64,000 bases of DNA from assembly GCF_024235715.1 (NCBI RefSeq), contig NZ_JACKLW010000012.1; one strand, 5' to 3'. Positions 1 through 64,000 of this stretch are shown one piece after another. The position numbers and the translations under genes are program-made. Position 1 is the stretch's first letter, and each line of letters begins with the position of its first letter. The DNA is from Accumulibacter sp. GTDB taxonomy: Bacteria > Pseudomonadota > Gammaproteobacteria > Burkholderiales > Rhodocyclaceae. The notes below the pieces were generated by a model. It had not been told where the DNA came from and did not search any database. It was given only the letters and a program-made list of their open reading frames with translations.

Positions 1-618
1 GGCACGGAAATCGAAGCCCGGCCGCAAGGGCGTATTCCCGGTCACGACTGCGACCTCTACGACCCCTACTGTCAACACCTGGTAGCACGCGAAGCGGCGT
101 CGGAAGAACTCGTCGGCTCGCTTCGCATCCTGTCCCCCGGCGCCGCCGAGCGCGTCGGCAGCTACCACGCCGAGAACATTTTTGACATCGGCCGCCTGCG
201 CAAGCTTCGTCCGCGCATGGCCGAAGTCGGCCGTGTCTGTATTCATCCCGATTTCCGCGGCAGCGACGCGCCCGCCCTGCTCTGGAGAGGCCTGGTCGAC
301 CACTTGCTGACCCGCGATCATCAGATTCTGATGAGTTGCGTCCCGATCGGCATCGCCGATGGTGGCCGACACGCTGCCAACGTCTTCCAGCAGATCCACG
401 CGCAGCAAATGGCCCCAATCGACTACCGTGTCTTCCCGCTGCATCGTTTGCCCGTCGCGCATCTCGCCGACCATCGGCACACCGTGATGCCGCGGCTGAT
501 CGAGGATTATCTGCGCGTCGGCGCCTGGGTCTGCGGCGAACCGGCATGGAATCCCGACTTCAATACCGCCGACCTGATGCTGATCCTGCCAATGGCACGC
601 CTTGCCCGGCGTCGATGA
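1..618 (+). CDS. GNAT-family acyltransferase, ornithine-lipid N-acyltransferase (OlsB)-like; 5' end lies outside the window
   Basis: Frame is open from base 1 (GTEIEARP...DLYDPYCQHLVAR...VGSLRIL...AEVGRVCIHPDFR...LIEDYLRVGAWVCGEPAWNPDFNTADL). This matches the GNAT Acetyltransf_5/OlsB pattern (DxxDxxCxHL, E.GR.C.HP..R, GxPAWxPDFxTAD). Confidence 0.75.
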   Translation, partial: GTEIEARPQGRIPGHDCDLYDPYCQHLVAREAASEELVGSLRILSPGAAERVGSYHAENIFDIGRLRKLRPRMAEVGRVCIHPDFRGSDAPALLWRGLVDHLLTRDHQILMSCVPIGIADGGRHAANVFQQIHAQQMAPIDYRVFPLHRLPVAHLADHRHTVMPRLIEDYLRVGAWVCGEPAWNPDFNTADLMLILPMARLARRR

Positions 619-1562
619 AGGTCCGCGCCATCTTCGTTTCGGACGTTCATCTCGGCACCCGCGGGTGCCAGGCCGAACGGCTGCTCGATTTCCTACGCGA
701 GCACGAGGCGCAATACCTCTACCTGCTTGGCGACATCATCGACTTCTGGGCGATGAAGCGAAGTGTCCATTGGACGCCAGCGCAGAACACGCTGGTGCAG
801 AAAATCCTGCGTCGCGCTCGTCGCGGCGAGCGGGTGATGCTGATTCCGGGCAACCACGACGAGGCATTGCGCGACTATGACGGCGAGTCCTTCGGCAATA
901 TCCTGGTGCGCCGCGAGCACATTCACGTGACCGCCGACGGCCGCCGTTTCTTGCTGCTGCACGGTGACGATTTCGATCAGGTGACGCGCTATCACCGCTG
1001 GCTGGCGGTACTCGGCGACGCCGGCTACGACCTGCTGGTGCGCATCAACTGGCTGCTGACGCGCTTGCGGCGGCTGCTGCGCCGACGTGCCTACTGGTCA
1101 CTCGCCGGCTATGCCAAACGGCGCGTAAAGCACGCGGTTTCCTTCGTCTTCAACTTCGAGGACTCGGTGATCCACGCCGTGCGCGGGCGCCGCCTCGACG
1201 GCGTCATCTGTGGCCATATCCATAGCGCGGCAATAAAGACCAGCGACGGTTTCACCTATGCCAACTGCGGTGACTGGGTCGATTGTTGCTCGGCCATCAT
1301 CGAACATCTCGATGGCCGACTGCAACTGATCACCGCCAGCGAGCCACAAGTCGACAGTGCGGCCACCGGACCCGTCGCGCCACACCCGCTCCCGCCGCTA
1401 TCGCCGCTGCGACCGCCGATACACGCCAGGTCTGCGGCGCCGGAAATCGTGCCAGACGAACGACTCGCCGGTGCGCAGACCGCGCGCGTAGCCCGCGTGT
1501 TTCATCACCCCGACACAAACCATTGCCATCCTTCTCGCCATTGCACGGAGAACGAACGCTGA
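615..1562 (+). CDS. Calcineurin-like metallophosphoesterase, LpxH-like/PlcP-like
   Basis: ATG at 615 overlaps the upstream TGA (ATGA). Motifs SDVHLG, GDIID, GNHDE, HGD and GHIH are present. Pro-rich C-terminal extension. Confidence 0.85.
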   Translation: MKVRAIFVSDVHLGTRGCQAERLLDFLREHEAQYLYLLGDIIDFWAMKRSVHWTPAQNTLVQKILRRARRGERVMLIPGNHDEALRDYDGESFGNILVRREHIHVTADGRRFLLLHGDDFDQVTRYHRWLAVLGDAGYDLLVRINWLLTRLRRLLRRRAYWSLAGYAKRRVKHAVSFVFNFEDSVIHAVRGRRLDGVICGHIHSAAIKTSDGFTYANCGDWVDCCSAIIEHLDGRLQLITASEPQVDSAATGPVAPHPLPPLSPLRPPIHARSAAPEIVPDERLAGAQTARVARVFHHPDTNHCHPSRHCTENER

Positions 1563-1563
1563 C

Positions 1564-2016
1564 ATGGATCTGATCTTGTGGCGCAATGCGGAAGCCGAGG
1601 CGGCATCGGACAAGGTCGCGGACAGCAAACGGAAGCTTTCCGGTCGCGGCAGCAAGCATGCCGCACAAATGGCGGAGTGGCTGAAGAAGCAGCACCTGCG
1701 CGAGGTGCAGGTGCTGGCCAGCCCGGCGCGACGGGCCAGGCAGACCGCGCACGCCCTCGGTCTTCCCTATGACGTAAAAACGCAACTGGCGGCTGGCGCC
1801 GACGCTGCCGACCTGCTCGCCGCTGCCGGCTGGCCGGACCACCAGGGTACCGTCATTCTGGTCAGCCATCAGCCGGCGCTGGGCCGTCTGGCGGCGCTGC
1901 TCTTGTCTGGACAGGAGGCCGACTGGACGATCAAGCGGAGCGGCGTATGGTGGTTCAGCAACCGCGTGCGCCGCAACGAAACGCAGACCATACTGCGCGC
2001 GGTCACCAATCTCTGA
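1564..2016 (+). CDS. sixA: SixA-like histidine phosphatase family protein (catalytic His appears replaced by Asn)
   Basis: MDLILWRNAEA, SPARRARQTA and VSHQPALG match betaproteobacterial SixA, except that RH is RN. Confidence 0.8.
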   Translation: MDLILWRNAEAEAASDKVADSKRKLSGRGSKHAAQMAEWLKKQHLREVQVLASPARRARQTAHALGLPYDVKTQLAAGADAADLLAAAGWPDHQGTVILVSHQPALGRLAALLLSGQEADWTIKRSGVWWFSNRVRRNETQTILRAVTNL

Positions 2017-2027
2017 CAAAGCAGCAA

Positions 2028-2678
2028 TCAGCGCGACGGCGGGGTCGGCAAGGGTATTGACGGCGGCGGCGGCGCTGGCGCTGCGTAAGGACTCTGCGGG
2101 GCGAACATCGCGGCGCCCGGCAGCGGTACCAGCGCCGGCACAGCTGGCGGCGGCTGGCTGCCCTGGCCGGGAATCTGGCGCAATCCCGCCGTCGTCGGCA
2201 GTGCGATGAAGCGCCACTCGGAGTAGCGCGACGCGCCTTCGAAAGACTCGTTCTCGGGGGCGAAGCCGGCGATCTTGATCGGTTGCGCATTCGACAGGCT
2301 ATGCACCCCCATGATGCCGCCGCCCGGTGCGCCGACCACAGCCCAGTCATTCCTGCCGGTGATCGGGTCCGGGTACAGTTGCCGCAGATGCCGGCGCACG
2401 CCGGGATAGCGCGGGTCCTTGAGCAGATCGGCAAGGGCGCCCGGATAGCGGCGGTTGCCCGCCGGACTGCTGTTCAGATAGCTGGCAATCGCCTGCCGGT
2501 AGGCGTCGCCAACCTCGAGCAGCCGCTGTTCGGCCTCACGCCGCTGGACGATGCTGCCCAGGATCAGCGTGCCGCTGGTCGCCAGTGCCAGGATGGCGAC
2601 CAGGATCAACAGCCCGAGGTAGGTGAAGCCGGCCTCGCCACCTCCGGCACATGCCTCGCGACAGCGATCGTGCGACAT
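2028..2678 (-). CDS. Minor pseudopilin lacking Glu5 (GspK/PilX-like), Pro-rich tail
   Basis: Class III signal G|FTYLGLLILVAILA, followed by YPGALADLLKDPRYP...HLRQLYPDP. Confidence 0.75.
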   Translation of the reverse strand: MSHDRCREACAGGGEAGFTYLGLLILVAILALATSGTLILGSIVQRREAEQRLLEVGDAYRQAIASYLNSSPAGNRRYPGALADLLKDPRYPGVRRHLRQLYPDPITGRNDWAVVGAPGGGIMGVHSLSNAQPIKIAGFAPENESFEGASRYSEWRFIALPTTAGLRQIPGQGSQPPPAVPALVPLPGAAMFAPQSPYAAPAPPPPSIPLPTPPSR

Positions 2679-2680
2679 GG

Positions 2681-3091
2681 CTACAGATCGGCGAAGGGCT
2701 GGCCGTCCCGGGTGGCACCGGGGGCACCGCTCTTGAGGTCGTATACGTTGCCCCTGACCTCGGGCGAGCCGGCCGCATCGGGCGCAATCAGCAGCCAGCT
2801 GCCGGTACTCTCGGTGAACGGGTCGTAGGGCAGCGAGCGCAGGTACTTTTCGCTGACCAGTTCGTCGAGGCTGTCCGGGTAGCGTCCCTTGTCGCCATAG
2901 AACTTGTCGATCGTCTCGCGCACCAGATGCAGGTTTTCGCGCAGAACCGCTTCCTTGGCGACGTCGATGCTGTTGAAGTACCTTGGCACGGCCAGGGTGA
3001 GCAGCAGGGCGATGATCGACAGCACGACCAGCAACTCGATGAGCGTGAAACCGCGCGCGCGCCGATGCGCTTTGCCGCCGCGACTCACCAT
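2681..3091 (-). CDS. GspG-like pseudopilin
   Basis: G|FTLIELLVVLSIIA; DKFYGDKGRYPDSLDELV...YLRSLPYDP. Confidence 0.85.
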   Translation of the reverse strand: MVSRGGKAHRRARGFTLIELLVVLSIIALLLTLAVPRYFNSIDVAKEAVLRENLHLVRETIDKFYGDKGRYPDSLDELVSEKYLRSLPYDPFTESTGSWLLIAPDAAGSPEVRGNVYDLKSGAPGATRDGQPFADL

Positions 3092-3612
3092 TGCCGGTAG
3101 GGCACGCCGTTCAGGCCGATGCCCGTCGAACGCGAGTAGACGTCGTACACGTCGTCGCCCTCGCGAGGGTTGTCTGCGTCGCTGGCGTAGGCGCGCTTGG
3201 CCCAGGTGTCGGCTGCCGGCACGCTGCCGTCCGGATGCATGGGATCCCGCGGAATCCGGCGCAGGAAGTAGATCTTGCGGTGTTCGGGGTCGCGCAGATC
3301 CTCTTTGCCATCGACCAGGACCTGCAAGTTCTCGGGATAAGCACTGTCGCTCATGTCCCTCTCCAGGCGCCCTTCGTCACCGGCCCGCTTGTAGTCGTCG
3401 ATGGCCCCCCGGAGTTCACGCAGGGCGAGTCTCAGGTCCTGCTCCTTGCTGCGCTGGACCGCGGTTTGCGCAACCGGCACGACAACCCCGGCGAGTACGG
3501 CAACGACGGCGAGCGTGATCAGCAGTTCGATCAGCGAGAAACCGCCGACACCGGCGGCAGCCCACCGACGCCGAGACGCCTTCGGGAGGAACGCGAGCAG
3601 CCCGTTCACCAT
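3085..3612 (-). CDS. GspG-like pseudopilin
   Basis: G|FSLIELLITLAVVA; YP..LQVLVDG...YFLRRIPRDP...DVYDVYS. Confidence 0.85.
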   Translation of the reverse strand: MVNGLLAFLPKASRRRWAAAGVGGFSLIELLITLAVVAVLAGVVVPVAQTAVQRSKEQDLRLALRELRGAIDDYKRAGDEGRLERDMSDSAYPENLQVLVDGKEDLRDPEHRKIYFLRRIPRDPMHPDGSVPAADTWAKRAYASDADNPREGDDVYDVYSRSTGIGLNGVPYRQW

Positions 3613-3615
3613 CGC

Positions 3616-5988
3616 TCACGGGGCGATGGTCAGCGCATGCGCTGGCGGCAGGGTGGCATTGATCGCCGACCCGCCCAGGCCGACCGGTGCAATGGTGATC
3701 AGTTCGATGCGGGCGTCGCCCGGCGCCATGGCGCGGAAATTGAGCGTCGCAACATTGTCCTGGCCAGTGGCGCCGCCATTGCCCGAACGGGTCGCGGTCA
3801 TCAGCACCTGTCCGCCGGGGTCAACCCGATAGCTGAAACTGGTCTGCCCCCCGCCCTGCTTGAGGAAGCCGCCCTCGCTGACGTCGGCAAGCTGCACGAC
3901 GCGCGGATCGAAGCTGACGGCCAGCGGCAGGCTGACCACCGGTTGATCGGCCTGCATGACCAGTTGCAGCGAAAAACTGTCGCCCGCCTTGAGTTGCGTC
4001 GGCCCTTGCCAGAGCAGCTGCGCCGACCCACCCGACTGGGCAGCCGCCTGCAGGTCGTTTCCCGCTGCCGGCTGCGCCCCACCGCCAGCCGACTGCGATG
4101 GCGCGTCCGCCGGGGTAGCGCTCCTTGCCTGGCCTGGGCCGCCCGGGAGCGGCGGTGCAGCGAGATGTCCGACAGCGCCGGCCGCGCCGCCGAACACTGC
4201 GCTGCCACCAGCGCTGGCAAGCCGGCCGCGGAAGCTGTTCTCGGTACCGCCATCGAACTGCGCGAGATAGGCCTCCGGGCGCAGGATGTTGCGAATGATT
4301 CGTGGCGTGATCGAGAGCACGATCTCGGTCTTTATGCCCTCATTGTTCTGACTCCCGAACAGCCGGCCAAGCACCGGGATGTCGCCCAGGAACGGCACCT
4401 TGCTGGCCGTCCGGCGGTCCTCGTCGCTGATCAGACCGGCCAGCAGCTGGTTCTCGCCATCCTTGAGACGCAGGACACTGGTCGCCGTGCGCGTGCCGAT
4501 CCGGTAGGCGACGGTGCCCGAGCGCGTCTCGACACGGTCGACGATGTTGCTGACCTCGAGCGTCACCTTGATCGCCACTTCATTGTCGAGGTAGATCGTC
4601 GGTTCGATGTCGAGCTTGAGGCCGACATCGATGTAGGTGATCGACTCGGAGACGAAGCCCGTCGAGGTAGCGGTCGAGGTGATGTTCGGCACCCGTTCAC
4701 CAATCAGGATCTTGGCCTTCTCGCGGTTGCGGGCACGGATGCGCGGATTGGCCAGCAAATTGACGTCGGCGTCGAGCTGCTGGGCACGGATGACCACCGG
4801 ACCGACCGTTGCGCCTATGCTGGACGAGTTGAGATTCTGCAGGTCGTTCAGGGTCAGGGTGCCGCCGGTCGTCGACGGCAGCGGTGTCAGCGCCAGCGTG
4901 TTTGGCCAGTTCACCCCCAGGTCACGCAGCCGTGACCGCTTGACCTCGAGAATCTCCACTTCGAGCATCACCTCCGGTTCAGGCACGTCCTGCAGGGCGA
5001 CCAGCTTCTCGGCCACACGGATCGCTTCCGGGCTGTCGCGGATCATCAACAGGTTGAGCTTTTCGTCAACCACTACGTCCTTGCTCTTGAGGATCGTCTT
5101 CAGCGTCGTCGCGACGGTCTTGGCATCGGAGTTCGCCAGGTAAAAGGTTCTGACGCTCAGCGCCTCGTAGCTGCGCTGCTTGAGCGGCGTGTTCGGGTAG
5201 ATCAGGATCGAGTTGCCGTCGAGGACGCGCTGCTCGAGCTGGTTGGTGAGCAGCACCAGATTGATCGCCGCCTCGATGGTGCTGTTGCGCAGGAAAATGG
5301 TGACCAGCTGATCTGCGCGCACGTCCTTGTCGAAAACGAAGTTGAGCCCCGAGGTTCGCGAAATCACTTCGAAGACTGTCTTCAGCGGCGTATCCCGGAA
5401 CTCGATGGTGATCGGCTTGCGGTAGGCGACCGCCAGCACCGACTCCTCGGCGATGCGAGTCGTCCGCTCATCGACCATGCGCTGCAGCGCGAGCGCGCGA
5501 GCGTGTTTCGGATTGGCGGCCAGGATCCTGCGCAGGTTGGCCTGCGCCACCTCGGTGTCGCCCCTGTGCCAGGCGGCCTCGGCTTCGCCGTAAAGGGCTT
5601 CGTTGCGACGCGCGGTGTCCACCAGCTGCAAACCGGTGAGCGCCAGCTGATTGCCGGGCTGCAGCGCCAGGGCGCGGCGGAAGGAAGCATCGGCAGCGTC
5701 GTAGTGCGCCTCCGTTAAAGCACGCTGGCCGGCACTGTTACTGGCGTGGACGTAACGTTCCTGCGCCTGCGTGTAGGCGACGCGATACTCGGTGCTATCC
5801 GGGTCAAGGGCAATCGCTTGCTGAAGTTTGGCCAAACCGGCATCGACCTGCTCGGCGGCCAGCAGCGCCTGACCTTCGGTAAACGCGTTCTGCGCGGCGC
5901 AGCCTGCCAGCGACAAGGCCACGGCCACGCCCAGGCAGCAGCGCCACCAGGCTGCAGGCCCACTCCGGCCTGACTCTTCCTTGCTCAC
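3616..5988 (-). CDS. gspD: Secretin (GspD-like) with lipobox, TPR-like N-terminus, STN/N domains and C-terminal cohesin-like domain
   Basis: LAGC lipobox. Secretin core LLANPRIRARNREKAKILIGERVP...DVGLKLDIEP...KVPFLGDIPVLGRLF. Low-complexity linker, then a cohesin-like beta domain (LPLAVSFDPRVVQLADVSEGGFL). Confidence 0.9.
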   Translation of the reverse strand: MSKEESGRSGPAAWWRCCLGVAVALSLAGCAAQNAFTEGQALLAAEQVDAGLAKLQQAIALDPDSTEYRVAYTQAQERYVHASNSAGQRALTEAHYDAADASFRRALALQPGNQLALTGLQLVDTARRNEALYGEAEAAWHRGDTEVAQANLRRILAANPKHARALALQRMVDERTTRIAEESVLAVAYRKPITIEFRDTPLKTVFEVISRTSGLNFVFDKDVRADQLVTIFLRNSTIEAAINLVLLTNQLEQRVLDGNSILIYPNTPLKQRSYEALSVRTFYLANSDAKTVATTLKTILKSKDVVVDEKLNLLMIRDSPEAIRVAEKLVALQDVPEPEVMLEVEILEVKRSRLRDLGVNWPNTLALTPLPSTTGGTLTLNDLQNLNSSSIGATVGPVVIRAQQLDADVNLLANPRIRARNREKAKILIGERVPNITSTATSTGFVSESITYIDVGLKLDIEPTIYLDNEVAIKVTLEVSNIVDRVETRSGTVAYRIGTRTATSVLRLKDGENQLLAGLISDEDRRTASKVPFLGDIPVLGRLFGSQNNEGIKTEIVLSITPRIIRNILRPEAYLAQFDGGTENSFRGRLASAGGSAVFGGAAGAVGHLAAPPLPGGPGQARSATPADAPSQSAGGGAQPAAGNDLQAAAQSGGSAQLLWQGPTQLKAGDSFSLQLVMQADQPVVSLPLAVSFDPRVVQLADVSEGGFLKQGGGQTSFSYRVDPGGQVLMTATRSGNGGATGQDNVATLNFRAMAPGDARIELITIAPVGLGGSAINATLPPAHALTIAP

Positions 5989-6569
5989 TATGGCGATCCT
6001 CCGATCGGGATGGTCTGCAGTTTCTTCAGCGGCAGGTAGATCAAGGTCAGCGCCTGCGGAGCGATCTTCCTGACCTTGTAGGTGCCGGCGAGCGTCATTC
6101 CCTCGCGGACGATGAATACCTGCTCGCCGTGCCCGAGGTAGGCTTCCCAGCGCCCGTCTTCGAGTTTCTTGCCAAGGTACACGAAGGGAAGCGGCGGCGC
6201 CATGGGCGGCATTGGTCTGGCGACTCCTTCCGCCACCGGCGGAGGCGGCGGCGCCCAGCTCAGCGCAGGGAAAAGATCGCGAACCGGTCGGCCATCAGCA
6301 GCGCCGGGGATCAGCTCCTCGCGCGGAATCAGGGCCAGCACTTCCGGATCGGCTGCCGCCCTGTCCGAATCGGGCGCTGACCCCGGCAGGCGGCTGCGGG
6401 CGCCCTTGCGGGCTGCGGCAGGCGCTGCGCTGCCAGCGGCAGCACCGCTTCTCGCCGCTGCAACCACATCGACGACGGCGTCGGCCGGCGGCGTCTTGTC
6501 GCCGAACAGCGCCAACCATGCGGCGACGATCAGCAGCGCGAACAGGAGCAGACGTCGGAAGTTCATCAC
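5988..6569 (-). CDS. Secretion-system accessory protein (PilP/GspC-position)
   Basis: N-terminal hydrophobic anchor, Pro/Ala-rich linker and C-terminal beta domain (PPLPFVYLGK...). Translationally coupled within the cluster. Confidence 0.6.
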   Translation of the reverse strand: MMNFRRLLLFALLIVAAWLALFGDKTPPADAVVDVVAAARSGAAAGSAAPAAARKGARSRLPGSAPDSDRAAADPEVLALIPREELIPGAADGRPVRDLFPALSWAPPPPPVAEGVARPMPPMAPPLPFVYLGKKLEDGRWEAYLGHGEQVFIVREGMTLAGTYKVRKIAPQALTLIYLPLKKLQTIPIGGSP

Positions 6570-7180
6570 CCGCCCTCAGCATCGACGTCGCCAGCGGCGC
6601 GCCCTGCCGGCTGCGACGGATGATGCCAGATGGTCAGACGCACCCTTGCTTCGATCTCGTTGACGCCAATCGCGTCACGCTTGAAGCCAAGCTCGTTGAC
6701 CGCCAGGAAAACTTGCGTGGCGAGCAGTTCCTCGATCCAGCGACGGACGTCTGCATAGCGGCCCTTCACCGGAACGATCATCTGCACGGTTTCCGCTTGC
6801 GCACGCAGATCCCGGCCACGCAGGTACTCGGCGTGGTTGCTCGACAAGCCATGTCTGGCTGCCGAATCGAGCACCGCCTGAATGCTTGGCAACACCTGGC
6901 CTTCCTCGGCGAGCGTTCGCTGGAATGCCTGGTAGTGGCGTTCGGATGCCGACTCCACTGCGGCCACCGGCTGCGCGCCGCTCGCCACGCGCACCCGCAG
7001 TTCGCCGAGTACGGCCTCTTTCGCCGCCAGCTCGTTGCGCAGTGCCGGCATCAGGATCAGCGACAGGCCCAGCAGCAGGCAGAAGGCCAGGGCCAGCAGA
7101 GGCCACCACGGTCCATGCCGGTGCAAGCCGATTTCCGTGCGCAGGCGCAGGCGATCGGCGATCAGCGCGACCCTGTTCAC
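6566..7180 (-). CDS. PilO/GspM-like inner-membrane platform protein
   Basis: Single TM helix and coiled coil; C-terminal VPVKGRYADVRRWIEELL resembles the PilO/GspM ferredoxin-like fold. Confidence 0.65.
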   Translation of the reverse strand: MNRVALIADRLRLRTEIGLHRHGPWWPLLALAFCLLLGLSLILMPALRNELAAKEAVLGELRVRVASGAQPVAAVESASERHYQAFQRTLAEEGQVLPSIQAVLDSAARHGLSSNHAEYLRGRDLRAQAETVQMIVPVKGRYADVRRWIEELLATQVFLAVNELGFKRDAIGVNEIEARVRLTIWHHPSQPAGRAAGDVDAEGG

Positions 7181-7764
7181 CGGCGCTCCCGCGGGAGGTG
7201 CCCGCCTGCCGCGTTCGTTTGCCGATCGTCAAGCAGCGCCTCGAACACGAAGCGCAGCGGCCGATTGGGATCCCTGTCATTGATTTCCTGTTTGCTCACC
7301 ATCGCCCGGCCGAATGGCGCGACCGAGCCCAGCGCCGCCAGGTAGTCGAGCATTCCCTGGTAGTCCTTGGCCTCGGCGACACCCTTGACCAGATGGCGCC
7401 GGTTGTCTGGTTCGATCTGCAGCAGCGCGATCTCGCCCGTAGCGACGCTCTCGAAAGCGTCGAGCATTGCCGGCCAGGGGGTGTTCAGCTGGCCGATGAC
7501 ACCGTTGATCGCTGCCACCTGCGCCTCGGACAGGCGCAGCGGCGGTCGCGGCGGCGGCGTACGCATGTGCAGTTCCTGTCGCGTCAGCACGATGAGCTGC
7601 TCGCTTTCCGCGATCTGCCGATCCAGCTGCCACGCTTGCCAGGCCAGGGCAGCGGCGGCGATAGCGGTGAGCCCGCCGATGACGGCGAGGACGGCGCGCG
7701 CGCGCGCCGCAACCGGCAGCTGCCACCGAGGGCGGCTAACGAAATCAATGTTCAGATGCTTCAT
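7177..7764 (-). CDS. PilN/GspL-like protein
   Basis: Start re-called at ATG 7764 (MKHLNIDF), which overlaps the upstream stop. TM helix, coiled coil and W..MLDAFE...IALLQIEP pattern. Confidence 0.7.
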   Translation of the reverse strand: MKHLNIDFVSRPRWQLPVAARARAVLAVIGGLTAIAAAALAWQAWQLDRQIAESEQLIVLTRQELHMRTPPPRPPLRLSEAQVAAINGVIGQLNTPWPAMLDAFESVATGEIALLQIEPDNRRHLVKGVAEAKDYQGMLDYLAALGSVAPFGRAMVSKQEINDRDPNRPLRFVFEALLDDRQTNAAGGHLPRERR

Positions 7765-8618
7765 CGGCGACTCCCGGCGAGCGCCAGTTGGCCGGCGACG
7801 GAGCCGCCAGCCCCTTGCCGTACCAGGCCGCGCAGCGGTAGCAAGCGCGATTCGAGGCTGGCGACCCGGTCCGCTGCCGGCAACCAGTCGGCGGCCCCCG
7901 CCCACAACAGCGACAGCCCTTCGCCCCCCGTACCCTGCAGCGGGCTGCGCAGGCGTTCCTGCGTCACGAGGGTTTCGAGAGCGGCGAAATCGGGTGCGCC
8001 AGGCAGGCGCAAGCTGCGCATGGTGGCGGGCTGGTCGTTGCGGGTGCCAAGCAGGGTCAGCGTCTGCCCAAAACCGACCAGCAGCCAGCCGTTGGCCGGA
8101 ACCGACTCGCAAAGGCGGTTGCTGACCCGGACGAAAGCCGGGCCAAGCGAATCCAGTCGCCAGGAGTGCTTCTCTGCCAAGGCGTCGAGCGCCTGGCACA
8201 GCTGCCGCGGCAGCGCGCAGGCGATGAACGGTGCGCTCGCATGCCAGTCAGCCACCAGCAGCCACTGCTCGGCCAACTCACCGTAGAGTGTCGCGAAGCG
8301 TGCCTCGGCCGTCGCGCGCAGTTCGCGCAGCCCACGCGCTCCGCGTGGCGGCGTGACGACAAAGCTTCTGGCCAGGCTGTCGTCAAGGGTCACGGTCAGA
8401 AACGTGGACAGTGCCTTGCTAGCAGGCGGCAGCGGCGACGTCGGCTGCAGCGCTTGCAGCGCTGCGCACAGGGGGGCACTCAGCGCCGACGGCGAGGGGT
8501 CGACCGGCAGCGACGCCAGCAGTTCCGCCGCGGCCGTCGTCGACTCCGGCTCGGCCAGCAGCACGACCTCGTCGGCCGTGCAGCCAAGCAGCAGCTGCCT
8601 AGCCTGAAAGCGTGACAC
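7761..8618 (-). CDS. PilM/GspL-cytoplasmic-like protein
   Basis: Lies between the ATPase and the PilN-like gene with coupled overlaps; no TM segment. Assignment is mainly positional. Confidence 0.5.
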   Translation of the reverse strand: MSRFQARQLLLGCTADEVVLLAEPESTTAAAELLASLPVDPSPSALSAPLCAALQALQPTSPLPPASKALSTFLTVTLDDSLARSFVVTPPRGARGLRELRATAEARFATLYGELAEQWLLVADWHASAPFIACALPRQLCQALDALAEKHSWRLDSLGPAFVRVSNRLCESVPANGWLLVGFGQTLTLLGTRNDQPATMRSLRLPGAPDFAALETLVTQERLRSPLQGTGGEGLSLLWAGAADWLPAADRVASLESRLLPLRGLVRQGAGGSVAGQLALAGSRR

Positions 8619-10311
8619 GGCGAAGCTCGTCCAGGGTCGTTTCGCCGCTGGCGACCAGGCGCAGTGCGGCTTCCATCAGGCTGCGCGTGCCGTGGCGGTA
8701 GGCGACCTCCTTGAGTTGCCTGATCGGGCGCTTTTCGATGATCAACTCGCGCAACTCGTCGTTGAGATTGAGGATCTCGGCAATCGCCTTGCGGCCGCGA
8801 TAGCCGGAGCCACGGCAGTCGCCGCAGCCGCTGCCGCGGCGGAAATCGAAACGCGCCATTTCGTCGGCGGCAATGACGAAACGTTCGAGTTCGGCCGCGC
8901 CCGGCGTATAGGAGGTACTGCAGCGGGCACAGTTGACGCGCAGCAGACGCTGCGCCCAGATGCCGTTCAGGGCCGAGGCAAAGGCGTAGGGGTCGATGCC
9001 CATGTGCGTGAAACGCCCGAAAACGTCGAAGACGTTGTTGGCATGCACGGTGGTCAGCACCAGATGCCCGGTCAGTGCCGACTGCACGGCGATCTCGGCA
9101 GTTTCGCGGTCGCGGATCTCGCCGACCATGATCTTGTCGGGATCGTGCCGCAGGATCGAGCGCAGGCCGCGAGCGAAGGTCAGGCCTTTCTTGTCATTGA
9201 CCGGAATCTGCAGCACGCCCGGCAACTGGTACTCGACCGGATCCTCGATGGTGATGATCTTGTCGCGACCGTTGTTGATCTCCGAGATTGCGCCGTAGAG
9301 GGTGGTCGTCTTGCCCGAGCCGGTCGGGCCGGTCACCAGCAGCATCCCGTAGGGTTCTTCGACGAGTCGCCGCAGCGCTTTCAGCGAATGTGCGTCGAAG
9401 CCGAGCAGGTCCAGCGTCAGCGCACCGTGCGCCTCGATGACCCCGCGCTTGTCGAGGATGCGCACGACGGCATCCTCACCGTGAATGCTCGGCATGATCG
9501 ACACCCGCAGGTCGATGTCGCGGCCGGCCACCTGCACCCGGAAGCTGCCGTCCTGAGGTGTTCGCCGCTCGCCGATGTCGAGTTCGGCGAGCACCTTCAG
9601 CCGCGACACCACCTGCTCGGCGAGCACCACGCCGCTGATCTGCGCAACCGTGTCGAGCACTCCGTCGAGACGGTACTTGATGGTGATGCCGGTCGGCGTA
9701 CTCTCGAGATGGACGTCGCTGGCCGCTGCCCGCACCGCGTCGAAGACCGTCGAATTGACCAGCTTGACGGCCGGGCTGGACGCCTCGCTGACCGACGCGT
9801 AGCTGAGCACTTCGGCGGTCCGGCCATTCTCGGGTGCCGTGGCGGCATCGTGCACCAGCGACTGCACCGCGTGCACCGATTCCTCATGCTTCGACAGATA
9901 GGCCTGGATGTCGGCCGCCAGCGCCAGGCTGTAGTGCACCGGCGTGCCGACCAGGCTGCTCAGCCACACCATGCAATCGCTGTCATAGGGATCCGCAATG
10001 ACGCCGATGATCTGGCGATCAACGCCATCGCCACCACTCGGCGTCGAACGCAGCAGCAGGCAACCTCGCTGCTGCGCCCTGACCAGCGGCAGAAGGTCGA
10101 AAGCCGCGCCGCAGGACAGCATCCCGGCGCTGTCCAGGACCGGCAGGCGAAAGTGTCGGGCGAGATCGTCGACCACCTGGCGCGGCTCGCGGCCGGTCAG
10201 CGCCTCGAGTTCGCTGACCAGTGATCGCCCAGAAACCTGCGCCAGATTCCTCGCCTGCTGCAGCAGGACGTCGTCGAGGCCCTGGCTGACGTCACCGCCG
10301 GGGGCATTCAT
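8599..10311 (-). CDS. gspE: GspE/PilB-family secretion ATPase
   Basis: Start re-called at ATG 10311. Walker A GPTGSGKTT, TIEDPVE, LRHDPDKIMVGEIRD, His box GHLVLTTVH and CxxC...CxxC. Confidence 0.93.
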   Translation of the reverse strand: MNAPGGDVSQGLDDVLLQQARNLAQVSGRSLVSELEALTGREPRQVVDDLARHFRLPVLDSAGMLSCGAAFDLLPLVRAQQRGCLLLRSTPSGGDGVDRQIIGVIADPYDSDCMVWLSSLVGTPVHYSLALAADIQAYLSKHEESVHAVQSLVHDAATAPENGRTAEVLSYASVSEASSPAVKLVNSTVFDAVRAAASDVHLESTPTGITIKYRLDGVLDTVAQISGVVLAEQVVSRLKVLAELDIGERRTPQDGSFRVQVAGRDIDLRVSIMPSIHGEDAVVRILDKRGVIEAHGALTLDLLGFDAHSLKALRRLVEEPYGMLLVTGPTGSGKTTTLYGAISEINNGRDKIITIEDPVEYQLPGVLQIPVNDKKGLTFARGLRSILRHDPDKIMVGEIRDRETAEIAVQSALTGHLVLTTVHANNVFDVFGRFTHMGIDPYAFASALNGIWAQRLLRVNCARCSTSYTPGAAELERFVIAADEMARFDFRRGSGCGDCRGSGYRGRKAIAEILNLNDELRELIIEKRPIRQLKEVAYRHGTRSLMEAALRLVASGETTLDELRRVTLSG

Positions 10312-11510
10312 TGCAGCGTCCCCGCGAGGTCGAAAATGGGCATGTACAGCAGGATCACGATCAGCCCGACCAGCAGGCCGATGGCAGTCATCAGCAGCGG
10401 TTCGAAGACCTTGGCGAAGCGCTCTATCGAGCGCGCGCTCTCTCCTTCGTAGAACAGCGCCGAGCGCGTCAGCATGGCGCCCATCTGCCCGGATCTTTCG
10501 CCGACGCGCAACAGGCGCAGCGCGACTGGCGTGGCCAGCCCACTGCTCTCGAAGGCCTGCGACAGGGAACCGCCATCGGAGATGATGCTGCGCGCCGCGC
10601 GCAGCGCTTCGCGGGTGTCTGGTGAAACGGCGTTGCCGACGATATCGAGCGCCGTCAGGATCGGAATGCCGCCTTCCAGCAGCATGCCGGTGGTCAGGTA
10701 CAGCCGGGACAGCTCGATCACCCGGATGCGCTCGCCAATGCCCGGCAGGCGGGTCAGAAAGACGATCCACAGACCCGAGCGAAGGAAGTGGCGCAACCAC
10801 AAAGCGGCTGCCAGTGTCAGCAGCAGCAGCCCGCCGAAAACGACATCGCTGTGCTCGCTGACCAAAGCGCCCCAGTCGAGCAACAGCTGCGAAAGCCAGG
10901 GCAGGGAACGGCCGCTGCCCTGGTAGACGCCGGCGAAGCGCGGCACGACGTAAGCCATCAGGAAGACGGTGACGCCAGCGCCGACGGCGAGCAGAATTGC
11001 CGGGTAGATGGCGGCGCTGAGCACCTTGCTGCGCACGGCGTCGAGACGCGTCTGATAGTCGATATAACGCGTCAGGGCTTGCGGCAGGTCGCTGGTTCCC
11101 TCGGCGGCCCTGACGATACCGACGTAGAGCGGCGGGAATACTTCCGGCTGCAGCGCCAGCGCCGCGGAAAAGCGCAGCCCCTCGCGCAGGTGCGCAACAA
11201 GCCGTTCGAGCACTGCCCGTGAAGTCGGCGCAGTCTCTTTCTCGAGCAGCGCTTCGAAGGTTTCGACCAGACTCAGCCCGGCCTCGAGCAAGGCCAGCAC
11301 TTCGGCGCTGAAGAGCAACAGCGAAAACGCTCGGCGGCCGCGACCCGGCAGGCGTCCCGAGCCGGCGCCTGCGCGGCTGGCGGCCTTGATAGACAGTGGC
11401 TGCAGGCGCCGCTGCCGGAGCAGCCGCCCGGCCTCGCCAGCATCGGCGGCATCAATGCTGTGCGTCTCGATCAGGTTGTCGGCAGATAAGGCACGCACTT
11501 CAAAACGCAT
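10308..11510 (-). CDS. gspF: GspF/PilC inner-membrane platform protein
   Basis: Two GspF repeats (LLEAGLSL...GLRFSAAL...EGTSDL; GERSGQM...FEPLL), three TM segments. Confidence 0.92.
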   Translation of the reverse strand: MRFEVRALSADNLIETHSIDAADAGEAGRLLRQRRLQPLSIKAASRAGAGSGRLPGRGRRAFSLLLFSAEVLALLEAGLSLVETFEALLEKETAPTSRAVLERLVAHLREGLRFSAALALQPEVFPPLYVGIVRAAEGTSDLPQALTRYIDYQTRLDAVRSKVLSAAIYPAILLAVGAGVTVFLMAYVVPRFAGVYQGSGRSLPWLSQLLLDWGALVSEHSDVVFGGLLLLTLAAALWLRHFLRSGLWIVFLTRLPGIGERIRVIELSRLYLTTGMLLEGGIPILTALDIVGNAVSPDTREALRAARSIISDGGSLSQAFESSGLATPVALRLLRVGERSGQMGAMLTRSALFYEGESARSIERFAKVFEPLLMTAIGLLVGLIVILLYMPIFDLAGTLQ

Positions 11511-11528
11511 CCCTGCCCCGCCGGATTC

Positions 11529-12038
11529 TCATTGATAGCTGACGTCGGCGGCATCGCCGCTGCCGCCGGGCTGGCCATCCTTGCCGTAAGACATGATCTC
11601 GAAGTCGGCGTTGGCGCCCGGCGACCGGTAGATGTAAGCACGACCCCAGGGATCCGGCGGCACGGCCTTCTGCAGGTAGGGACCATTCCAGCGAGCGGCG
11701 TTGGCCGGCTTGCTGAGGAGGGCATCAAGGCCCTCTTCGGTGGTCGGATAGCGACCCACCTCGAGGCGATAGGTATCGAGTGCGCGGGCAAAGGCTTCCA
11801 CCTGCGCCTTGGCCACTCCCTGTTCCGACCTGCCGAGCTGCGAGAAGTACTTCGGGCCGACGTATGCTGCCAGCAGGCCGATGATCGCCACCACCACCAG
11901 TAGCTCGAGCAGCGTGAAACCGGCGCCAGCTCGCGCCCAGTTCCGCAAGCCACCGAAAGCCGGCCTGGCCACCTGGCCGGTAGTGCTGCCCGCAAGATTG
12001 CGCCGCTTTGCCTGCGGGTCTGGTCGATATCTGCTCAC
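11529..12038 (-). CDS. gspG: Major pseudopilin GspG
   Basis: G|FTLLELLVVVAII; YRLEVGRYPTTEEGLDAL...WNGPYL...DPWGRAYIY...SYGKDGQPGG. Confidence 0.92.
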   Translation of the reverse strand: MSRYRPDPQAKRRNLAGSTTGQVARPAFGGLRNWARAGAGFTLLELLVVVAIIGLLAAYVGPKYFSQLGRSEQGVAKAQVEAFARALDTYRLEVGRYPTTEEGLDALLSKPANAARWNGPYLQKAVPPDPWGRAYIYRSPGANADFEIMSYGKDGQPGGSGDAADVSYQ

Positions 12039-12766
12039 TGACTGCTTCCTCGCGCCGCTGCCGACAGTACCGCCGGCACATAGAGCATGGTTTCCCGATA
12101 CGGCGGAATGCGGCCGCCGTTCCTGGCCACCGCACCCTGACCGGCATTGTAGGCGGCCAGCGCCAGGGCTACGTTGCCGTGATGTTGGTTAAGGAGGCGC
12201 TTGAGGTGGCGCACGCCGGCATCGATGTTCTGCGCCGGGTCGCGGCTGTTGGTGACTCCGTAGCGGGCGGCAGTCACCGGCATCAGTTGCATTGCGCCGG
12301 TGGCGCCCCTCGCCGAAACAGCCCCGGCATCGAACCCCGACTCGACCGCCACCACCGCCGCGACCAGGGCCGGCGTCACCTGGTGAACGCGGGCATAGTG
12401 TTCGATCAGCGGCGCCAACTGCCGCTGCGCGCGTTGCCGGCTCACCTGGCCTGCCGTTGCCGACGCAGTGCTGCGGCTCTTGCGGACAGTCTTCCCGCGA
12501 ATGAACAGGCTGTAGCTGGCGTCCAGGCGCTGGCTGGCATAGCGTGGCCCCCCGTCGGCGTAGGAGACGAAGACGTTGCCGACAGTCGCCGCACTTGCCG
12601 GGGCGAGCAGCAGGCTGCCAATCACTACGGCCATGGCCACGCGCAGCGCCCGAGAGCGCGGCGCGGCGCGACGGAGCCAGGCGGCAGGTGTCGATGAGCG
12701 CGGCAGCCGCCAGCCGCCGGCTCGAGGAACACAGCACTCCACTACAGAAGTTGCAATCATGACCAT
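12035..12766 (-). CDS. SLT-family lytic transglycosylase
   Basis: AVVAVESGF (catalytic Glu), GAMQLMP and ALAAYNAG. N-terminal signal-like segment. Exact start uncertain. Confidence 0.88.
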   Translation of the reverse strand: MVMIATSVVECCVPRAGGWRLPRSSTPAAWLRRAAPRSRALRVAMAVVIGSLLLAPASAATVGNVFVSYADGGPRYASQRLDASYSLFIRGKTVRKSRSTASATAGQVSRQRAQRQLAPLIEHYARVHQVTPALVAAVVAVESGFDAGAVSARGATGAMQLMPVTAARYGVTNSRDPAQNIDAGVRHLKRLLNQHHGNVALALAAYNAGQGAVARNGGRIPPYRETMLYVPAVLSAAARGSSQ

Positions 12767-13062
12767 GCCCAGGTAGATCCGATTAGGCGCACACTATGCG
12801 GTTGCTTGTCCCGCGTCGATCGCAACTTGCCCTTGCCACCCGCGCCCGTGTGCAGCATGCGTTACCGATCAAGCGGCCACACGTCAGCCGTTGAGCATAG
12901 CATGCCCGCGAGGCGATGGGCCGCAACTCGCACACGCGGCGGCGCCCGGCCGCTTCGGAGAGCACTTCGCTACGCCAAGAACGCCGGGCGGGAAAACCGC
13001 GAATCGTGGATATGCGTGGCTGCCGTTAGCGGTTTCCCCGGGAATGCGCCGCCGAAAAACGC

Positions 13063-15057
13063 CTAGTCGCCCTTCGGACCGTTATGGCAATCGTAGCAAC
13101 TGACCTTGTCCCCGGGAAGATAGCTATGCGCCTTGCCGTCGATAAGGAAACTCTTGGCGACCTTGATCTCCGCCAGCGGCGCGCCGCGGAAGTCGGCACC
13201 GTGACACGCCGCGCAAGCAGCCTTGCCGCCCCTCTCGACCGCGTCTGCATGCTTTTCCACCCACGCCGTGTTCGTCGAGTGCATGCCGTGCGGACCACCA
13301 TTGCTGGTCGTCGGCACCTTCGCGTGGCAGGTCGAACACTCACGGATGGTGCCGGCGTAACCCTGCAGCGCAATACTCTGAACGTTGTCATTATCGTGCG
13401 AACTCGGGTACTCGGCATGCGTCGAGCCGTGACACGCTTCACATTGCAGCTTGCCGTGGCCGGTACTGAAGCGGAAGAGACTGAAGCGGAAATCTGCCAG
13501 GTTCGTCCGCGGCGTATCAGGCGTCGTCGCGAAGCGCGTATCGGCGACCTTGCGTAGCGTGCCATTGGCATCTAGCGCGCTCAGTTCGCGTTTGCCGTCG
13601 TGGTGGCAGGCCTGGCAGTTCGGCTGCTCCAGCCAGCCGACGCGCGTCGGTGCACCGACAGCGGTCATCGTGCCGTGACAGCTCTGGCAACCCATGGTGG
13701 CCTTGCCGCTGGCGTCGACAACGTTGCCCATCGCGCCGCGCAGACACTTTGTCTCGGATCCCGGATGACACGTATAGCAGGCGCTGCGGTTGTCGATCGC
13801 ATCGAGTTTCTTGCCCTGCACAGGATCGGCGACCAGCGCGTGCTGTGTATGCAGCGCCGAGGTGAGCGCCGAAATACCCGCAAGCCCCGTACCCGGCAGG
13901 GCGTTCGACGCGTGGCACGCGGCGCAAAGCACGGGCTGGCCTCGTCTGGCCGTCGTCGTCAGTCCGTCCGGGTCCATGTTGAGCTTGGCGAGCGCGTCCT
14001 TGAACATCGCGTTCTTGATCTTGCGTTCGTCGTGCAGGAGCAGGATGTTCCACTTCCAGTCCTTCTCGATGTCGTCGTCCCAGGCCCACCCCGCGCGGGG
14101 CATGGCCGCCAATTCCGCCGCATTCCCGACAACGGACTTCGACGCATGGCAAGCCTTGCAGGTCATCTCGTCGCTGACCGGAAGCACGGTTCTGGTCGAC
14201 GCCAGCACCTTGCCCGCAGCATCCTTCGCCACCACCTTGACCATCGGATAGAAGTTTTTCAACAGCTTGTCATCGTAGGGCGTGATCGGAATCCCCTCGG
14301 CCGCGAACCAGGCCAGCTGCGCGCTATAGGTCATCCTCGCGGGACGGGCACTGGGTGTCGGATTGCCACCGAGCCCGACGTCGGGTGGCGGGCTCTGGTT
14401 GAACAGGGCATCGACGTACTGCCAGAAGTTGGTCTTCGTCGCGCTGCTGGTATTGATCGAGCCTGCAGCGTCGGCGACCGACTCGTAGCTCAATGACACG
14501 CCGCTGCTTACCAGCTTGCCGGTGGTGGTGTTGATCACCTGGGCGTACAGGTTGTTGTAGGGCGGGAGAATCGAGAAGACCGAGTAATCCTTGCCATCGA
14601 CGCAGTGCATGCCCAAGTCGTTCCAGGCCAGCACCTTGAACCCGGCAGTGGTCGGCGTACTACCGACCACTGACCGGGTCACGGTCACTTCAATCGTTTT
14701 CGTGCTGCGCGAATCGCTGACCAGAACCCTGGCCTCGCCGGGTTTGACGGCGGAGAGCCGGATTGTCCCGGCCGAGTACGATGCGCCGATGACGCTGTAG
14801 TCGGACGACTTGACCCTGACCGAGCCGGAGGCATTGCTGACATGCGCCACCGACGAACTTTTCGCGGCCATGGTCAGCGCGGTCGGGGAAACGCTCAGTG
14901 CCGACTTGGCAACCAATCCCTCGCTTCGGGCTTGCTCCCGCCCGGAATCGGCCATCGCCATGCCACCAAGGGCAGAAGGCAAGAACAGCGCCACGAGCAG
15001 CAAAGCGCCTCCGATCAACTGCTGGGCTGGCCCAGCCAGCACGTGCTTGTTCCCCAT
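13063..15057 (-). CDS. Secreted multiheme (9 x CxxCH) cytochrome c with N-terminal Ig-like domain
   Basis: ATG 15057 is preceded by GGAGG; Sec-type signal. Motifs CKACH, CAACH, CYTCH, CQSCH, CQACH, CEACH, CSTCH, CAACH, CYDCH. Confidence 0.9.
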   Translation of the reverse strand: MGNKHVLAGPAQQLIGGALLLVALFLPSALGGMAMADSGREQARSEGLVAKSALSVSPTALTMAAKSSSVAHVSNASGSVRVKSSDYSVIGASYSAGTIRLSAVKPGEARVLVSDSRSTKTIEVTVTRSVVGSTPTTAGFKVLAWNDLGMHCVDGKDYSVFSILPPYNNLYAQVINTTTGKLVSSGVSLSYESVADAAGSINTSSATKTNFWQYVDALFNQSPPPDVGLGGNPTPSARPARMTYSAQLAWFAAEGIPITPYDDKLLKNFYPMVKVVAKDAAGKVLASTRTVLPVSDEMTCKACHASKSVVGNAAELAAMPRAGWAWDDDIEKDWKWNILLLHDERKIKNAMFKDALAKLNMDPDGLTTTARRGQPVLCAACHASNALPGTGLAGISALTSALHTQHALVADPVQGKKLDAIDNRSACYTCHPGSETKCLRGAMGNVVDASGKATMGCQSCHGTMTAVGAPTRVGWLEQPNCQACHHDGKRELSALDANGTLRKVADTRFATTPDTPRTNLADFRFSLFRFSTGHGKLQCEACHGSTHAEYPSSHDNDNVQSIALQGYAGTIRECSTCHAKVPTTSNGGPHGMHSTNTAWVEKHADAVERGGKAACAACHGADFRGAPLAEIKVAKSFLIDGKAHSYLPGDKVSCYDCHNGPKGD

Positions 15058-15559
15058 GCGTACCTCCCCGACTCTCATTACGCTACGAAGGGCGGAACGG
15101 GAAACGGCATCCGTGCGCAAGCCGACGCCATTTATCCCACATCCACCACAGGGATAGTACATGCAGCAAAACGGAATATGCAAGCACGCTTATGGAGGCA
15201 GAACGGGGGCAAGCGACAACCTGCCATTGCAAGACGCAAGAGCGCCACGGGGTGACTTGTTCTCGTGCCGGGAGCAAGGTGATGCTTGGCCAGTGGAATC
15301 GTTGGCCATGTGCAGATCGTCGAAAACCAGGCGGATGTTGCGGCTGAGCCGTCCCATTCCTTCGGCGAGGCTGCCAGGAGGGGTGTGCATCCGTACAGCG
15401 GTGAGCATCATCCTGGCATCCTGTGCGACAGCTGGGGTTGAGTATCGAACAGGAAAGCGGTGCGCGAGCGTCAGCCTGCGGTGGGCGAACGAAGACTGGT
15501 TTGGCCTCCTGCGGGTGGGTGCTGTAGTCTTCCCGCGTGCGGCGAAAGCCTTGCGTCAG

Positions 15560-15815
15560 TCCCAGGCAGGGCCGGTTGGCGACCAGACCCAGGCGATCAT
15601 ACGGATGCCGATGCCCCATCCGATCCAGCGGTCGCAGACGCCGCATTCCAGAGCGCGGCCAAAACAGTCAGCAACGCCGCCAACGCTTCGCTGTCGGTGG
15701 CAAAGTACCAGAGGGTGTTGCCAGTCTTCGCCAGATCGCCAAAGTATTGATGCTGCGCCATCAACATCCGATAGCGAGCCTCTTCGCTCTTGTCCACCCG
15801 GCGAACACGCAAGCA
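15560..15815 (-). pseudogene. Frameshifted fragment of a DUF4338-type IS transposase N-terminus
   Basis: One frame reads RVRRVDKSEEARYRMLMAQHQYFGDLAKTGNTLWYFAT and another continues ALECGVCDRWIGW. Together they resemble the HHYLG..KIGxTLWYVA...DRWIGW signature as I recall it. No DDE domain follows. Confidence 0.65.
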
Positions 15816-16083
15816 CCAGGATCGCTTTCCAGGTGCGACTCACTCGCACCTTCTTCTGCAGTGTTCAGGGGAAAAAGTAGCTGCTTGATTCGCTGTGCAG
15901 TGGCTTAGAGGACAAATTGATCCTGGTGGTCGCAGCGTCGCGCGGTCGACGGCAGGAGCGAATACGGTACCATGCACGTCTGTCGGTAAGCCACGGAGAC
16001 AGCGGTCGCCGCCAGACGAAACGCCGGCTTATCTGTCGCCGAAGCACGCCGCACAGGCGATGAAGTTTGCAGGGAGAACGATC

Positions 16084-18879
16084 ATGAAACGGCAACCACA
16101 TCGCTGGCGCACCGCCGCGACGCTCTGTCTGGCAGCGGCGATTGCCGGTTGCAGCGCCGACAAGGATGAAGCGACGGCGATCGCAGCCGTTCGCGCGCAG
16201 ATCGAAAACAAGCAGCACGAGGCAGCCATCGTCGAGCTGAAGTCGCTGCTGCAGGGGCTGCCGCGGTCGGCCGAGGGCCGCTTCCTGCTTGGCGAAGCCT
16301 TGCTCGCCACCGGTGACGCGGCGGGGGCGGAGGCCGAGCTCCTGCGTGCCCTGGAGAATGGCTTTCCCGCCGCAGAAGTAGCCGTGCCGCTGGCGACTGC
16401 GCTGCTGGCCCTCGGCAAGCCACAGGAGTTGATCGATCGCTACCGGGGACTGAATCTCGACGCCGTCGATGCCGACGCTGAATTGAAGACCCAGATCGCC
16501 CTCGCCTACGCCGAGAACGGCGACTTCGGCGAAGCCGAGAGCATGCTCGCCGCGGCCTTGCAGCGGGCGCCTGGATATGCACCTGCTCGTCTGCTCGATG
16601 CCCGCCTGCGGGGCACTCGAGGCGACCTGCGTAAGGCACTGGCGATCGCCGACGAGGTACTGGCCCAGGCGCCTGACAATGCGCAAGCCTGGTTGCTCAA
16701 GGGCGATCTGCTGCTGGGAAGCGATCCCGCCAGCGCCGAATCCCTGGCCGCCTATCAAAAGGCGCTCGCGATACGGGCCGATCTATTGCCGGCGCATCGC
16801 GCGCTGGTCACGATGCGGATCAGACACCGTGATATCGAGGGTGCCCGAAAGCAATTGGCCGAGATGTCGAAGGCCCTGCCGGGACATCCGCAGACGATGT
16901 ACTACGAAGCGCTGATCGCCTATCTTGACGGCAATCTCGAGCAGACGCGTGAGATCACCCAATTGCTGGTGCGAGGTTCGCCGAACAACGCCAGGGTGCT
17001 GCTCCTCGCCGGACTGGCCGAAACCAGGCTCGGCGCGCTGACACAGGCCGAGTCGCTGCTGCTGCGGGCGATGGAAGCCGCGCCGAAGGCCCCCGAGCCG
17101 CGGCGCGCGCTCGCCGCCGCCTATTTGCAGGCCGGCGAAGCGAAGAAGGCGCTGGCGATACTTGACTTCCTCGAATCGCTGATCAACTCGCCGCGCTCGG
17201 AAGACGGCGAGTCGCTGGCTCTGGCAGCCCAGGCCTATCTGTTGCTAGGAGACTTCGGCAAGGCCGACGCGAACTTCGCCCGGGCGGCGCTCTTGTTGCC
17301 GGAAGACCGGGAACTGCGCATCGCGCGAGCACGCGCTCGGCTCGGGCGCGGACAGGACGAGGAGCCGCTGGCCGAACTCACCGAAATCGCGACGATGGAT
17401 CGTGGCGCGTCAGCCGATCTGGCGCTTATCAGCGCACGACTGCGGCGCAAGGAATGGGACGCCGCCCTGACCGCGGTCGATGGGCTGGCAAGAAAACTTC
17501 CCAAGAGTCCGCTGCCCGAGCAGTTGCGAGGCGCCATCGCCTGGGCAAGGCACGACGCGGCGGGCGCGCGCAGACAATTCGAGCAGGCGCTGGCCAAGGA
17601 TCCGCGCTACGTTCCGGCCATCCAGGGGATGGCGACCATCGAGCTGGCGGAGAACCGGCCGGTTGCAGCTCGGGCGCGTTTCGAACGACTGTTGGCCGAC
17701 GACCCACAGAACGTATCAGCGATGATCGCCCTCGCTGAGTGGATGGCGCGCACTGGCGCACCGACCGAACAAAGCCTCGAGCTGTTGAACAGAGCCGTGA
17801 AGACCCGCCCGAACGATCCGGCCCCCCATCAGGCGCTCATCGATCAATACCTGCGCAGCGGCGACCAGACGGCTGCGCTGACGGCGGCTCGAGCGGCAGT
17901 TATGGCCCTTCCCTCGGAGACGGTCTTGCTCGAACGCCTTGGCGCTCTGCAATTGGCGGCTGGCGACACGAATCAGGCGATCCTGACCTTCTCCAGCCTC
18001 ATGCGCGCGACTCCCGGTTCCGCTGCCGCCCGTCTGCGCCTCGCCAACGCCTTCCTGGAGGCCGGCAAGACGCGTGAGGCAGATGATCAGGTGCGCATGG
18101 CGACGCAGCTGGAACCCGCGTCGCGCGCCGTACAACAGGCCGGTGTAGCGATGGCGATGCGCCAGGACCAACCGGCCAACGCCTTGCAAGGGGCGAAAGC
18201 GCTGCAGCGACAGTTTCCGACGGATGCACTTGGCTTTCGCCTCGAAGGTGATATTGAAGCCAGCCAACGGAACTGGGAAAAGGCGATCAGTGCTTTCGGG
18301 AAGGCGCTGGTGCTTGATGATCCCGGCGACACTTCCGTACGCTTGCATTGGGCGCTTGCGACTGGAGGCAAGCCCGCAGAGGCGAAGCAGTTCGAGGAAA
18401 CCTGGCTGAAGGACCACCCGCGTGACGCGGACTTCCTCATTCATCTGGGCGACATGGCGATGCTGCGCGACGACTGGCCGGCGGCCGAGGCGTACTACCG
18501 GCAGGTGCTCGAACTGCGGCCGAATCAGGCGCTGGCACTGAACAACCTGGCGTATCTGCTGGTCAAGCTGAAGAAACCAGGTGCCTTGCCGCTGGCCCAG
18601 CGGGCGGTGGCCTTGGCCCCTCGGCGCCCCGACATGCTCGATACCCTGGCGCTCGCCTACGCCGACGCGATGCAGTTTGATCGGGCCATCGAGACACAAC
18701 GCAAGGCCATCAACCTGGCGCCGGAGTCGCCAAGCCTGCGGCTGGGCTTGGCGCGGCTGTACCTGCAGGCCGGCGACAAGGAACAGGCGCGCGAGGAACT
18801 GCTGACTCTCGCCGCACGCAGCGAGCCGTTCAGCGGACAAGGCGAGGTCGCCGCCCTGCTCAAACAGGCCAGCCCTTGA
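16084..18879 (+). CDS. prsT: PEP-CTERM system TPR-repeat lipoprotein (PrsT family)
   Basis: ATG 16084 with GGAG; lipobox IAGC; about 930 aa of tandem TPR repeats; C-terminal LNNLAYLL...DTLA pattern; adjacent to a PEP-CTERM gene. Confidence 0.8.
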   Translation: MKRQPHRWRTAATLCLAAAIAGCSADKDEATAIAAVRAQIENKQHEAAIVELKSLLQGLPRSAEGRFLLGEALLATGDAAGAEAELLRALENGFPAAEVAVPLATALLALGKPQELIDRYRGLNLDAVDADAELKTQIALAYAENGDFGEAESMLAAALQRAPGYAPARLLDARLRGTRGDLRKALAIADEVLAQAPDNAQAWLLKGDLLLGSDPASAESLAAYQKALAIRADLLPAHRALVTMRIRHRDIEGARKQLAEMSKALPGHPQTMYYEALIAYLDGNLEQTREITQLLVRGSPNNARVLLLAGLAETRLGALTQAESLLLRAMEAAPKAPEPRRALAAAYLQAGEAKKALAILDFLESLINSPRSEDGESLALAAQAYLLLGDFGKADANFARAALLLPEDRELRIARARARLGRGQDEEPLAELTEIATMDRGASADLALISARLRRKEWDAALTAVDGLARKLPKSPLPEQLRGAIAWARHDAAGARRQFEQALAKDPRYVPAIQGMATIELAENRPVAARARFERLLADDPQNVSAMIALAEWMARTGAPTEQSLELLNRAVKTRPNDPAPHQALIDQYLRSGDQTAALTAARAAVMALPSETVLLERLGALQLAAGDTNQAILTFSSLMRATPGSAAARLRLANAFLEAGKTREADDQVRMATQLEPASRAVQQAGVAMAMRQDQPANALQGAKALQRQFPTDALGFRLEGDIEASQRNWEKAISAFGKALVLDDPGDTSVRLHWALATGGKPAEAKQFEETWLKDHPRDADFLIHLGDMAMLRDDWPAAEAYYRQVLELRPNQALALNNLAYLLVKLKKPGALPLAQRAVALAPRRPDMLDTLALAYADAMQFDRAIETQRKAINLAPESPSLRLGLARLYLQAGDKEQAREELLTLAARSEPFSGQGEVAALLKQASP

Positions 18880-18960
18880 CGCTCAAGAAACCCGCAGACG
18901 CCCTCGCTCGTCCGCCGTGACCGAGTTGCGGGAGCGGGCTCTTGCCGGACGCACAACGCA

Positions 18961-18988
18961 AAAGAACCCCGCCGAAGCGGGGCTCCTG
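18961..18988 (-). terminator. Rho-independent terminator of the PEP-CTERM gene
   Basis: Minus strand AGGAGCCCCGC-TTCG-GCGGGGTTCTTT, a GC stem with a UUCG loop and a U-rich tail. Confidence 0.75.
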
Positions 18989-19016
18989 GTGCGCGAAGCT
19001 GACTGGTCGTCGGCCG

Positions 19017-19775
19017 TCAGGCGCGCCCGCGGCGGCGCGCGCCGACACCAGCCAGCAGAGCGAGGCCGAACAGCGCCAGTGTCGCCGGCTCGGGAACCTC
19101 GTTTCCGCCCGGACCACCACCGCCACCGCCACCTGGGAAGCGCGGTTCGCTCAAACTCGTCCCGTACTGAAAGAACACGTTGCTGATCTGTGTCAGGCTG
19201 AAGCCGCTGGCGGGAGTCAGCAGGAAGGTCACCGAATGCTTGGTAATCTCGTTGTTGGCAATGCCGCCGTTGCCGGTGGCCAGATTATCCCCGGCCGAAG
19301 TCAGCCCGTATTGCAGCCCGTTGACCGCGACCGGGCCGGCAAGGTTGGGTCCGTTGAAGTTGCCGCTACCGAAAATGCCCAAGCCGGTGCTCGAAATCCC
19401 GGCATTGACTGTCGGCAGGCTGCCACTGGCGACAGGTGCGTAGGCCCACTCGCCACCCACGTTCGTCCCGGCACCGTTCTGCAGAACCCCATTCTTGTAT
19501 GTGGGGCCATCGGATAGTGCCGACAGCGGCGACAACTGGCTGGCGCCCCCCGTTCCCGATACATTGAAGAAGACGCCCGTCAGCACGTCAACTGGAACCA
19601 ACACATCGGCGAGGCTCGTATTGTCCAGCCGGACCTGCAGTTTGCCGGCGACGATGTCAAAGCTGACAGACGCTGCGCGGCTCCCCGAGGTGCCGCTGAA
19701 GCTGACCGACGCCGATGCCGGGAAAACAACCGCCAGCAAAGGCAGGACGACCATGGCTGCTCGCAGTGCTTTCAT
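19017..19775 (-). CDS. PEP-CTERM exosortase-sorted surface protein (N-terminal region resembles the XDD4-type domain)
   Basis: Signal peptide, Gly linker GGGGGGPGG, C-terminal VPEPATLALFGLALLAGVGARRRGRA (PEP + TM + basic tail). Confidence 0.92.
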   Translation of the reverse strand: MKALRAAMVVLPLLAVVFPASASVSFSGTSGSRAASVSFDIVAGKLQVRLDNTSLADVLVPVDVLTGVFFNVSGTGGASQLSPLSALSDGPTYKNGVLQNGAGTNVGGEWAYAPVASGSLPTVNAGISSTGLGIFGSGNFNGPNLAGPVAVNGLQYGLTSAGDNLATGNGGIANNEITKHSVTFLLTPASGFSLTQISNVFFQYGTSLSEPRFPGGGGGGGPGGNEVPEPATLALFGLALLAGVGARRRGRA

Positions 19776-19813
19776 TTCCGTGCTCCACGACTAATTTTCA
19801 ATGGCAAGATAAA

Positions 19814-19829
19814 AGCAATATTCGGGCCA
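19814..19829 (-). promoter_or_regulatory. Sigma-54 -24/-12 promoter of the PEP-CTERM gene
   Basis: Minus strand TGGCCCGAATATTGCT = GG-N10-GC, about 40 nt upstream of the ATG. Confidence 0.8.
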
Positions 19830-19836
19830 GTACCTA

Positions 19837-19849
19837 CAATCCATTGATT
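19837..19849 (-). promoter_or_regulatory. IHF binding site
   Basis: Minus strand AATCAATGGATTG is an exact WATCAANNNNTTR match, lying between the UAS and the sigma-54 site. Confidence 0.65.
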
Positions 19850-19893
19850 TAGTAATTGCCAAGCCGCTTTTACGACAAAAAATCGCGAGGGAC

Positions 19894-19910
19894 TGTAAAG
19901 ATTTTCGACA
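19894..19910. promoter_or_regulatory. Enhancer-binding-protein UAS (PrsR-type candidate)
   Basis: TGTAAAGATTTTCGACA (TGT-N11-ACA), 65 nt upstream of the -24 GG. Confidence 0.6.
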
Positions 19911-20125
19911 ACGCCGGCCGGTCAATTTGCCGGGATAATGCGCCGAGGACAGCCAGCAGCCACGGGGAGCCCTTCCTGCCGCGAAAGACTCTCCTGGCAA
20001 CACCAAGGTCGCGCCGAGCGCTACCGAGCCACGAGGCTGCAGCGCGATGGATCAGGCGGAAGCGACTCCCATCTACCCGAGGCTAGCTGGATTTCATGGC
20101 CGCCGCTGCCCGCCAATCCGAGCAC

Positions 20126-21961
20126 CTACCTGACAACGACGATGATCGACTTGGACGCGGAGTTGCCCGCGGCGTCCCTGGCCGTCAAGGTGAGGAGATG
20201 ATTGCCCGCTGACGCTTTTTTCGTGTTCCAGCGTGCGCTCAGGGTGCCGCCACTCACCGTCGCGTTCAGTTCGCCGTCGATAAAAAGCGATTGCGTGACG
20301 CCATTGACGCCGAGATTGTCGTCCGCCACGCCCTCAATGCGCACGACCTTGCTCACCGTGGCGCCATTCGCTGGCGCGCTGAAGACGACGGTCGGCGGCA
20401 CCGTGTCCGCTGCCGCCGCGCCGTTGGCGACGGTTACGCTTACCGGCTGCGAGCCGGTATAGTTGCCCGCCGCATCGTAGGCATAGGCAATCAGCGTCGC
20501 CGGCCCGTCGGCGATTGCGGTAGTGTCCCAACTGAAACCGTGCGGCGCCGTCGTATCGGTGGCGTACTTGCTGCCGTTGACGACCAGGTCCACGCTGACC
20601 ACGCCGACGTCGTCACTGGCCGCGACATCGACCGCTACCAGACCGGCGACCTTTCCGCCGGCAGGCGCGGAGATGGCAACCGTCGGCGCCTGCGTGTCGA
20701 AAGCCGTCGTCGTGGCCGCGGCCAGGGTGGCCTGCGCAGCATCGACGCGCCCCGCGCCGTAGTAGTCGTCCCTGCCTGCCGTGCCCAGATCGACCGAGGT
20801 CGAATAAAGGAGACTTTGCACCTGATCGGCGGGAAGCGCCGGGTTGGCGGCCATCATCAGCGCAGCCGTGCCGGCAACGATCGGACTCGCGAAAGACGTC
20901 CCTGACCACTGACCGTAGCCACCACCACGACTGGTCGTCAGGACGCTCTGACCGGGCGCCGCTATGTCCACGTAAGCGCCGTAGTTGGACCACGAGGTTC
21001 TCGCGTCACTGCTGTTGGTTGCCGACACGACGACCAGGTTGCCGGAGGAAGCGACGGTCTGCAGGGTGCCGCTGTTACCGGCACAGATCACGGTCAGCCC
21101 GCCCTTGCTCTTCAGGTACTGCGCGGCACTTTCGACGGTGGAACTGCTGGCGACGTTTTCGTAGCTGATGTTGGCGACACGGGCGCCATGATCCGCCGCC
21201 CAGGTCAGGCCGCTGGCCATGGTGCTGAAGTAGCCGTAGCCGCTGGGGTCAGAGATGCGCACGGGCATGATCTTCGAGCCGTAAGCTACCGATGCGACGC
21301 CGATGGCGTTGTTGCCGGATGCGGCCGCGGTACCGGCCACGGCCGTGCCGTGGCCATGCACGTCCGAGGAGTCACCATTGTTGTCGTAGCTGTTCCAGCC
21401 TGGGACCATCTGCGCGAACAGGTCGGGATGGCTGGCGTCGACACCAGTATCCAGGATGGCGATGATCACTTCGCTGCCGGTAGAGGTGTCCCACGCCGCC
21501 TGAGCGCCGACCTTGGCGAGGTGCCACTGGCTGGCCAGGGATGGGTCGTCGGTCGTCCCGCCCGGGGCGAGGATTTGGTCCTGTTCGACGAACTTGAAGT
21601 GCTTGTTCTTGGCCAGCAGCGCCGCGACGGCCTTGCTATTGGCTTGTGCAGGCAATTGCACCACATGCACGTTGATTCCGTTGATCTTGCCGACCCGCTT
21701 GCCGCCATGCGGTTTGAGGATCTTGTCCACCTCGACATCGCTCAGGCCGGCACGCTGCTGGATCAGGAGCCGTCCAGGCACGAAGTCGAGCGGCGGTGGA
21801 CCGGCAAGCGGAGACGCGGCAAACGCCGGGGCGATGACGATCCCGAGGGCCAGGGCAAGCAGCCGGCCAGCGGAAACGATCTGTGACGACTTGCCGCCAG
21901 AATCAGCCCGAATGCATGCACTCGTACCGATGGCAAGGAAGAGGGATTGGCTGGTCAACAT
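20126..21961 (-). CDS. Secreted S8 subtilisin-like serine protease with two C-terminal Ig-like domains
   Basis: Triad ILDTG / HGTAVAG / GTSFASP, with prodomain and signal-like segment. Two repeats start DTQAPTVAISAP / DTVPPTVVFSAP and contain AYDAAGN / ARDAAGN. GGAG precedes the ATG. Confidence 0.92.
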   Translation of the reverse strand: MLTSQSLFLAIGTSACIRADSGGKSSQIVSAGRLLALALGIVIAPAFAASPLAGPPPLDFVPGRLLIQQRAGLSDVEVDKILKPHGGKRVGKINGINVHVVQLPAQANSKAVAALLAKNKHFKFVEQDQILAPGGTTDDPSLASQWHLAKVGAQAAWDTSTGSEVIIAILDTGVDASHPDLFAQMVPGWNSYDNNGDSSDVHGHGTAVAGTAAASGNNAIGVASVAYGSKIMPVRISDPSGYGYFSTMASGLTWAADHGARVANISYENVASSSTVESAAQYLKSKGGLTVICAGNSGTLQTVASSGNLVVVSATNSSDARTSWSNYGAYVDIAAPGQSVLTTSRGGGYGQWSGTSFASPIVAGTAALMMAANPALPADQVQSLLYSTSVDLGTAGRDDYYGAGRVDAAQATLAAATTTAFDTQAPTVAISAPAGGKVAGLVAVDVAASDDVGVVSVDLVVNGSKYATDTTAPHGFSWDTTAIADGPATLIAYAYDAAGNYTGSQPVSVTVANGAAAADTVPPTVVFSAPANGATVSKVVRIEGVADDNLGVNGVTQSLFIDGELNATVSGGTLSARWNTKKASAGNHLLTLTARDAAGNSASKSIIVVVR

Positions 21962-22104
21962 TTCGGGTCTCCGTTATGTTGGCCTGAACTGAGCACAGCA
22001 TGGGAGCCTGTTGACCAGAGTCGCCGGAAAGGAACGGGCAGCCACTACAGATGGCCACATCCCTGACGACGCGCCATGCGCGCCGCCTGACGAACACTAC
22101 TCGC

Positions 22105-22189
22105 ACTTGGCAGTCCCGCTGTCTTGGCCGAAGCCGTCAGACCGGTCACTTTGCGCCCCAGGCTTTCGCTTGGTTTGCCTTTTTCAAGT
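22105..22189 (-). ncRNA. c-di-GMP-I (GEMM) riboswitch
   Basis: Minus strand ACTTGAAAAAGGCAAACCAAGC-GAAA-GCCTGGGGCGCAAAGTGACCGGTCTGACGGCTTCGGCCAAGACAGCGGGACTGCCAAGT. It shows GGCAAACC, a GAAA tetraloop, GGCGCAAAG, CCGG...GCGGG and the closing ACTTG/CAAGT stem, 144 nt upstream of the S8 start. Confidence 0.85.
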
Positions 22190-22582
22190 CAGTATCAACT
22201 TTGAACTCTGCGGATGCCCGGAGTGCTCGGCTAGCCACCCCGCACGCATTGCGAGAAGAATCTACGGCAGAGTACGCGCGGATGTCAAGGAGACGGGACA
22301 CTTCGCGCTTGGAACTTCTTCTTGCGTCCGGGCACTTCGACACCGAGAAAATTCAGATGACATCCATTCTTTCGCGCGTAGCAGCGACGATTAAGGGCTG
22401 GCAGGTGGGTGGGTCAAATGGCCTGGGACTGGCGTTGCACCGGTCGAGCACGATGCCTCCGCGAGACTCGCGACAGGCAGAAGTGGAAGGCACTCCACCC
22501 GCAGGCCAGATATCGCCTCGTCCCTGCCCATGCCCAGCGTGGATGTGGCTCTGGAGAGCTGGCGCGGTGCGCGATCGAGCGC

Positions 22583-23431
22583 TCAGGAAGCCCGAGAAAC
22601 GACGGGCCTGGAGGGGTCGCTGCACCATTCGCTCCAGGAACCGGCATAGAGGCGTGCTCCGGACAGCCCGGCGATTTCCATCGCCAGCAGGTTGTGGCAG
22701 GCGGTAACCCCCGAGCCGCAGCTCATCACGGCCTTTTGCGGCTCGATCCCGGCGAGCAGCGCCAGGAACTCGCGACGCAGTTCCGCGGCGGGGCGGAAGC
22801 AGCCGTCGCTGTCGAGGTTATCGCGAAAGAAACGGTTGCGGGCGCCGGGAATATGGCCACCGACCGGGTCGAGCGTCTCGTTCTCGCCGCGAAAGCGATC
22901 AGGGCTGCGCGCGTCGATCAGGCAGAACTGGCCGTGTTGCACGTCGGCCAGCACTTCCTGGGTGCTGGCCACCCCCTCGCGAGGAGCGCCTGCGAAAGTC
23001 GTGGCAACGACTTCCGGCAATTCGGTCGTCAGCGGCCGGCCCTCGGCCGACCAGCGGTCGATACCGCCGTCGAGAACGGCGACGTGCTCGTGACCGAGCC
23101 AGCGCAACAGCCACCACAGGCGAACGGCAATCATACCGCCGGAATCGTCGTAGGCGACTACCTGTGTTTCCGGCGAGACCCCGGCCGCGCCAAGCCTGGC
23201 GGCAAGCAGCAGCGGATCCGGCAGGGGATGGCGACCGTTGCTGCCGTTCATCGGCCCCGACAGGTCGCGATCGAGGTGCAGAAAGCTGGCGCCCGGCAGG
23301 TGCCCGGCCGCGTAAGCCCTGGCACCCGCTTCCGGATCGTTGAGTTGATGCCGACAGTCAAAAACGCGCCAGCCAGGATCGCTGAGATGATCGGCCAGAA
23401 GGGCGCCGCTGACCAGCGTCGAAAAGCTCAC
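22583..23431 (-). CDS. sseA: 3-mercaptopyruvate/thiosulfate sulfurtransferase (tandem rhodanese)
   Basis: GHLPGA, DARSPDRFRGE, GHIPGA, active site CGSGVTAC and LYAGSWSEW. GTG start at 23431 coupled to the upstream stop. Confidence 0.9.
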   Translation of the reverse strand: MSFSTLVSGALLADHLSDPGWRVFDCRHQLNDPEAGARAYAAGHLPGASFLHLDRDLSGPMNGSNGRHPLPDPLLLAARLGAAGVSPETQVVAYDDSGGMIAVRLWWLLRWLGHEHVAVLDGGIDRWSAEGRPLTTELPEVVATTFAGAPREGVASTQEVLADVQHGQFCLIDARSPDRFRGENETLDPVGGHIPGARNRFFRDNLDSDGCFRPAAELRREFLALLAGIEPQKAVMSCGSGVTACHNLLAMEIAGLSGARLYAGSWSEWCSDPSRPVVSRAS

Positions 23432-23793
23432 GCCTTCCCCTCCCCTACCTCTTCGAGCAGCCATGATCGTGCTTCGAGATCTTCGTCGAAGACGCGCATC
23501 TCGGCGTCAACGAAGATTTGCGACAACCAGGCGCTCCACGCCACCCACTGGCTTTCGGTGACCACAGCAATGCGACTGAAATCGTGGGCGTGCGCACGCG
23601 AGAAGACGATGTCTTCCCACGCGACATCGAGCGTGAAATCAGCCATCTCGCGCAGGTCGAAAAGGAGATCGACCGGTCCCTCGAACTGAATCACGTAGTT
23701 AACGGCGTTTTCGAACTCCTGATAATCGGCGAGCGTGAATTCCGCGTAAACCGTGACCTCGACGCGCCCAGGCTGGTTTTCGATGACTATCAT
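23428..23793 (-). CDS. STAS/SEC14 (SpoIIAA-like) domain protein
   Basis: 121 aa; LLFDLREMADFTL..AWED...RIAVVT...W...F...EMRVF...ARSWL. Confidence 0.75.
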   Translation of the reverse strand: MIVIENQPGRVEVTVYAEFTLADYQEFENAVNYVIQFEGPVDLLFDLREMADFTLDVAWEDIVFSRAHAHDFSRIAVVTESQWVAWSAWLSQIFVDAEMRVFDEDLEARSWLLEEVGEGKA

Positions 23794-24018
23794 GGCATCC
23801 TCCCCTTTTGGTTGCACAAGTGTAGCACCAGTCCTGCCGCGAAGGCTCGCGCCGCACCGGTTGGCCACCGAGCTCCGGGGAGTGGTGGCGAAAGCCCCCG
23901 CGCGAGGCCTGGCGAGCGGCTGGCGAGAGTGTCCGGGGTCGTCCGCGGGAAAATGCTTTTCATTTGACCGCAAGGCCACTATTAGGCTATTTTTGCCTGT
24001 TTTATTCGAGCCTTTCCC

Positions 24019-24306
24019 ATGCCACGACCGAACTCCGAGAAAGCTGTCGACCTCGCCGCATCCGGCAGCGAAGGGACGCCGATCGGCAAACTGAAGTTTG
24101 AGGCCGCGCTTGCCGAGCTCGAAGAGATCGTCCGGAACATGGAGGGCGGTCGACTGCCACTCGAGGAGTCACTCGCCGCCTATCGGCGTGGCAGCGATCT
24201 GCTGAAGCACTGCCAACAGCAACTCAGCGACGCCGAACGTCAAATCCAGATTCTCGAAGACGGCTCGCTACGGGCCTTCGAAGCCGATACGGGCGAGGTC
24301 CGATGA
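24019..24306 (+). CDS. xseB: Exodeoxyribonuclease VII small subunit
   Basis: FEAALAELEEIVRNMEGGRLPLEESLAAYRRG; xseB-ispA-dxs synteny. Confidence 0.95.
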   Translation: MPRPNSEKAVDLAASGSEGTPIGKLKFEAALAELEEIVRNMEGGRLPLEESLAAYRRGSDLLKHCQQQLSDAERQIQILEDGSLRAFEADTGEVR

Positions 24307-25226
24307 ACACACCAGCGTCCGCGCCGTCCGCAGCTGGGCAACTCGCCTTTGAGGAATGGATGCTTGGCGTCCAGTCACAGGTCGAGGCAGCCCTGGCGCG
24401 CAGCCTGCCACCGGCGGAGGCGATTCCGGCGCGCCTGCACCAGGCGATGCGCTACGCGAGCCTCAATGGCGGCAAACGCGTGCGGCCACTGCTCGTCTTT
24501 GCTGCCGGCGAACTCGGCGCAGCGCCGCCGGAAAGGCTGCAGGTCGCGGCCAGCGCCGTCGAGCTGATCCACAGCTATTCCTTGGTTCATGACGACCTGC
24601 CGGCGATGGATGACGATACCCTGCGGCGTGGCCGGCCGACCTGCCACGTCGAGTTCGATGAAGCAACGGCCCTGCTGGTCGGCGACAGCCTGCAGTCGCT
24701 GGCTTTTGAGCTGCTGGCGGGCCAGGATTTCGCGGACCGGGGCCGGCAGGTCGAGATGCTGCGCTTGCTGGCGCGGGCCAGTGGCTCGTGTGGCATGGCC
24801 GGCGGCCAGGCTATCGACCTGGAAGCGGTCGGCAAGAGCCTGAACCAGCCTGAACTCGAACTGATGCACGCGCTCAAGACCGGCGCTTTGATCCGTGCCG
24901 CGGTGTTGCTCGGCGCCCTCTGCGGGAACGCCCTGAGCGACGCCGACAGCGCCGCGCTCGATCGCTTTGCCAAACGCGCCGGGCTGCTCTTCCAGGTGGT
25001 CGACGACATTCTCGACTGCACCGCCAGCACGGCAACCCTCGGCAAGACGGCGGGCAAGGATGCGGCTGCCGAAAAACCCACCTACGTCAGCCTGATGGGA
25101 CTCGAACGAGCCCGCGACTTCGCCGGCGACCTGAGGCGTCAGGCACGCGAAGCACTCTCTCCCTTCGGCGAGCGCAGCCGACGCCTTCTGGAACTCACCG
25201 ACTTCATCACCCAGCGCAAATTCTAG
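24303..25226 (+). CDS. ispA: Farnesyl diphosphate synthase
   Basis: [29 protein letters not shown] and GKTAGKD. Confidence 0.95.
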
Positions 25227-25290
25227 GCGCGGCTTCCGCCCACCGCGCCCGTCGCCTCTGACTGGCGCTCATGCAGGACCCCTCACGATA

Positions 25291-27189
25291 ATGACCTCTT
25301 ATCCTCTACTCGACACCATCAGCGACCCGGCGCAGGTACGCAAGCTTGAACGCCGCCAGTTGCCCCAGCTGGCTGACGAGTTGCGCGCCTTCCTGGTCGA
25401 ATCGGTCTCCCGGACCGGCGGCCACCTCTCGTCGAACCTCGGCACGGTCGAACTGACGGTTGCCCTGCATTATGTTTTCGACACACCACACGACCGCCTG
25501 GTGTGGGACGTCGGGCACCAGACCTACGCGCACAAGGCCCTTACCGGCCGCCGCGCCGGCATGGCCAAGCTGCGCATGCACGGCGGCATCTCCGGTTTTC
25601 CGAAACGCAGCGAGAGCCAGTACGATACCTTTGGTGTCGGTCACTCATCGACGTCGATCTCGGCTGCCCTGGGCATGGCGCTCGCCGCCAAGCTCAGGCA
25701 CGAGACCCGCAAGGTGGTGGCGATCATCGGCGACGGCGCAATGTCTGCGGGCCAGGCCTTCGAAGCACTCAACAACGCCGGCGTCGCCGACGCCGACATG
25801 CTGGTCGTGCTCAACGACAATGACATGTCGATCTCGCCGCCGGTGGGAGCACTCAACCGCTACCTGGCACGGCTGTTTTCCGGCAACACCTTCAACGCCG
25901 CCCGCAAGGCCGGGGAGAAGATTCTCGACTTTTCGCCGTCCCTGCTCGAGTTCGCCAAGCGCGCCGAGGAGCACGTCAAAGGGATGCTGACCCCGGGGAC
26001 GCTGTTCGAGGAACTCGGTCTCAACTACATCGGCCCGATCGACGGGCACGACCTGGAGTCACTGGTACCGACCCTGCTCAATCTGAAGAACCTAAAGGGG
26101 CCGCAGTTCCTGCACGTGATCACCAAGAAGGGCCAAGGCTACAAGCTGGCCGAGGTTGATCCGATTCTCTACCACGGGGTCTCGAAGTTCAGGCCGGAGG
26201 TCGGCATCGCGGACGGCAAGACCGGTGCGAAGCCAACTTATACGCAGGTCTTCGGCGACTGGCTGTGCGACATGGCGGCAGCCGATCCGAGACTGGTCGG
26301 CATCACGCCGGCAATGCGCGAAGGCTCCGGCCTGCTCCGCTTCAGCGAATGCTATCCGGACCGCTACTACGATGTCGGCATCGCCGAGCAGCACGCTGTC
26401 ACCTTCGCCGCCGGCCTGGCCTGCGAAGGCATGCGGCCGGTTCTGGCGATCTACTCGACCTTCCTGCAGCGCGGCTACGATCAGCTGGTACACGACGTGG
26501 CACTGCAGAATCTGCCCGTCGTCTTCGCGCTCGACCGCGGCGGTCTGGTCGGCGCCGACGGTCCGACCCATCATGGTGCATTCGACATTTCCTTCCTGAC
26601 CTGCATCCCGAACATGGTGCTGATGACGCCGAGCGACGAAGACGAGTGCCGCAAGATGCTGACCACCGCCTACCGCCTCGACGGGCCAAGCGCAGTGCGC
26701 TACCCGCGCGGCAGCGGAAATGGCGCGACGATCGACAAGACGCTGCTCGGACTGCCGCTTGGCAAGGGCGAAATCCGCCGCCGCGGCACCGACGTCGCAC
26801 TCCTCGCCTTTGGCAGCATGCTGACGCCGGCGCTCGCGGCAGCTGACGAGCTCGACGCCACCGTTGCCAACATGCGCTTCGTCAAACCCATCGACCGCGA
26901 GCTGATAATCGCCCTGGCCGCGGAACATTCGCTGCTGGTCAGCGTCGAAGAGAATGCCCTGATCGGCGGTGCCGGTTCCGAAGTCGAACGGGTTCTGGAA
27001 GAGATTGCCGGCACGACGCGACTTCTTCGCCTGGGAATTCCCGACCGCTTTATCGATCACGGTGACCAGGCTCTGCTGCTGGCGGAGATTGGCCTCGACA
27101 GGGATGGCATTGTTGCCGCGGTACGTGCACGGCTTGCTGGCCGTGCCGGTGCAGGCGGGCCAGGCACGGCCGCCCAGCACAGCGAATAG
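25291..27189 (+). CDS. dxs: 1-deoxy-D-xylulose-5-phosphate synthase
   Basis: [21 protein letters not shown]...EALNN, LNDN and GIAEQH. Confidence 0.97.
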
Positions 27190-27206
27190 AACAACCAGGA
27201 GCAGCA

Positions 27207-28028
27207 ATGAACGCACCCGAAACCCCGCAACCGACGGCGATGGCAGATGTCCAGGGATCGGCTGATACCCGACGCATCGCCATCAACAAGGTGGGCATCA
27301 AGGCCATTCGGCATCCCGTCAAGGTACTTGACAAGTCCGGCGGCGTGCAGCACACGATCGCCATGTTCAACATGTACGTCGGCCTGCCGCACAACTTCAA
27401 GGGCACCCACATGTCGCGCTTCGTGGAGATCCTGAACAGCCACGAGCGAGAGATTTCGGTGGAGAATTTTCCGGCCATGTTGCGCGACATGGTGGAACGG
27501 CTGGAAGCCGAAACCGGCCACGTCGAAATGAGCTTTCCCTACTTCATCAACAAGGCCGCGCCGGTTTCCGGCGTGCAGAGCCTGATGGACTACGACGTCA
27601 CCCTGGTCGGCGAAATTGAGCATGGCCGCATCGAGTCGACGATCAAGGTCGTCGTCCCGGTGACCAGCCTGTGCCCGTGTTCCAAGGAGATCTCCGAGCG
27701 CGGCGCGCACAACCAGCGCTCGCACGTGACGGTCACCGTCAGGATCAACGATCACCTGTGGATCGAAGAGCTGGTGCAATTCGTCGAAGGCCAGGCATCG
27801 TGCGAACTCTACGGGCTGCTCAAGCGCCCCGACGAAAAATACGTCACCGAACGTGCTTACGACAACCCGAAGTTCGTCGAAGACATGGTGCGCGACGTCG
27901 CTGCACGCCTCAGCGCGGAGCGCCGCATCGACGCCTATGTGGTCGAGTCCGAGAACTTCGAGTCAATCCACAATCATTCGGCGTACGCCTTGATCGAGAA
28001 CGACAAGCTGGCTGCGCACGCCGGTTGA
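27207..28028 (+). CDS. folE2: GTP cyclohydrolase IB
   Basis: [30 protein letters not shown] and ESIHNHSA. Confidence 0.95.
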
Positions 28029-28048
28029 CCAGGGCAATCCCGAAAGCA

Positions 28049-28080
28049 AACATGGCGGAGTCTCTCGGCTCCGCCATGTT
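28049..28080. terminator. Hairpin between the convergent folE2 and rplS
   Basis: AACATGGCGGAG-N8-CTCCGCCATGTT is a perfect 12-bp stem. Confidence 0.65.
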
Positions 28081-28106
28081 CCGGTTAACGGCAGCAGCGC
28101 TGCTGT

Positions 28107-28472
28107 TCAGCGTTGCTTGCGCGTCAGCTTTTCCTTGATCCGCGCCGACTTGCCGGAACGCTGGCGCAGATAGTACAACTTGGCACGGCGGACATCGCCG
28201 CGACGCTTGACCTCGATCGCAGCAACCAGCGGCGAGTAGGTCTGAAAGGTGCGCTCCACGCCTTCGCCCGAAGAAACCTTGCGCACGATGAAGCTGGAGT
28301 TGAGACCGCGATTGCGCTTGGCAATCACCACGCCTTCATAGGCCTGCAGACGCTCGCGCGTCCCTTCCCGGACCTTGACCTGGACGACGACGGTGTCGCC
28401 TGGTGCGAATACGGGAATGACCTTGCCCAGGCGGGCAATCTCTTCTTGTTCAAGTTGCTCGATCAGATTCAT
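28107..28472 (-). CDS. rplS: 50S ribosomal protein L19
   Basis: [11 protein letters not shown]...PGDTVVV...[16 protein letters not shown]...[12 protein letters not shown]. Confidence 0.97.
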
Positions 28473-29301
28473 GTTCTTGACTCCTGTATGCGAACATCGC
28501 ATTGTTGTCCTGACCGCATTGCTCCTGAAACTGCGCCAGGAGTTGCGTTTCCGATTTCGACAACGAACGCCCCGCCAACAACTCGGGACGCCGCTGCCAC
28601 GTGCGACCCAGCGCCTGCTGCAGACGCCAGCGTCGTATTTCCTCGTGATGACCGGAGAGCAGAACATCCGGCACCCGCCGCCCGTCGTATTCCTCGGGCC
28701 GCGTATAGTGCGGGCAATCCAGCAAGCCCGCGACAAACGAATCCTGTTGTGCCGACTCGGCGTCGTTGAGAACGCCCGGCAACTGCCTGACGACGGCATC
28801 GATCAGCGCCATCGCCGGAATCTCGCCCCCCGAAAGGACGAAATCCCCGATCGAAATCTCCTCATCGACGCCGGCCTCGATCAGCCGTTCGTCGATTCCT
28901 TCGTAGCGCCCACAAACGAGCACCAACGCTTCTTCCGCCCTGGCCAGTTCGATCACCCGTCGATGCGTCAGCAAGGAGCCCTGCGGCGAAAGACAGATCA
29001 CACGGCTGGCACCCGCACCCGCCGCCCGCTGTCGGGCCTTCGCCGCCTTGATCGCCGCCGCCAGCGGCTCGGCTATCATCACCATTCCCGGGCCACCGCC
29101 GTAGGGGCGATCATCGACTGTGCGATGCCGATCAACGGTGAAATCACGCGGATTCCACAGCTGCAGATGCCAGCGCGCTTCTTCCAGCGCCCTGCGCGTC
29201 ACACCGGACCTGGCCACCGCGGCGAACATCTCGGGGAACAGGCTCACGACATCAACGACCAGGGGCTGCGCACGCCGCAGCGCACCATCCGGAGCAGTCA
29301 C
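28450..29301 (-). CDS. trmD: tRNA (guanine37-N1)-methyltransferase
   Basis: [29 protein letters not shown] and [11 protein letters not shown]. Confidence 0.97.
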
Positions 29302-29876
29302 CAGTCCACTTCCCAGTCAACACGAACACACTTCTGCCCGAGGTCTACGTCCAGAACGACGGCTGCGACAAAGGGCAACAGGCGTTCTGCGCACTGGCCA
29401 TCACCCACGCGCAACACGGTATTGGCCGGCGTCTCGATCAGACCGAGAATCCGGCCCAGTGACTGCTCATGCAAATTCACCACATCGAGGCCAAGCAGGT
29501 CGGCCCAGTAGTACTCGTCGCTCGCCGTCGGCGGCAAGGCCCTGTGCGGAACACCAACCAGCACGCCGGCAACCGCTTCAGCGGCGGAGCGGTCGGCGAC
29601 GCACTCGAGTTGGGCGAGCAGCATGTCGTTGCGCAAATCGCAGTTGAGCAGTCTCGTTGGACGCCACAGCCCCGGCGCGTCACCCTCATGGCCAAGCCAC
29701 CAGCACGGCAGACGCGACCAGGCGGCGGGGTCATCGGCAAACGGATAGACTCTTACCGCGCCCCGCAGTCCGTGCGGACCGGCGATCTTGCCGAGCACGA
29801 CGATATCAGCGGCCGCCGCGTCGGCTCCGGCAACAGCACCAGCACCAGTTCCGTCAGACAGCGACCCGCCAGGCAA
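29298..29876 (-). CDS. rimM: Ribosome maturation factor RimM
   Basis: [24 protein letters not shown] and LLPFV; start uncertain. Confidence 0.93.
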
Positions 29877-29879
29877 AGC

Positions 29880-30134
29880 TCAGGCTGCCACCTTGGCGGC
29901 CGACTGCTTGAGCAGGCGAGCAACGGTCATCGACAGTTGCGCACCCTGCTCCTGCCAATAGCTGAGGCGGTCGGTGGCAATGCGCAGGCCTTCTTCCTTG
30001 TCCGAAGCGAGCGGATTGTAAAAGCCGATGCGCTCGATAAAACGACCATCCCGACGGGAGCGTGAATCAGCCACCACCATGTTGTAAAAGGGGCGCTTCT
30101 TGGCGCCGCCACGGGCGAGACGAATAACAACCAT
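29880..30134 (-). CDS. rpsP: 30S ribosomal protein S16
   Basis: [17 protein letters not shown]...[15 protein letters not shown]. Confidence 0.97.
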
Positions 30135-30569
30135 GATCAGCTCTTCCGAATTCAGAAAAAGAGACGGATTATAACAAGAAAGCGCGTTTTCAACACGGCA
30201 TTGCACCCCGCCAGCGCGCATTGGCGAGCAATTCGGTCGCCTCGGAAGCGCCGGCGGCTTGCCCACGCAGTGGCCCGCCCGAGGTGTCGCGCCGCCGCTC
30301 GGCACCCCGCTGCTTCGATGGTCGCCGCCCATTGGGCGTCCAGCCGGGTCCGCGCACCTGCCCGCGCCAATCTGGCCGCGCTCTACGCCCTGGCCACTGA
30401 GCCGAAAATGAAGCTTGCAGTTTTTAATCCGGAGGACGAGAATCAACAGCCAACACCTTGATTCCGGAGCAGACGTTCCCACCAAGCCGCAGTTGCCCAA
30501 GCGCCGTTGAAGACGACGAGCCGATCGAACGGGCGGGGTAGCCGCGGAAACTTCTTTGGCAGATGGCCC

Positions 30570-33234
<2,665 letters not shown>

Positions 33235-33286
33235 ACTGCCGGACGGGTGTGCTCCCGGATATCGCGCCTGTCGGCAACGGGAAAGC

Positions 33287-34825
33287 TCAGACGTCACCCT
33301 GCGGGTCCACGCGATCGGGAGCCTGCAATTTGTTCAGCGCATTGAGATAGGCTTTCGCCGACGCGATGACGATGTCGGTATCGGCGCCATTGCCGTTGAC
33401 GATGCGACCGTCTTTCCCGAGACGAACGGTCACTTCGCCTTGCGCGTCGGTACCAGTGGTAATCGCATTCACCGAGTAGAGCAGCAGTTGTGCGCCGCTG
33501 CCGGCAACCGACTCGATCGCCTTGAAGGTCGCATCGACCGGACCACTGCCGACACCCGCAGCCTTCGTCTCGACACCATCGACAGTCAGCGTCAAACTGG
33601 AAGCGGGCGTCTCACCGGTTTCCGAACAGACGCGGGAATAGACCAGTTTGTAGTACTCGCCGTCCTGGGTGAATTCTTCGTCGGAGACCAGCGCCTGCAG
33701 GTCGGCGTCAAAGATTTCGTGTTTCTTGTCGGCCAGTTCCTTGAAGCGCGCGAAGGCGACGTTCAGCGCCTCTTCGCCATCGAGCACGATGCCCAGCGCC
33801 GAAAGACGCGACTTGAAGGCATTGCGCCCTGAGTGTTTGCCGAGCACCAGCTTGTTCTGGGCCCAGCCGACATCCTCGGCACGCATGATCTCGTACGTTT
33901 CACGATGCTTGAGCACCCCATCCTGGTGAATCCCGGACTCGTGCGCGAAGGCGTTGGCGCCGACGACGGCCTTGTTGGGCTGCACCGGGTAGCCGGTGAT
34001 CTGCGAAACCAGCTTGGAGGCCGGCACGATCTGCGTCGTATCGATGCGCGTCTCTACCGGGAAGAGGTCGGCGCGCGTTCTCACCGCCATCACCACTTCC
34101 TCTAGCGAGGCATTGCCGGCCCGTTCGCCGAGGCCATTGATCGTGCATTCGACCTGGCGGGCGCCGGCAAGCACCGCTGAAAGCGAGTTGGCCACCGCCA
34201 TCCCCAGGTCGTTGTGGCAATGCGTGGACCACACCACCTGTCCGGCGCCCGGCACCCGCTCGATCAGCGTGCGCATCAGATCACCCCAGACCGACGGGAT
34301 GCTATAGCCGACGGTATCGGGAACGTTGATGGTGCGTGCACCGGCCTTGATCACCGCCTCGAAAACACGGCACAGGAAATCGACGTCCGAACGCACCGCG
34401 TCCTCTGCGGAAAACTCAACGTCGTCGGTATATTCGCGCGCCCAGTGCACAGCCCGTACAGCCGACTCGACGACCTGATCAGGCGTCATCCGAAGCTTCT
34501 TCTCCATGTGGATCGGGCTGGTCGCGATGAAGGTATGAATGCGCCCGCGGGCCGCCGGTTTTATGGCTTCACCCGCCCGGCGGATGTCATTCTCGTTGGA
34601 GCGCGCGAGAGAGCACACCGTGGACGCTCTGACGATCGTGGCAATAGACTTGATGGCGTCGAAATCGCCGGGCGACGCGGCGGCGAATCCGGCCTCGATG
34701 ACGTCAACCTGCATACGTTCGAGCTGGCGTGCGACACGCAGCTTCTCTTCCTTGGTCATCGACGCGCCTGGACTCTGTTCGCCGTCACGCAAGGTGGTGT
34801 CAAAGATTACCAGGTGATCCTTCAT
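33287..34825 (-). CDS. leuA: 2-isopropylmalate synthase
   Basis: [29 protein letters not shown] and [10 protein letters not shown], plus the regulatory domain. Confidence 0.97.
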
Positions 34826-34920
34826 GGCCTGACTCCGGAAGTGAGGATGTTGATATCAATACGTCGAAATCGCGTCGCCGCTGCGCAGACGGGTCGTGTT
34901 GCCGACCGTTCGAGCAGGTG

Positions 34921-35688
34921 CTAGCCGATCTGCGGCGGTGGCGTCTTGCTGCGGATCCTGCGAGTCACCGCCAGGACGTAGCCGGATAGCGCGTAGGTCA
35001 GAAACAGGCCAAACAGAGCGACCGGCGTGTCGTAGGAAAGCACGGCAAAAGCAAGGGCGATGGCAACGACAAAGATGAAGGGCACGCTTCGCCGCAGGTT
35101 GACGTCCTTGAAGCTGTAGAACCGGATATTGGTGACCATCGAAATTCCGGCAAAGATCACCAGCGCGCAGGAAAACCAGCGCACATCCGCGGCGGCGATA
35201 TCTTTCTCGATCATCACCCAGAGGAAACCGGCAACCAGCGCTGCGGCTGCCGGGCTGGGCAGCCCCTGGAAATAGCGCTTGTCGACGACTTCCAGCGTCG
35301 TATTGAAGCGCGCCAGACGCAGCGCGGCACCGACGCAATAGACGAAAGCAGCGATCCAGCCGAGTCGTCCCATGTCCTTGAGTGCCCATGCATAGGCGAT
35401 CAAGGCCGGCGCGACGCCAAACGAAACCATGTCGGACAGCGAATCGTACTCCGCTCCGAAAGCACTCTGGGTACGCGTCATGCGGGCCACCCGCCCATCA
35501 AGCCCATCGAGCACCATGGCCACGAAGATCGCCACGGCCGCAGCCTCGAAGCCCCCCTTCATCGCCTGGACGATGGCGAAGAAGCCGCAGAAAAGTGCCG
35601 CGGTCGTAAACAGGTTCGGCAGGACGTAGATCCCTCGACGCCGCAACTCCGGGTTGAAAAGGGTCTTGCGGGGTTTGATTTCGGGCAT
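34921..35688 (-). CDS. pssA: CDP-diacylglycerol--serine O-phosphatidyltransferase
   Basis: LPNLFT, DGLDGRVARMT...FGAEYDSLSDMVSFG, LRLARFN and FQGLPSP. Confidence 0.93.
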   Translation of the reverse strand: MPEIKPRKTLFNPELRRRGIYVLPNLFTTAALFCGFFAIVQAMKGGFEAAAVAIFVAMVLDGLDGRVARMTRTQSAFGAEYDSLSDMVSFGVAPALIAYAWALKDMGRLGWIAAFVYCVGAALRLARFNTTLEVVDKRYFQGLPSPAAAALVAGFLWVMIEKDIAAADVRWFSCALVIFAGISMVTNIRFYSFKDVNLRRSVPFIFVVAIALAFAVLSYDTPVALFGLFLTYALSGYVLAVTRRIRSKTPPPQIG

Positions 35689-35866
35689 TGCGCGGTCCGG
35701 TCTACTGGAACTGGGCTCAGGCCGGTTCAGAAACGACCGCAGCGGCAAAACCGTCCGGTCTGGCCGGCATCGGATACGGGCACTTCATCAATTGAATCAT
35801 GGCCTCGGGTTGGATGTTCCTGCGGAGGACCAGCAGTCGCCTCCGCCAGGCAAGCCTTTGCGCCGA

Positions 35867-37404
<1,538 letters not shown>

Positions 37405-37416
37405 CTTGTCTTTCCC

Positions 37417-39129
37417 TTACAGATCTTCGGCCAGGATCATGTCCGCCAGGCCCTTGCCGGCCGCCACCATCGGAAAGACGTTTGCCTTCTGATCGGTGAT
37501 GAAGTCGATGAATACCAGATCGTCCTTGTGGTCGATGAATGCCTTCTTCAAAGCTGCCTCGACGTCTTCCGGCTTTTCGACACGAATCCCGACATGTCCG
37601 TAAGCCTCGGCCAGCTTCACGAAGTCGGGCAGTGAATCCATGTACGACTCCGAGTAGCGACTGCCGTAGAACATCTCCTGCCACTGTCGGACCATGCCCA
37701 GATAACGGTTGTTGAGGTTGATGATCTTGATCGGCAGGCGGAACTGCTTGGCCGTCGACAGTTCCTGGATACACATCTGGATCGAACCTTCGCCGGTCAC
37801 GCACGCCACCTGCATTTCCGGATTCGCCAGTGATGCGCCCATGGCGTAAGGCAGGCCGACCCCCATGGTCCCCAGGCCACCCGAGTTGAGCCAGCGGCGC
37901 GGCTCGTCGAACCTGTAATACTGCGCGGCCCACATCTGATGCTGGCCAACGTCGGAAGTGACAATCGCCTTGCCGCCGGTCACCTCGTACAGCTTCTCGA
38001 TTACGTATTGCGGCATGATGATGTTCTTCTTCATGCGGTATTTCATGCACTGCTTGGCACGCCACTCTTCGATCTGCTTCCACCACAGGGCGAGCACCTC
38101 GGCATCCGGGCTCGCATTGCCGGCCTCGAGCAGCTTGAGCATTTCCTCAAGGACGTCCGGGACGTTGCCGACGATCGGCACGTCGACCTTTACCCGCTTG
38201 GAGATCGACGACGGATCGATGTCGATGTGAATGATCTTGCGCGGGATGCTGGTGAAGTTCATCGGATTGCCGATCACCCGATCGTCGAAACGAGCGCCGA
38301 TGGCCAGCAGCACGTCACAGTGCTGCATCGCCAGGTTCGCTTCGAGCGTGCCGTGCATGCCCGGCATGCCGAGAAACTGTCGGTCGCTCGCCGGATAGGA
38401 ACCCAGGCCCATCAGGGTGTTGGTAATCGGAAAGCCGAGCCGGCGAGTGAGCCGCGTCAACTCTTCCGCGCCGTTCGAGAGAATGACGCCACCGCCGCTA
38501 TAAACCATCGGCCGCTTGGCTTCGCACAACAGGTGGAGCGCCTTCTTGATCTGCCCCAGATGCCCTTTGACAACCGGATTGTATGACCGCAACTGGATCG
38601 TTTCGGGGTACTCGAACTTGCACTTGGCAGCCGTAATATCCTTGGGGATATCGACCACCACCGGTCCCGGGCGGCCGCTGTTGGCGATAAAGAATGCCTT
38701 TTTCAGAGTGAGCGCCAGGTCGCGCACATCCTTGACCAGGAAGTTGTGCTTCACGCAGGGCCGCGTAATGCCGACGGTATCGCATTCCTGGAACGCATCC
38801 TGCCCGATGTATTCGCTCGGCACCTGCCCGGAGATGACCACCAGGGGAATCGAGTCCATGTACGCCGTAGCTATACCGGTGACGGCGTTAGTCGCGCCCG
38901 GACCAGAGGTGACCAGTGCCACGCCAACCTTGTGGGTCGAACGCGCGAGGCCGTCGGCGGCATGCACCGCAGCCTGTTCGTGACGAACGAGGACATGCTT
39001 GACCTGATCCTGCTTGAACAGCGCGTCATACATGTGAAGGACAGCACCGCCCGGATAGCCGAATACGTACTCGACCTTTTCTTCCTGCAGGCACCTGATT
39101 ACAATCTCCGCACCGGTCATCATTGTCAT
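37417..39129 (-). CDS. ilvI: Acetolactate synthase large subunit
   Basis: FGYPGGA, RHEQAA, TSGPGATN, GMPGMHG and SGGLGTMG. Start among the ATGs at 39120-39129. Confidence 0.96.
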   Translation of the reverse strand: MTMMTGAEIVIRCLQEEKVEYVFGYPGGAVLHMYDALFKQDQVKHVLVRHEQAAVHAADGLARSTHKVGVALVTSGPGATNAVTGIATAYMDSIPLVVISGQVPSEYIGQDAFQECDTVGITRPCVKHNFLVKDVRDLALTLKKAFFIANSGRPGPVVVDIPKDITAAKCKFEYPETIQLRSYNPVVKGHLGQIKKALHLLCEAKRPMVYSGGGVILSNGAEELTRLTRRLGFPITNTLMGLGSYPASDRQFLGMPGMHGTLEANLAMQHCDVLLAIGARFDDRVIGNPMNFTSIPRKIIHIDIDPSSISKRVKVDVPIVGNVPDVLEEMLKLLEAGNASPDAEVLALWWKQIEEWRAKQCMKYRMKKNIIMPQYVIEKLYEVTGGKAIVTSDVGQHQMWAAQYYRFDEPRRWLNSGGLGTMGVGLPYAMGASLANPEMQVACVTGEGSIQMCIQELSTAKQFRLPIKIINLNNRYLGMVRQWQEMFYGSRYSESYMDSLPDFVKLAEAYGHVGIRVEKPEDVEAALKKAFIDHKDDLVFIDFITDQKANVFPMVAAGKGLADMILAEDL

Positions 39130-39267
39130 TACCGTCGCCCCAGCAAGCAAATCGCTCGAAAAAAAGTCTACAACGTTAAAGCTTCGACTTGGTTTGGTCA
39201 AGGCATTCGCAAGAACCGGCGCCTGGGAAAGCGCGCTTCCCACCCTACAACCGCAAGGATCCCCGCT

Positions 39268-39831
39268 CTGGCCAGCCAACGCGAACTGTCAGATTTTCTC
39301 ACTGCAGTCGAACGCCGCGCTTTCAAACAAGCGATGTTCGCAGTGCGCAACCAGGAGTCCGCGCTCGACATCGTCCAGGACGCGATGATGAAGCTCGCCG
39401 AGAAATACGGGGATCGGCCGCCAGCCGAACTGCCACTGCTATTCCAGCGCATTCTGCAGAACACGATTCGCGACTACTACCGGCGGAGCAAGGTTCGCTC
39501 CCTGTGGACAACGCTGCTTTCCGCGTTCTCGCCGAACGACGATGAGGACCACGACCCGCTCGAAACCATCAGCGGCGAAGGAGGGTCGAAAGATGGGCAA
39601 ACCCCGCACGGCCAGTTCGAACAGGCGCAGGTATTGGGAATGATCGAGAAAGAGATAGAATCGCTGCCAATGCGTCAACGGGAAGCGTTTCTGCTGCGTT
39701 ACTGGGAGGATATGGACGTTGCTGAAACGGCGTCGATCATGGGCTGCTCGGAGGGGAGCGTCAAGACACACTGTTCACGCGCCAACCACGCTCTGGCCGC
39801 AGCGTTGAAAGCAAAAGGAATTACCCTATGA
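39268..39831 (+). CDS. ECF RNA polymerase sigma factor
   Basis: ALDIVQDAMMKL, FQRILQNTIRD (region 2) and LPMRQREAFLLRYWEDMDVAETA..MGCSEGSVKTHCSRA (region 4). The likely start is the CTG at 39268. Confidence 0.9.
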   Translation: MASQRELSDFLTAVERRAFKQAMFAVRNQESALDIVQDAMMKLAEKYGDRPPAELPLLFQRILQNTIRDYYRRSKVRSLWTTLLSAFSPNDDEDHDPLETISGEGGSKDGQTPHGQFEQAQVLGMIEKEIESLPMRQREAFLLRYWEDMDVAETASIMGCSEGSVKTHCSRANHALAAALKAKGITL

Positions 39832-40205
39832 ACGAACTGCATTTTGCCTTCAAGGCCAGGCAGCACCTTAACAGGGGCCTGCACGAGTTGCCGCCGGCGA
39901 CGCACGCACGCCTGCAAGCCGCCAGAGAGCAGGCGCTGGCCCGCCGGAAGACGACGGTGCAGCAGTCGCTGCTGGCGACGGCAGGAAGCTTCATTCAGGA
40001 GCATGGCGAAGGGCTGCACATCAAGCAGATGCTGGTCGCGCTGGCGGTGGTTGTCGGCGTCGCCAGCTATACCTACTGGCAGGCGGATCAGAACATCGCC
40101 GAGCTGGAGCTCATCGATAGTGCCCTGCTCGCAGACGACCTGCCGATCGCGGCTTTTACCGACAGGGGCTTTGATGCATGGCTGAAAAGCTCCGCGTCGC
40201 AGTAA
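39828..40205 (+). CDS. DUF3619-type membrane protein (possible anti-sigma)
   Basis: RLQAAREQALAR, one TM, LLADDLPIAAFTDRGF; coupled to the ECF sigma gene. Confidence 0.75.
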   Translation: MNELHFAFKARQHLNRGLHELPPATHARLQAAREQALARRKTTVQQSLLATAGSFIQEHGEGLHIKQMLVALAVVVGVASYTYWQADQNIAELELIDSALLADDLPIAAFTDRGFDAWLKSSASQ

Positions 40206-40768
40206 TCCTCAGCAGCTTGATAGCCGTCACGGGCTGGGCAGATGCGCTCAGCCCGTCTGCCATTGCGACGCCGGCACAGCCGCAGTGGAGCGAACTCACG
40301 GTGGAGCAGAAGACCATCCTCGCGCCGCTCAGTTACGACTGGGACGGGATGGACTACGCCCGGCAGAAGAAGTGGCTGGGAATCACGCGGCGCTTCTTCA
40401 AGATGACCGCCGAAGAACAGCGCAGGGTACAGGGGCAGATGCAGGACTGGGGAAAGCTGACGGCGGAGCAGAGGCGGCTGGCACGCGAGAATTTCATCAC
40501 CGCCAACAAACTCCCCATCGAGAAAAGGCAGGAACTCGTGCTCAAGTGGCAGGAGTACTCAAGCCTGCCGGATGAAGAAAAAGAACGGCTCAAGCAGCAA
40601 GCCGCCAGACGGGCCGCGGCCAAGCCGGGGCCGTCGAGCGCCAGCCCCGCGGCGACCAGCCTGAGCCCCTCCCCGGCAAGCGCGCTGCTGCCTCTCGGCA
40701 CACATCACCCCGCCCCGACGGCCAGCCACGGGACGGCACCGACAACCGCAACGGACAGCAGCGATTGA
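40178..40768 (+). CDS. DUF3106-type periplasmic helical-repeat protein
   Basis: Signal peptide; repeated W..LT.EQ(R/K) units. Confidence 0.75.
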   Translation: MAEKLRVAVILSSLIAVTGWADALSPSAIATPAQPQWSELTVEQKTILAPLSYDWDGMDYARQKKWLGITRRFFKMTAEEQRRVQGQMQDWGKLTAEQRRLARENFITANKLPIEKRQELVLKWQEYSSLPDEEKERLKQQAARRAAAKPGPSSASPAATSLSPSPASALLPLGTHHPAPTASHGTAPTTATDSSD

Positions 40769-41214
40769 CGCCCGCCGGTGAACCTCTCGAGCGGCCGAGC
40801 ATCGTGCGGCGCCTGGCCAGCATGCTGTACGAGTCCTTGCTGCTGTTTGGCGTACTCGCGGCGCTGCTGGTCGTGCCACATTTCTTGCTGGGTGCCCTGG
40901 GCCATCGCCTGGTGGCGCCGGTCGTCGTACAGGCACATGCCTTCATCGTGCTGCTGGTCTACTGCCTATGGTTCTGGAGCGACGGCAGACAGACGCTGGC
41001 CATGAAGACCTGGCGCATCCGGCTGCTAGGCCGCGATGGACAGCCCGTCCGCCCCGCGCAAGCGCTTCTGCGCTACCTGCTATGCTGGCCGAGCATCGCA
41101 CTGGGAGGTATCGGAATCCTCTGGGCAGTTGTCGATCGCGAGCGATTGTTCCTGCATGACCGCCTCGCCGGTACGCAACTGGTGATGAGCGGAGCTCGGG
41201 GCAAGAAAGCGTAG
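40765..41214 (+). CDS. RDD-family membrane protein
   Basis: RRLASMLYE, GRQTLAMKTWRIRL and LHDRLAGT. Confidence 0.88.
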   Translation: MTPAGEPLERPSIVRRLASMLYESLLLFGVLAALLVVPHFLLGALGHRLVAPVVVQAHAFIVLLVYCLWFWSDGRQTLAMKTWRIRLLGRDGQPVRPAQALLRYLLCWPSIALGGIGILWAVVDRERLFLHDRLAGTQLVMSGARGKKA

Positions 41215-41240
41215 TGCACCGCCACCATGCGGCTTGTTGA

Positions 41241-42314
41241 TCAGCGTCTCTCGACCCACCAGATCATGGTGATCGCCGCCAGCAGAAACAGGGCCGACGG
41301 CATGCCTGCGCTGAGTACCGGCGACCAGCTGTTGATCGCGCCAAGATTTGCAAACAAGCCATTCAGCATGTGGAAAAGGATCCCGATCATCACCCCGGAG
41401 AAGATCTTCAGGCCCACTGCGTCAGAACGATAGTGCGCGCCGCCGAACGGCAAGGCCAGGGCGACCATGACAAACGCCGCCAGTGGGTAAACCACCTTTT
41501 TCCAGAAGGCAATGTCGTAACGATTGGTCGTCTGACGATTGTCGGACAGGTGCTTGGTATAGGTGGCCAGGTGGCGCAGTGACATTCGGTCGGGCGAGAC
41601 CATCAGCACCGCCAGGATGTCCGGATTCAGCGCCGACTGCCACATCATCTCTGGGCTGCGCTGAACGTCAGCGCGGTCGGCGTGCAGGACCGTCTGCACC
41701 ACGTCAGTCAACCGCCAGCTGTCAGGCACGACATACGCGCCCTCGGCGGCCTCGGTAAGAGAGCGCAGCTTCGCGTCCTCGTCGAACTCGTAAATGCGGA
41801 TTCCACGCAGCCGGGTGTCCGGCAGCACCACGCGCACATTGATGAAGCTGCGCTCATCCTTGACCCACAGCCCGGAACGCAGATCCTGTCCGATCATTCG
41901 GCCTTTGGCCTTCAAGCGCAGCTGGTTTGCCGCCCGCTCGGCCGACGGCACGACATACTCGCCAATCACGAAGGTAGCGACGGCAAGAACTCCCGCGACC
42001 AGGAAGAGCCCGCGCAACAACGCCCCTGAAGACAGACCCGAGACGCGCAGCACGGTAAGCTCGGAATGACGCGCCAGCGCCGACAAGGCATAGAGGGTCC
42101 CGATCAGGACGGCAATCGGCATCAGCTCATAAACACGCCCCGGCAGACGCAAAAGGACGAAGCCAAAAGCATGGTGGAGCTGGTATCCGCCCCGCCCCAC
42201 GTCCTGGACCTCGCCGAGCATGTCGAAAAAGGCAAACAAGGCCAGGAATGCCAGCAACACCAACAGGATGGCGCCAAACACCTCGCGCGCAAGGTAACGC
42301 AGATAGAGCTTCAT
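41241..42314 (-). CDS. lptG: LPS export permease LptG
   Basis: ATG 42314; LIGTLYALSALARHSELTVLRVSG; paired with lptF. Confidence 0.92.
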   Translation of the reverse strand: MKLYLRYLAREVFGAILLVLLAFLALFAFFDMLGEVQDVGRGGYQLHHAFGFVLLRLPGRVYELMPIAVLIGTLYALSALARHSELTVLRVSGLSSGALLRGLFLVAGVLAVATFVIGEYVVPSAERAANQLRLKAKGRMIGQDLRSGLWVKDERSFINVRVVLPDTRLRGIRIYEFDEDAKLRSLTEAAEGAYVVPDSWRLTDVVQTVLHADRADVQRSPEMMWQSALNPDILAVLMVSPDRMSLRHLATYTKHLSDNRQTTNRYDIAFWKKVVYPLAAFVMVALALPFGGAHYRSDAVGLKIFSGVMIGILFHMLNGLFANLGAINSWSPVLSAGMPSALFLLAAITMIWWVERR

Positions 42315-43390
42315 CGAGCGAGACGCAGGAAAGACGACACCGCAATCCGGTGGTAGAAGAGCAGCGGCAGAAGAAACAGCATCAGCAGATGGACAAGCAA
42401 TACCCCAAGCGCAAAGGATATCTGCCCGCCGGCGACCCACCCCTGGCTGATGCTCAGCAGATTGTTGTAGATCACGTAGATCAGAATCGCGAACAGCATA
42501 TTTGCTGAACGGCCCGCACGCGGATTGACAAACGAAAGCGGGATCGCCAGCAAGGCCAGCACAGCCGCCGAGAGCGGCATGCCGAGACGCCACAGAAGCT
42601 CGGCGCGATAGGCCGGCAAGTTCAGCTGCAGGAGCTCGAGGGGAGGCATGTTCTTCGGTGTCCGCTCTATGCCATGCGCCTCCCGTGTTTCCAGACGAAC
42701 GGCATAGCGCCCATATTCAAGAATGCGGAAGCCCGCCGTGCCGGGTTCCAGTTCGTAACGGCGGCCATCCTGCAAGACGATGAAGCGGTCACCGTTGGCT
42801 GCCGTCTCCTGGTGACCGGTGCCGGCCATCGTCACGCCAAGGCGCTCGGGCTCGGCTTCGCTGACAAACACGTTGCGCACGTGGCTGGTGTCATCAGCCA
42901 CTGCTTCGACAAAGACCACGCGATCACCCGCCGACGATTCCTGAAAAGTGCCCGGAGCCACCTGCCCGGCATCCTTTCGGTTGCTCAGCTTGCCCCTGAA
43001 CTCGGCGCTTTGCGACAAGGCCCACGGCGAAAGAAACAGCGACAGAACGGCGATGGTCAGCACCAGGGGCAGCGCGAAGGTCAATACCGGCCTCATCCAG
43101 GCGGTCAGCGACAGGCCGGAGGAGAACCAGACGACCATCTCGGAATCACGATAGCTGCGCGAAATCGTCAACAAGATGGCAACAAACAAGGACAGGGCCA
43201 GCAGCGGCGGGAGATAATTGAGCGAGGCGAAACCGAGCAGCGCCGCCACCGCCCCGGGGTCGACACTGCCTTGCGCCGCCTCGTTCAGCAAGCGGACCAG
43301 TTGCGTTGTCACCAAGATCGCAAAAAGCGCAATGAAGACACCGGCGGTCGAGTGAGCGAACTCGCGTCGGACGGCACGCTGGAAGATCAT
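42311..43390 (-). CDS. lptF: LPS export permease LptF
   Basis: ATG 43390 (MIFQRAVRREF); SRSYRDSEMVVWFSSG; NPRAGRS. Confidence 0.92.
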   Translation of the reverse strand: MIFQRAVRREFAHSTAGVFIALFAILVTTQLVRLLNEAAQGSVDPGAVAALLGFASLNYLPPLLALSLFVAILLTISRSYRDSEMVVWFSSGLSLTAWMRPVLTFALPLVLTIAVLSLFLSPWALSQSAEFRGKLSNRKDAGQVAPGTFQESSAGDRVVFVEAVADDTSHVRNVFVSEAEPERLGVTMAGTGHQETAANGDRFIVLQDGRRYELEPGTAGFRILEYGRYAVRLETREAHGIERTPKNMPPLELLQLNLPAYRAELLWRLGMPLSAAVLALLAIPLSFVNPRAGRSANMLFAILIYVIYNNLLSISQGWVAGGQISFALGVLLVHLLMLFLLPLLFYHRIAVSSFLRLAR

Positions 43391-43463
43391 TTTTTGACTT
43401 TGGTGAAAAACTGCAGTGATAATCGGCGTTTTAGAAGAAACACGCCTGTCCTGAGGAGGGTGA

Positions 43464-44960
43464 GTGGAATTTAGCATAAAAAGCGGCAACCCGGAGAAGC
43501 AGCGCAGCGCCTGTGTGGTCGTCGGCGTTTTCGAACCGCGCAAGCTGACGCTGGCCGCCGAACTCATCGACAATGCTGCGCGCAGCCACCTTTCGGACAT
43601 CATCCGGCGCGGGGACATGGAGGGCAAGGCAGGCACCACGCTCCTGCTGCACAACGTCCCCGGGACGCTCTGCGACCGTGTTCTGCTGGTCGGACTCGGC
43701 AAGGAAAAGGAGTTCGGCGACCGGGAGTACTGCGACGCGATTCGCTGTGCGGTCAGAACGCTCAACGAGACCGGTTCGTTTGACGGCACGGTGTTCCTGA
43801 CCGAAACGAGCGTCCGCAAACGCAGCGCTGCCTGGCGTGTGCGTCAGGCAGCGCTGGTCGCACAGCAGACCGTCTATCGCTTCGACCAGTTCAAGAGCAA
43901 GAAGGACAAGGTCCGTCGCCCGCTTCGCAAGCTGACCTTCATCGTCGATCGCCGGAACGAACTTGCCGCTGCCGAAGAAGCACTGAGCCAGGGGCAAGCC
44001 ATTGCCGAAGGCATGTCACTGGCCAAGGATCTGGCCAACCTGCCGGGCAATGTGTGCACCCCGAGCCATCTCGCAGAAACAGCGCAGAAACTGGCTGCAG
44101 AACACAAGCTCGAATGCCAGATTCTTGAACGCGATGAAATGGCGGCACTGGGCATGCACTCGCTGCTCTCCGTCGCGCAGAGCTCGCGGCAGGCGCCAAA
44201 ACTCATTGTCCTGCAGTACAAAGGTGGCAAGAGTGACGAAAAACCGGTGCTGCTGGTCGGCAAGGGCGTCACCTTCGACAGTGGTGGCATCTCGCTCAAA
44301 CCGGCGCCGGAAATGGACGAGATGAAATACGACATGTGCGGTGCCGCCAGCGTGCTCGGCGCCATCAAGGCCGCCGCACTGATGAAGCTGCCGCTCAACC
44401 TGACCGTAATAGTGCCGAGCACGGAAAACATGCCCGGCGGCGGCGCCAGCCGACCGGGAGACATCGTTACCTCGATGTCCGGACAGACAATCGAAATTCT
44501 CAACACCGACGCCGAAGGCCGCCTGATTCTCTGTGACGCACTGACCTACGCCGCGCGCTTCGAACCGGACACGGTGATCGACGTCGCCACCCTCACCGGC
44601 GCCTGCGTGGTCGCGCTCGGCCATGTCGCCACCGGCCTCTTCGCCAACAACGATACCCTGGCCAGGGAACTGGAGCATGCCGGTGACGAAGCGCATGACC
44701 GAGCCTGGCAGATGCCGCTCTGGAACGACTACCAGGAACTGCTCAAAAGCCCCTTCGCCGATATGGCCAACATCGGCGGCCGCTGGGGCGGCAGCATCAC
44801 CGCCGCCTGCTTCCTTGCCCGCTTTACCAAGAAATACATCTGGGCCCATCTCGATATTGCGGGCACTGCCTGGACCTCCGGCACCGACAAGGGAGCCACC
44901 GGGCGACCGGTGCCGCTGCTGATGCACTATCTGCTGAAGCGCGCCGGGAAACTCAAGTGA
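43464..44960 (+). CDS. pepA: Leucyl aminopeptidase
   Basis: GKGVTFDSGGISLK, MKYDMCGAA and NTDAEGRL. Confidence 0.96.
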   Translation: MEFSIKSGNPEKQRSACVVVGVFEPRKLTLAAELIDNAARSHLSDIIRRGDMEGKAGTTLLLHNVPGTLCDRVLLVGLGKEKEFGDREYCDAIRCAVRTLNETGSFDGTVFLTETSVRKRSAAWRVRQAALVAQQTVYRFDQFKSKKDKVRRPLRKLTFIVDRRNELAAAEEALSQGQAIAEGMSLAKDLANLPGNVCTPSHLAETAQKLAAEHKLECQILERDEMAALGMHSLLSVAQSSRQAPKLIVLQYKGGKSDEKPVLLVGKGVTFDSGGISLKPAPEMDEMKYDMCGAASVLGAIKAAALMKLPLNLTVIVPSTENMPGGGASRPGDIVTSMSGQTIEILNTDAEGRLILCDALTYAARFEPDTVIDVATLTGACVVALGHVATGLFANNDTLARELEHAGDEAHDRAWQMPLWNDYQELLKSPFADMANIGGRWGGSITAACFLARFTKKYIWAHLDIAGTAWTSGTDKGATGRPVPLLMHYLLKRAGKLK

Positions 44961-45382
44961 CGCAGATCTTTTTCTATCACAACGCCGCCAACCGGATCGG
45001 CGCAGCGGTAACTCTGATCGGCAAGGCCTTTGCCCAGAAGAAAGCCTTGCTGGTCTACGCTCCCGACGCCGAACTCGCTGCGGCACTCGACCGACAGCTT
45101 TGGGGACACCCGCCGACAGGTTTTGTCCCGCACGTCACCGCCGACTCGCCACTCGCCGGTGAAACGCCGGTGCTGATCGCCAGCAAGCTGGAATCCCTGC
45201 CCCACGACGAACGGCTGTTCAACCTTTCCAGCGAAATACCGCCGGGCTTTTCGCGCTTTACGAGCCTGATCGAAGTCGTCGGCCGAAATGACGAGGAACG
45301 CGCCGACGGCCGTCGACGCGCCCGTTTCTACACGGATCGCGGCTACGACGTCCGCTACGTCGATTGCGCGGGGAGAAGCTGA
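44957..45382 (+). CDS. holC: DNA polymerase III chi subunit
   Basis: LDRQLW...FVPH...LFNLS...RLIEVV-like segment; pepA-holC-valS synteny. Confidence 0.9.
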   Translation: MTQIFFYHNAANRIGAAVTLIGKAFAQKKALLVYAPDAELAAALDRQLWGHPPTGFVPHVTADSPLAGETPVLIASKLESLPHDERLFNLSSEIPPGFSRFTSLIEVVGRNDEERADGRRRARFYTDRGYDVRYVDCAGRS

Positions 45383-45876
45383 TGTCCGATGACGACGACC
45401 TGCTCAGCCGCGCCAACTCGCTGATCAACGCCGACGCAGCGGCGGCGCGCGGAGAACGCCGCAACAGCCCGCGCCAGATGCGGCGGCGGCGCAGCTTCCT
45501 GGCCTCGGCGAACCCTGACGGCGATTCGGAAGGCGGCGCTCGTTTTGTCCGACGCAGCGCAGAAGACGACGATCTGCCGCTGTTGACCGACGTTGTCGCC
45601 GCCGAGGTCGAACCAGCGCCGGGCGTCGACGAGATCGCTGCAGGCCTGCGCCCGACACTTGCTGCGGAACTTGCAGCGCTCGTCAACCGGCAACTGGCCG
45701 ATGCCCTGCCGCTCCTGGTGGAAACTGCCGCACACGAAGCGGCCGAGCGCTTGCGCGAGGGTATCGAAGCCAGGATCGCCGTGGCTGCGGGTGACTTCGT
45801 CGCCCGGCGCGGGCAACTGCAACTGCCGCTCGAAGATCCGCTCGACAACCAAACGGCAACACCCGACCAGGCGTAG
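45382..45876 (+). CDS. Hypothetical acidic protein between holC and valS
   Basis: ATG 45382; DDLPLLTDVV motif and a helical C-terminus. Confidence 0.65.
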   Translation: MSDDDDLLSRANSLINADAAAARGERRNSPRQMRRRRSFLASANPDGDSEGGARFVRRSAEDDDLPLLTDVVAAEVEPAPGVDEIAAGLRPTLAAELAALVNRQLADALPLLVETAAHEAAERLREGIEARIAVAAGDFVARRGQLQLPLEDPLDNQTATPDQA

Positions 45877-45944
45877 GTCTCGCGGCCCGGGGCGACGGCG
45901 CGATCCGGTATAATGCGCGCTCCTGAAATCCACCTGCCCCTTCC

Positions 45945-48767
45945 ATGGAACTCGCCAAGAGCTTTGAACCGGCTGACATCGAGCGTCGCTGGTACCCCGA
46001 ATGGGAAGCGAGAGGCTACTTCGACGCCGGCCTCGATACCGACAAGAAGCCCGAAGCTTCCTTCTGCATCCTGCTGCCACCGCCGAACGTCACTGGTACC
46101 CTGCACATGGGGCACGGCTTCAACCAGGCGATCATGGACGCACTCACCCGTTACCATCGCATGCGCGGTGACAGCACCCTGTGGCAACCGGGGACGGATC
46201 ATGCGGGAATCGCCACCCAGATTGTCGTCGAACGTCAGCTGGACGCACAGGGAGTCTCCCGGCACGAGCTCGGTCGCGAGAAATTTCTCGAAAAAGTCTG
46301 GCAGTGGAAGGAGTTCTCGGGCAATACCATCACCCAGCAGATGCGCCGCCTTGGCACCTCGCCGGACTGGAGCCGCGAGCGCTTTACCATGGACGCCGGC
46401 CTGTCCACCACCGTCACCGAGACCTTCGTCCGCCTCTACCGGGAGGGCCTGATCTATCGCGGCAAGCGCCTGGTCAACTGGGATCCGGTGCTGCAGACCG
46501 CGGTCTCGGACCTCGAGGTGGCACAGGAAGAAGAACAGGGCCACCTCTGGCACATTCGCTATCCGCTGGCTGATGGCAGTGCGACGCTGACCGTCGCCAC
46601 GACACGACCGGAAACGATGCTTGGCGATACCGCCGTGATGGTCCATCCGGAAGACGAGCGTTACCGCCACCTGCTCGGGAAGATGGTCAGACTGCCGCTC
46701 TGCGGGCGCGAGATCCCGATCATTGCCGACGCCTACGTGGACCTCGAATTTGGTACCGGTTGCGTCAAGGTCACACCGGCTCACGACTTCAATGACTACG
46801 CCGTCGGCCAGCGTCACAAGCTGCAGATGATCCCGATCCTGACGCTCGACGCCAGGATCAACGAGAACGCACCCGCTTGCTACCAGGGCATGGATCGCTT
46901 TGCTGCGCGCCAGCAGATCGTCGCCGACCTCGAAGCGCAGGGCTTTCTCGAAAAGGTCGAGCCACATGCCCTGAAAGTGCCGCGCGGCGACCGCACCGGT
47001 GTGGTCATCGAGCCGATGCTTACCGACCAGTGGTTCGTCGCGATGAGCAAAGCCGGCGCCGACGGCACGAGCATTGCCGGCAAGGCGCTGGACTGCGTCG
47101 CCTCGGGCGAGATTCGCTTCTTCCCGGAAAACTGGGTCAATACCTACAACCAGTGGCTGAACAACATTCAGGACTGGTGCATCTCGCGACAGCTGTGGTG
47201 GGGCCACCAGATCCCGGCCTGGTACGGCGACGAAGGGCGCATCTTCGTTGCCCATGACGAAGCGGAAGCCAGGGCGCTGGCCGATGAACAAGGCTACAGC
47301 GGCCCGCTGACGCGCGACCCGGACGTCCTCGATACCTGGTATTCATCAGCACTGTGGCCGTTCTCGACGCTCGACTGGACGCCACAGTGGCCGGCGGAGA
47401 CGAACACCGCGCTCGAACTGTATCTGCCGTCCACCGTCCTGGTCACCGGTTTCGACATCATCTTCTTCTGGGTCGCGCGGATGGTGATGATGACCCGGCA
47501 CATCACCGGCAAGATCCCGTTCAGGCATGTCTATGTGCATGGCCTGATCCGCGATGCCGAAGGCCAGAAGATGAGCAAGTCCAAGGGCAATGTCCTCGAC
47601 CCCATCGACCTCATCGACGGCATCGACCTGGACGCTCTTGTCGGCAAGCGAACCAGCGGCCTGATGAACCCGAAGCAGGCGGCGCAGATCGAAAAGCGCA
47701 CGCGCAGGGAATTCCCGCAGGGCATCCAGGCATTCGGCACCGACGCACTGCGCTTCACTTTCCTGTCGCTGGCCAGCCCCGGCCGCGACATCAAGTTCGA
47801 CCTCAGCCGCTGCGAAGGCTACCGCAATTTCTGCAACAAGCTGTGGAACGCGACGCGCTACGTGTTGATGCATACCGCCGAACATGACCTCGGCCTGGCA
47901 GCATGCACGCCGGAGAGCTGCTCGACCGCATTGCGCTTCTCCTTCGCCGACCGCTGGATCGTCAGCAAGCTGCAGCGCACGGAAGCCGAGGTCGCACAAC
48001 ACTACGCCGACTACCGCTTCGACCTGCTGGCGCGTTCGGTTTACGAGTTCGTCTGGGACGAGTTCTGCGACTGGTACGTCGAGCTGTCGAAAGTGCAGTT
48101 GCAGCACGGAAGTGAACAGGAAGTCCGTGCTACCCGCCGCACGCTGGCGCGCGTTCTGGAAACCGTCCTGCGCCTGGCGCACCCGCTGCTGCCTTTCATT
48201 ACCGAAGAGCTCTGGCAAGCCCTGGCGCCGATCGCCGGCCGCAAGACGCACGACTCGGTGATGCTCGCCGCCTACCCCCGGGCGCAGCCGGAAAAGATCG
48301 ACCCGGACAGCGAAGCCCGCGTCCAGCAACTGAAGGATCTGGCCTACGCCTGCCGCAACCTGCGCGGTGAAATGAACCTCTCGCCAGCCCAGCGCGTACC
48401 GCTCCTGAGCAGTGGCGACAGCGCTTCGCTTGCTCGCTTCGCGCCATATCTGACGGCACTCTGCAAGCTCTCGGAAATGCAGATTGTCGATGACCTGCCG
48501 GCCGAGGCGAGCGCACCGATCGCCATCGTCGGTGAAACAAAGCTGATGCTGCAGGTCGAGATCGACGTCGCCGTCGAAGGTGAGCGGCTCGACAGGGAAA
48601 TCGCGCGCCTTGCCGGAGAGATCGGCAAGGCGAGAGCCAAGCTCGCCAACGAGCGCTTCGTCGCGCGGGCGCCGGCGGCAGTCGTCGAACAGGAAAAGAA
48701 GCGGCTGGACGACTTCCTGGCCACGCTGGAAAAACTCGAACCGCAGCGCGAGCGTCTGCGCCGCTAG
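45945..48767 (+). CDS. valS: Valine--tRNA ligase
   Basis: [18 protein letters not shown] and a C-terminal coiled coil. Confidence 0.98.
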
Positions 48768-50575
48768 TCCGATTCCGCGTCGAGAATGACCGGCAGCAGG
48801 CCGCGCAAGGCGTTACCGACGAACAAGGCCGACGCCTGCAGGAGATCCTCGCGCCGCAGGACCTGCTCGACGGCCCGCCCGGATTCCAGCAGCGATCTGC
48901 GCAGGACGCCGGGCAACAGCCCGCAGCCCAGTGGCGGAGTCAGCAATCGCCCGTCGCGCTCGACGAAGACGTTGCTGCGCGCGCCTTCGCAAACCTCACC
49001 GCGGGTGTTCAGAAAAACCGCGTCGAACACCGCCGGCTGTTCGGCCAGCGCCGCCAGCGCGCGATCGTAGCGCACGCGCGCCGTGGTCTTGTGGCGCAAC
49101 AGGTAGTCATCGGCGGGCAGCGCTTCGTCAGCCACAACGACGTGCCACACATGCCCCGGCTCCGCCGCGTTCAAGGGCGACACATCGATGGCAAAGCGGC
49201 CGTCGTGCGCCAGCGACAGACGAACACGGAAGACACCTTGCTGCCGAGATGCGGTTGTCGCGGCCAGCGCTGCCTGCAGCGTCCGCTGCGGGCAGGCAAA
49301 GCCGAGGCTGCGTGCGGACGCCTGCAGGCGCTCGATATGCAAGGCCAGCAGCGGATAGACGCCGTTTTCCAGGCGCAGCGTTTCGAACAATTCGAACCCC
49401 GGGTCGAAGGCGGTCAGAAAACTCGCCTTCAGCAGGCATTCGGCATACTCGCGCGCCGGATCGGCATCGATCACGATGCCGCTGCCGACACCGAGTCTGG
49501 CCCGGCGATCGGCGCCGACTTCTATGGTGCGAATGGCGACATTGAAGCGGCAGTCGCCACCCGGCGCCAGCCAACCCAAGGCGCCCGTGTACAAGCCACG
49601 CGACCCGTGCTCGAGCTCGGCGATGCGTTGCATGGCACGGATCTTCGGCGCGCCGGTGATCGAACCGCAGGGAAACAGCGCCATGAAAAGATCGGCCAGC
49701 CCGACGCCAGGCAACTCCGCGGCAACCGTAGACACCATCTGCCACAGAGTCGGGTAGGCCTCTGCCTCGCACAAGGCCTCGACGCGCACTTTGCCGGGCT
49801 GTGCCAGGCGCCCCAGGTCGTTGCGCAGCAGATCGACGATCATGACGTTCTCGGCACGCTCCTTTGCCGAGGCAAGAAGAGCTGAACGATTCGCCTGGTC
49901 CTCCGGCGGCGTCCTGCCGCGCGGCGCGGTGCCTTTCATCGGGCGCGTCAGGACGCGCTCGCCCAGGCGCTCGAAAAACAGCTCCGGCGAGAAGGAAAGA
50001 AGCGTTTCGACGGCCGTGCACAGGAACCCGCCATAGCGCACCGGCTGTCGTTCGCGCAGGCGTGCATAAAGTGCGAAGGGATGTCCGAACACCTCGAAAG
50101 TCAACGGAAAAGTGAGATTGATCTGATAGCAATCGCCGTCGCTGATCCAGCGACGAATGCGGCGGACCTGTGCCGCGTAGCGCGCGGCATCAACGCCAGG
50201 CGACAGATCGGCGATTCCAGCCGACCGTTGATACTCGGGCAGGGCTGCCAGCTGCTCGGCGAGAAAGCTATCGACTGCCGGCGCGTCCAGGCGCCGACCA
50301 GCCGCGAACACCCAGGCGCGCAACAGGCTCCGGCCGCACGCCGGCTGCGGAACCGCCGGCTCGAACCGCGCTCCCAGCCCATAATCGGCCGCCAGCGCCA
50401 CCCAGTGCCCGGCAGCAAGCTCGCCTTCGATTGCCGCGAAAACATCACGCGGTTCGGCAGCCCCATCGAGGAAAAACGAGCCGCAGCTGTCAGTCAACAG
50501 CACTGCGCTGCCACCATCGGCGTCGAAGAGCGCGAACTGGCCGGCGGGCGTCAATCGGCGAATCGGCAGCGACAA
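48764..50575 (-). CDS. pabB: Aminodeoxychorismate synthase component I fused to a class IV aminotransferase/ADC-lyase-like domain
   Basis: [28 protein letters not shown] and [11 protein letters not shown]; C-terminal HKTT...EGARSNVF...LLPGVLR. Confidence 0.9.
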
Positions 50576-50632
50576 CAGCGGTCGTCGGGCTGCGCGGGCA
50601 GCGGTGCTGCCGAGCAGCGAAAGGCTCTGGCG

Positions 50633-50860
50633 CTATTTGCGCTTGATGTAGAACTCGTAGATGTCACTCGTCGCGACATTCGACAGCAACTCGTTGCCGG
50701 TCTGTTTGGCGAACGCCTGAAAGTCCTTGACCGACCCCGGATCAGTCGCCAGCACATGTAACACTTCACCGGGCGACATCTCCGACAGCGCCTTCTTCGT
50801 ACGCAGAATAGGCAGGGGGCAATTCAGCCCTTTCACATCGAGCTCTCGGTCGCAATGCAT
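50633..50860 (-). CDS. tusA: Sulfur carrier TusA/SirA
   Basis: LDVKGLNCPLPIL (CPxP motif) and TDPGS..DF. Confidence 0.92.
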   Translation of the reverse strand: MHCDRELDVKGLNCPLPILRTKKALSEMSPGEVLHVLATDPGSVKDFQAFAKQTGNELLSNVATSDIYEFYIKRK

Positions 50861-50892
50861 GATCAGGTCCAGAACAAAACTGAGCGGCTATT

Positions 50893-52356
50893 CTAACCGC
50901 CATTCCTCTTCTTCTCCTTCGCCTCCTCGGCCAGCTGCTTGCGCAGGTCACGCAGGCGCGCGTCGACGGCCGACTTCTCGAAGAAATCCCCGTCACCAGC
51001 CTGTTGTGCAAACTGCAACTGCTCGACAGCGGCGCCCAGCTGCCCCTGCAGCAGGTAGAACTCGGCCTGCGAACGGTGTTGTTGCAGGCGTTTGCCGAGC
51101 GCCGCAAAGGTCTTCGCTTGCAGACCATAAAGCTTGTAGTCGGTGCTGTGGACTTGCAGTTGCGACTCGATAAAGCGCAGGCTCTGGTCATACCGCCTCC
51201 CGTCGAGCAGGGCTTCGGCGTACCCATACACCAGTGCATTGGACTGCGGGTAGCGCTGCAGGGCATCACGATATATCCTCTGCGCGCCGGCGTGGTCGCC
51301 GGCGGCGACCGCCGTTCTGGCCGCCAGGCCGGCAATCATCGGCGACGACGCCTTGAGTGCTGTCAGCGTGTCGACTTCCTTCTGCGCCGCAGCCACATTC
51401 TTGCCTTGCAGCAGGGCGTACGCCAGTCCGTAGCGGGTCGCCACCTCTGAGGCATATTTCTTCTCCCGCAGTTGCTTGCTGAACTCCTTGACCGCCTCCC
51501 CGGGCGTAAGCGCCTGGGCACGCAGCTTGCTGCGCACGAGATGGAAATCCATGCTGTCGGCAACCTGCCGGTAGGAGGCGTTCTGCGCCCGGTTCTGCAT
51601 GTCGGACATACGTTCGACGGTCAGCGGATGCGAGCGCAGATAGACCGGCGCGTTATTCTCGTATACCCGCCCGGCGAGTTGCATGCGGCCGAAGAAGTCG
51701 CTCATGCCACGCACGTCGTAGCCTGCCTTGGCCAGCGTCTGAAACCCCAGACGATCGGCTTCGCGCTCGAAATCACGGCTGTAGGCCAACTGCGACTGGA
51801 TCGACGCGGCCTGGGCGGAGGCAATCGCCGCAGTCGCCACCTGCGCGTTCGACCGCGCTGCGAGGACTCCAACGGCCATGGCGACCATGGTCGCGATCGA
51901 ACTCTGCTTCTCCCTTGCAATTTGCCGGGCCAGGTGACCCTGGCTCACGTGCGAGATCTCGTGAGCGATCACGGCGGCTAGCTCGGACTCCGATTGCGCA
52001 GTAAGCAGCGTGCCCGTGTTCACGCCGATGAAACCGCCAAACATCGCGAAAGCATTCACCGTGTTGTCGCGCATGGCAAAGAAATAGTAATCACCTGCCG
52101 GGTTCGCGCTGGCGGCGACCAGACGATGGCCCAGGAAACGCAGGTAGTCTTCTATATCGGGATCATCGACATAGCCGGGCTCATGCGCGCGTATGTCATT
52201 GAAGATTTCCTCGCCGATCTTGCGTTCGAGCTGCGGCGAGAGGTCTACCCGCGCGGAATCGCCGAGATCCGGCAGCCCGTCTGCCAGAACCGATGCGGAA
52301 CCGCCCAGCAAGACAGCAGCGGCCAAGGACACTGCGGTGGCAATCATTCTGATCAA
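50893..52356 (-). CDS. M48 metalloprotease with TPR domain (BepA-like)
   Basis: Signal peptide, [14 protein letters not shown] (HExxH), EREAD and YLRSHP. Confidence 0.9.
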
Positions 52357-52496
52357 GTGATGGACTCCCGGCCAGCCTCGGCACGAGCCGAGAAAGATTT
52401 GCTATGATACCCAACGACGCTGCAGAGATATGTTACCAAGCGTTACCAGCTGTACCCGACTCGTCTCGACGTGCCTTCATTGCCGCAGCGATCCCT

Positions 52497-52979
52497 ATGT
52501 CCGCCAGCCCGCTCACCCATTTCGATCCCCACGGCCAGGCGCAGATGGTCGACGTCGGCGACAAGGCCGAAACCGACCGGCAGGCAAGCGCTGCCGGCAG
52601 CATCTTGATGCGACCGGAAACCCTGGCGCTGATCGTCAGGGGCTCGGCGAAAAAGGGCGACGTTCTCGGCGTTGCAAGGATCGCGGCGATTCAGGGCGCC
52701 AAACGCACGTCCGAGTTGATTCCCCTGTGTCATCCTGTCGCGCTGACCAGAGTTTCCATCGACTTCGAAATCGATGGCGCCGCCAATGCCGTGCATTGTG
52801 TGGCCCGTGCCGAGTGCTTCGGTCGTACCGGCGTGGAGATGGAAGCCCTGTGCGCCGCGAGCATCGGCTTGCTGACCATCTACGACATGTGCAAAGCCGT
52901 TGACCGCGGCATGCGGATCGAAGCCGTTCGCCTTCTTGAAAAACTCGGCGGCAAATCTGGGCACTGGACGGCGGGCTGA
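52497..52979 (+). CDS. moaC: Cyclic pyranopterin monophosphate synthase
   Basis: [27 protein letters not shown] and [10 protein letters not shown]. Confidence 0.96.
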
Positions 52980-53006
52980 GCACCGCTTACACGCCGCGCC
53001 TGGACG

Positions 53007-53030
53007 AAAAAAAACCCGCCGGAGGCGGGT
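53007..53030 (-). terminator. Rho-independent terminator after the cold-shock gene
   Basis: Minus strand ACCCGC-CTCCG-GCGGGT followed by a T-run. Confidence 0.75.
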
Positions 53031-53052
53031 CCCTGTTGCACACCCAAAAAAC

Positions 53053-53256
53053 TCAGGCGCGCGCGATATTCGAAGCTTGCTTGCCCTTGGGGCCTTGCGT
53101 CACGTCGAAGGAAACCTTCTCGCCCTCTTTGAGGGTCTTGAATCCACCCATGGTGATCGCGGAGAAATGGGCGAAGAGGTCTTCACTGCCATCATCCGGA
53201 GTAATGAAGCCAAAACCCTTAGCATCATTGAACCACTTCACTGTACCAGTTGCCAT
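53053..53256 (-). CDS. cspD: Cold-shock domain protein (CspD-like position)
   Basis: [22 protein letters not shown]; divergent from clpS-clpA. Confidence 0.85.
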
Positions 53257-53517
53257 ATTGCCACTTCCTTGAAAAAAGACTAAATCCGGGCGGTGCCCGA
53301 CTTGCATGCTTCTAATTCAACCGCAACCGGGACGGAAGTTCACGAAGTCGGAACAACCAAACGGGGGGTCTGCATAAAAACATTCCACCTTTTTACGCCA
53401 ACTCGCGCTGATGCGTCAAGCGTTTTCATCGTCCGGCGCTGGACAGACCGTCAATCGCTGGCACGAATTGCTACAGGGCGGTATTGCGCATCCGTAAAGA
53501 CTGGTTAGAATTCATCC

Positions 53518-53826
53518 ATGGCAACACAGCATCAGGACCACTCCCTACTGCAGGCGCAGCGCACGCAGGTCAAACCGCCGCCACTTTACAAAGTCCTGTT
53601 GCTGAACGACGATTTCACACCCATGGATTTCGTGATCGTCGTTCTGCAGCGGTTTTTTGGGATGGATCGAGAACACGCGACGCGAATCATGCTCAAAGTT
53701 CACACCGATGGACGCGGCGTGTGTGGCGTCTACCCGCGTGATGTCGCGGCCACGAAAGTTGAACAGGTCACAGCCTTCGCACGAAGCAACCAGCACCCCC
53801 TGGCGTGCGTAATGGAGGAAAACTGA
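53518..53826 (+). CDS. clpS: N-end rule adaptor ClpS
   Basis: [26 protein letters not shown] and HPLAC. Confidence 0.96.
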
Positions 53827-56085
53827 ATGATTGCCCAGGAACTAGAAGTCAGCCTGCACATGGCATTTGTCGAGGCACGCCAGAAGCGCCATGAGTTCAT
53901 CACCGTCGAGCACCTCCTGCTCGCATTGCTGGACAACCCGTCCGCGGCCGAAGCGATGCGCGCCTGCGGCGCCAGTCTTGAGCAACTGCGCAAGGATCTG
54001 ACCCGCTTCATCGGTGAACACACGCCGACCGTCGCCGGCGAAGATGAAATCGATACTCAGCCGACACTCGGCTTCCAGCGCGTCATCCAGCGCGCCATAC
54101 TGCATGTCCAGTCTTCGGGCCGCAAGGAAGTCAACGGTGCGAACGTCCTGGTGGCGATCTTCGGCGAGAAGGATTCGCATGCCGTCTACTACCTGCAAAA
54201 GCAGGGCGTTACCCGGCTCGACGTGGTCAACTTCATCTCGCACGGAATCAGCCGTATCCCTCAGAGCGCGCCACGCGGAGAGCCGGAAGTGGAGCACGAA
54301 GCGGACCAGCAAAGCGCTGCCGGCCCGCTCGAGAGCTATACCATCAACCTCAACGCGCTGGCTTTGCAGGGCAAGATCGACCCGCTCATCGGCCGCGATC
54401 GTGAGCTTGAACGGGTCATCCAGACACTGTGCCGGCGACGCAAGAACAACCCCTTGCTGGTTGGTGAGGCAGGCGTCGGAAAGACGGCGATTGCCGAAGG
54501 ACTGGCGCGGCGGATCGTCGAGTGCGACATCCCGGAAATCCTCGCCAAGGCGAACGTCTACTGCCTGGACATGGGCTCGCTACTGGCCGGAACGAAGTAT
54601 CGTGGCGATTTCGAACAACGCCTGAAGGCCGTTCTCAAACAACTCGGCGAGAATCCGCAGGCGATCCTGTTCATTGACGAGATTCACACTTTGATCGGCG
54701 CCGGCTCGGCCTCGGGCGGCACGCTCGACGCCTCCAACCTGCTCAAACCAGCCCTTTCGTCAGGGCAGCTGAAGTGTATCGGCGCGACCACCTACAACGA
54801 ATATCGCGGCATTTTCGAGAAGGACCACGCGCTTTCGCGGCGGTTCCAGAAGATCGACGTCAACGAGCCGTCGAGCGCCGAGGCCGTCGAGATCCTCAAA
54901 GGACTGAAGTCGCGCTTCGAGGCCCACCACGGCATCAAGTACTCGGCGGCAGCGCTGACCTCCGCCGTCGAACTGGCGGTGCGTTTCATTACCGATCGCC
55001 ACCTGCCCGACAAGGCCATCGACGTCATCGACGAGGCCGGAGCCGCGCAGAGAATCCTGCCAAAGTCCAGGCAGAAGAAGGTCATTGGCAAGATCGACAT
55101 CGAGGAGATCGTTGCCAAGATCGCGCGCATCCCGTCCACGCACGTTTCGTCGGATGACCGGAACAGTCTGCGCAACCTCGATCGTGATCTGAAAGCGATC
55201 GTCTTTGGCCAGAATGCAGCAATCGACGCGCTGACCAGAGCAATAAAGATGGCCCGTTCGGGTCTTGGCAACCCCGCCAAACCGATCGGCAGCTTCCTTT
55301 TTTCGGGCCCCACCGGCGTCGGCAAGACGGAAGTTGCCAAGCAGCTGGCATACTGTCTCGGCAACGAGCTGATCCGCTTCGACATGTCCGAATACATGGA
55401 ACGGCATGCCGTGTCACGGCTGATCGGTGCGCCGCCCGGCTACGTCGGCTTCGATCAGGGTGGCTTGCTGACCGAGGCAGTCACCAAGAAACCGTACAGT
55501 GTACTGCTGCTCGACGAAATCGAAAAAGCGCATCCCGACATCTACAACATACTGCTGCAGGTGATGGATCATGGGACGTTGACCGACAACAACGGCCGCA
55601 AGGCGGATTTCCGCAATGTGATCATCATCATGACCACCAACGCCGGACAAGAAGCGATCCAGAAGGCAACGATGGGCTTCACGCCGACACGTCAGGCTGG
55701 TGACGAAATGGTCGAGATAAAACGCATCTTTACGCCCGAGTTCCGTAACCGGCTCGATGCCACGATCTCTTTCAAGTCACTCGATCACGAAGTCATTCTG
55801 CGCGTGGTAGACAAGTTCCTGATGCAGCTCGAGGCGCAACTGCACGAGAAGAAAGTCGAAGCCGTATTCACTTCAGCGATAAAGGACCACCTCGCTACGC
55901 ACGGCTTCGACCCGATGATGGGCGCGCGTCCGATGGCACGGCTGATTCAGGACACGATTCGCGCCTCGCTGGCCGATGAGCTGCTGTTCGGGCGCCTGGC
56001 GCACGGCGGCCACGTGACCGTCGATCTCGATGAGGACGAGAAAGTGAAACTGATCTTCGAAGAAGAGCCGGAGGTGGTCGCCTGA
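53827..56085 (+). CDS. clpA: ATP-dependent Clp protease ATP-binding subunit ClpA
   Basis: Two AAA modules, GEAGVGKT and GPTGVGKT; downstream of clpS. Confidence 0.97.
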
Positions 56086-56160
56086 GGATGACGAGCGCCA
56101 AGGAGCTGAGCAAGGGCCGCTGGTCGGTCACACACGCACGGAGAACACGAGGTACACCGC

Positions 56161-56655
56161 ATGAGCTTCAAGACCGCCGACCTTCTCGACAACAATGAAG
56201 ACCGGGCACGCGACGGCAGCGCCCGCGTCGTTGCACCGATGTTCAAGCGCTACGGTGGACGGCCTGCGTTCAATGGCCAGATCGCCACGCTGAAGGTCTT
56301 CGAGGACAACACGCTTGTTCGGGAAGCGCTCGCTGAAGACGGCGAAGGGCGGGTGCTGATCATTGATGGCGGCGGCTCCCTGCGCTGCGCACTGGTCGGT
56401 GACCAGCTGGCTATTCTCGCGAGCCAGAACAACTGGCAGGGAATCGTCGTCTACGGCTGCATCCGTGACGCGGATGACATAGGAGAGATCGAGCTTGGTG
56501 TTCGCGCGCTCGATACTCATCCGTTGAAGAGCATCAAGAAGGGTATCGGCGAACGCGACCTGCCTGTAAGCTTCGGCGGGGTCACTTTCCGACCCGGCGA
56601 ATGGATATACGTCGACGGCGACGGGCTCGTCGTCAGCGACCAGCCGCTGACTTGA
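56161..56655 (+). CDS. rraA: RraA family protein (RNase E inhibitor / HMG aldolase-like)
   Basis: FEDNTLV, LIIDGGGS.RCALVGDQLA and GCIRD. Confidence 0.92.
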   Translation: MSFKTADLLDNNEDRARDGSARVVAPMFKRYGGRPAFNGQIATLKVFEDNTLVREALAEDGEGRVLIIDGGGSLRCALVGDQLAILASQNNWQGIVVYGCIRDADDIGEIELGVRALDTHPLKSIKKGIGERDLPVSFGGVTFRPGEWIYVDGDGLVVSDQPLT

Positions 56656-56897
56656 AAGGCTGCCCGGCAAAGGATGTCGGACGAGCACCGGGAAGTCGCG
56701 GGCTGATGATGCGGGAAATGGCGACGGTCGCCGTGGGGTGCTGATGAGTCCGTACCTGGCGATTGCACACGTCGGCGTTGACCGGATTTCGTCGAGGGTC
56801 CGCGAGTCCGGCCCGGCACCCGTTGACCGGAGAACGGGCAGGGAAGATACTTCGCCTGCCAGCCACCATGGAGTTGCCAAGAAATCGGAGATGAGTT

Positions 56898-57404
56898 GTG
56901 ACCGCTGCCATTGACCTGCTCAAAGCAATCCGGACAGGCCGCCTTCAAGAGGTCAAGGCCCTTCTGGATGCCGGGACCCCGGTCGAAATACAGGATGGTC
57001 GGGGCGATCCGGGCTTGCCGCTTGGTGTTGCCTGTTTCATGGGCCATGTCGATATTGTCCGCGAGCTGGTTGGCCGCGGCGCAAGGGTCAACACGACCGA
57101 TAACGCCCAGATCACATCGCCCCTGTCGATGGCCGTTCGCGGTCGGCGGACCGAAGTCGTCAAGGCGCTGATCGAAATGGGCGCCGAAGTCCCGTCAGGC
57201 ATGGCGACGGGGCTGACTGAGCAGGAAATGCTGGTCGCGCGCTGGCGCGGGCGGCACTATGACGCCAGCACCGGAAAACCCGAGCAGGCTGGCGACGAGC
57301 CCCCGGTTTTCGAGGAAATCGAAATGGTTCGCTGCTACGGAACGGATACCTCGGTCCTTGATGCCGACCTGATCCGTGCGGCGCGCGACATGGACAAAAA
57401 ATAG
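56898..57404 (+). CDS. Ankyrin-repeat protein
   Basis: G.LQEVKALLDAG, PLGVACFMGHVDIVRELVGRGA and SPLSMAVRG...VVKALIEMGA. Confidence 0.85.
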   Translation: MTAAIDLLKAIRTGRLQEVKALLDAGTPVEIQDGRGDPGLPLGVACFMGHVDIVRELVGRGARVNTTDNAQITSPLSMAVRGRRTEVVKALIEMGAEVPSGMATGLTEQEMLVARWRGRHYDASTGKPEQAGDEPPVFEEIEMVRCYGTDTSVLDADLIRAARDMDKK

Positions 57405-58004
57405 CCGCCTGAACTGCCCAGGCAGCGACAGGCCTGGCCGCCGCGGCTTCTTCCAACGAATCATCGTTGCCGAGCAGCGGATCTCCGGCCTGAACCGTTC
57501 TTCAGCGCCTTGCGCCGCGCCGCAGACCTGTCGCCGGCGCCCCCTCCCCCGCGATTGCCGTCGTGCTCTCATCTCCAGTTGCGCGCGAGGTCGATCGCGC
57601 TATCGCCCGTCGCGGGACGCCCGCGCCCCCCATACACCGGGTGACTGCCCAACACATGCCCGGCACGCCGTTCCGGCTGCAGGCGCACGCGGCCATTTGG
57701 CTGCTGCGGCGATCTTCGGAAACCTCTGGTCGGTCGACTTGCGGCTGGCTACGGGCAGTCAACCGGTATGCATGGCCTCGCGGTGCGTATCGCGATGCCC
57801 ACAGGGCGGTCGCGCAGCGACGGCAAGCCCGAACGAATACGTCGAGAGGCTTCGCGGAGAGCGCCGGGAGGCAATTCTTCCAGCGGCGGTCCTCGCGCCG
57901 GGAAACCCGTACGCATAGGAAAAAGGCATTTCGATAAAGAGAACTTCGTCTCGTGATGCGAAACCTCGGCGACAAGCGCTTGTTTTGTCTTCACAAAAAA
58001 TATG

Positions 58005-58030
58005 TCTTATGTCTTATAGATGACTGTTGC
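58005..58030. promoter_or_regulatory. Candidate SdhR-type (GntR family) operator upstream of aceA
   Basis: TCTTATGTCTTATA matches the left half of the TCTTATGTCTTATATAAGACATAAGA palindrome as I recall it; the right half is degenerate. Confidence 0.45.
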
Positions 58031-58160
58031 CAGCATGGGCAAAGACCTTTATACTTGATGCCATTGGTTACCCGCTGTCGATTGGCTATCCCGTTGCCGC
58101 TTCGACTCTTCGGGCGCGCCATCGTCGCAACCGCACTTCCTAATTTTGGAGAGCCAAATC

Positions 58161-59459
58161 ATGAGTACAAGAGAACAGCAGATCGCCGAACTGGAAAAAG
58201 ACTGGGCCGAGAATCCCCGCTGGAAAGGCATCAAGCGCGGCTATTCCGCTGCCGATGTGGTCCGCCTGCGAGGGTCCTTCCCGATCGAATACACCGTTGC
58301 CCGTCGCGGCGCCGAAAAGCTCTGGAACCTGGTTAACAACGAGCCTTTCGTCAACTGCCTCGGGGCACTGACCGGCGGCCAGGCGATGCAGCAGGTGAAG
58401 GCTGGCATCAAGGCTATCTATCTCTCGGGCTGGCAGGTTGCCGCCGACAACAACTCGTACGCCGCTATGTACCCCGATCAATCGCTTTATCCGGTCGATT
58501 CGGTCCCGAAGGTCGTCGAGCGGATCAACAACTCTTTCCGTCGTGCCGACGAGATCCAGTGTTCCAAGGACGTGAACGCCGGCGACAAGGGCTACATCGA
58601 CTACTTCGCACCCATCGTCGCCGATGCCGAAGCCGGATTTGGCGGTGTGCTGAACGCCTTTGAATTGATGAAGGCAATGATTCGCGCCGGAGCGGCCGGC
58701 GTGCACTGGGAAGACCAGTTGGCCTCGGTCAAGAAATGCGGCCACATGGGCGGCAAGGTTCTCGTGCCCACCCAGGAAGCTGTCCAGAAACTGATCGCCG
58801 CGCGCTTCGCTGCCGACGTCTGCGGCGTGCCGACACTGGTCATCGCCCGTACCGATGCCGAGGCAGCCGATCTGCTGACCTCGGACTGCGACGAGAACGA
58901 CAAGCCATTCGTCACCGGCGAGCGCACGTCGGAAGGTTTCTACAAGACCAAGAAGGGTCTCCAGCAGGCAATCTCGCGCGCCATCGCCTACGCCGACTAC
59001 GCCGACCTCGTGTGGTGCGAAACCGGCACGCCGGACCTCGAGTTCGCGCGCCAGTTTGCCGACGCCGTGCATGCCAAACACCCGGGCAAGATGCTGGCCT
59101 ACAACTGCTCGCCGTCGTTCAACTGGAAGAAGAACCTCGACGACCAGACGATCGCCAAGTTTCAGAAAGAACTCGGTGCGATGGGCTACAAGTACCAGTT
59201 CATCACCCTGGCCGGCATCCACAACATGTGGTACCACATGTTCGATCTGTCGCAGGACTACGTCAAACGCGGCATGACCGCCTACGTCGAGAAGGTGCAG
59301 GAGCCCGAGTTCGCAGCGCGTGACCGCGGCTACAGCTTCGTATCGCACCAGCAGGAAGTCGGCACCGGCTACTTCGATGACGTGACCACGGTCATCCAGG
59401 GCGGCACCTCGTCAGTCACCGCGCTGACCGGCTCAACCGAAGAAGAGCAGTTCCACTAG
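58161..59459 (+). CDS. aceA: Isocitrate lyase
   Basis: [26 protein letters not shown] (catalytic motif) and YNCSPSFNW. Confidence 0.98.
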
Positions 59460-59479
59460 GCGACCCGCCGGTCGCAGAG

Positions 59480-59506
59480 AAACCGCGCGAGAGCGCGGTT
59501 TTTTTT
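59480..59506 (+). terminator. Rho-independent terminator after aceA
   Basis: AAACCGCGC-GAGA-GCGCGGTTTTTTTT. Confidence 0.85.
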
Positions 59507-59727
59507 GCCCTCGGCGCCGCGCCAGGCACGACCGGCTTCCCCGCGCAAGCGTGCGCGTCGATTTTTTTCCCACGACGGACGCCCGTTGGCGAACCGATCA
59601 CGCGGCCGACCGACGCCCGCAGAAAAAGAAGCATCCCTGTCAACCGCTTCCCGTGACGTAGTGGACGGTCGTCCCGGCTGTCGGGCAGTATCCTTGGCCA
59701 TCCGCTCCCTGCCATGAGGACAGGCAA

Positions 59728-62664
59728 GTGCGCCATCGTTACCCTCTGCACGTGCACATCTCGACGCTCTTTCTCGCCTTGATCCTGCTCATTTGCGGCG
59801 TGCTCACGGCAATCGGCTACAAACTCAGCGCCGAGCTGCTCGAAGCGGCTGCAGCCGACCGCACGACGCGTATCAGTCGGGAAGCGCAAATCGAGATGCA
59901 ACGCATCATCGAGCCGGCCGAGGTGGCTACCACACTGCTTGCCCTACACCGGTTGACTCAGGCGCAGTCACTCGAACAGCGCCTGAACAGCCTCGCATTC
60001 ATGCGCCGGGCACTCGACGGTTCGCCGGCACTGTCGTCCCTGTACGTTGGCTACGCCAATGGCGACTTCTTCCTCGTCGGTCACATCGGCCACGGCGGCG
60101 AAAATGAAGCGGCCCGAGTTCCGACTGGCGCCCGCTACATCGTGCAAAGCATCGAGCGTGCGGGCGGCAAGCCCCGCGGGAGCTTCATCTATCTCGATGC
60201 GGCCCTGCAGACCCTGCGCAAGGACGATCGGCCCGACTATGCGGCGACCTACGATCCACGGCGACGCGTCTGGTTCTCCCGGGCCATGGCCTCGTCGGCA
60301 CTGATCAAGACGCCACCCTACCTCTTCTTCTCCAGCCGCAGGGTAGGCATCACACTGGCCAGCCGCGCCAGCGTCGGGCAAGCCGTGGTCGGCGCCGACA
60401 TCCTGCTGCACAGCCTTGGCCAGACGCTGGCCAGACAGAAGGCGACACCGGGCAACCAGTTGGTGATCGTCGATGCAGACGGCTACGCCCTTGCCTACGA
60501 AAACGTCGCCAGCCTGGTCCGGCCTTCCGCCACCGCCGATGGCAACCCCTCGCTGGCCAGGCTCGATGAGCTGGGCGTGCCAGCACTGATACCCCTCCTT
60601 GGCGAGGTGCGCAAGATGGCAGAAAAGCCGCTGGCGCCAGAACCCCGGACGCTGCGCGTCAACGTCGGCGGCACAGCATGGCGAGCGTCGATCAGCCCCC
60701 TGGGGCCGGACGACCAGGATCCCCTGTACATAGTGACCGCGGTTCCCGAGAGCGAACTGATGGCCGGTGCCCTGCAGCTGATCGAGCATTCGGCCCTTGC
60801 CACCGTGCTCGTGCTGCTGCTTACGATTCCGTTCACCTGGTTGCTCGCGCGCAGCATTGCACGCTCGCTTGGCCGCCTCGCGAGCGAGGCCGAGAAGATA
60901 CGCCATTTCAACTTCTCGGCGCCGATTGCGGTAAATTCGGCAATCCGCGAGGTCAGTCAGTTGGCGGGAACCATGGAAGCGATGAAGCGCACGATCCGCC
61001 GCTTTCTCGATATCAGCCACGCGGTGGCCGCCGAACAGAACTTCGACCGGCTCTTGCCGCAATTGCTCGCGGAAACGCTATCGGCATCCGAAGCACACGC
61101 TGGCGTGCTCTATCTCGCGGAGGGCACGCAACTGAAACCGGCGGCGGCTCTGGCTATCGCCTCCTCCATCCTCGGCAGCGACCTGCCGAGCGTCGACCTG
61201 TCCTCCGCCGGCCCGCTCCTTGGCGCCGCGCTCGCGGATGGCGTTGCGCGTGCTGGCCGCCTGCAGTCCGCCGATGTCGCCAGACTGGGCGGCAGCGAGG
61301 CAGAGCTTGACGGCGCCTGCGACGCCATCGCAGTCCCCTTGCTCAACCGCAAGGCCGAACTCGTTGGCGCGATGCTCCTGCTCTGCGACTCGGCCAGCGA
61401 CGACGCCCGCCTGAGCTTCGTCAAGGCTTTTGCGGGATCGGCGGCAGTGTCCCTGGAGAGCAAGGCGCTGATCAAGGCACAGAAGGACCTCTTCGAGGCA
61501 TTCATTCAGCTAATCGCTGCGGCGATCGACGCCAAGAGCCCGTACACCGGCGGCCATTGCGCACGTGTCCCCGAACTGACCAGAATGCTGGCTCTCGCCG
61601 CCTGCGAAGACGACAGCGGACCCTACCGCGAATTCCAGCTGAGCGACGACGACTGGGAAGCGCTGCATGTGGCCGCCTGGCTGCACGACTGCGGGAAGGT
61701 GACGACCCCCGAATACGTGGTCGACAAGGCGACCAAGCTGGAAACCATCCATGACCGCATTCACGAGGTACGCATGCGCTTTGAAGTACTCAAGCGGGAT
61801 GCGGAAATCAGCTGCCTGAAGGCGGTTGCCAATGGCCACGACGCCGAGTCTGCGCGCCGCCAGCTGGCCGCAGAACTGCGGCAGATCGATGACGACTTTG
61901 CCTTCGTCGCCAGTTGCAACGAAGGCGGCGAGTTCATGGCCCCGGAAAGAATAGCGCGCCTCGAGGCGATCGCCACGCGCAGCTGGCTGCGTACGCTCGA
62001 CGACCGTATCGGCATCTCCCACGAAGAGCAGCGGCGCAAAGCGCGCACACCCGCCAAACCCCTGCCCGTCGCCGAAGCACTGCTGGCCGACAAGCCGGAG
62101 CACATATTCCAGCGACGACCGCGGGATTGCCTGTCTGCCGACAACCCCCTGGGATTTCGCATGACGGTCCCGGCACTGCTCTACAACCGTGGCGAACTCC
62201 ACAATCTGGCCGTGGAACGAGGCACGCTGGCGGAAGAGGAGCGCTACAAGATCAATGAGCACATCGTTCAGACACTGATCATGCTGTCGCAACTGCCTTT
62301 CCCGAAACACCTCAGCCAGGTACCGGAAATCGCCGGCGGTCACCACGAAAGAATGGACGGCAGCGGCTACCCACGGCGATTGACCGGCGCACAGATGAGC
62401 CCCCTTGCACGAATGATGGCTATCGCCGACATCTTCGAAGCGCTGACCGCCGTCGACCGCCCATACAAGCAGGGCAAGACCCTGTCCGAAGCGATCGGCA
62501 TCATGTCGCGCATGCAGGAACAGCAGCACATCGACGCGGAGCTGTTTGCGCTCTTCCTGCGCTCCGGCGTTTATCTCGATTATGCCAAGCGCTTCATGCA
62601 GCCAGAGCAGATTGACCGGGTGGACATCGATCATTGCCTGGGCGGCCCAACGGTCCCGACATGA
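59728..62664 (+). CDS. Membrane-bound HD-GYP phosphodiesterase (Cache-like sensor, HAMP, GAF-like, HD-GYP)
   Basis: Two TMs flank a periplasmic domain (YDPRRRVWF). AIDAKSPYTGGHC, WLHDCGK, HHERMDGSGYP and AIADIFEAL are present. Confidence 0.9.
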   Translation: MRHRYPLHVHISTLFLALILLICGVLTAIGYKLSAELLEAAAADRTTRISREAQIEMQRIIEPAEVATTLLALHRLTQAQSLEQRLNSLAFMRRALDGSPALSSLYVGYANGDFFLVGHIGHGGENEAARVPTGARYIVQSIERAGGKPRGSFIYLDAALQTLRKDDRPDYAATYDPRRRVWFSRAMASSALIKTPPYLFFSSRRVGITLASRASVGQAVVGADILLHSLGQTLARQKATPGNQLVIVDADGYALAYENVASLVRPSATADGNPSLARLDELGVPALIPLLGEVRKMAEKPLAPEPRTLRVNVGGTAWRASISPLGPDDQDPLYIVTAVPESELMAGALQLIEHSALATVLVLLLTIPFTWLLARSIARSLGRLASEAEKIRHFNFSAPIAVNSAIREVSQLAGTMEAMKRTIRRFLDISHAVAAEQNFDRLLPQLLAETLSASEAHAGVLYLAEGTQLKPAAALAIASSILGSDLPSVDLSSAGPLLGAALADGVARAGRLQSADVARLGGSEAELDGACDAIAVPLLNRKAELVGAMLLLCDSASDDARLSFVKAFAGSAAVSLESKALIKAQKDLFEAFIQLIAAAIDAKSPYTGGHCARVPELTRMLALAACEDDSGPYREFQLSDDDWEALHVAAWLHDCGKVTTPEYVVDKATKLETIHDRIHEVRMRFEVLKRDAEISCLKAVANGHDAESARRQLAAELRQIDDDFAFVASCNEGGEFMAPERIARLEAIATRSWLRTLDDRIGISHEEQRRKARTPAKPLPVAEALLADKPEHIFQRRPRDCLSADNPLGFRMTVPALLYNRGELHNLAVERGTLAEEERYKINEHIVQTLIMLSQLPFPKHLSQVPEIAGGHHERMDGSGYPRRLTGAQMSPLARMMAIADIFEALTAVDRPYKQGKTLSEAIGIMSRMQEQQHIDAELFALFLRSGVYLDYAKRFMQPEQIDRVDIDHCLGGPTVPT

Positions 62665-62723
62665 CCATTCACACCATGGCCGCTCGCCGCACTAGCAGGG
62701 TGGTTGCCGGGCTTGCAAGGAAC

Positions 62724-62740
62724 TGTCAGCTTTCTTTACA
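62724..62740. promoter_or_regulatory. Second copy of the PEP-CTERM-type UAS
   Basis: TGTCAGCTTTCTTTACA; 12/17 identical to the 19894-19910 site in the same orientation relative to its promoter. Confidence 0.55.
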
Positions 62741-62782
62741 GCTGCCGGTGCTCGTTCGATAGCACCTGGATAAACACACCTC

Positions 62783-62795
62783 TAACCCATTGATT
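62783..62795 (-). promoter_or_regulatory. IHF binding site
   Basis: Reverse complement AATCAATGGGTTA = WATCAANNNNTTR. Confidence 0.6.
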
Positions 62796-62816
62796 AAATA
62801 AACGCTGTTTATTTAC

Positions 62817-62832
62817 AGGCATAGTCTTTGCT
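62817..62832 (+). promoter_or_regulatory. Sigma-54 -24/-12 promoter
   Basis: AGGCATAGTCTTTGCT = GG-N10-GC with TTGCT. Confidence 0.6.
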
Positions 62833-63197
62833 TATACGTGCTTGAGCCCAACCGCGCGTTTCCTGGCAGTGACTGCGTGCTGGCCACCGCTTGGCGCCAG
62901 CGGGCAGAACATCGCCAAGCAGCTGAGCATGCCGTTGGAAAGTCGCTGCGACAGAGATGCCTCGGCGGCGCGTTTGAGCCGCACCCTGCCATGTAACCGT
63001 CCACCACGTGCCGTGCACCAAAGATGACTTTGTCGGAGAGCACTTCCCATAAGCACATTCACGCAAGCAATCAGCCAATGAAAATCGTCACGCCACTCAC
63101 GCCGACTGACCCTGCCCTTTACCACTCGCCGTCGCCGCCAGTCCCGCCGCTTGCCGGCCATGGTCCCCGAAACCTTCCCCCGAACCCGGTAATTCCC

Positions 63198-63395
63198 ATG
63201 ACCACGAAAGTCTGCGTCAAGTGCAAGCAAGAAAAGCCGCTGCTCGAGTTTCACAAGAACTCGCGAAGCTCGGACGGTCTGCATTCCTACTGCAAGGAAT
63301 GCAACCGCGCCCAGGCGCTCGCACACATCCGGGCGGAAAAAGCGCGCAAGGCCCTGCTAAGGGCGGCGAAGAAAGCCGCGGCGGCCAACCACTGA
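63198..63395 (+). CDS. Small C4 zinc-finger protein with basic Ala/Lys tail
   Basis: CVKC-x22-CKEC with F.KN..S.DGL; start ambiguous (63024, 63078 or 63198). Confidence 0.7.
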   Translation: MTTKVCVKCKQEKPLLEFHKNSRSSDGLHSYCKECNRAQALAHIRAEKARKALLRAAKKAAAANH

Positions 63396-63468
63396 GCAGA
63401 CTGCCGGCCAAGCGCTCGACTTTGCCTCAAGGCGCAAGCGATCGCCGCGGCGCGTTCGCCGCCGCACT

Positions 63469-64000
63469 TCAGTTGCCCAGTCCCCAGTACTGCGGATCGC
63501 TGAAAGTCGTCTTGAGCTGATCCATGAACAGGCGCACGCGCAAGGGCAGGTGCCGGCGCTGCGGGAACACGGCGTAAATTCCCACCGGCGGCGGCGCATA
63601 ATCATCGAGCAGCGAAACAAGCCGCCCGCTGCGCAGGTCGTCACCAACCTCCCACACCGATCGCCAGGCAAGGCCCTTCCCGGCCAGCGCCCATTCGTGC
63701 AAGACCGCACCATCGTTGCACTCGAAAGTCCCCGACACCTTGCGCTGCACGACCTCGCCGGCGGGTGTTTCGCGTAGCGCCCAGCCACGCTGCTGGTCAA
63801 GCGACAGGCAATTGTGCGCCACCAGTTCCAGCGGCTCCAATGGCGCGCCGTAACGCCTGAGGTAATCCGGACTGGCGACAACCACACGCCGCATCTCGCC
63901 CAGCTTGCTGCTCGCCAGGCTCGAATCGGCCATCTCACCGATGCGCACAGCGCAGTCCACACCCTCGTTGAGCAGATCGACGACACGGTCGGTCAGATCG
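63469..64000 (-). CDS. LysR-family regulator, substrate-binding domain (5' end outside the window)
   Basis: DLTDRVVDLLNEGVDCAVRIG...VVVASPDYL...L.AHNCL...GKGLAWRS. Confidence 0.92.
   Translation of the reverse strand, partial: DLTDRVVDLLNEGVDCAVRIGEMADSSLASSKLGEMRRVVVASPDYLRRYGAPLEPLELVAHNCLSLDQQRGWALRETPAGEVVQRKVSGTFECNDGAVLHEWALAGKGLAWRSVWEVGDDLRSGRLVSLLDDYAPPPVGIYAVFPQRRHLPLRVRLFMDQLKTTFSDPQYWGLGN

Follow-up and report, generated by a model that had tools for sequence, protein, structure and literature searches.

Genes that lie side by side on a chromosome do not necessarily travel or act together. This issue is raised by a block of about 20 kb (positions 2028-22189) in Accumulibacter sp., contig NZ_JACKLW010000012.1, in a window (the whole stretch of DNA analysed) of 64,000 nucleotides. 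An export apparatus, a nine-heme cytochrome, a PrsT-family lipoprotein, a PEP-CTERM protein and an S8 protease with an upstream aptamer are all encoded there. Profile matches bear out this inventory, which had been drawn up from the sequence alone, with every component in its place, and the lack of a porin-like gene within the block was likewise borne out. The sequence-only reading joined these parts into one module, in which a machine resembling a type II secretion system (T2SS) secretes the cytochrome and a riboswitch-controlled protease cleaves it, in the manner of OzpA and OmcZ, in the floc state. Is the block such a module, or a set of neighbours with separate histories? Comparison across genomes makes it rather likely that the block is a mosaic of three independently inherited units, termed A, B and C (Table 1).

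Table 1. Units and features of the block, with the matches or properties on which each assignment is based
Feature	Position	Strand	Evidence or content
Unit A	2028-12766		12-gene type II-like secretion cluster
Pseudopilin-like protein, 216 aa, third gene after secretin	2028-2678	-	N-terminal GFTYLGLL hydrophobic segment
Minor pseudopilin 1 of 2, 136 aa	2681-3091	-	PF07963 N_methyl, 36.3 bits
Minor pseudopilin 2 of 2, 175 aa	3085-3612	-	PF07963 N_methyl, 21.6 bits
Secretin lipoprotein	3616-5988	-	TPR, STN, Secretin_N, Secretin, low-complexity linker, C-terminal Cohesin (Pfam)
Three small bitopic proteins, 193, 204 and about 195 aa	5988-7764	-	one predicted transmembrane segment each
PilM / cytoplasmic-GspL-like actin-fold protein, 285 aa	7761-8618	-	AlphaFold2 model and Foldseek
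GspE ATPase	8599-10305	-	PF00437, 393 bits
GspF platform	10308-11510	-	PF00482, 162 bits
GspG major pseudopilin	11529-12038	-	PF08334, 135 bits
SLT-domain lytic transglycosylase, first gene of conserved cluster	12035-12766	-	PF01464, 89 bits
Unit B	13063-15057		nine-heme Ig cytochrome gene
Exported nine-heme c-type cytochrome	13063-15057	-	signal peptide, Big_2-like Ig domain, nine CxxCH motifs
Unit C	about 15139-22604		PrsT paralog, XDD4 PEP-CTERM protein and riboswitch-controlled S8 protease
PrsT-family TPR lipoprotein	15895-18879	+	TIGR02917, 646.6 bits (cut-off 312.2)
XDD4-family PEP-CTERM exosortase-dependent surface protein	19017-19775	-	NF045504, 213 bits; PF07589
Secreted thermitase-like S8 subtilase	20126-21961	-	PF00082, 173.5 bits; PF17957; PF22148
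S8 leader	22038-22288	-	promoter-like site, aptamer, terminator-like hairpin
Promoter-like site of S8 leader	22288-22259	-	promoter scan
GEMM-I-clan aptamer	22105-22188	-	RF03167, 62.3 bits (gathering score 59)
Terminator-like hairpin of S8 leader	22058-22038	-	terminator scan

The gene content of unit A establishes it as a complete type II-like machine of the type IV filament superfamily. The export apparatus had been called near-complete; it proved to be an atypical yet complete pseudopilus machine adjoining genes for exported proteins. Its major pseudopilin passes the GspG equivalog model TIGR01710 (165.6 against a cut-off of 88.85), and the GspE and GspF models score under their cut-offs, as do all of the GspH, GspI, GspJ and GspK models for the two minor pseudopilins. 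The 216-aa pseudopilin-like protein had no match in a Pfam search and occupies the same position in genus genomes at 73-84% identity. For the secretin, the PilQ, GspD and MshL equivalog models are all under cut-off, PilQ scoring slightly above GspD, and the closest solved structures are PilQ and GspD, over the barrel region only. Profile searches detected no GspC, GspL or GspM sequence family and found no family match for the three bitopic proteins, the order and size of whose genes are conserved across the order. Their location, with the PilM-like gene on one side and the secretin on the other, leads us to infer that they are PilP/GspC-like, PilO/GspM-like and similar to the periplasmic part of PilN/GspL. 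The adjacent 285-aa protein had no match in Pfam or PDB sequence searches; the top Foldseek matches of its AlphaFold2 model (pLDDT 84.7) are Pseudomonas aeruginosa PilM (E 1e-11) and cyto-EpsL/GspL (TM 0.6).

Some of these features also recall a short surface fibre of the MSHA or type IV pilus kind, which would serve adhesion or floc building and use the cohesin-bearing secretin as its outer-membrane port. PilM-like protein, three bitopic proteins and secretin follow one another as in pilMNOPQ, the first of these gene products folds like PilM, and both the PilQ score and the missing GspC, GspL and GspM families point the same way. Such a fibre is nevertheless improbable, given that the major subunit clears the GspG cut-off, the cluster is without a retraction ATPase, the genome carries a separate PilQ, PilB/C/D and PilT set elsewhere, and a transglycosylase gene, syntenic in the genus, heads a cluster that secreted proteins adjoin. 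The genome as a whole encodes only two secretins, unit A being the sole non-PilQ secretin system, and no GspL was found in it. Unit A is thus the only T2SS-like machine of this genome, in an assembly that is about 90% complete and from which a second T2SS could be missing. It probably acts by forcing folded proteins of the periplasm through the secretin with a GspE-driven GspG pseudopilus, and its prepilins would be processed by the single A24 prepilin peptidase of the genome, PilD, encoded away from unit A. Because they adjoin the sole T2SS, both the cytochrome and the S8 protease could plausibly be its cargo, and the XDD4 protein may be cargo too, after exosortase processing.

Unit A is widespread and keeps its position in the genus. 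It is found in about 23 of 40 genus genomes and lies between sixA and rhodanese-xseB-ispA-dxs in all nine examined genus genomes that retain that flank. Across the order, its secretin subtype occurs in 155 of 401 genomes (71 of 167 genera), with identical gene order in different families. Of the roughly 20 kb described as lying between core genes, only the stretch from about 12.6 to 22.6 kb is variable; the export cluster is itself syntenic genus core. Four relatives (G021, G022, G005 and G033) have nothing in the variable slot that separates slt from the rhodanese gene; two have only the cytochrome there, and two others (G031 and G015, whose slot contents were examined) a PrsT-like/PEP-CTERM set of another kind. 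In the source genome the slot contains both the cytochrome and the unit C cassette. At the nucleotide level, 12642-22573 is missing from G021 and 15139-22604 from L089, a metagenome contig and the closest relative, which has the cytochrome and the T2SS without the cassette.

Unit B belongs to a very large uncharacterised family (more than 4600 homologs, more than 590 genome loci across phyla). The protein has a conserved heme-free beta domain (AWNDLGMHC) and a heme region resembling MtrC/MtrF domains II/IV (PF22113, 44.7 bits). Within the genus it is accessory, being present in 2 of 37 genomes (9 of 401 in the order). About one in ten cytochrome loci has adjoining T2SS-type genes. Such neighbours were seen in L018, L024, L028/G147, G355, L019, L058, L068, L089, L090 and G008, and in Campylobacterota the neighbouring T2SS is of a different type. 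Furthermore, some T2SS, scored as the secretin subtype or GspL, is found in 35 of 41 cytochrome-positive proteobacterial genomes, compared with 256 of 401 in the whole order sample. On the other side, the unit A subtype is missing from 19 of the 41, and the cytochrome of G403 and G072 is encoded a long way from the secretion cluster. These patterns lend modest support to a link between the cytochrome and T2SS machines.

Unit C appears from genome comparison to be a movable, independently inherited cassette. Its PrsT gene is a paralog of the main PrsT of the genome; a better copy (TIGR02917, 935 bits) lies on contig C19, and XrtA is encoded at C5:404066. Among 40 genus genomes only G005 has an XDD4 ortholog; it is convergent with an adjoining PrsT ortholog (71% identical) on contig C99, and the S8 gene with its riboswitch is at the end of contig C11. 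Orientation suggests that S8 and XDD4 are adjacent in G005 as well, the genes being on two contig ends without overlapping sequence. The flanks of these contigs match other parts of the source genome (contigs C14, C17 and C7). The S8 protease has a fervidolysin-type prodomain, two Big_7 Ig domains and visible Asp, His and Ser motifs (DTGVD, HGHGT and GTSFASP), with thermitase as the closest solved structure. The GEMM-I riboswitch proposed for its leader is confirmed at the level of the clan, the best Rfam model being the variant RF03167 (c-di-GMP-I-GGC) and not the classical one. The riboswitch-S8 pair is kept in G016, G031, G005 and G035 and in a paralog on contig C10, with an almost invariant aptamer. 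As predicted from the aptamer class, a cyclic dinucleotide would control the protease, c-di-GMP being the likeliest.

How do these distributions bear on a single module? In its favour, all parts lie inside 20 kb, cytochromes of the same family adjoin T2SS-type genes in several lineages, and both cytochrome and protease carry signal peptides and Ig-like domains. Against it, homologs of S8, PrsT and XDD4 occur within 10 kb of none of 80 cytochrome loci; the four other S8-positive genus genomes are all without the cytochrome, and G008, which carries the cytochrome, has no S8 ortholog. The cassette-free L089 locus and the flanks of the G005 copies point the same way. Even in the source genome, two genes on differing strands separate S8 from the cytochrome, and S8 has its own promoter-like site and riboswitch. 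Protease and cytochrome were paired in no other genome examined, so the OzpA/OmcZ-type maturation finds no comparative backing, and a co-inherited module is very unlikely. What is left of the original interpretation is an atypical T2SS-like machine beside exported proteins, a GEMM-I-type riboswitch belonging to the S8 gene, and the adjacency of this cytochrome family to T2SS-type genes in several lineages. By analogy with ZmpI/PPEP-1, which acts on sortase substrates, the S8 protease would more plausibly trim or release PEP-CTERM and matrix proteins than mature the cytochrome.

Unexpectedly, exosortase showed strong co-occurrence with T2SS or T2SS-like machines: of the 159 genomes of the order that have exosortase, 141 contain the secretin subtype or GspL, versus 115 of the 242 without exosortase. 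The literature searched yielded no report of T2SS dependence for PEP-CTERM/exosortase substrates.

Does the machine have any tie to its neighbours? The slot could simply be an insertion hot spot, since in G008 it also carries an unrelated oxidoreductase-like gene, and the machine would then export other substrates, with no connection to the cytochrome, S8 or PEP-CTERM genes. The four empty slots agree with this, as do the housekeeping genes found beyond gspG in most loci of the subtype in other families; in addition, exosortase shows a correlation with the canonical marker GspL too (odds ratio 2.7), suggesting confounding by lifestyle. We regard mere coincidence as possible though rather doubtful, because the slot repeatedly holds genes for exported proteins, in three different sets, and the cytochrome-T2SS adjacency recurs with another T2SS type in Campylobacterota. 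Moreover, gspG has PEP-CTERM genes no more than 13 kb away at 5 of 29 order-level loci and at 3 of 12 loci of the genus sample (L089 and 11 genomes), against a background of about 0.06 per 13 kb in the source genome, and in G409a and G203 gspG is directly followed by a PEP-CTERM gene and then by S8 subtilase(s). Co-occurrence and position together suggest that the machine may export PEP-CTERM and matrix proteins.

Compared with known systems, unit A agrees with the canonical Gsp/Pul/Eps T2SS (Klebsiella Pul, Vibrio Eps) in relying on a prepilin peptidase and in having a GspG-type pseudopilin, GspE, GspF, a secretin, an actin-fold partner that resembles cyto-GspL, and minor pseudopilins. It differs in lacking recognisable GspC, GspL and GspM families, in GspD, GspE, GspF and GspH-K scores below equivalog cut-offs, in a pilMNOPQ-like layout of assembly genes headed by an SLT gene, and in a lipoprotein secretin that carries a TPR and STN region at its N terminus and a cohesin domain at its C terminus. 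In Shewanella, surface display of the decaheme cytochromes MtrC and OmcA depends on the T2SS. Here the likeness is a predicted exported multiheme cytochrome with a PF22113 heme region encoded beside a T2SS-type machine; unlike MtrC/OmcA, however, it has nine hemes, no lipobox, a TIGR03507 score of 17 bits against a cut-off of 209 and no MtrAB-type porin-cytochrome partner nearby. In Geobacter sulfurreducens, OzpA cleaves OmcZ into its active extracellular form. Here too one region encodes a multiheme cytochrome and a protease of the subtilisin family, whereas the partners with which this protease travels are a PrsT paralog and a PEP-CTERM protein.

Closer to unit C, a class I c-di-GMP riboswitch governs ZmpI/PPEP-1 of Clostridioides difficile, a protease that cuts sortase substrates (PMC6366702). 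This pair may serve as a working analogy for S8 and XDD4, with a secreted protease behind such a riboswitch alongside genes for C-terminally sorted surface proteins, although the protease here is of clan S8 and not M34, the host is Gram-negative and exosortase replaces sortase. Proteins with GlyGly-CTERM (rhombosortase) and MYXO-CTERM (myxosortase) tags depend on the T2SS for reaching the surface (PMC11980579); the two cases have in common a tripartite sorting tag at the C terminus, a dedicated protease in the membrane and a T2SS, the T2SS tie of PEP-CTERM/exosortase being statistical and positional only. Finally, PulDEFG and a lytic transglycosylase in Dechloromonas aromatica have been described as 'secretons of unknown function', with no function or cargo assigned (PMC2907700), and by that description, PulD/E/F/G homologs interspersed with a lytic transglycosylase in the same bacterial group, they fit unit A.

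The candidate export block consists of three units that synteny maps and presence/absence profiles show to be inherited separately: a 12-gene cluster resembling a type II secretion system (T2SS; unit A), a nine-heme cytochrome gene (unit B), and a cassette of a PrsT paralog, an XDD4-family PEP-CTERM protein and an S8 protease with a riboswitch (unit C). The sequence-only reading had treated the block as one system, and that view does not survive. Its inventory of parts does: ORF listing, Pfam and NCBIfam scans and a covariance-model map recover every component at the place described, which confirms the underlying observation.

Features of the block and its border, from ORF listing, family scans and covariance models
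Feature	Position (nt)	Strand	Remarks
Three prepilin-type proteins	2028-2678, 2681-3091, 3085-3612	-	
Secretin lipoprotein, 790 aa	3616-5988	-	TPR, STN, Secretin_N, Secretin, low-complexity linker, cohesin
Cohesin domain of the secretin	3616-4100	-	PF00963, 30.8 bits; C-terminal ~130 aa
Four genes, no family match	5988-6569, 6566-7180, 7177-7764, 7761-8618	-	
GspE	8599-10305	-	
GspF	10308-11510	-	
GspG	11529-12038	-	
SLT lytic transglycosylase	12035-12766	-	
Cytochrome	13063-15057	-	Signal peptide, Big_2-like Ig domain, conserved heme-free beta domain, nine CxxCH
PrsT-family TPR lipoprotein	15895-18879	+	
XDD4-family PEP-CTERM protein	19017-19775	-	
S8 subtilase	20126-21961	-	Prodomain and two Big_7 domains
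GEMM-I-clan aptamer	22105-22188	-	RF03167, 62.3 bits vs gathering score 59
SpoIIAA-like/rhodanese gene	22583-23979	-	Split: ORFs 23428-23979 and 22583-23464 overlap but differ in frame

Synteny maps and nucleotide alignments across the genus reveal a constant backbone of sixA, the 12-gene cluster, a variable slot between slt and the rhodanese gene, the SpoIIAA/rhodanese gene itself, xseB, ispA and dxs. The secretin subtype, meaning the TPR-STN-secretin-cohesin lipoprotein and its homologs, occurs in about 23 of 40 genus genomes. The slot is empty in four compared genomes (G021, G022, G005 and G033), and it holds only the cytochrome in a metagenome contig (L089) and in G008, there with an additional oxidoreductase-like gene. 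In G031 and G015 it is occupied by a PrsT-like lipoprotein, another PEP-CTERM protein and a TPR membrane protein, with an S8 gene in G031 only; this lipoprotein differs from that of the window, to which it is 30% identical. The window carries cytochrome, PrsT paralog, XDD4 protein and S8 together. By nucleotide alignment, G021 lacks 12642-22573 of the window and L089 lacks 15139-22604. In L089 one gene of 418 aa encodes the SpoIIAA-like/rhodanese protein; in the window this gene is split, through either a frameshift or an error of assembly.

Unit C can be found elsewhere. XDD4 occurs in only one other genome of the genus, G005, where the orthologs of XDD4 and the PrsT paralog lie convergently on contig C99 in the same arrangement as in the window, and the riboswitch-S8 unit lies at the end of contig C11. 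No sequence overlap was found between the C11 and C99 contig ends. The flanks of both match source-genome contigs C14, C17 and C7 rather than the T2SS locus, so unit C is an independently moving cassette.

Unit A is a distinct, widespread and unstudied T2SS-like variant, present in about 40% of the sampled genomes of the order. GspG is its sole protein above an NCBIfam equivalog cut-off (TIGR01710, 165.6 vs 88.85 bits). GspD (TIGR02517, 163 vs 351 bits), GspE (TIGR02533, 488 vs 630) and GspF (TIGR02120, 262 vs 424) fall below theirs, and scores against the minor pseudopilin models are well under the cut-offs; the Pfam domain families of the secretin, GspE and GspF are clearly found. Three bitopic proteins match no Pfam or NCBIfam family, and a profile search of the fourth, of 285 aa, against the PDB also gave no match. 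A fold search with the AlphaFold2 model of the latter (pLDDT 84.7) finds PilM and the cytoplasmic EpsL/GspL domain, so that the four proteins and the secretin parallel PilM-N-O-P-Q in order. Equivalently, the order can be read as GspL (cytoplasmic), GspL (periplasmic), GspM, GspC and GspD; the roles of the bitopic proteins would follow from their size, single membrane segment and position. The secretin is itself unusual in combining TPR, STN and cohesin domains. An Ala-, Gly- and Pro-rich linker of about 100 aa precedes the cohesin domain, which is conserved, as the alignments of many order-level homologs run through to the C-terminus.

That unit A belongs instead to a type IVa pilus (PilMNOPQ with PilB/C/T) is unlikely, since its secretin lies under the PilQ equivalog cut-off (TIGR02515, 177.6 vs 284.35 bits) and the cluster contains no retraction ATPase PilT. 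A separate set of PilQ and PilB/C/T is encoded elsewhere in the genome. That PilQ is the only other secretin, and a whole-genome search found no match to GspL (TIGR01709); unit A is thus the only T2SS-type machine of the genome, within a 90%-complete assembly. The one prepilin peptidase gene (PF01478) lies outside the cluster at G000:C5:1041480, G000 being the source genome. Unit A is probably of the type noted in Dechloromonas as a 'secreton of unknown function' (PMC2907700). Almost no sampled genome in the family of the source genome (f1) has GspL, and several of those without it have the secretin subtype in its place; over the order as a whole, the presence of one shows no statistical dependence on the other (odds ratio 0.93 in an even sample of 401 genomes, hereafter the order sample). 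In one compared locus (L141, G242:C4:287200-307193) gspG is followed by three very large ORFs of 1013, 1282 and 1265 aa, two of which are near-identical.

Homologs of the unit B cytochrome number more than 4600, with identities of about 55-65%, and over 590 genome loci are spread across Betaproteobacteria, Campylobacterota, Acidobacteriota and further phyla. Within the genus it was found in two of the 37 genomes searched, the source genome and G008, and the copy in L089 is 85% identical to that of the window. Its domain match to PF22113 reaches 44.7 bits (vs 30). Structure offers no functional clue, since the AlphaFold2 model is mediocre (pLDDT 64, poor in the heme region) and Foldseek matches are to generic Ig-like domains only; a profile search against solved structures likewise matched the Big_2 domain alone.

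How tightly is this cytochrome tied to T2SS-like machines? T2SS-type genes adjoin about one in ten cytochrome loci, more than chance would give from the few such genes that a genome carries. They are of the same subtype in L018, L024 and L028 and of other types in L019, L058, L062 and L068, with further cases in L089, L090, G008 and G355. In the order sample, all nine cytochrome-positive genomes carry the secretin subtype (Fisher p ~2e-4). Seemingly decisive, this co-occurrence weakens in a wider set reached through the loci, where 22 of 41 cytochrome-positive proteobacterial genomes have the subtype; 13 more of these have canonical GspL, so that 35 of 41 have some T2SS against a baseline of 256 of 401 order genomes. 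The nine genomes are also all positive for exosortase A (XrtA), which shows that lifestyle or phylogenetic confounding can be strong. The link is real but loose, and fits a T2SS cargo rather than a dedicated machine. Two papers on iron-oxidiser cytochromes (PMC5566968 and PMC10734462) describe neither the cytochrome family nor a T2SS link.

De novo clustering of neighbours at 80 cytochrome loci gave no universal partner, only lineage-specific sets. Thiobacillaceae, Hydrogenophilales and one Rhodocyclaceae MAG share three conserved genes around that of the cytochrome, for DUF6502, a Gly-rich DUF5666 protein and an outer-membrane channel of the Phenol_MetA_deg type (L090 4192-7845; also L021, L023, L024, L026, L028, L030 and L037), which may be a lineage-specific partner set. 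Campylobacterota cytochrome genes are accompanied by a 277-aa protein resembling an outer-membrane beta-barrel and a small acidic 119-aa protein (L056, L059, L061, L066, L067, L071, L073, L075, L076, L080, L081 and L085).

The proposal that the S8 protease matures the cytochrome, as a conserved pair of the OzpA/OmcZ type, finds no comparative support. S8 is present at 0 of the 80 cytochrome loci with flanks of up to 10 kb, as are PrsT and XDD4 homologs. S8 orthologs outside the source genome occur in G016, G031, G005 and G035, and the genus profiles of S8 and cytochrome are disjoint save for the source genome. Nothing ties the riboswitch-S8 unit to the cytochrome. Given the lack of comparative support for maturation, the block does not warrant classification as a new system for extracellular electron transfer.

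The protease and its riboswitch form a self-contained unit. The S8 domain (PF00082, 173.5 bits) has an intact Asp/His/Ser triad (DTGVD, HGHGT, GTSFASP), and its closest solved structure is thermitase (E 3.6e-47). The riboswitch of the GEMM-I clan (CL00126) that had been noticed at this gene is real: RF03167 is the best model, above its gathering score, and the aptamer sits in the 5' leader 144 nt upstream of the S8 start, with a promoter-like site upstream of it and a terminator-like hairpin between aptamer and start. It is kept in five further S8 leaders, those of the four genus orthologs and of one source-genome paralog, and is almost invariant; in G035 one stem differs by a compensatory change. 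At a position where the consensus of RF03167 (c-di-GMP-I-GGC) has G, all six copies have A, within the sequence CGCAAAG. We take this A to correspond to the canonical intercalating adenine of the c-di-GMP-I class, which makes c-di-GMP the likeliest predicted ligand. The paralog (C10:123141-127621; L171 7141-11621) encodes 1441 aa with S8, Big_7 and a right-handed beta-helix/NosD-like region, has an RF03167-type aptamer 72 nt upstream and lies among unrelated neighbours (DUF3014, epimerase, histidine kinase); it is the same aptamer before the orthologs and before this paralog that marks riboswitch and S8 as one unit.

Overall, the block combines parts of familiar kinds in an ordinary mosaic, and one lead stands out, the possible export of PEP-CTERM and matrix proteins by a T2SS-like machine. 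PrsT, a PEP-CTERM substrate and exosortase A are all encoded in the source genome: the PrsT paralog scores 646.6 bits (TIGR02917), the XDD4 protein 213 bits and XrtA, at C5:404066, 358 bits. Neither PrsK nor PrsR is found within the block, and the main PrsT copy (935 bits) is on contig C19, where an SLT-domain gene lies about 3 kb from it (C19:30438-36414). PrsT was defined by phylogenetic profile alone (PMC1569441). Haft 2006 does list a GspE, but as a weak example from partial profiles and with no claim attached.

Exosortase genes (TIGR03109 matches in the order sample) co-occur with the secretin subtype at an odds ratio of 5.0 by genome, 6.6 by genus (52/19/28/68, p 2e-8) and up to 9.5 in GspL-negative genomes only, with 2.7 for canonical GspL as a control, all of these being ratios that ignore phylogeny and genome size. 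Of 159 exosortase-positive genomes, all but 18 have at least one of the two machines. PEP-CTERM genes lie within ~13 kb of gspG at 5 of 29 order-level loci and at 3 of 12 loci of the genus (11 genomes and L089), the background in the source genome being ~0.06 per 13 kb. For example, in two genomes of different families (G409a and G203), the gene directly after gspG encodes an NF038120 PEP-CTERM protein and the next one or two encode I9-S8-PA-fn3 subtilases, an arrangement that echoes the XDD4-S8 pair of the window. Elsewhere, exosortase-family genes under the XrtA cut-off occur on the pseudopilin side of the subtype secretin, ~5 kb away at G136:C16:19729-20499 and 17 kb away at G291:C1:124640-125419. 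A second subtype arrangement, in which the secretin and the 193-aa gene next to it stand without adjacent gspEFG, has four PEP-CTERM genes of FxDxF/PEPxxWA type around it (L135, G408:C1:1663800-1683734).

From these data we propose that unit A would act as the general T2SS of the cell. Powered by GspE, a GspG pseudopilus would assemble on GspF together with the platform of PilM/N/O/P-like proteins and push folded periplasmic proteins through the secretin, and SLT would open the cell wall for assembly of the machine. We lean slightly towards the S8 protease as a cargo, regard the chances for the cytochrome as even, and note that the exosortase-processed XDD4 protein may be a cargo too. S8 would be tuned by c-di-GMP and act on PEP-CTERM or matrix proteins, and a compact cassette that joins riboswitch, protease and surface protein in this way could regulate how flocs hold together in a Rhodocyclaceae lineage. 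A wider and rather doubtful conjecture is that the secretin-subtype machine is the outer-membrane export route for exosortase substrates and floc or biofilm matrix proteins in Betaproteobacteria, that canonical T2SS substitutes where it is absent, and that PrsT paralog, PEP-CTERM protein and c-di-GMP-controlled S8 form a plug-in cassette of cargo and trimming. With the near-constant coexistence of exosortase and T2SS or T2SS-like machines and the recurring PEP-CTERM/S8 pairs, outer-membrane crossing by PEP-CTERM proteins, a question since 2006, is now directly testable by one knock-out.

The OmcA/MtrC decahemes have ten hemes, a lipoprotein signal and an MtrAB partner; the cytochrome here has nine CxxCH motifs, no lipobox and a score of 17.2 against the family cut-off of 209.3 bits (TIGR03507), and the block, as already noted from sequence, lacks an MtrB-type porin and also a periplasmic decaheme gene, so the resemblance is at the domain level only. 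The analogy with OzpA/OmcZ fails on co-inheritance, its single testable criterion. Like canonical T2SS, unit A has GspG and an available prepilin peptidase, but it fails the equivalog tests for GspD, GspE and GspF; no GspL, GspM or GspC sequence family was recognised, while the 285-aa protein has the PilM/cytoplasmic GspL fold. The parallel for an S8 that acts on PEP-CTERM or matrix proteins is ZmpI/PPEP-1, whose gene is preceded by a class I c-di-GMP riboswitch and which frees adhesins anchored by sortase (PMC6366702). GlyGly-CTERM and MYXO-CTERM proteins need T2SS (PMC11980579), and among the papers found in our literature searches none reports such a need for PEP-CTERM proteins; if the conjectured export route is true, it would supply the step across the outer membrane that the PEP-CTERM pathway has so far been missing, as a parallel to these two systems.

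Follow-up and report, generated by a model that had tools for sequence, protein, structure and literature searches.

Introduction

In the thiM leader of Escherichia coli, which carries a TPP riboswitch, a strand of the aptamer holds the anti-Shine-Dalgarno (anti-SD) sequence when no ligand is present, and the ligand releases the anti-SD onto the Shine-Dalgarno (SD) sequence. For c-di-GMP class I (GEMM-I) elements, "subtilase" is listed among the gene families that are preceded by GEMM (Weinberg et al., 2007; NAR 35:4809, Table 2; PMC1950547), and the usual switching strand of these elements is the 3' side of P2, which competes with a terminator and so gives an ON switch (Weinberg et al., 2007; PMC1950547). 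In C. difficile, a class I OFF switch controls PPEP-1/ZmpI (CD2830), a protease that is made at low c-di-GMP, where it cuts adhesins and releases cells from surfaces (PMC11477304).

Here we describe an aptamer of this class in the leader of a gene for an exported S8 protease, found in a 64-kb stretch of DNA (64,000 nucleotides, hereafter the window) from a metagenome-assembled genome (MAG) of Ca. Accumulibacter. The aptamer class, the logic of its ligand and the association with subtilases, the last of these since 2007, are already in print, and the element is therefore not new in kind. What is added is a testable model of a terminator-free expression platform, in which control would be translational and OFF and the anti-SD would double as the anti-aptamer strand, with group-level support from 49 leaders. 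It is also added that one protease family carries the riboswitch in many beta-proteobacteria of environmental and industrial importance, among them the polyphosphate accumulator Ca. Accumulibacter.

Identity of the Aptamer and Its Ligand Pocket

The original prediction claimed a full GEMM-I pattern on the minus strand at 22105-22189. A genome search with the RF01051 covariance model recovered this site as a full-length match (model positions 1-87) with 66.8 bits, far above the cut-off of 35, and the predicted coordinates proved exact, since both ends fit P1, a perfect 5-bp helix of ACUUG (22185-22189) with CAAGU (22105-22109). When the whole window was run through cmscan, the site matched RF03167 (c-di-GMP-I-GGC) at 22105-22188 on the minus strand with 62.3 bits against a gathering score of 59 (E 2.5e-12); the match covered the full model with no truncation, and it was the sole site above any gathering score in the window. 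A permissive Rfam rescan of 21800-22500 gave nothing further of note. Within the aptamer, P1a is GC/GC, a GAAA tetraloop caps P1b and UUCG caps the tip of P2. The stretch of P2 that would hold the tetraloop receptor is CUGAC...CAAGA in the Accumulibacter clade, and most of the protease-leader homologues have CUAAG...UAUG (11-nt-like) there. Membership of the site in the c-di-GMP-I clan is beyond reasonable doubt, and we are nearly certain that it is a canonical c-di-GMP-I (GEMM-I) aptamer. The features of the locus are collected in Table 1.

Table 1. Features of the riboswitch-protease locus, in coordinates of the window.
Feature	Coordinates	Strand	Basis or remark
c-di-GMP-I (GEMM-I) aptamer	22105..22189	-	P1, P1a, P1b, P2; RF01051 and RF03167 scores, covariation
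Protease gene (611-aa exported subtilase)	20126..21961	-	ORF opening at ATG 21961; domain matches
Predicted sigma-70-type promoter, TTGACA-18 nt-TAGATT	22259..22288	-	10/12 matches; predicted start ~60 nt before the aptamer
5' leader hairpin, CGGGGUG...CACUCCG	22219..22242	-	Read from the sequence, upstream of the aptamer
G20-equivalent pocket base, G	22179	-	Unpaired, directly 5' of the P1a GC; precedes GCAAACC
A47-equivalent pocket base, A	22152	-	After the P1a GC; conserved G there in the RF03167 model
C92-equivalent pocket base, C	22110	-	Unpaired, between the P2 3' strand and the P1 3' strand
Proposed switching strand, CAGCGGGACUGCC	22109..22121	-	P2 3' strand, C92 equivalent and first P1 3' base
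Hairpin A, GGCGGCGCGC-AUG-GCGCGUCGUC, 10 bp, spacer element	22065..22087	-	In all conformers
Hairpin B, 6 + 8 bp	22030..22064	-	U-rich 3' side resembles a terminator tail
Putative anti-RBS/anti-aptamer block	21981..22018	-	Complementarity; RNAalifold; MFE
Shine-Dalgarno GGAG	21969..21972	-	7 nt before ATG 21961

Pocket positions were assigned by laying the Vc2 numbering on the Rfam structure line, and the three positions considered are G20, A47, and C92 (Vc2 numbering), which, from the structural literature on Vc2, we take to be the ligand-contacting bases. The G that had been read at the G20 equivalent and the C that had been read as the 3' pocket base were both recovered, at 22179 and 22110, respectively. 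Together with the A at the A47 equivalent they make up the canonical G/A/C pocket, and c-di-GMP is therefore predicted as the ligand; all 49 of the homologous protease-leader aptamers have G/A/C pockets as well. A c-AMP-GMP sensor of the Geobacter type (GEMM-Ib) was considered and rejected, the base at the G20 equivalent being G and not A.

The label that cmscan printed for the site was RF03167, because clan competition retains the member with the best E-value alone; the E-value is lower for RF03167, while the bit score is higher for RF01051 (66.8 against 62.3). Read literally, this label would place the aptamer in the c-di-GMP-I-GGC class, with a ligand specificity other than the canonical one, and both the outcome of the clan competition, with its lower E-value, and a score above the gathering threshold of that family speak for such a placement. 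The base that sets the variant apart speaks against it. The name "GGC", as reportedly used by Weinberg and colleagues in 2017, spells the pocket bases, its middle letter being a G that replaces A at the A47 equivalent, and our definition of the variant rests on the consensus of the RF03167 model together with this meaning of the name. In the cmscan alignment, the consensus ...GACGCGAAg... is set against ...GGCGCAAAG... with the match line blank at the A47-equivalent column, so that the mismatch (GACGC-G-AAg in RF03167, GGCGC-A-AAG here) falls on the variant-defining base, and this column, G after GACGC in the consensus, is A in all 49 homologues too. The high RF03167 score is due to a shared P2 architecture and not to the pocket. 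We therefore rejected the variant assignment as very improbable in spite of its score, and the original call of a canonical c-di-GMP sensor is to be preferred to Rfam's label, the diagnostic base being the canonical A. As a caution, Rfam clan competition may print the name of the "GGC" variant on a canonical G/A/C aptamer, and pocket bases should therefore be read directly before an altered ligand specificity is claimed.

The Protease Gene and Its Relatives

The aptamer had been placed in the leader of an S8 protease gene, and this position is confirmed by the next start codon (21961), which lies 143 nt from the 3' end of the aptamer and opens the 611-aa ORF with a Peptidase_S8 domain (8e-51). 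The same protein matches Big_7 (9e-23, two Ig-like domains) and a Fervidolysin_NPro-like domain (4e-8), its translation contains a signal peptide and subtilisin-type motifs with the catalytic Asp, His, and Ser, and, among relatives of solved structure, thermitase and the Ak.1 protease come closest to it. Upstream, a rhodanese gene is found on the same strand at 22583-23464.

The downstream gene (19017-19775, minus strand) encodes a PEP-CTERM protein of the exosortase-dependent XDD4 family, and PrsT is the product of the convergent gene. An operon of the protease and XDD4 genes was considered and appears unlikely: they are 350 nt apart, the XDD4 gene has its own sigma-54-like -24/-12 element, TGGCCC-N5-TTGCT (19814-19829), and an XDD4 gene adjoins the protease gene of a relative at only one of the fetched loci (L126), most of which end no more than 700 nt downstream. 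The protease gene is thus treated as the sole gene under the riboswitch. It follows that the original prediction, in which the riboswitch linked the block to biofilm signalling, holds for the protease but not for the rest of the block, where the PEP-CTERM gene has a sigma-54-like promoter of its own.

Many genomes have this unit of riboswitch and protease, and the present one has it twice. The host MAG contains exactly two GEMM-I aptamers, the second of which (G000:C10:123140-123223) precedes a paralogous protease with 61% identity, and orthologous units of aptamer, leader and protease are present in four other Accumulibacter species, with 73-84% protein identity. The SD is conserved in six of the seven Accumulibacter leaders; the seventh belongs to a fifth species (G007:C121), in which the aptamer and leader are kept and both the SD and the protease gene have been lost. 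This last case indicates that such units can decay, and it might be asked whether the present aptamer, too, is in decay or already without function, its high score notwithstanding. We find this hardly conceivable, given that promoter, aptamer, anti-SD block, SD, start codon and the catalytic motifs of the protease are all intact here and that the same parts are conserved in the orthologues and the paralogue.

In other genomes, a protease profile search of a species-representative genome collection yielded 80 loci, and a covariance model made from ten aptamers was used to search upstream of them. An aptamer precedes the gene for the protease relative, on its coding strand, at 49 of the 80 loci, mostly beta-proteobacterial ones; the genera concerned include Thauera, Aromatoleum, Propionivibrio, Nitrosospira, Nitrosomonas, Rubrivivax, and Contendobacter, and among the 80 loci those of the Roseateles/Mitsuaria clade have no upstream aptamer. 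The set of 49 leaders used below consists of the present one, its paralogue and 47 relatives. Applied to these leaders, the fold has 94.6% of its cells paired, and two-sided changes occur in 10 of 18 pairs; the covariation score is 0.357, compared to 0.158 for shuffles (none of 500 scored as high), and slid controls are at most 43% paired. The identity of the aptamer, its pocket bases, its association with the protease gene and its conservation are the directly supported part of our account.

The Leader and the Absence of a Credible Terminator

The promoter upstream of the aptamer is the only promoter-like site in 21700-22600 (shuffled sequences give 0.1), and -35 boxes of the TTGACA/TTGACG type with TA-rich -10 boxes are found at equal distance in the orthologous and paralogous leaders. 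From this sequence, the protease mRNA is predicted to have a leader of about 290 nt that starts from its own sigma-70-type promoter. The hairpin between promoter and aptamer has counterparts in the orthologues (GGGAGU...ACUCCC or GGAGGU...ACUUCC) at the same position, where, as read from the sequences, the letters differ and the pairing is kept; it is possibly a 5' stem-loop with a stabilising role. Between the aptamer and the gene, the best-conserved part of the leader in the seven Accumulibacter copies is the block that starts at 22018, whereas hairpins A and B vary; in hairpin A, the stem sequence differs between orthologues and pairing is largely kept.

It had been suggested that the platform contains no obvious U-tract terminator, and our terminator scan agrees: it returned one weak site (22038-22058 plus CCGTTCCTTT), which is the top of hairpin B, and the U-rich "tail" of this site is the 3' side of the basal stem of the same, longer hairpin. 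That stem co-varies, being AGGGAU/GUUCCU here, GGAAGG/CCUUCC in G005 and GGGGC/GCCCC in G035, the last of which has no U tract after hairpin B. Across the 49 homologous leaders, weak terminator-like sites occur in only six, and a run of at least four U at such sites occurs in none. On these grounds an intrinsic terminator was rejected as the platform, none in the leader being credible, and we do not regard the platform as a classical attenuator.

Rho-dependent polarity often accompanies translational repression, and one may thus ask whether control is mainly transcriptional, either with hairpin B as a weak terminator or through Rho acting in the long untranslated leader, with the helix over the ribosome-binding site (RBS) being secondary. 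Besides the site flagged by the consensus scan, the hairpin is cleaner in two orthologues, where it comes with AUUUCCUU or AUUCCUUU, and the 143-nt leader, which is untranslated and contains C, could load Rho. Apart from the co-varying stem, the missing U tract in G035 and the scarcity of sites described above, this explanation has to contend with the position of hairpin B, which does not overlap the aptamer, so that nothing couples it to ligand binding. We therefore regard mainly transcriptional control as quite unlikely.

Alternative Pairings and a Putative Translational OFF Switch

The conserved block has two sets of complementary partners. On the side of the gene, CUGGUCAACA (22009-22018) is perfectly complementary to UGUUGACCAG (21951-21960), that is, to the second and third bases of the start codon plus the eight that follow, and the GG-CUCC beside it pairs with the GGAG-a-CC of the SD, the whole block CUGGUCAACAGGCUCC spanning 22003-22018. 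On the side of the aptamer, GGCUCCCAUGCUG (GGC-UCCC-au-GCUG, 21996-22008) is complementary to CAGC-GGGA-cu-GCC of the P2 3' strand (22109-22121), and UCAGGCC (21981-21987) is complementary to GGUCUGA of the other P2 strand (22137-22143), the two pairings being nested. By computation, GGCUCC(C) at 22002-22008 therefore has either the SD (GGAG-a-CC) or the aptamer (GGGA-cu-GCC) as its partner, and the two are mutually exclusive.

Folding calculations recover both arrangements. RNAalifold predicts the anti-aptamer pairing independently from the seven Accumulibacter leaders, and for the present sequence the unconstrained minimum free energy (MFE) structure, at -93.6 kcal/mol, is the anti-aptamer conformer, while the MFE structure with the aptamer enforced, at -88.8 kcal/mol, includes a helix over the SD and AUG. 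The gap of 4.8 kcal/mol between these modelled conformers is one that ligand binding could bridge. For this sequence, equilibrium folding, which leaves aside co-transcriptional kinetics and tertiary energy, puts the probability of the RBS helix at 0.03 for a free aptamer and at 0.96 for a locked one. In prefix folding, the native aptamer is dominant only before the anti-SD block is transcribed.

Taken together, we hypothesize that c-di-GMP would lock the aptamer and leave the block CUGGUCAACA-GG-CUCC (22003-22018) free, which would then form a long helix with the SD (GGAG, 21969-21972) and the start region AUGUUGACCAG (21951-21961); with the SD and start codon in this helix, ribosomes could not load. 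When no ligand is present, the weak 5-bp P1 would open, and the P2 strands GGUCUGA (22137-22143) and CAGCGGGACUGCC (22109-22121), the latter of which is purine-rich and SD-like, would be captured by UCAGGCC and GGCUCCC-au-GCUG, respectively. This capture would consume the anti-SD, and nothing stronger than a weak local hairpin would remain at the ribosome site; the start codon of the ligand-free conformer is still within a small AACAU/AUGUU hairpin. The 3' strand of the aptamer would thus act as an SD mimic that holds the anti-SD in the absence of ligand, and the ligand would free the anti-SD onto the real SD. Under this scheme, the protease would be made at low c-di-GMP, in dispersed or motile cells, and switched off at high c-di-GMP, in the floc or biofilm.

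We infer the translational mechanism from folding and comparative analysis, and the direction of switching with the least certainty. Translational control through a helix that sequesters the ribosome site is, in our judgment, probable, and we lean, somewhat less firmly, toward the full account, in which a canonical aptamer, a translational mechanism and an OFF response at high c-di-GMP are combined.

Statistical Tests of the Proposed Switch

Access to the ribosome site (positions -14 to +5) was compared among the leader with its native aptamer free, the leader alone, which served as a proxy for a locked aptamer, and leaders with dinucleotide-shuffled aptamers. The energy needed to open this site in the present sequence is 8.1 kcal/mol when the aptamer is free, 12.9 kcal/mol for the leader alone and 11.0 +/- 1.4 kcal/mol with shuffled aptamers, and the means across the 49 leaders are 8.6, 13.6, and 11.6 kcal/mol in the same order. 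The locked value exceeds the free one by more than 1 kcal/mol in 46 of the 49 leaders, and the shuffled value exceeds the native one by more than 1 kcal/mol in 40 (Wilcoxon p=1.8e-11), although the leaders are phylogenetically related and p-values therefore overstate their independence.

These energies also bear on the direction. Many described GEMM-I elements of proteobacteria and Geobacter switch ON, and with the same aptamer and ligand, c-di-GMP might here raise the synthesis of the protease if the folded aptamer removed a strand that occludes the RBS. A terminator in competition with P2 is the ON arrangement described for this class (Weinberg et al., 2007; PMC1950547), the protease gene adjoins PEP-CTERM/PrsT floc-formation genes, and the 5' strand of P2 (GGUCU) is complementary to AGACC just past the SD, through which the aptamer, when ligand-free, could conceivably reach the SD region; equilibrium folding, moreover, can mislead. 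Yet the 3' switching strand of the aptamer (GGGACUGCC) resembles the SD and not its complement, and would therefore rival the SD as a partner of the anti-SD and not mask the SD itself. Likewise, opening is easier in the free than in the locked state in the 46 leaders counted above, and the RBS helix of the present sequence is favored by the locked aptamer. We therefore consider an ON switch unlikely; if it were true, the protease would be a floc-associated or matrix-processing enzyme.

The anti-aptamer blocks are repeated in other lineages with other letters. In the Contendobacter group, the anti-aptamer blocks are UCCCCCGC and UCGGUGGU, and the SD region GGGGAUCGC copies the GGGAUCGC of the aptamer; in the Thauera group, the blocks are GCAAUCC and GGCCGG, inside an RBS helix of about 20 bp. 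In Contendobacter, Zoogloeaceae, and Thauera, the blocks are spelled differently, match the P2 strands of their own aptamers, keep the nested order and lie 35-60 nt before the start. Of the 49 leaders, 8 carry a 7-mer that is exactly complementary to their own GGANNGC class, compared to 3 of 392 for foreign classes (Fisher p=1.7e-6, subject to the same relatedness).

Several other measures gave little or no discrimination. The binding energy of the P2 3' core did not differ significantly between own and foreign classes (-0.53 kcal/mol, p=0.14-0.24). The per-base unpaired probability of the ribosome site is 0.35 with the aptamer free, 0.31 with it absent and 0.33 with it shuffled; this measure being uninformative, the opening energy of the whole site was used instead. 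Duplex energies between the whole aptamer and the leader (RNAduplex) are no better than those of shuffles, with a mean z of -0.24 and a z of 0.01 for the present sequence. In a targeted test of nested complementarity, the group mean z is -0.88, and the present sequence has a z of +0.18, because the best-scoring sites chosen in its leader were not the conserved block. Two-sided covariation in the RBS helix is absent among the seven Accumulibacter leaders, because these vary too little, and the outer 4 bp of the helix are private to the present sequence, in which the RBS helix is also lost with 5 of 30 shuffled aptamers.

Possible Role of the Protease

A full-text literature search on Accumulibacter and c-di-GMP found little published on the control of flocs or granules and nothing on a riboswitch. 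A broader and more speculative view is that a shared translational OFF platform wires this family of exported S8 proteases to c-di-GMP, and that the protease is a dispersal enzyme that trims the floc matrix. The anti-SD would serve throughout as the decoy partner of the P2 strand of the aptamer, and falling c-di-GMP would let the protease trim matrix protein, for example PEP-CTERM/exosortase surface proteins. As a whole, we regard this view as doubtful. The hosts that it would concern are beta-proteobacteria that form flocs and granules in wastewater (Accumulibacter, Thauera, Zoogloeaceae, Propionivibrio, and Nitrosomonas/Nitrosospira) and, in addition, the gamma-proteobacterial Competibacteraceae. 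If it were true, c-di-GMP would directly set the stability of flocs and granules in phosphorus-removal sludge through an RNA switch.

Comparison with Known Systems

Of the related aptamer types, the RF03167 variant and the c-AMP-GMP aptamers of Geobacter (GEMM-Ib) share the clan and the overall fold with the present one, which differs from the former in having A, not G, at the A47 equivalent and from the latter in having G, not A, at the G20 equivalent. With Vc2 from the tfoY leader of Vibrio cholerae, the prototype of RF01051, it has in common P1, the GC/GC P1a, the GAAA-capped P1b, a linker of the AAA type and P2, as well as the G20, A47, and C92 equivalents and the location in a 5' leader; the strand proposed here for switching, the 3' side of P2, is shared too. 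By contrast, the receptor region here is CUGAC...CAAGA instead of the 11-nt motif CUAAG...UAUG of most protease-leader homologues, and the platform is 143 nt long, is predicted to be a translational OFF device, contains two spacer hairpins and has no terminator.

As regards the regulated gene, the survey that linked GEMM to subtilases gave no mechanism and did not name beta-proteobacteria among the GEMM-rich taxa (Weinberg et al., 2007), whereas here a single protease family was followed and proved to have the aptamer at 49 of 80 loci, mostly beta-proteobacterial ones. The proposed mechanism has its counterpart in thiM, with which it shares the three-element anti-SD logic; the aptamer and the ligand of thiM are unrelated, so that the two are alike in mechanism alone. 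In function, the closest parallel is PPEP-1/ZmpI, where class I OFF logic of the kind predicted here acts on a secreted protease. The C. difficile switch, however, is transcriptional, with a terminator, and belongs to a Firmicute, in which it governs a zinc metalloprotease with known adhesin substrates, whereas the control predicted here is translational and the enzyme is an S8 serine protease.

Distribution of GEMM-I aptamers and their downstream genes

Besides the window copy, the genome of this Accumulibacter (G000) has only one further GEMM-I aptamer, which is followed by a gene for a paralogous S8 protease (61% identity). The two leaders follow the same plan. In the anti-SD/SD helix of the second copy (AGGCUCC/GGAGUCU), a G-U pair takes the place of the G.A mismatch found in the window copy. 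Further GEMM-I aptamers precede genes for DUF1631 and secreted proteases at loci from Accumulibacter and neighbouring genera, in which the riboswitch regulon appears to comprise mostly exported proteases, plus one uncharacterised protein.

Features of the window and of related loci
Feature	Position or locus	Strand	Remarks
Sigma-54-type -24/-12 element	window 19814-19829	-	TGGCCC-N5-TTGCT
P2 motif in aptamer	window 22123-22140	-	CUGAC...CAAGA
Hairpin between predicted transcription start and aptamer	window 22219-22242	-	CGGGGUG...CACUCCG
Second GEMM-I aptamer	G000:C10:123140-123223 (locus L001, 1501-1584)	+	RF01051, 68.7 bits
Aptamer and leader without protease	L045 (G007:C121:51303-51387 plus ~400 nt downstream)		Accumulibacter relative
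GEMM-I before DUF1631 protein	L017, L022, L030, L031
GEMM-I before serralysin-type M10 protease	L034		RTX repeats
GEMM-I before reprolysin-like metalloprotease	L014
GEMM-I before second S8 family	L011, L013, L026		29%-identical

No aptamer was found within 700 nt upstream of the protease at the Roseateles/Mitsuaria loci L077, L078, L080, L082-L087, L089, L101 and L103, whose proteases belong to the same family (52-55% identity), and therefore some members of the protease family either never acquired the riboswitch link or have lost it. At L045, a locus of the Accumulibacter relative G007, the aptamer (95%-identical) and leader are retained, with the SD mutated from GGAG to GAAA, but the protease ORF is gone downstream, and in its place the leader precedes a type IV pilin-like gene (N-terminus FTLIEIMIVV...). 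This looks like a riboswitch unit in decay.

In the window, the sigma-54-type element lies about 40 nt 5' of the XDD4-family PEP-CTERM gene (19017-19775, minus strand), an arrangement that fits PrsR-type control of PEP-CTERM genes. That this gene has its own predicted element argues against its co-transcription with the protease.

Leader and aptamer variants

The hairpin 5' of the aptamer is retained at that place in orthologues with different letters (GGGAGU/ACUCCC, GGAGGU/ACUUCC). Its 3' arm in the window contains CUCC, a second anti-SD-like word.

Clan competition in Rfam labelled the window aptamer (22105-22188, minus strand) and those of L036 and L037, all with the canonical G/A/C pocket, as RF03167 (c-di-GMP-I-GGC), because the P2 of the RF03167 model resembles theirs and the model benefits from a more favourable E-value calibration. 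The more distant homologues L038-L040 received the label RF01051. For counts of variant riboswitches based on Rfam labels, RF03167 on canonical aptamers is an annotation trap.

The P2 motif of the Accumulibacter-clade aptamers, shared with one Burkholderiales MAG (L091), may represent a variant receptor, whereas most homologues have at this place CUAAG...UAUG, a GAAA-tetraloop receptor of the 11-nt type.
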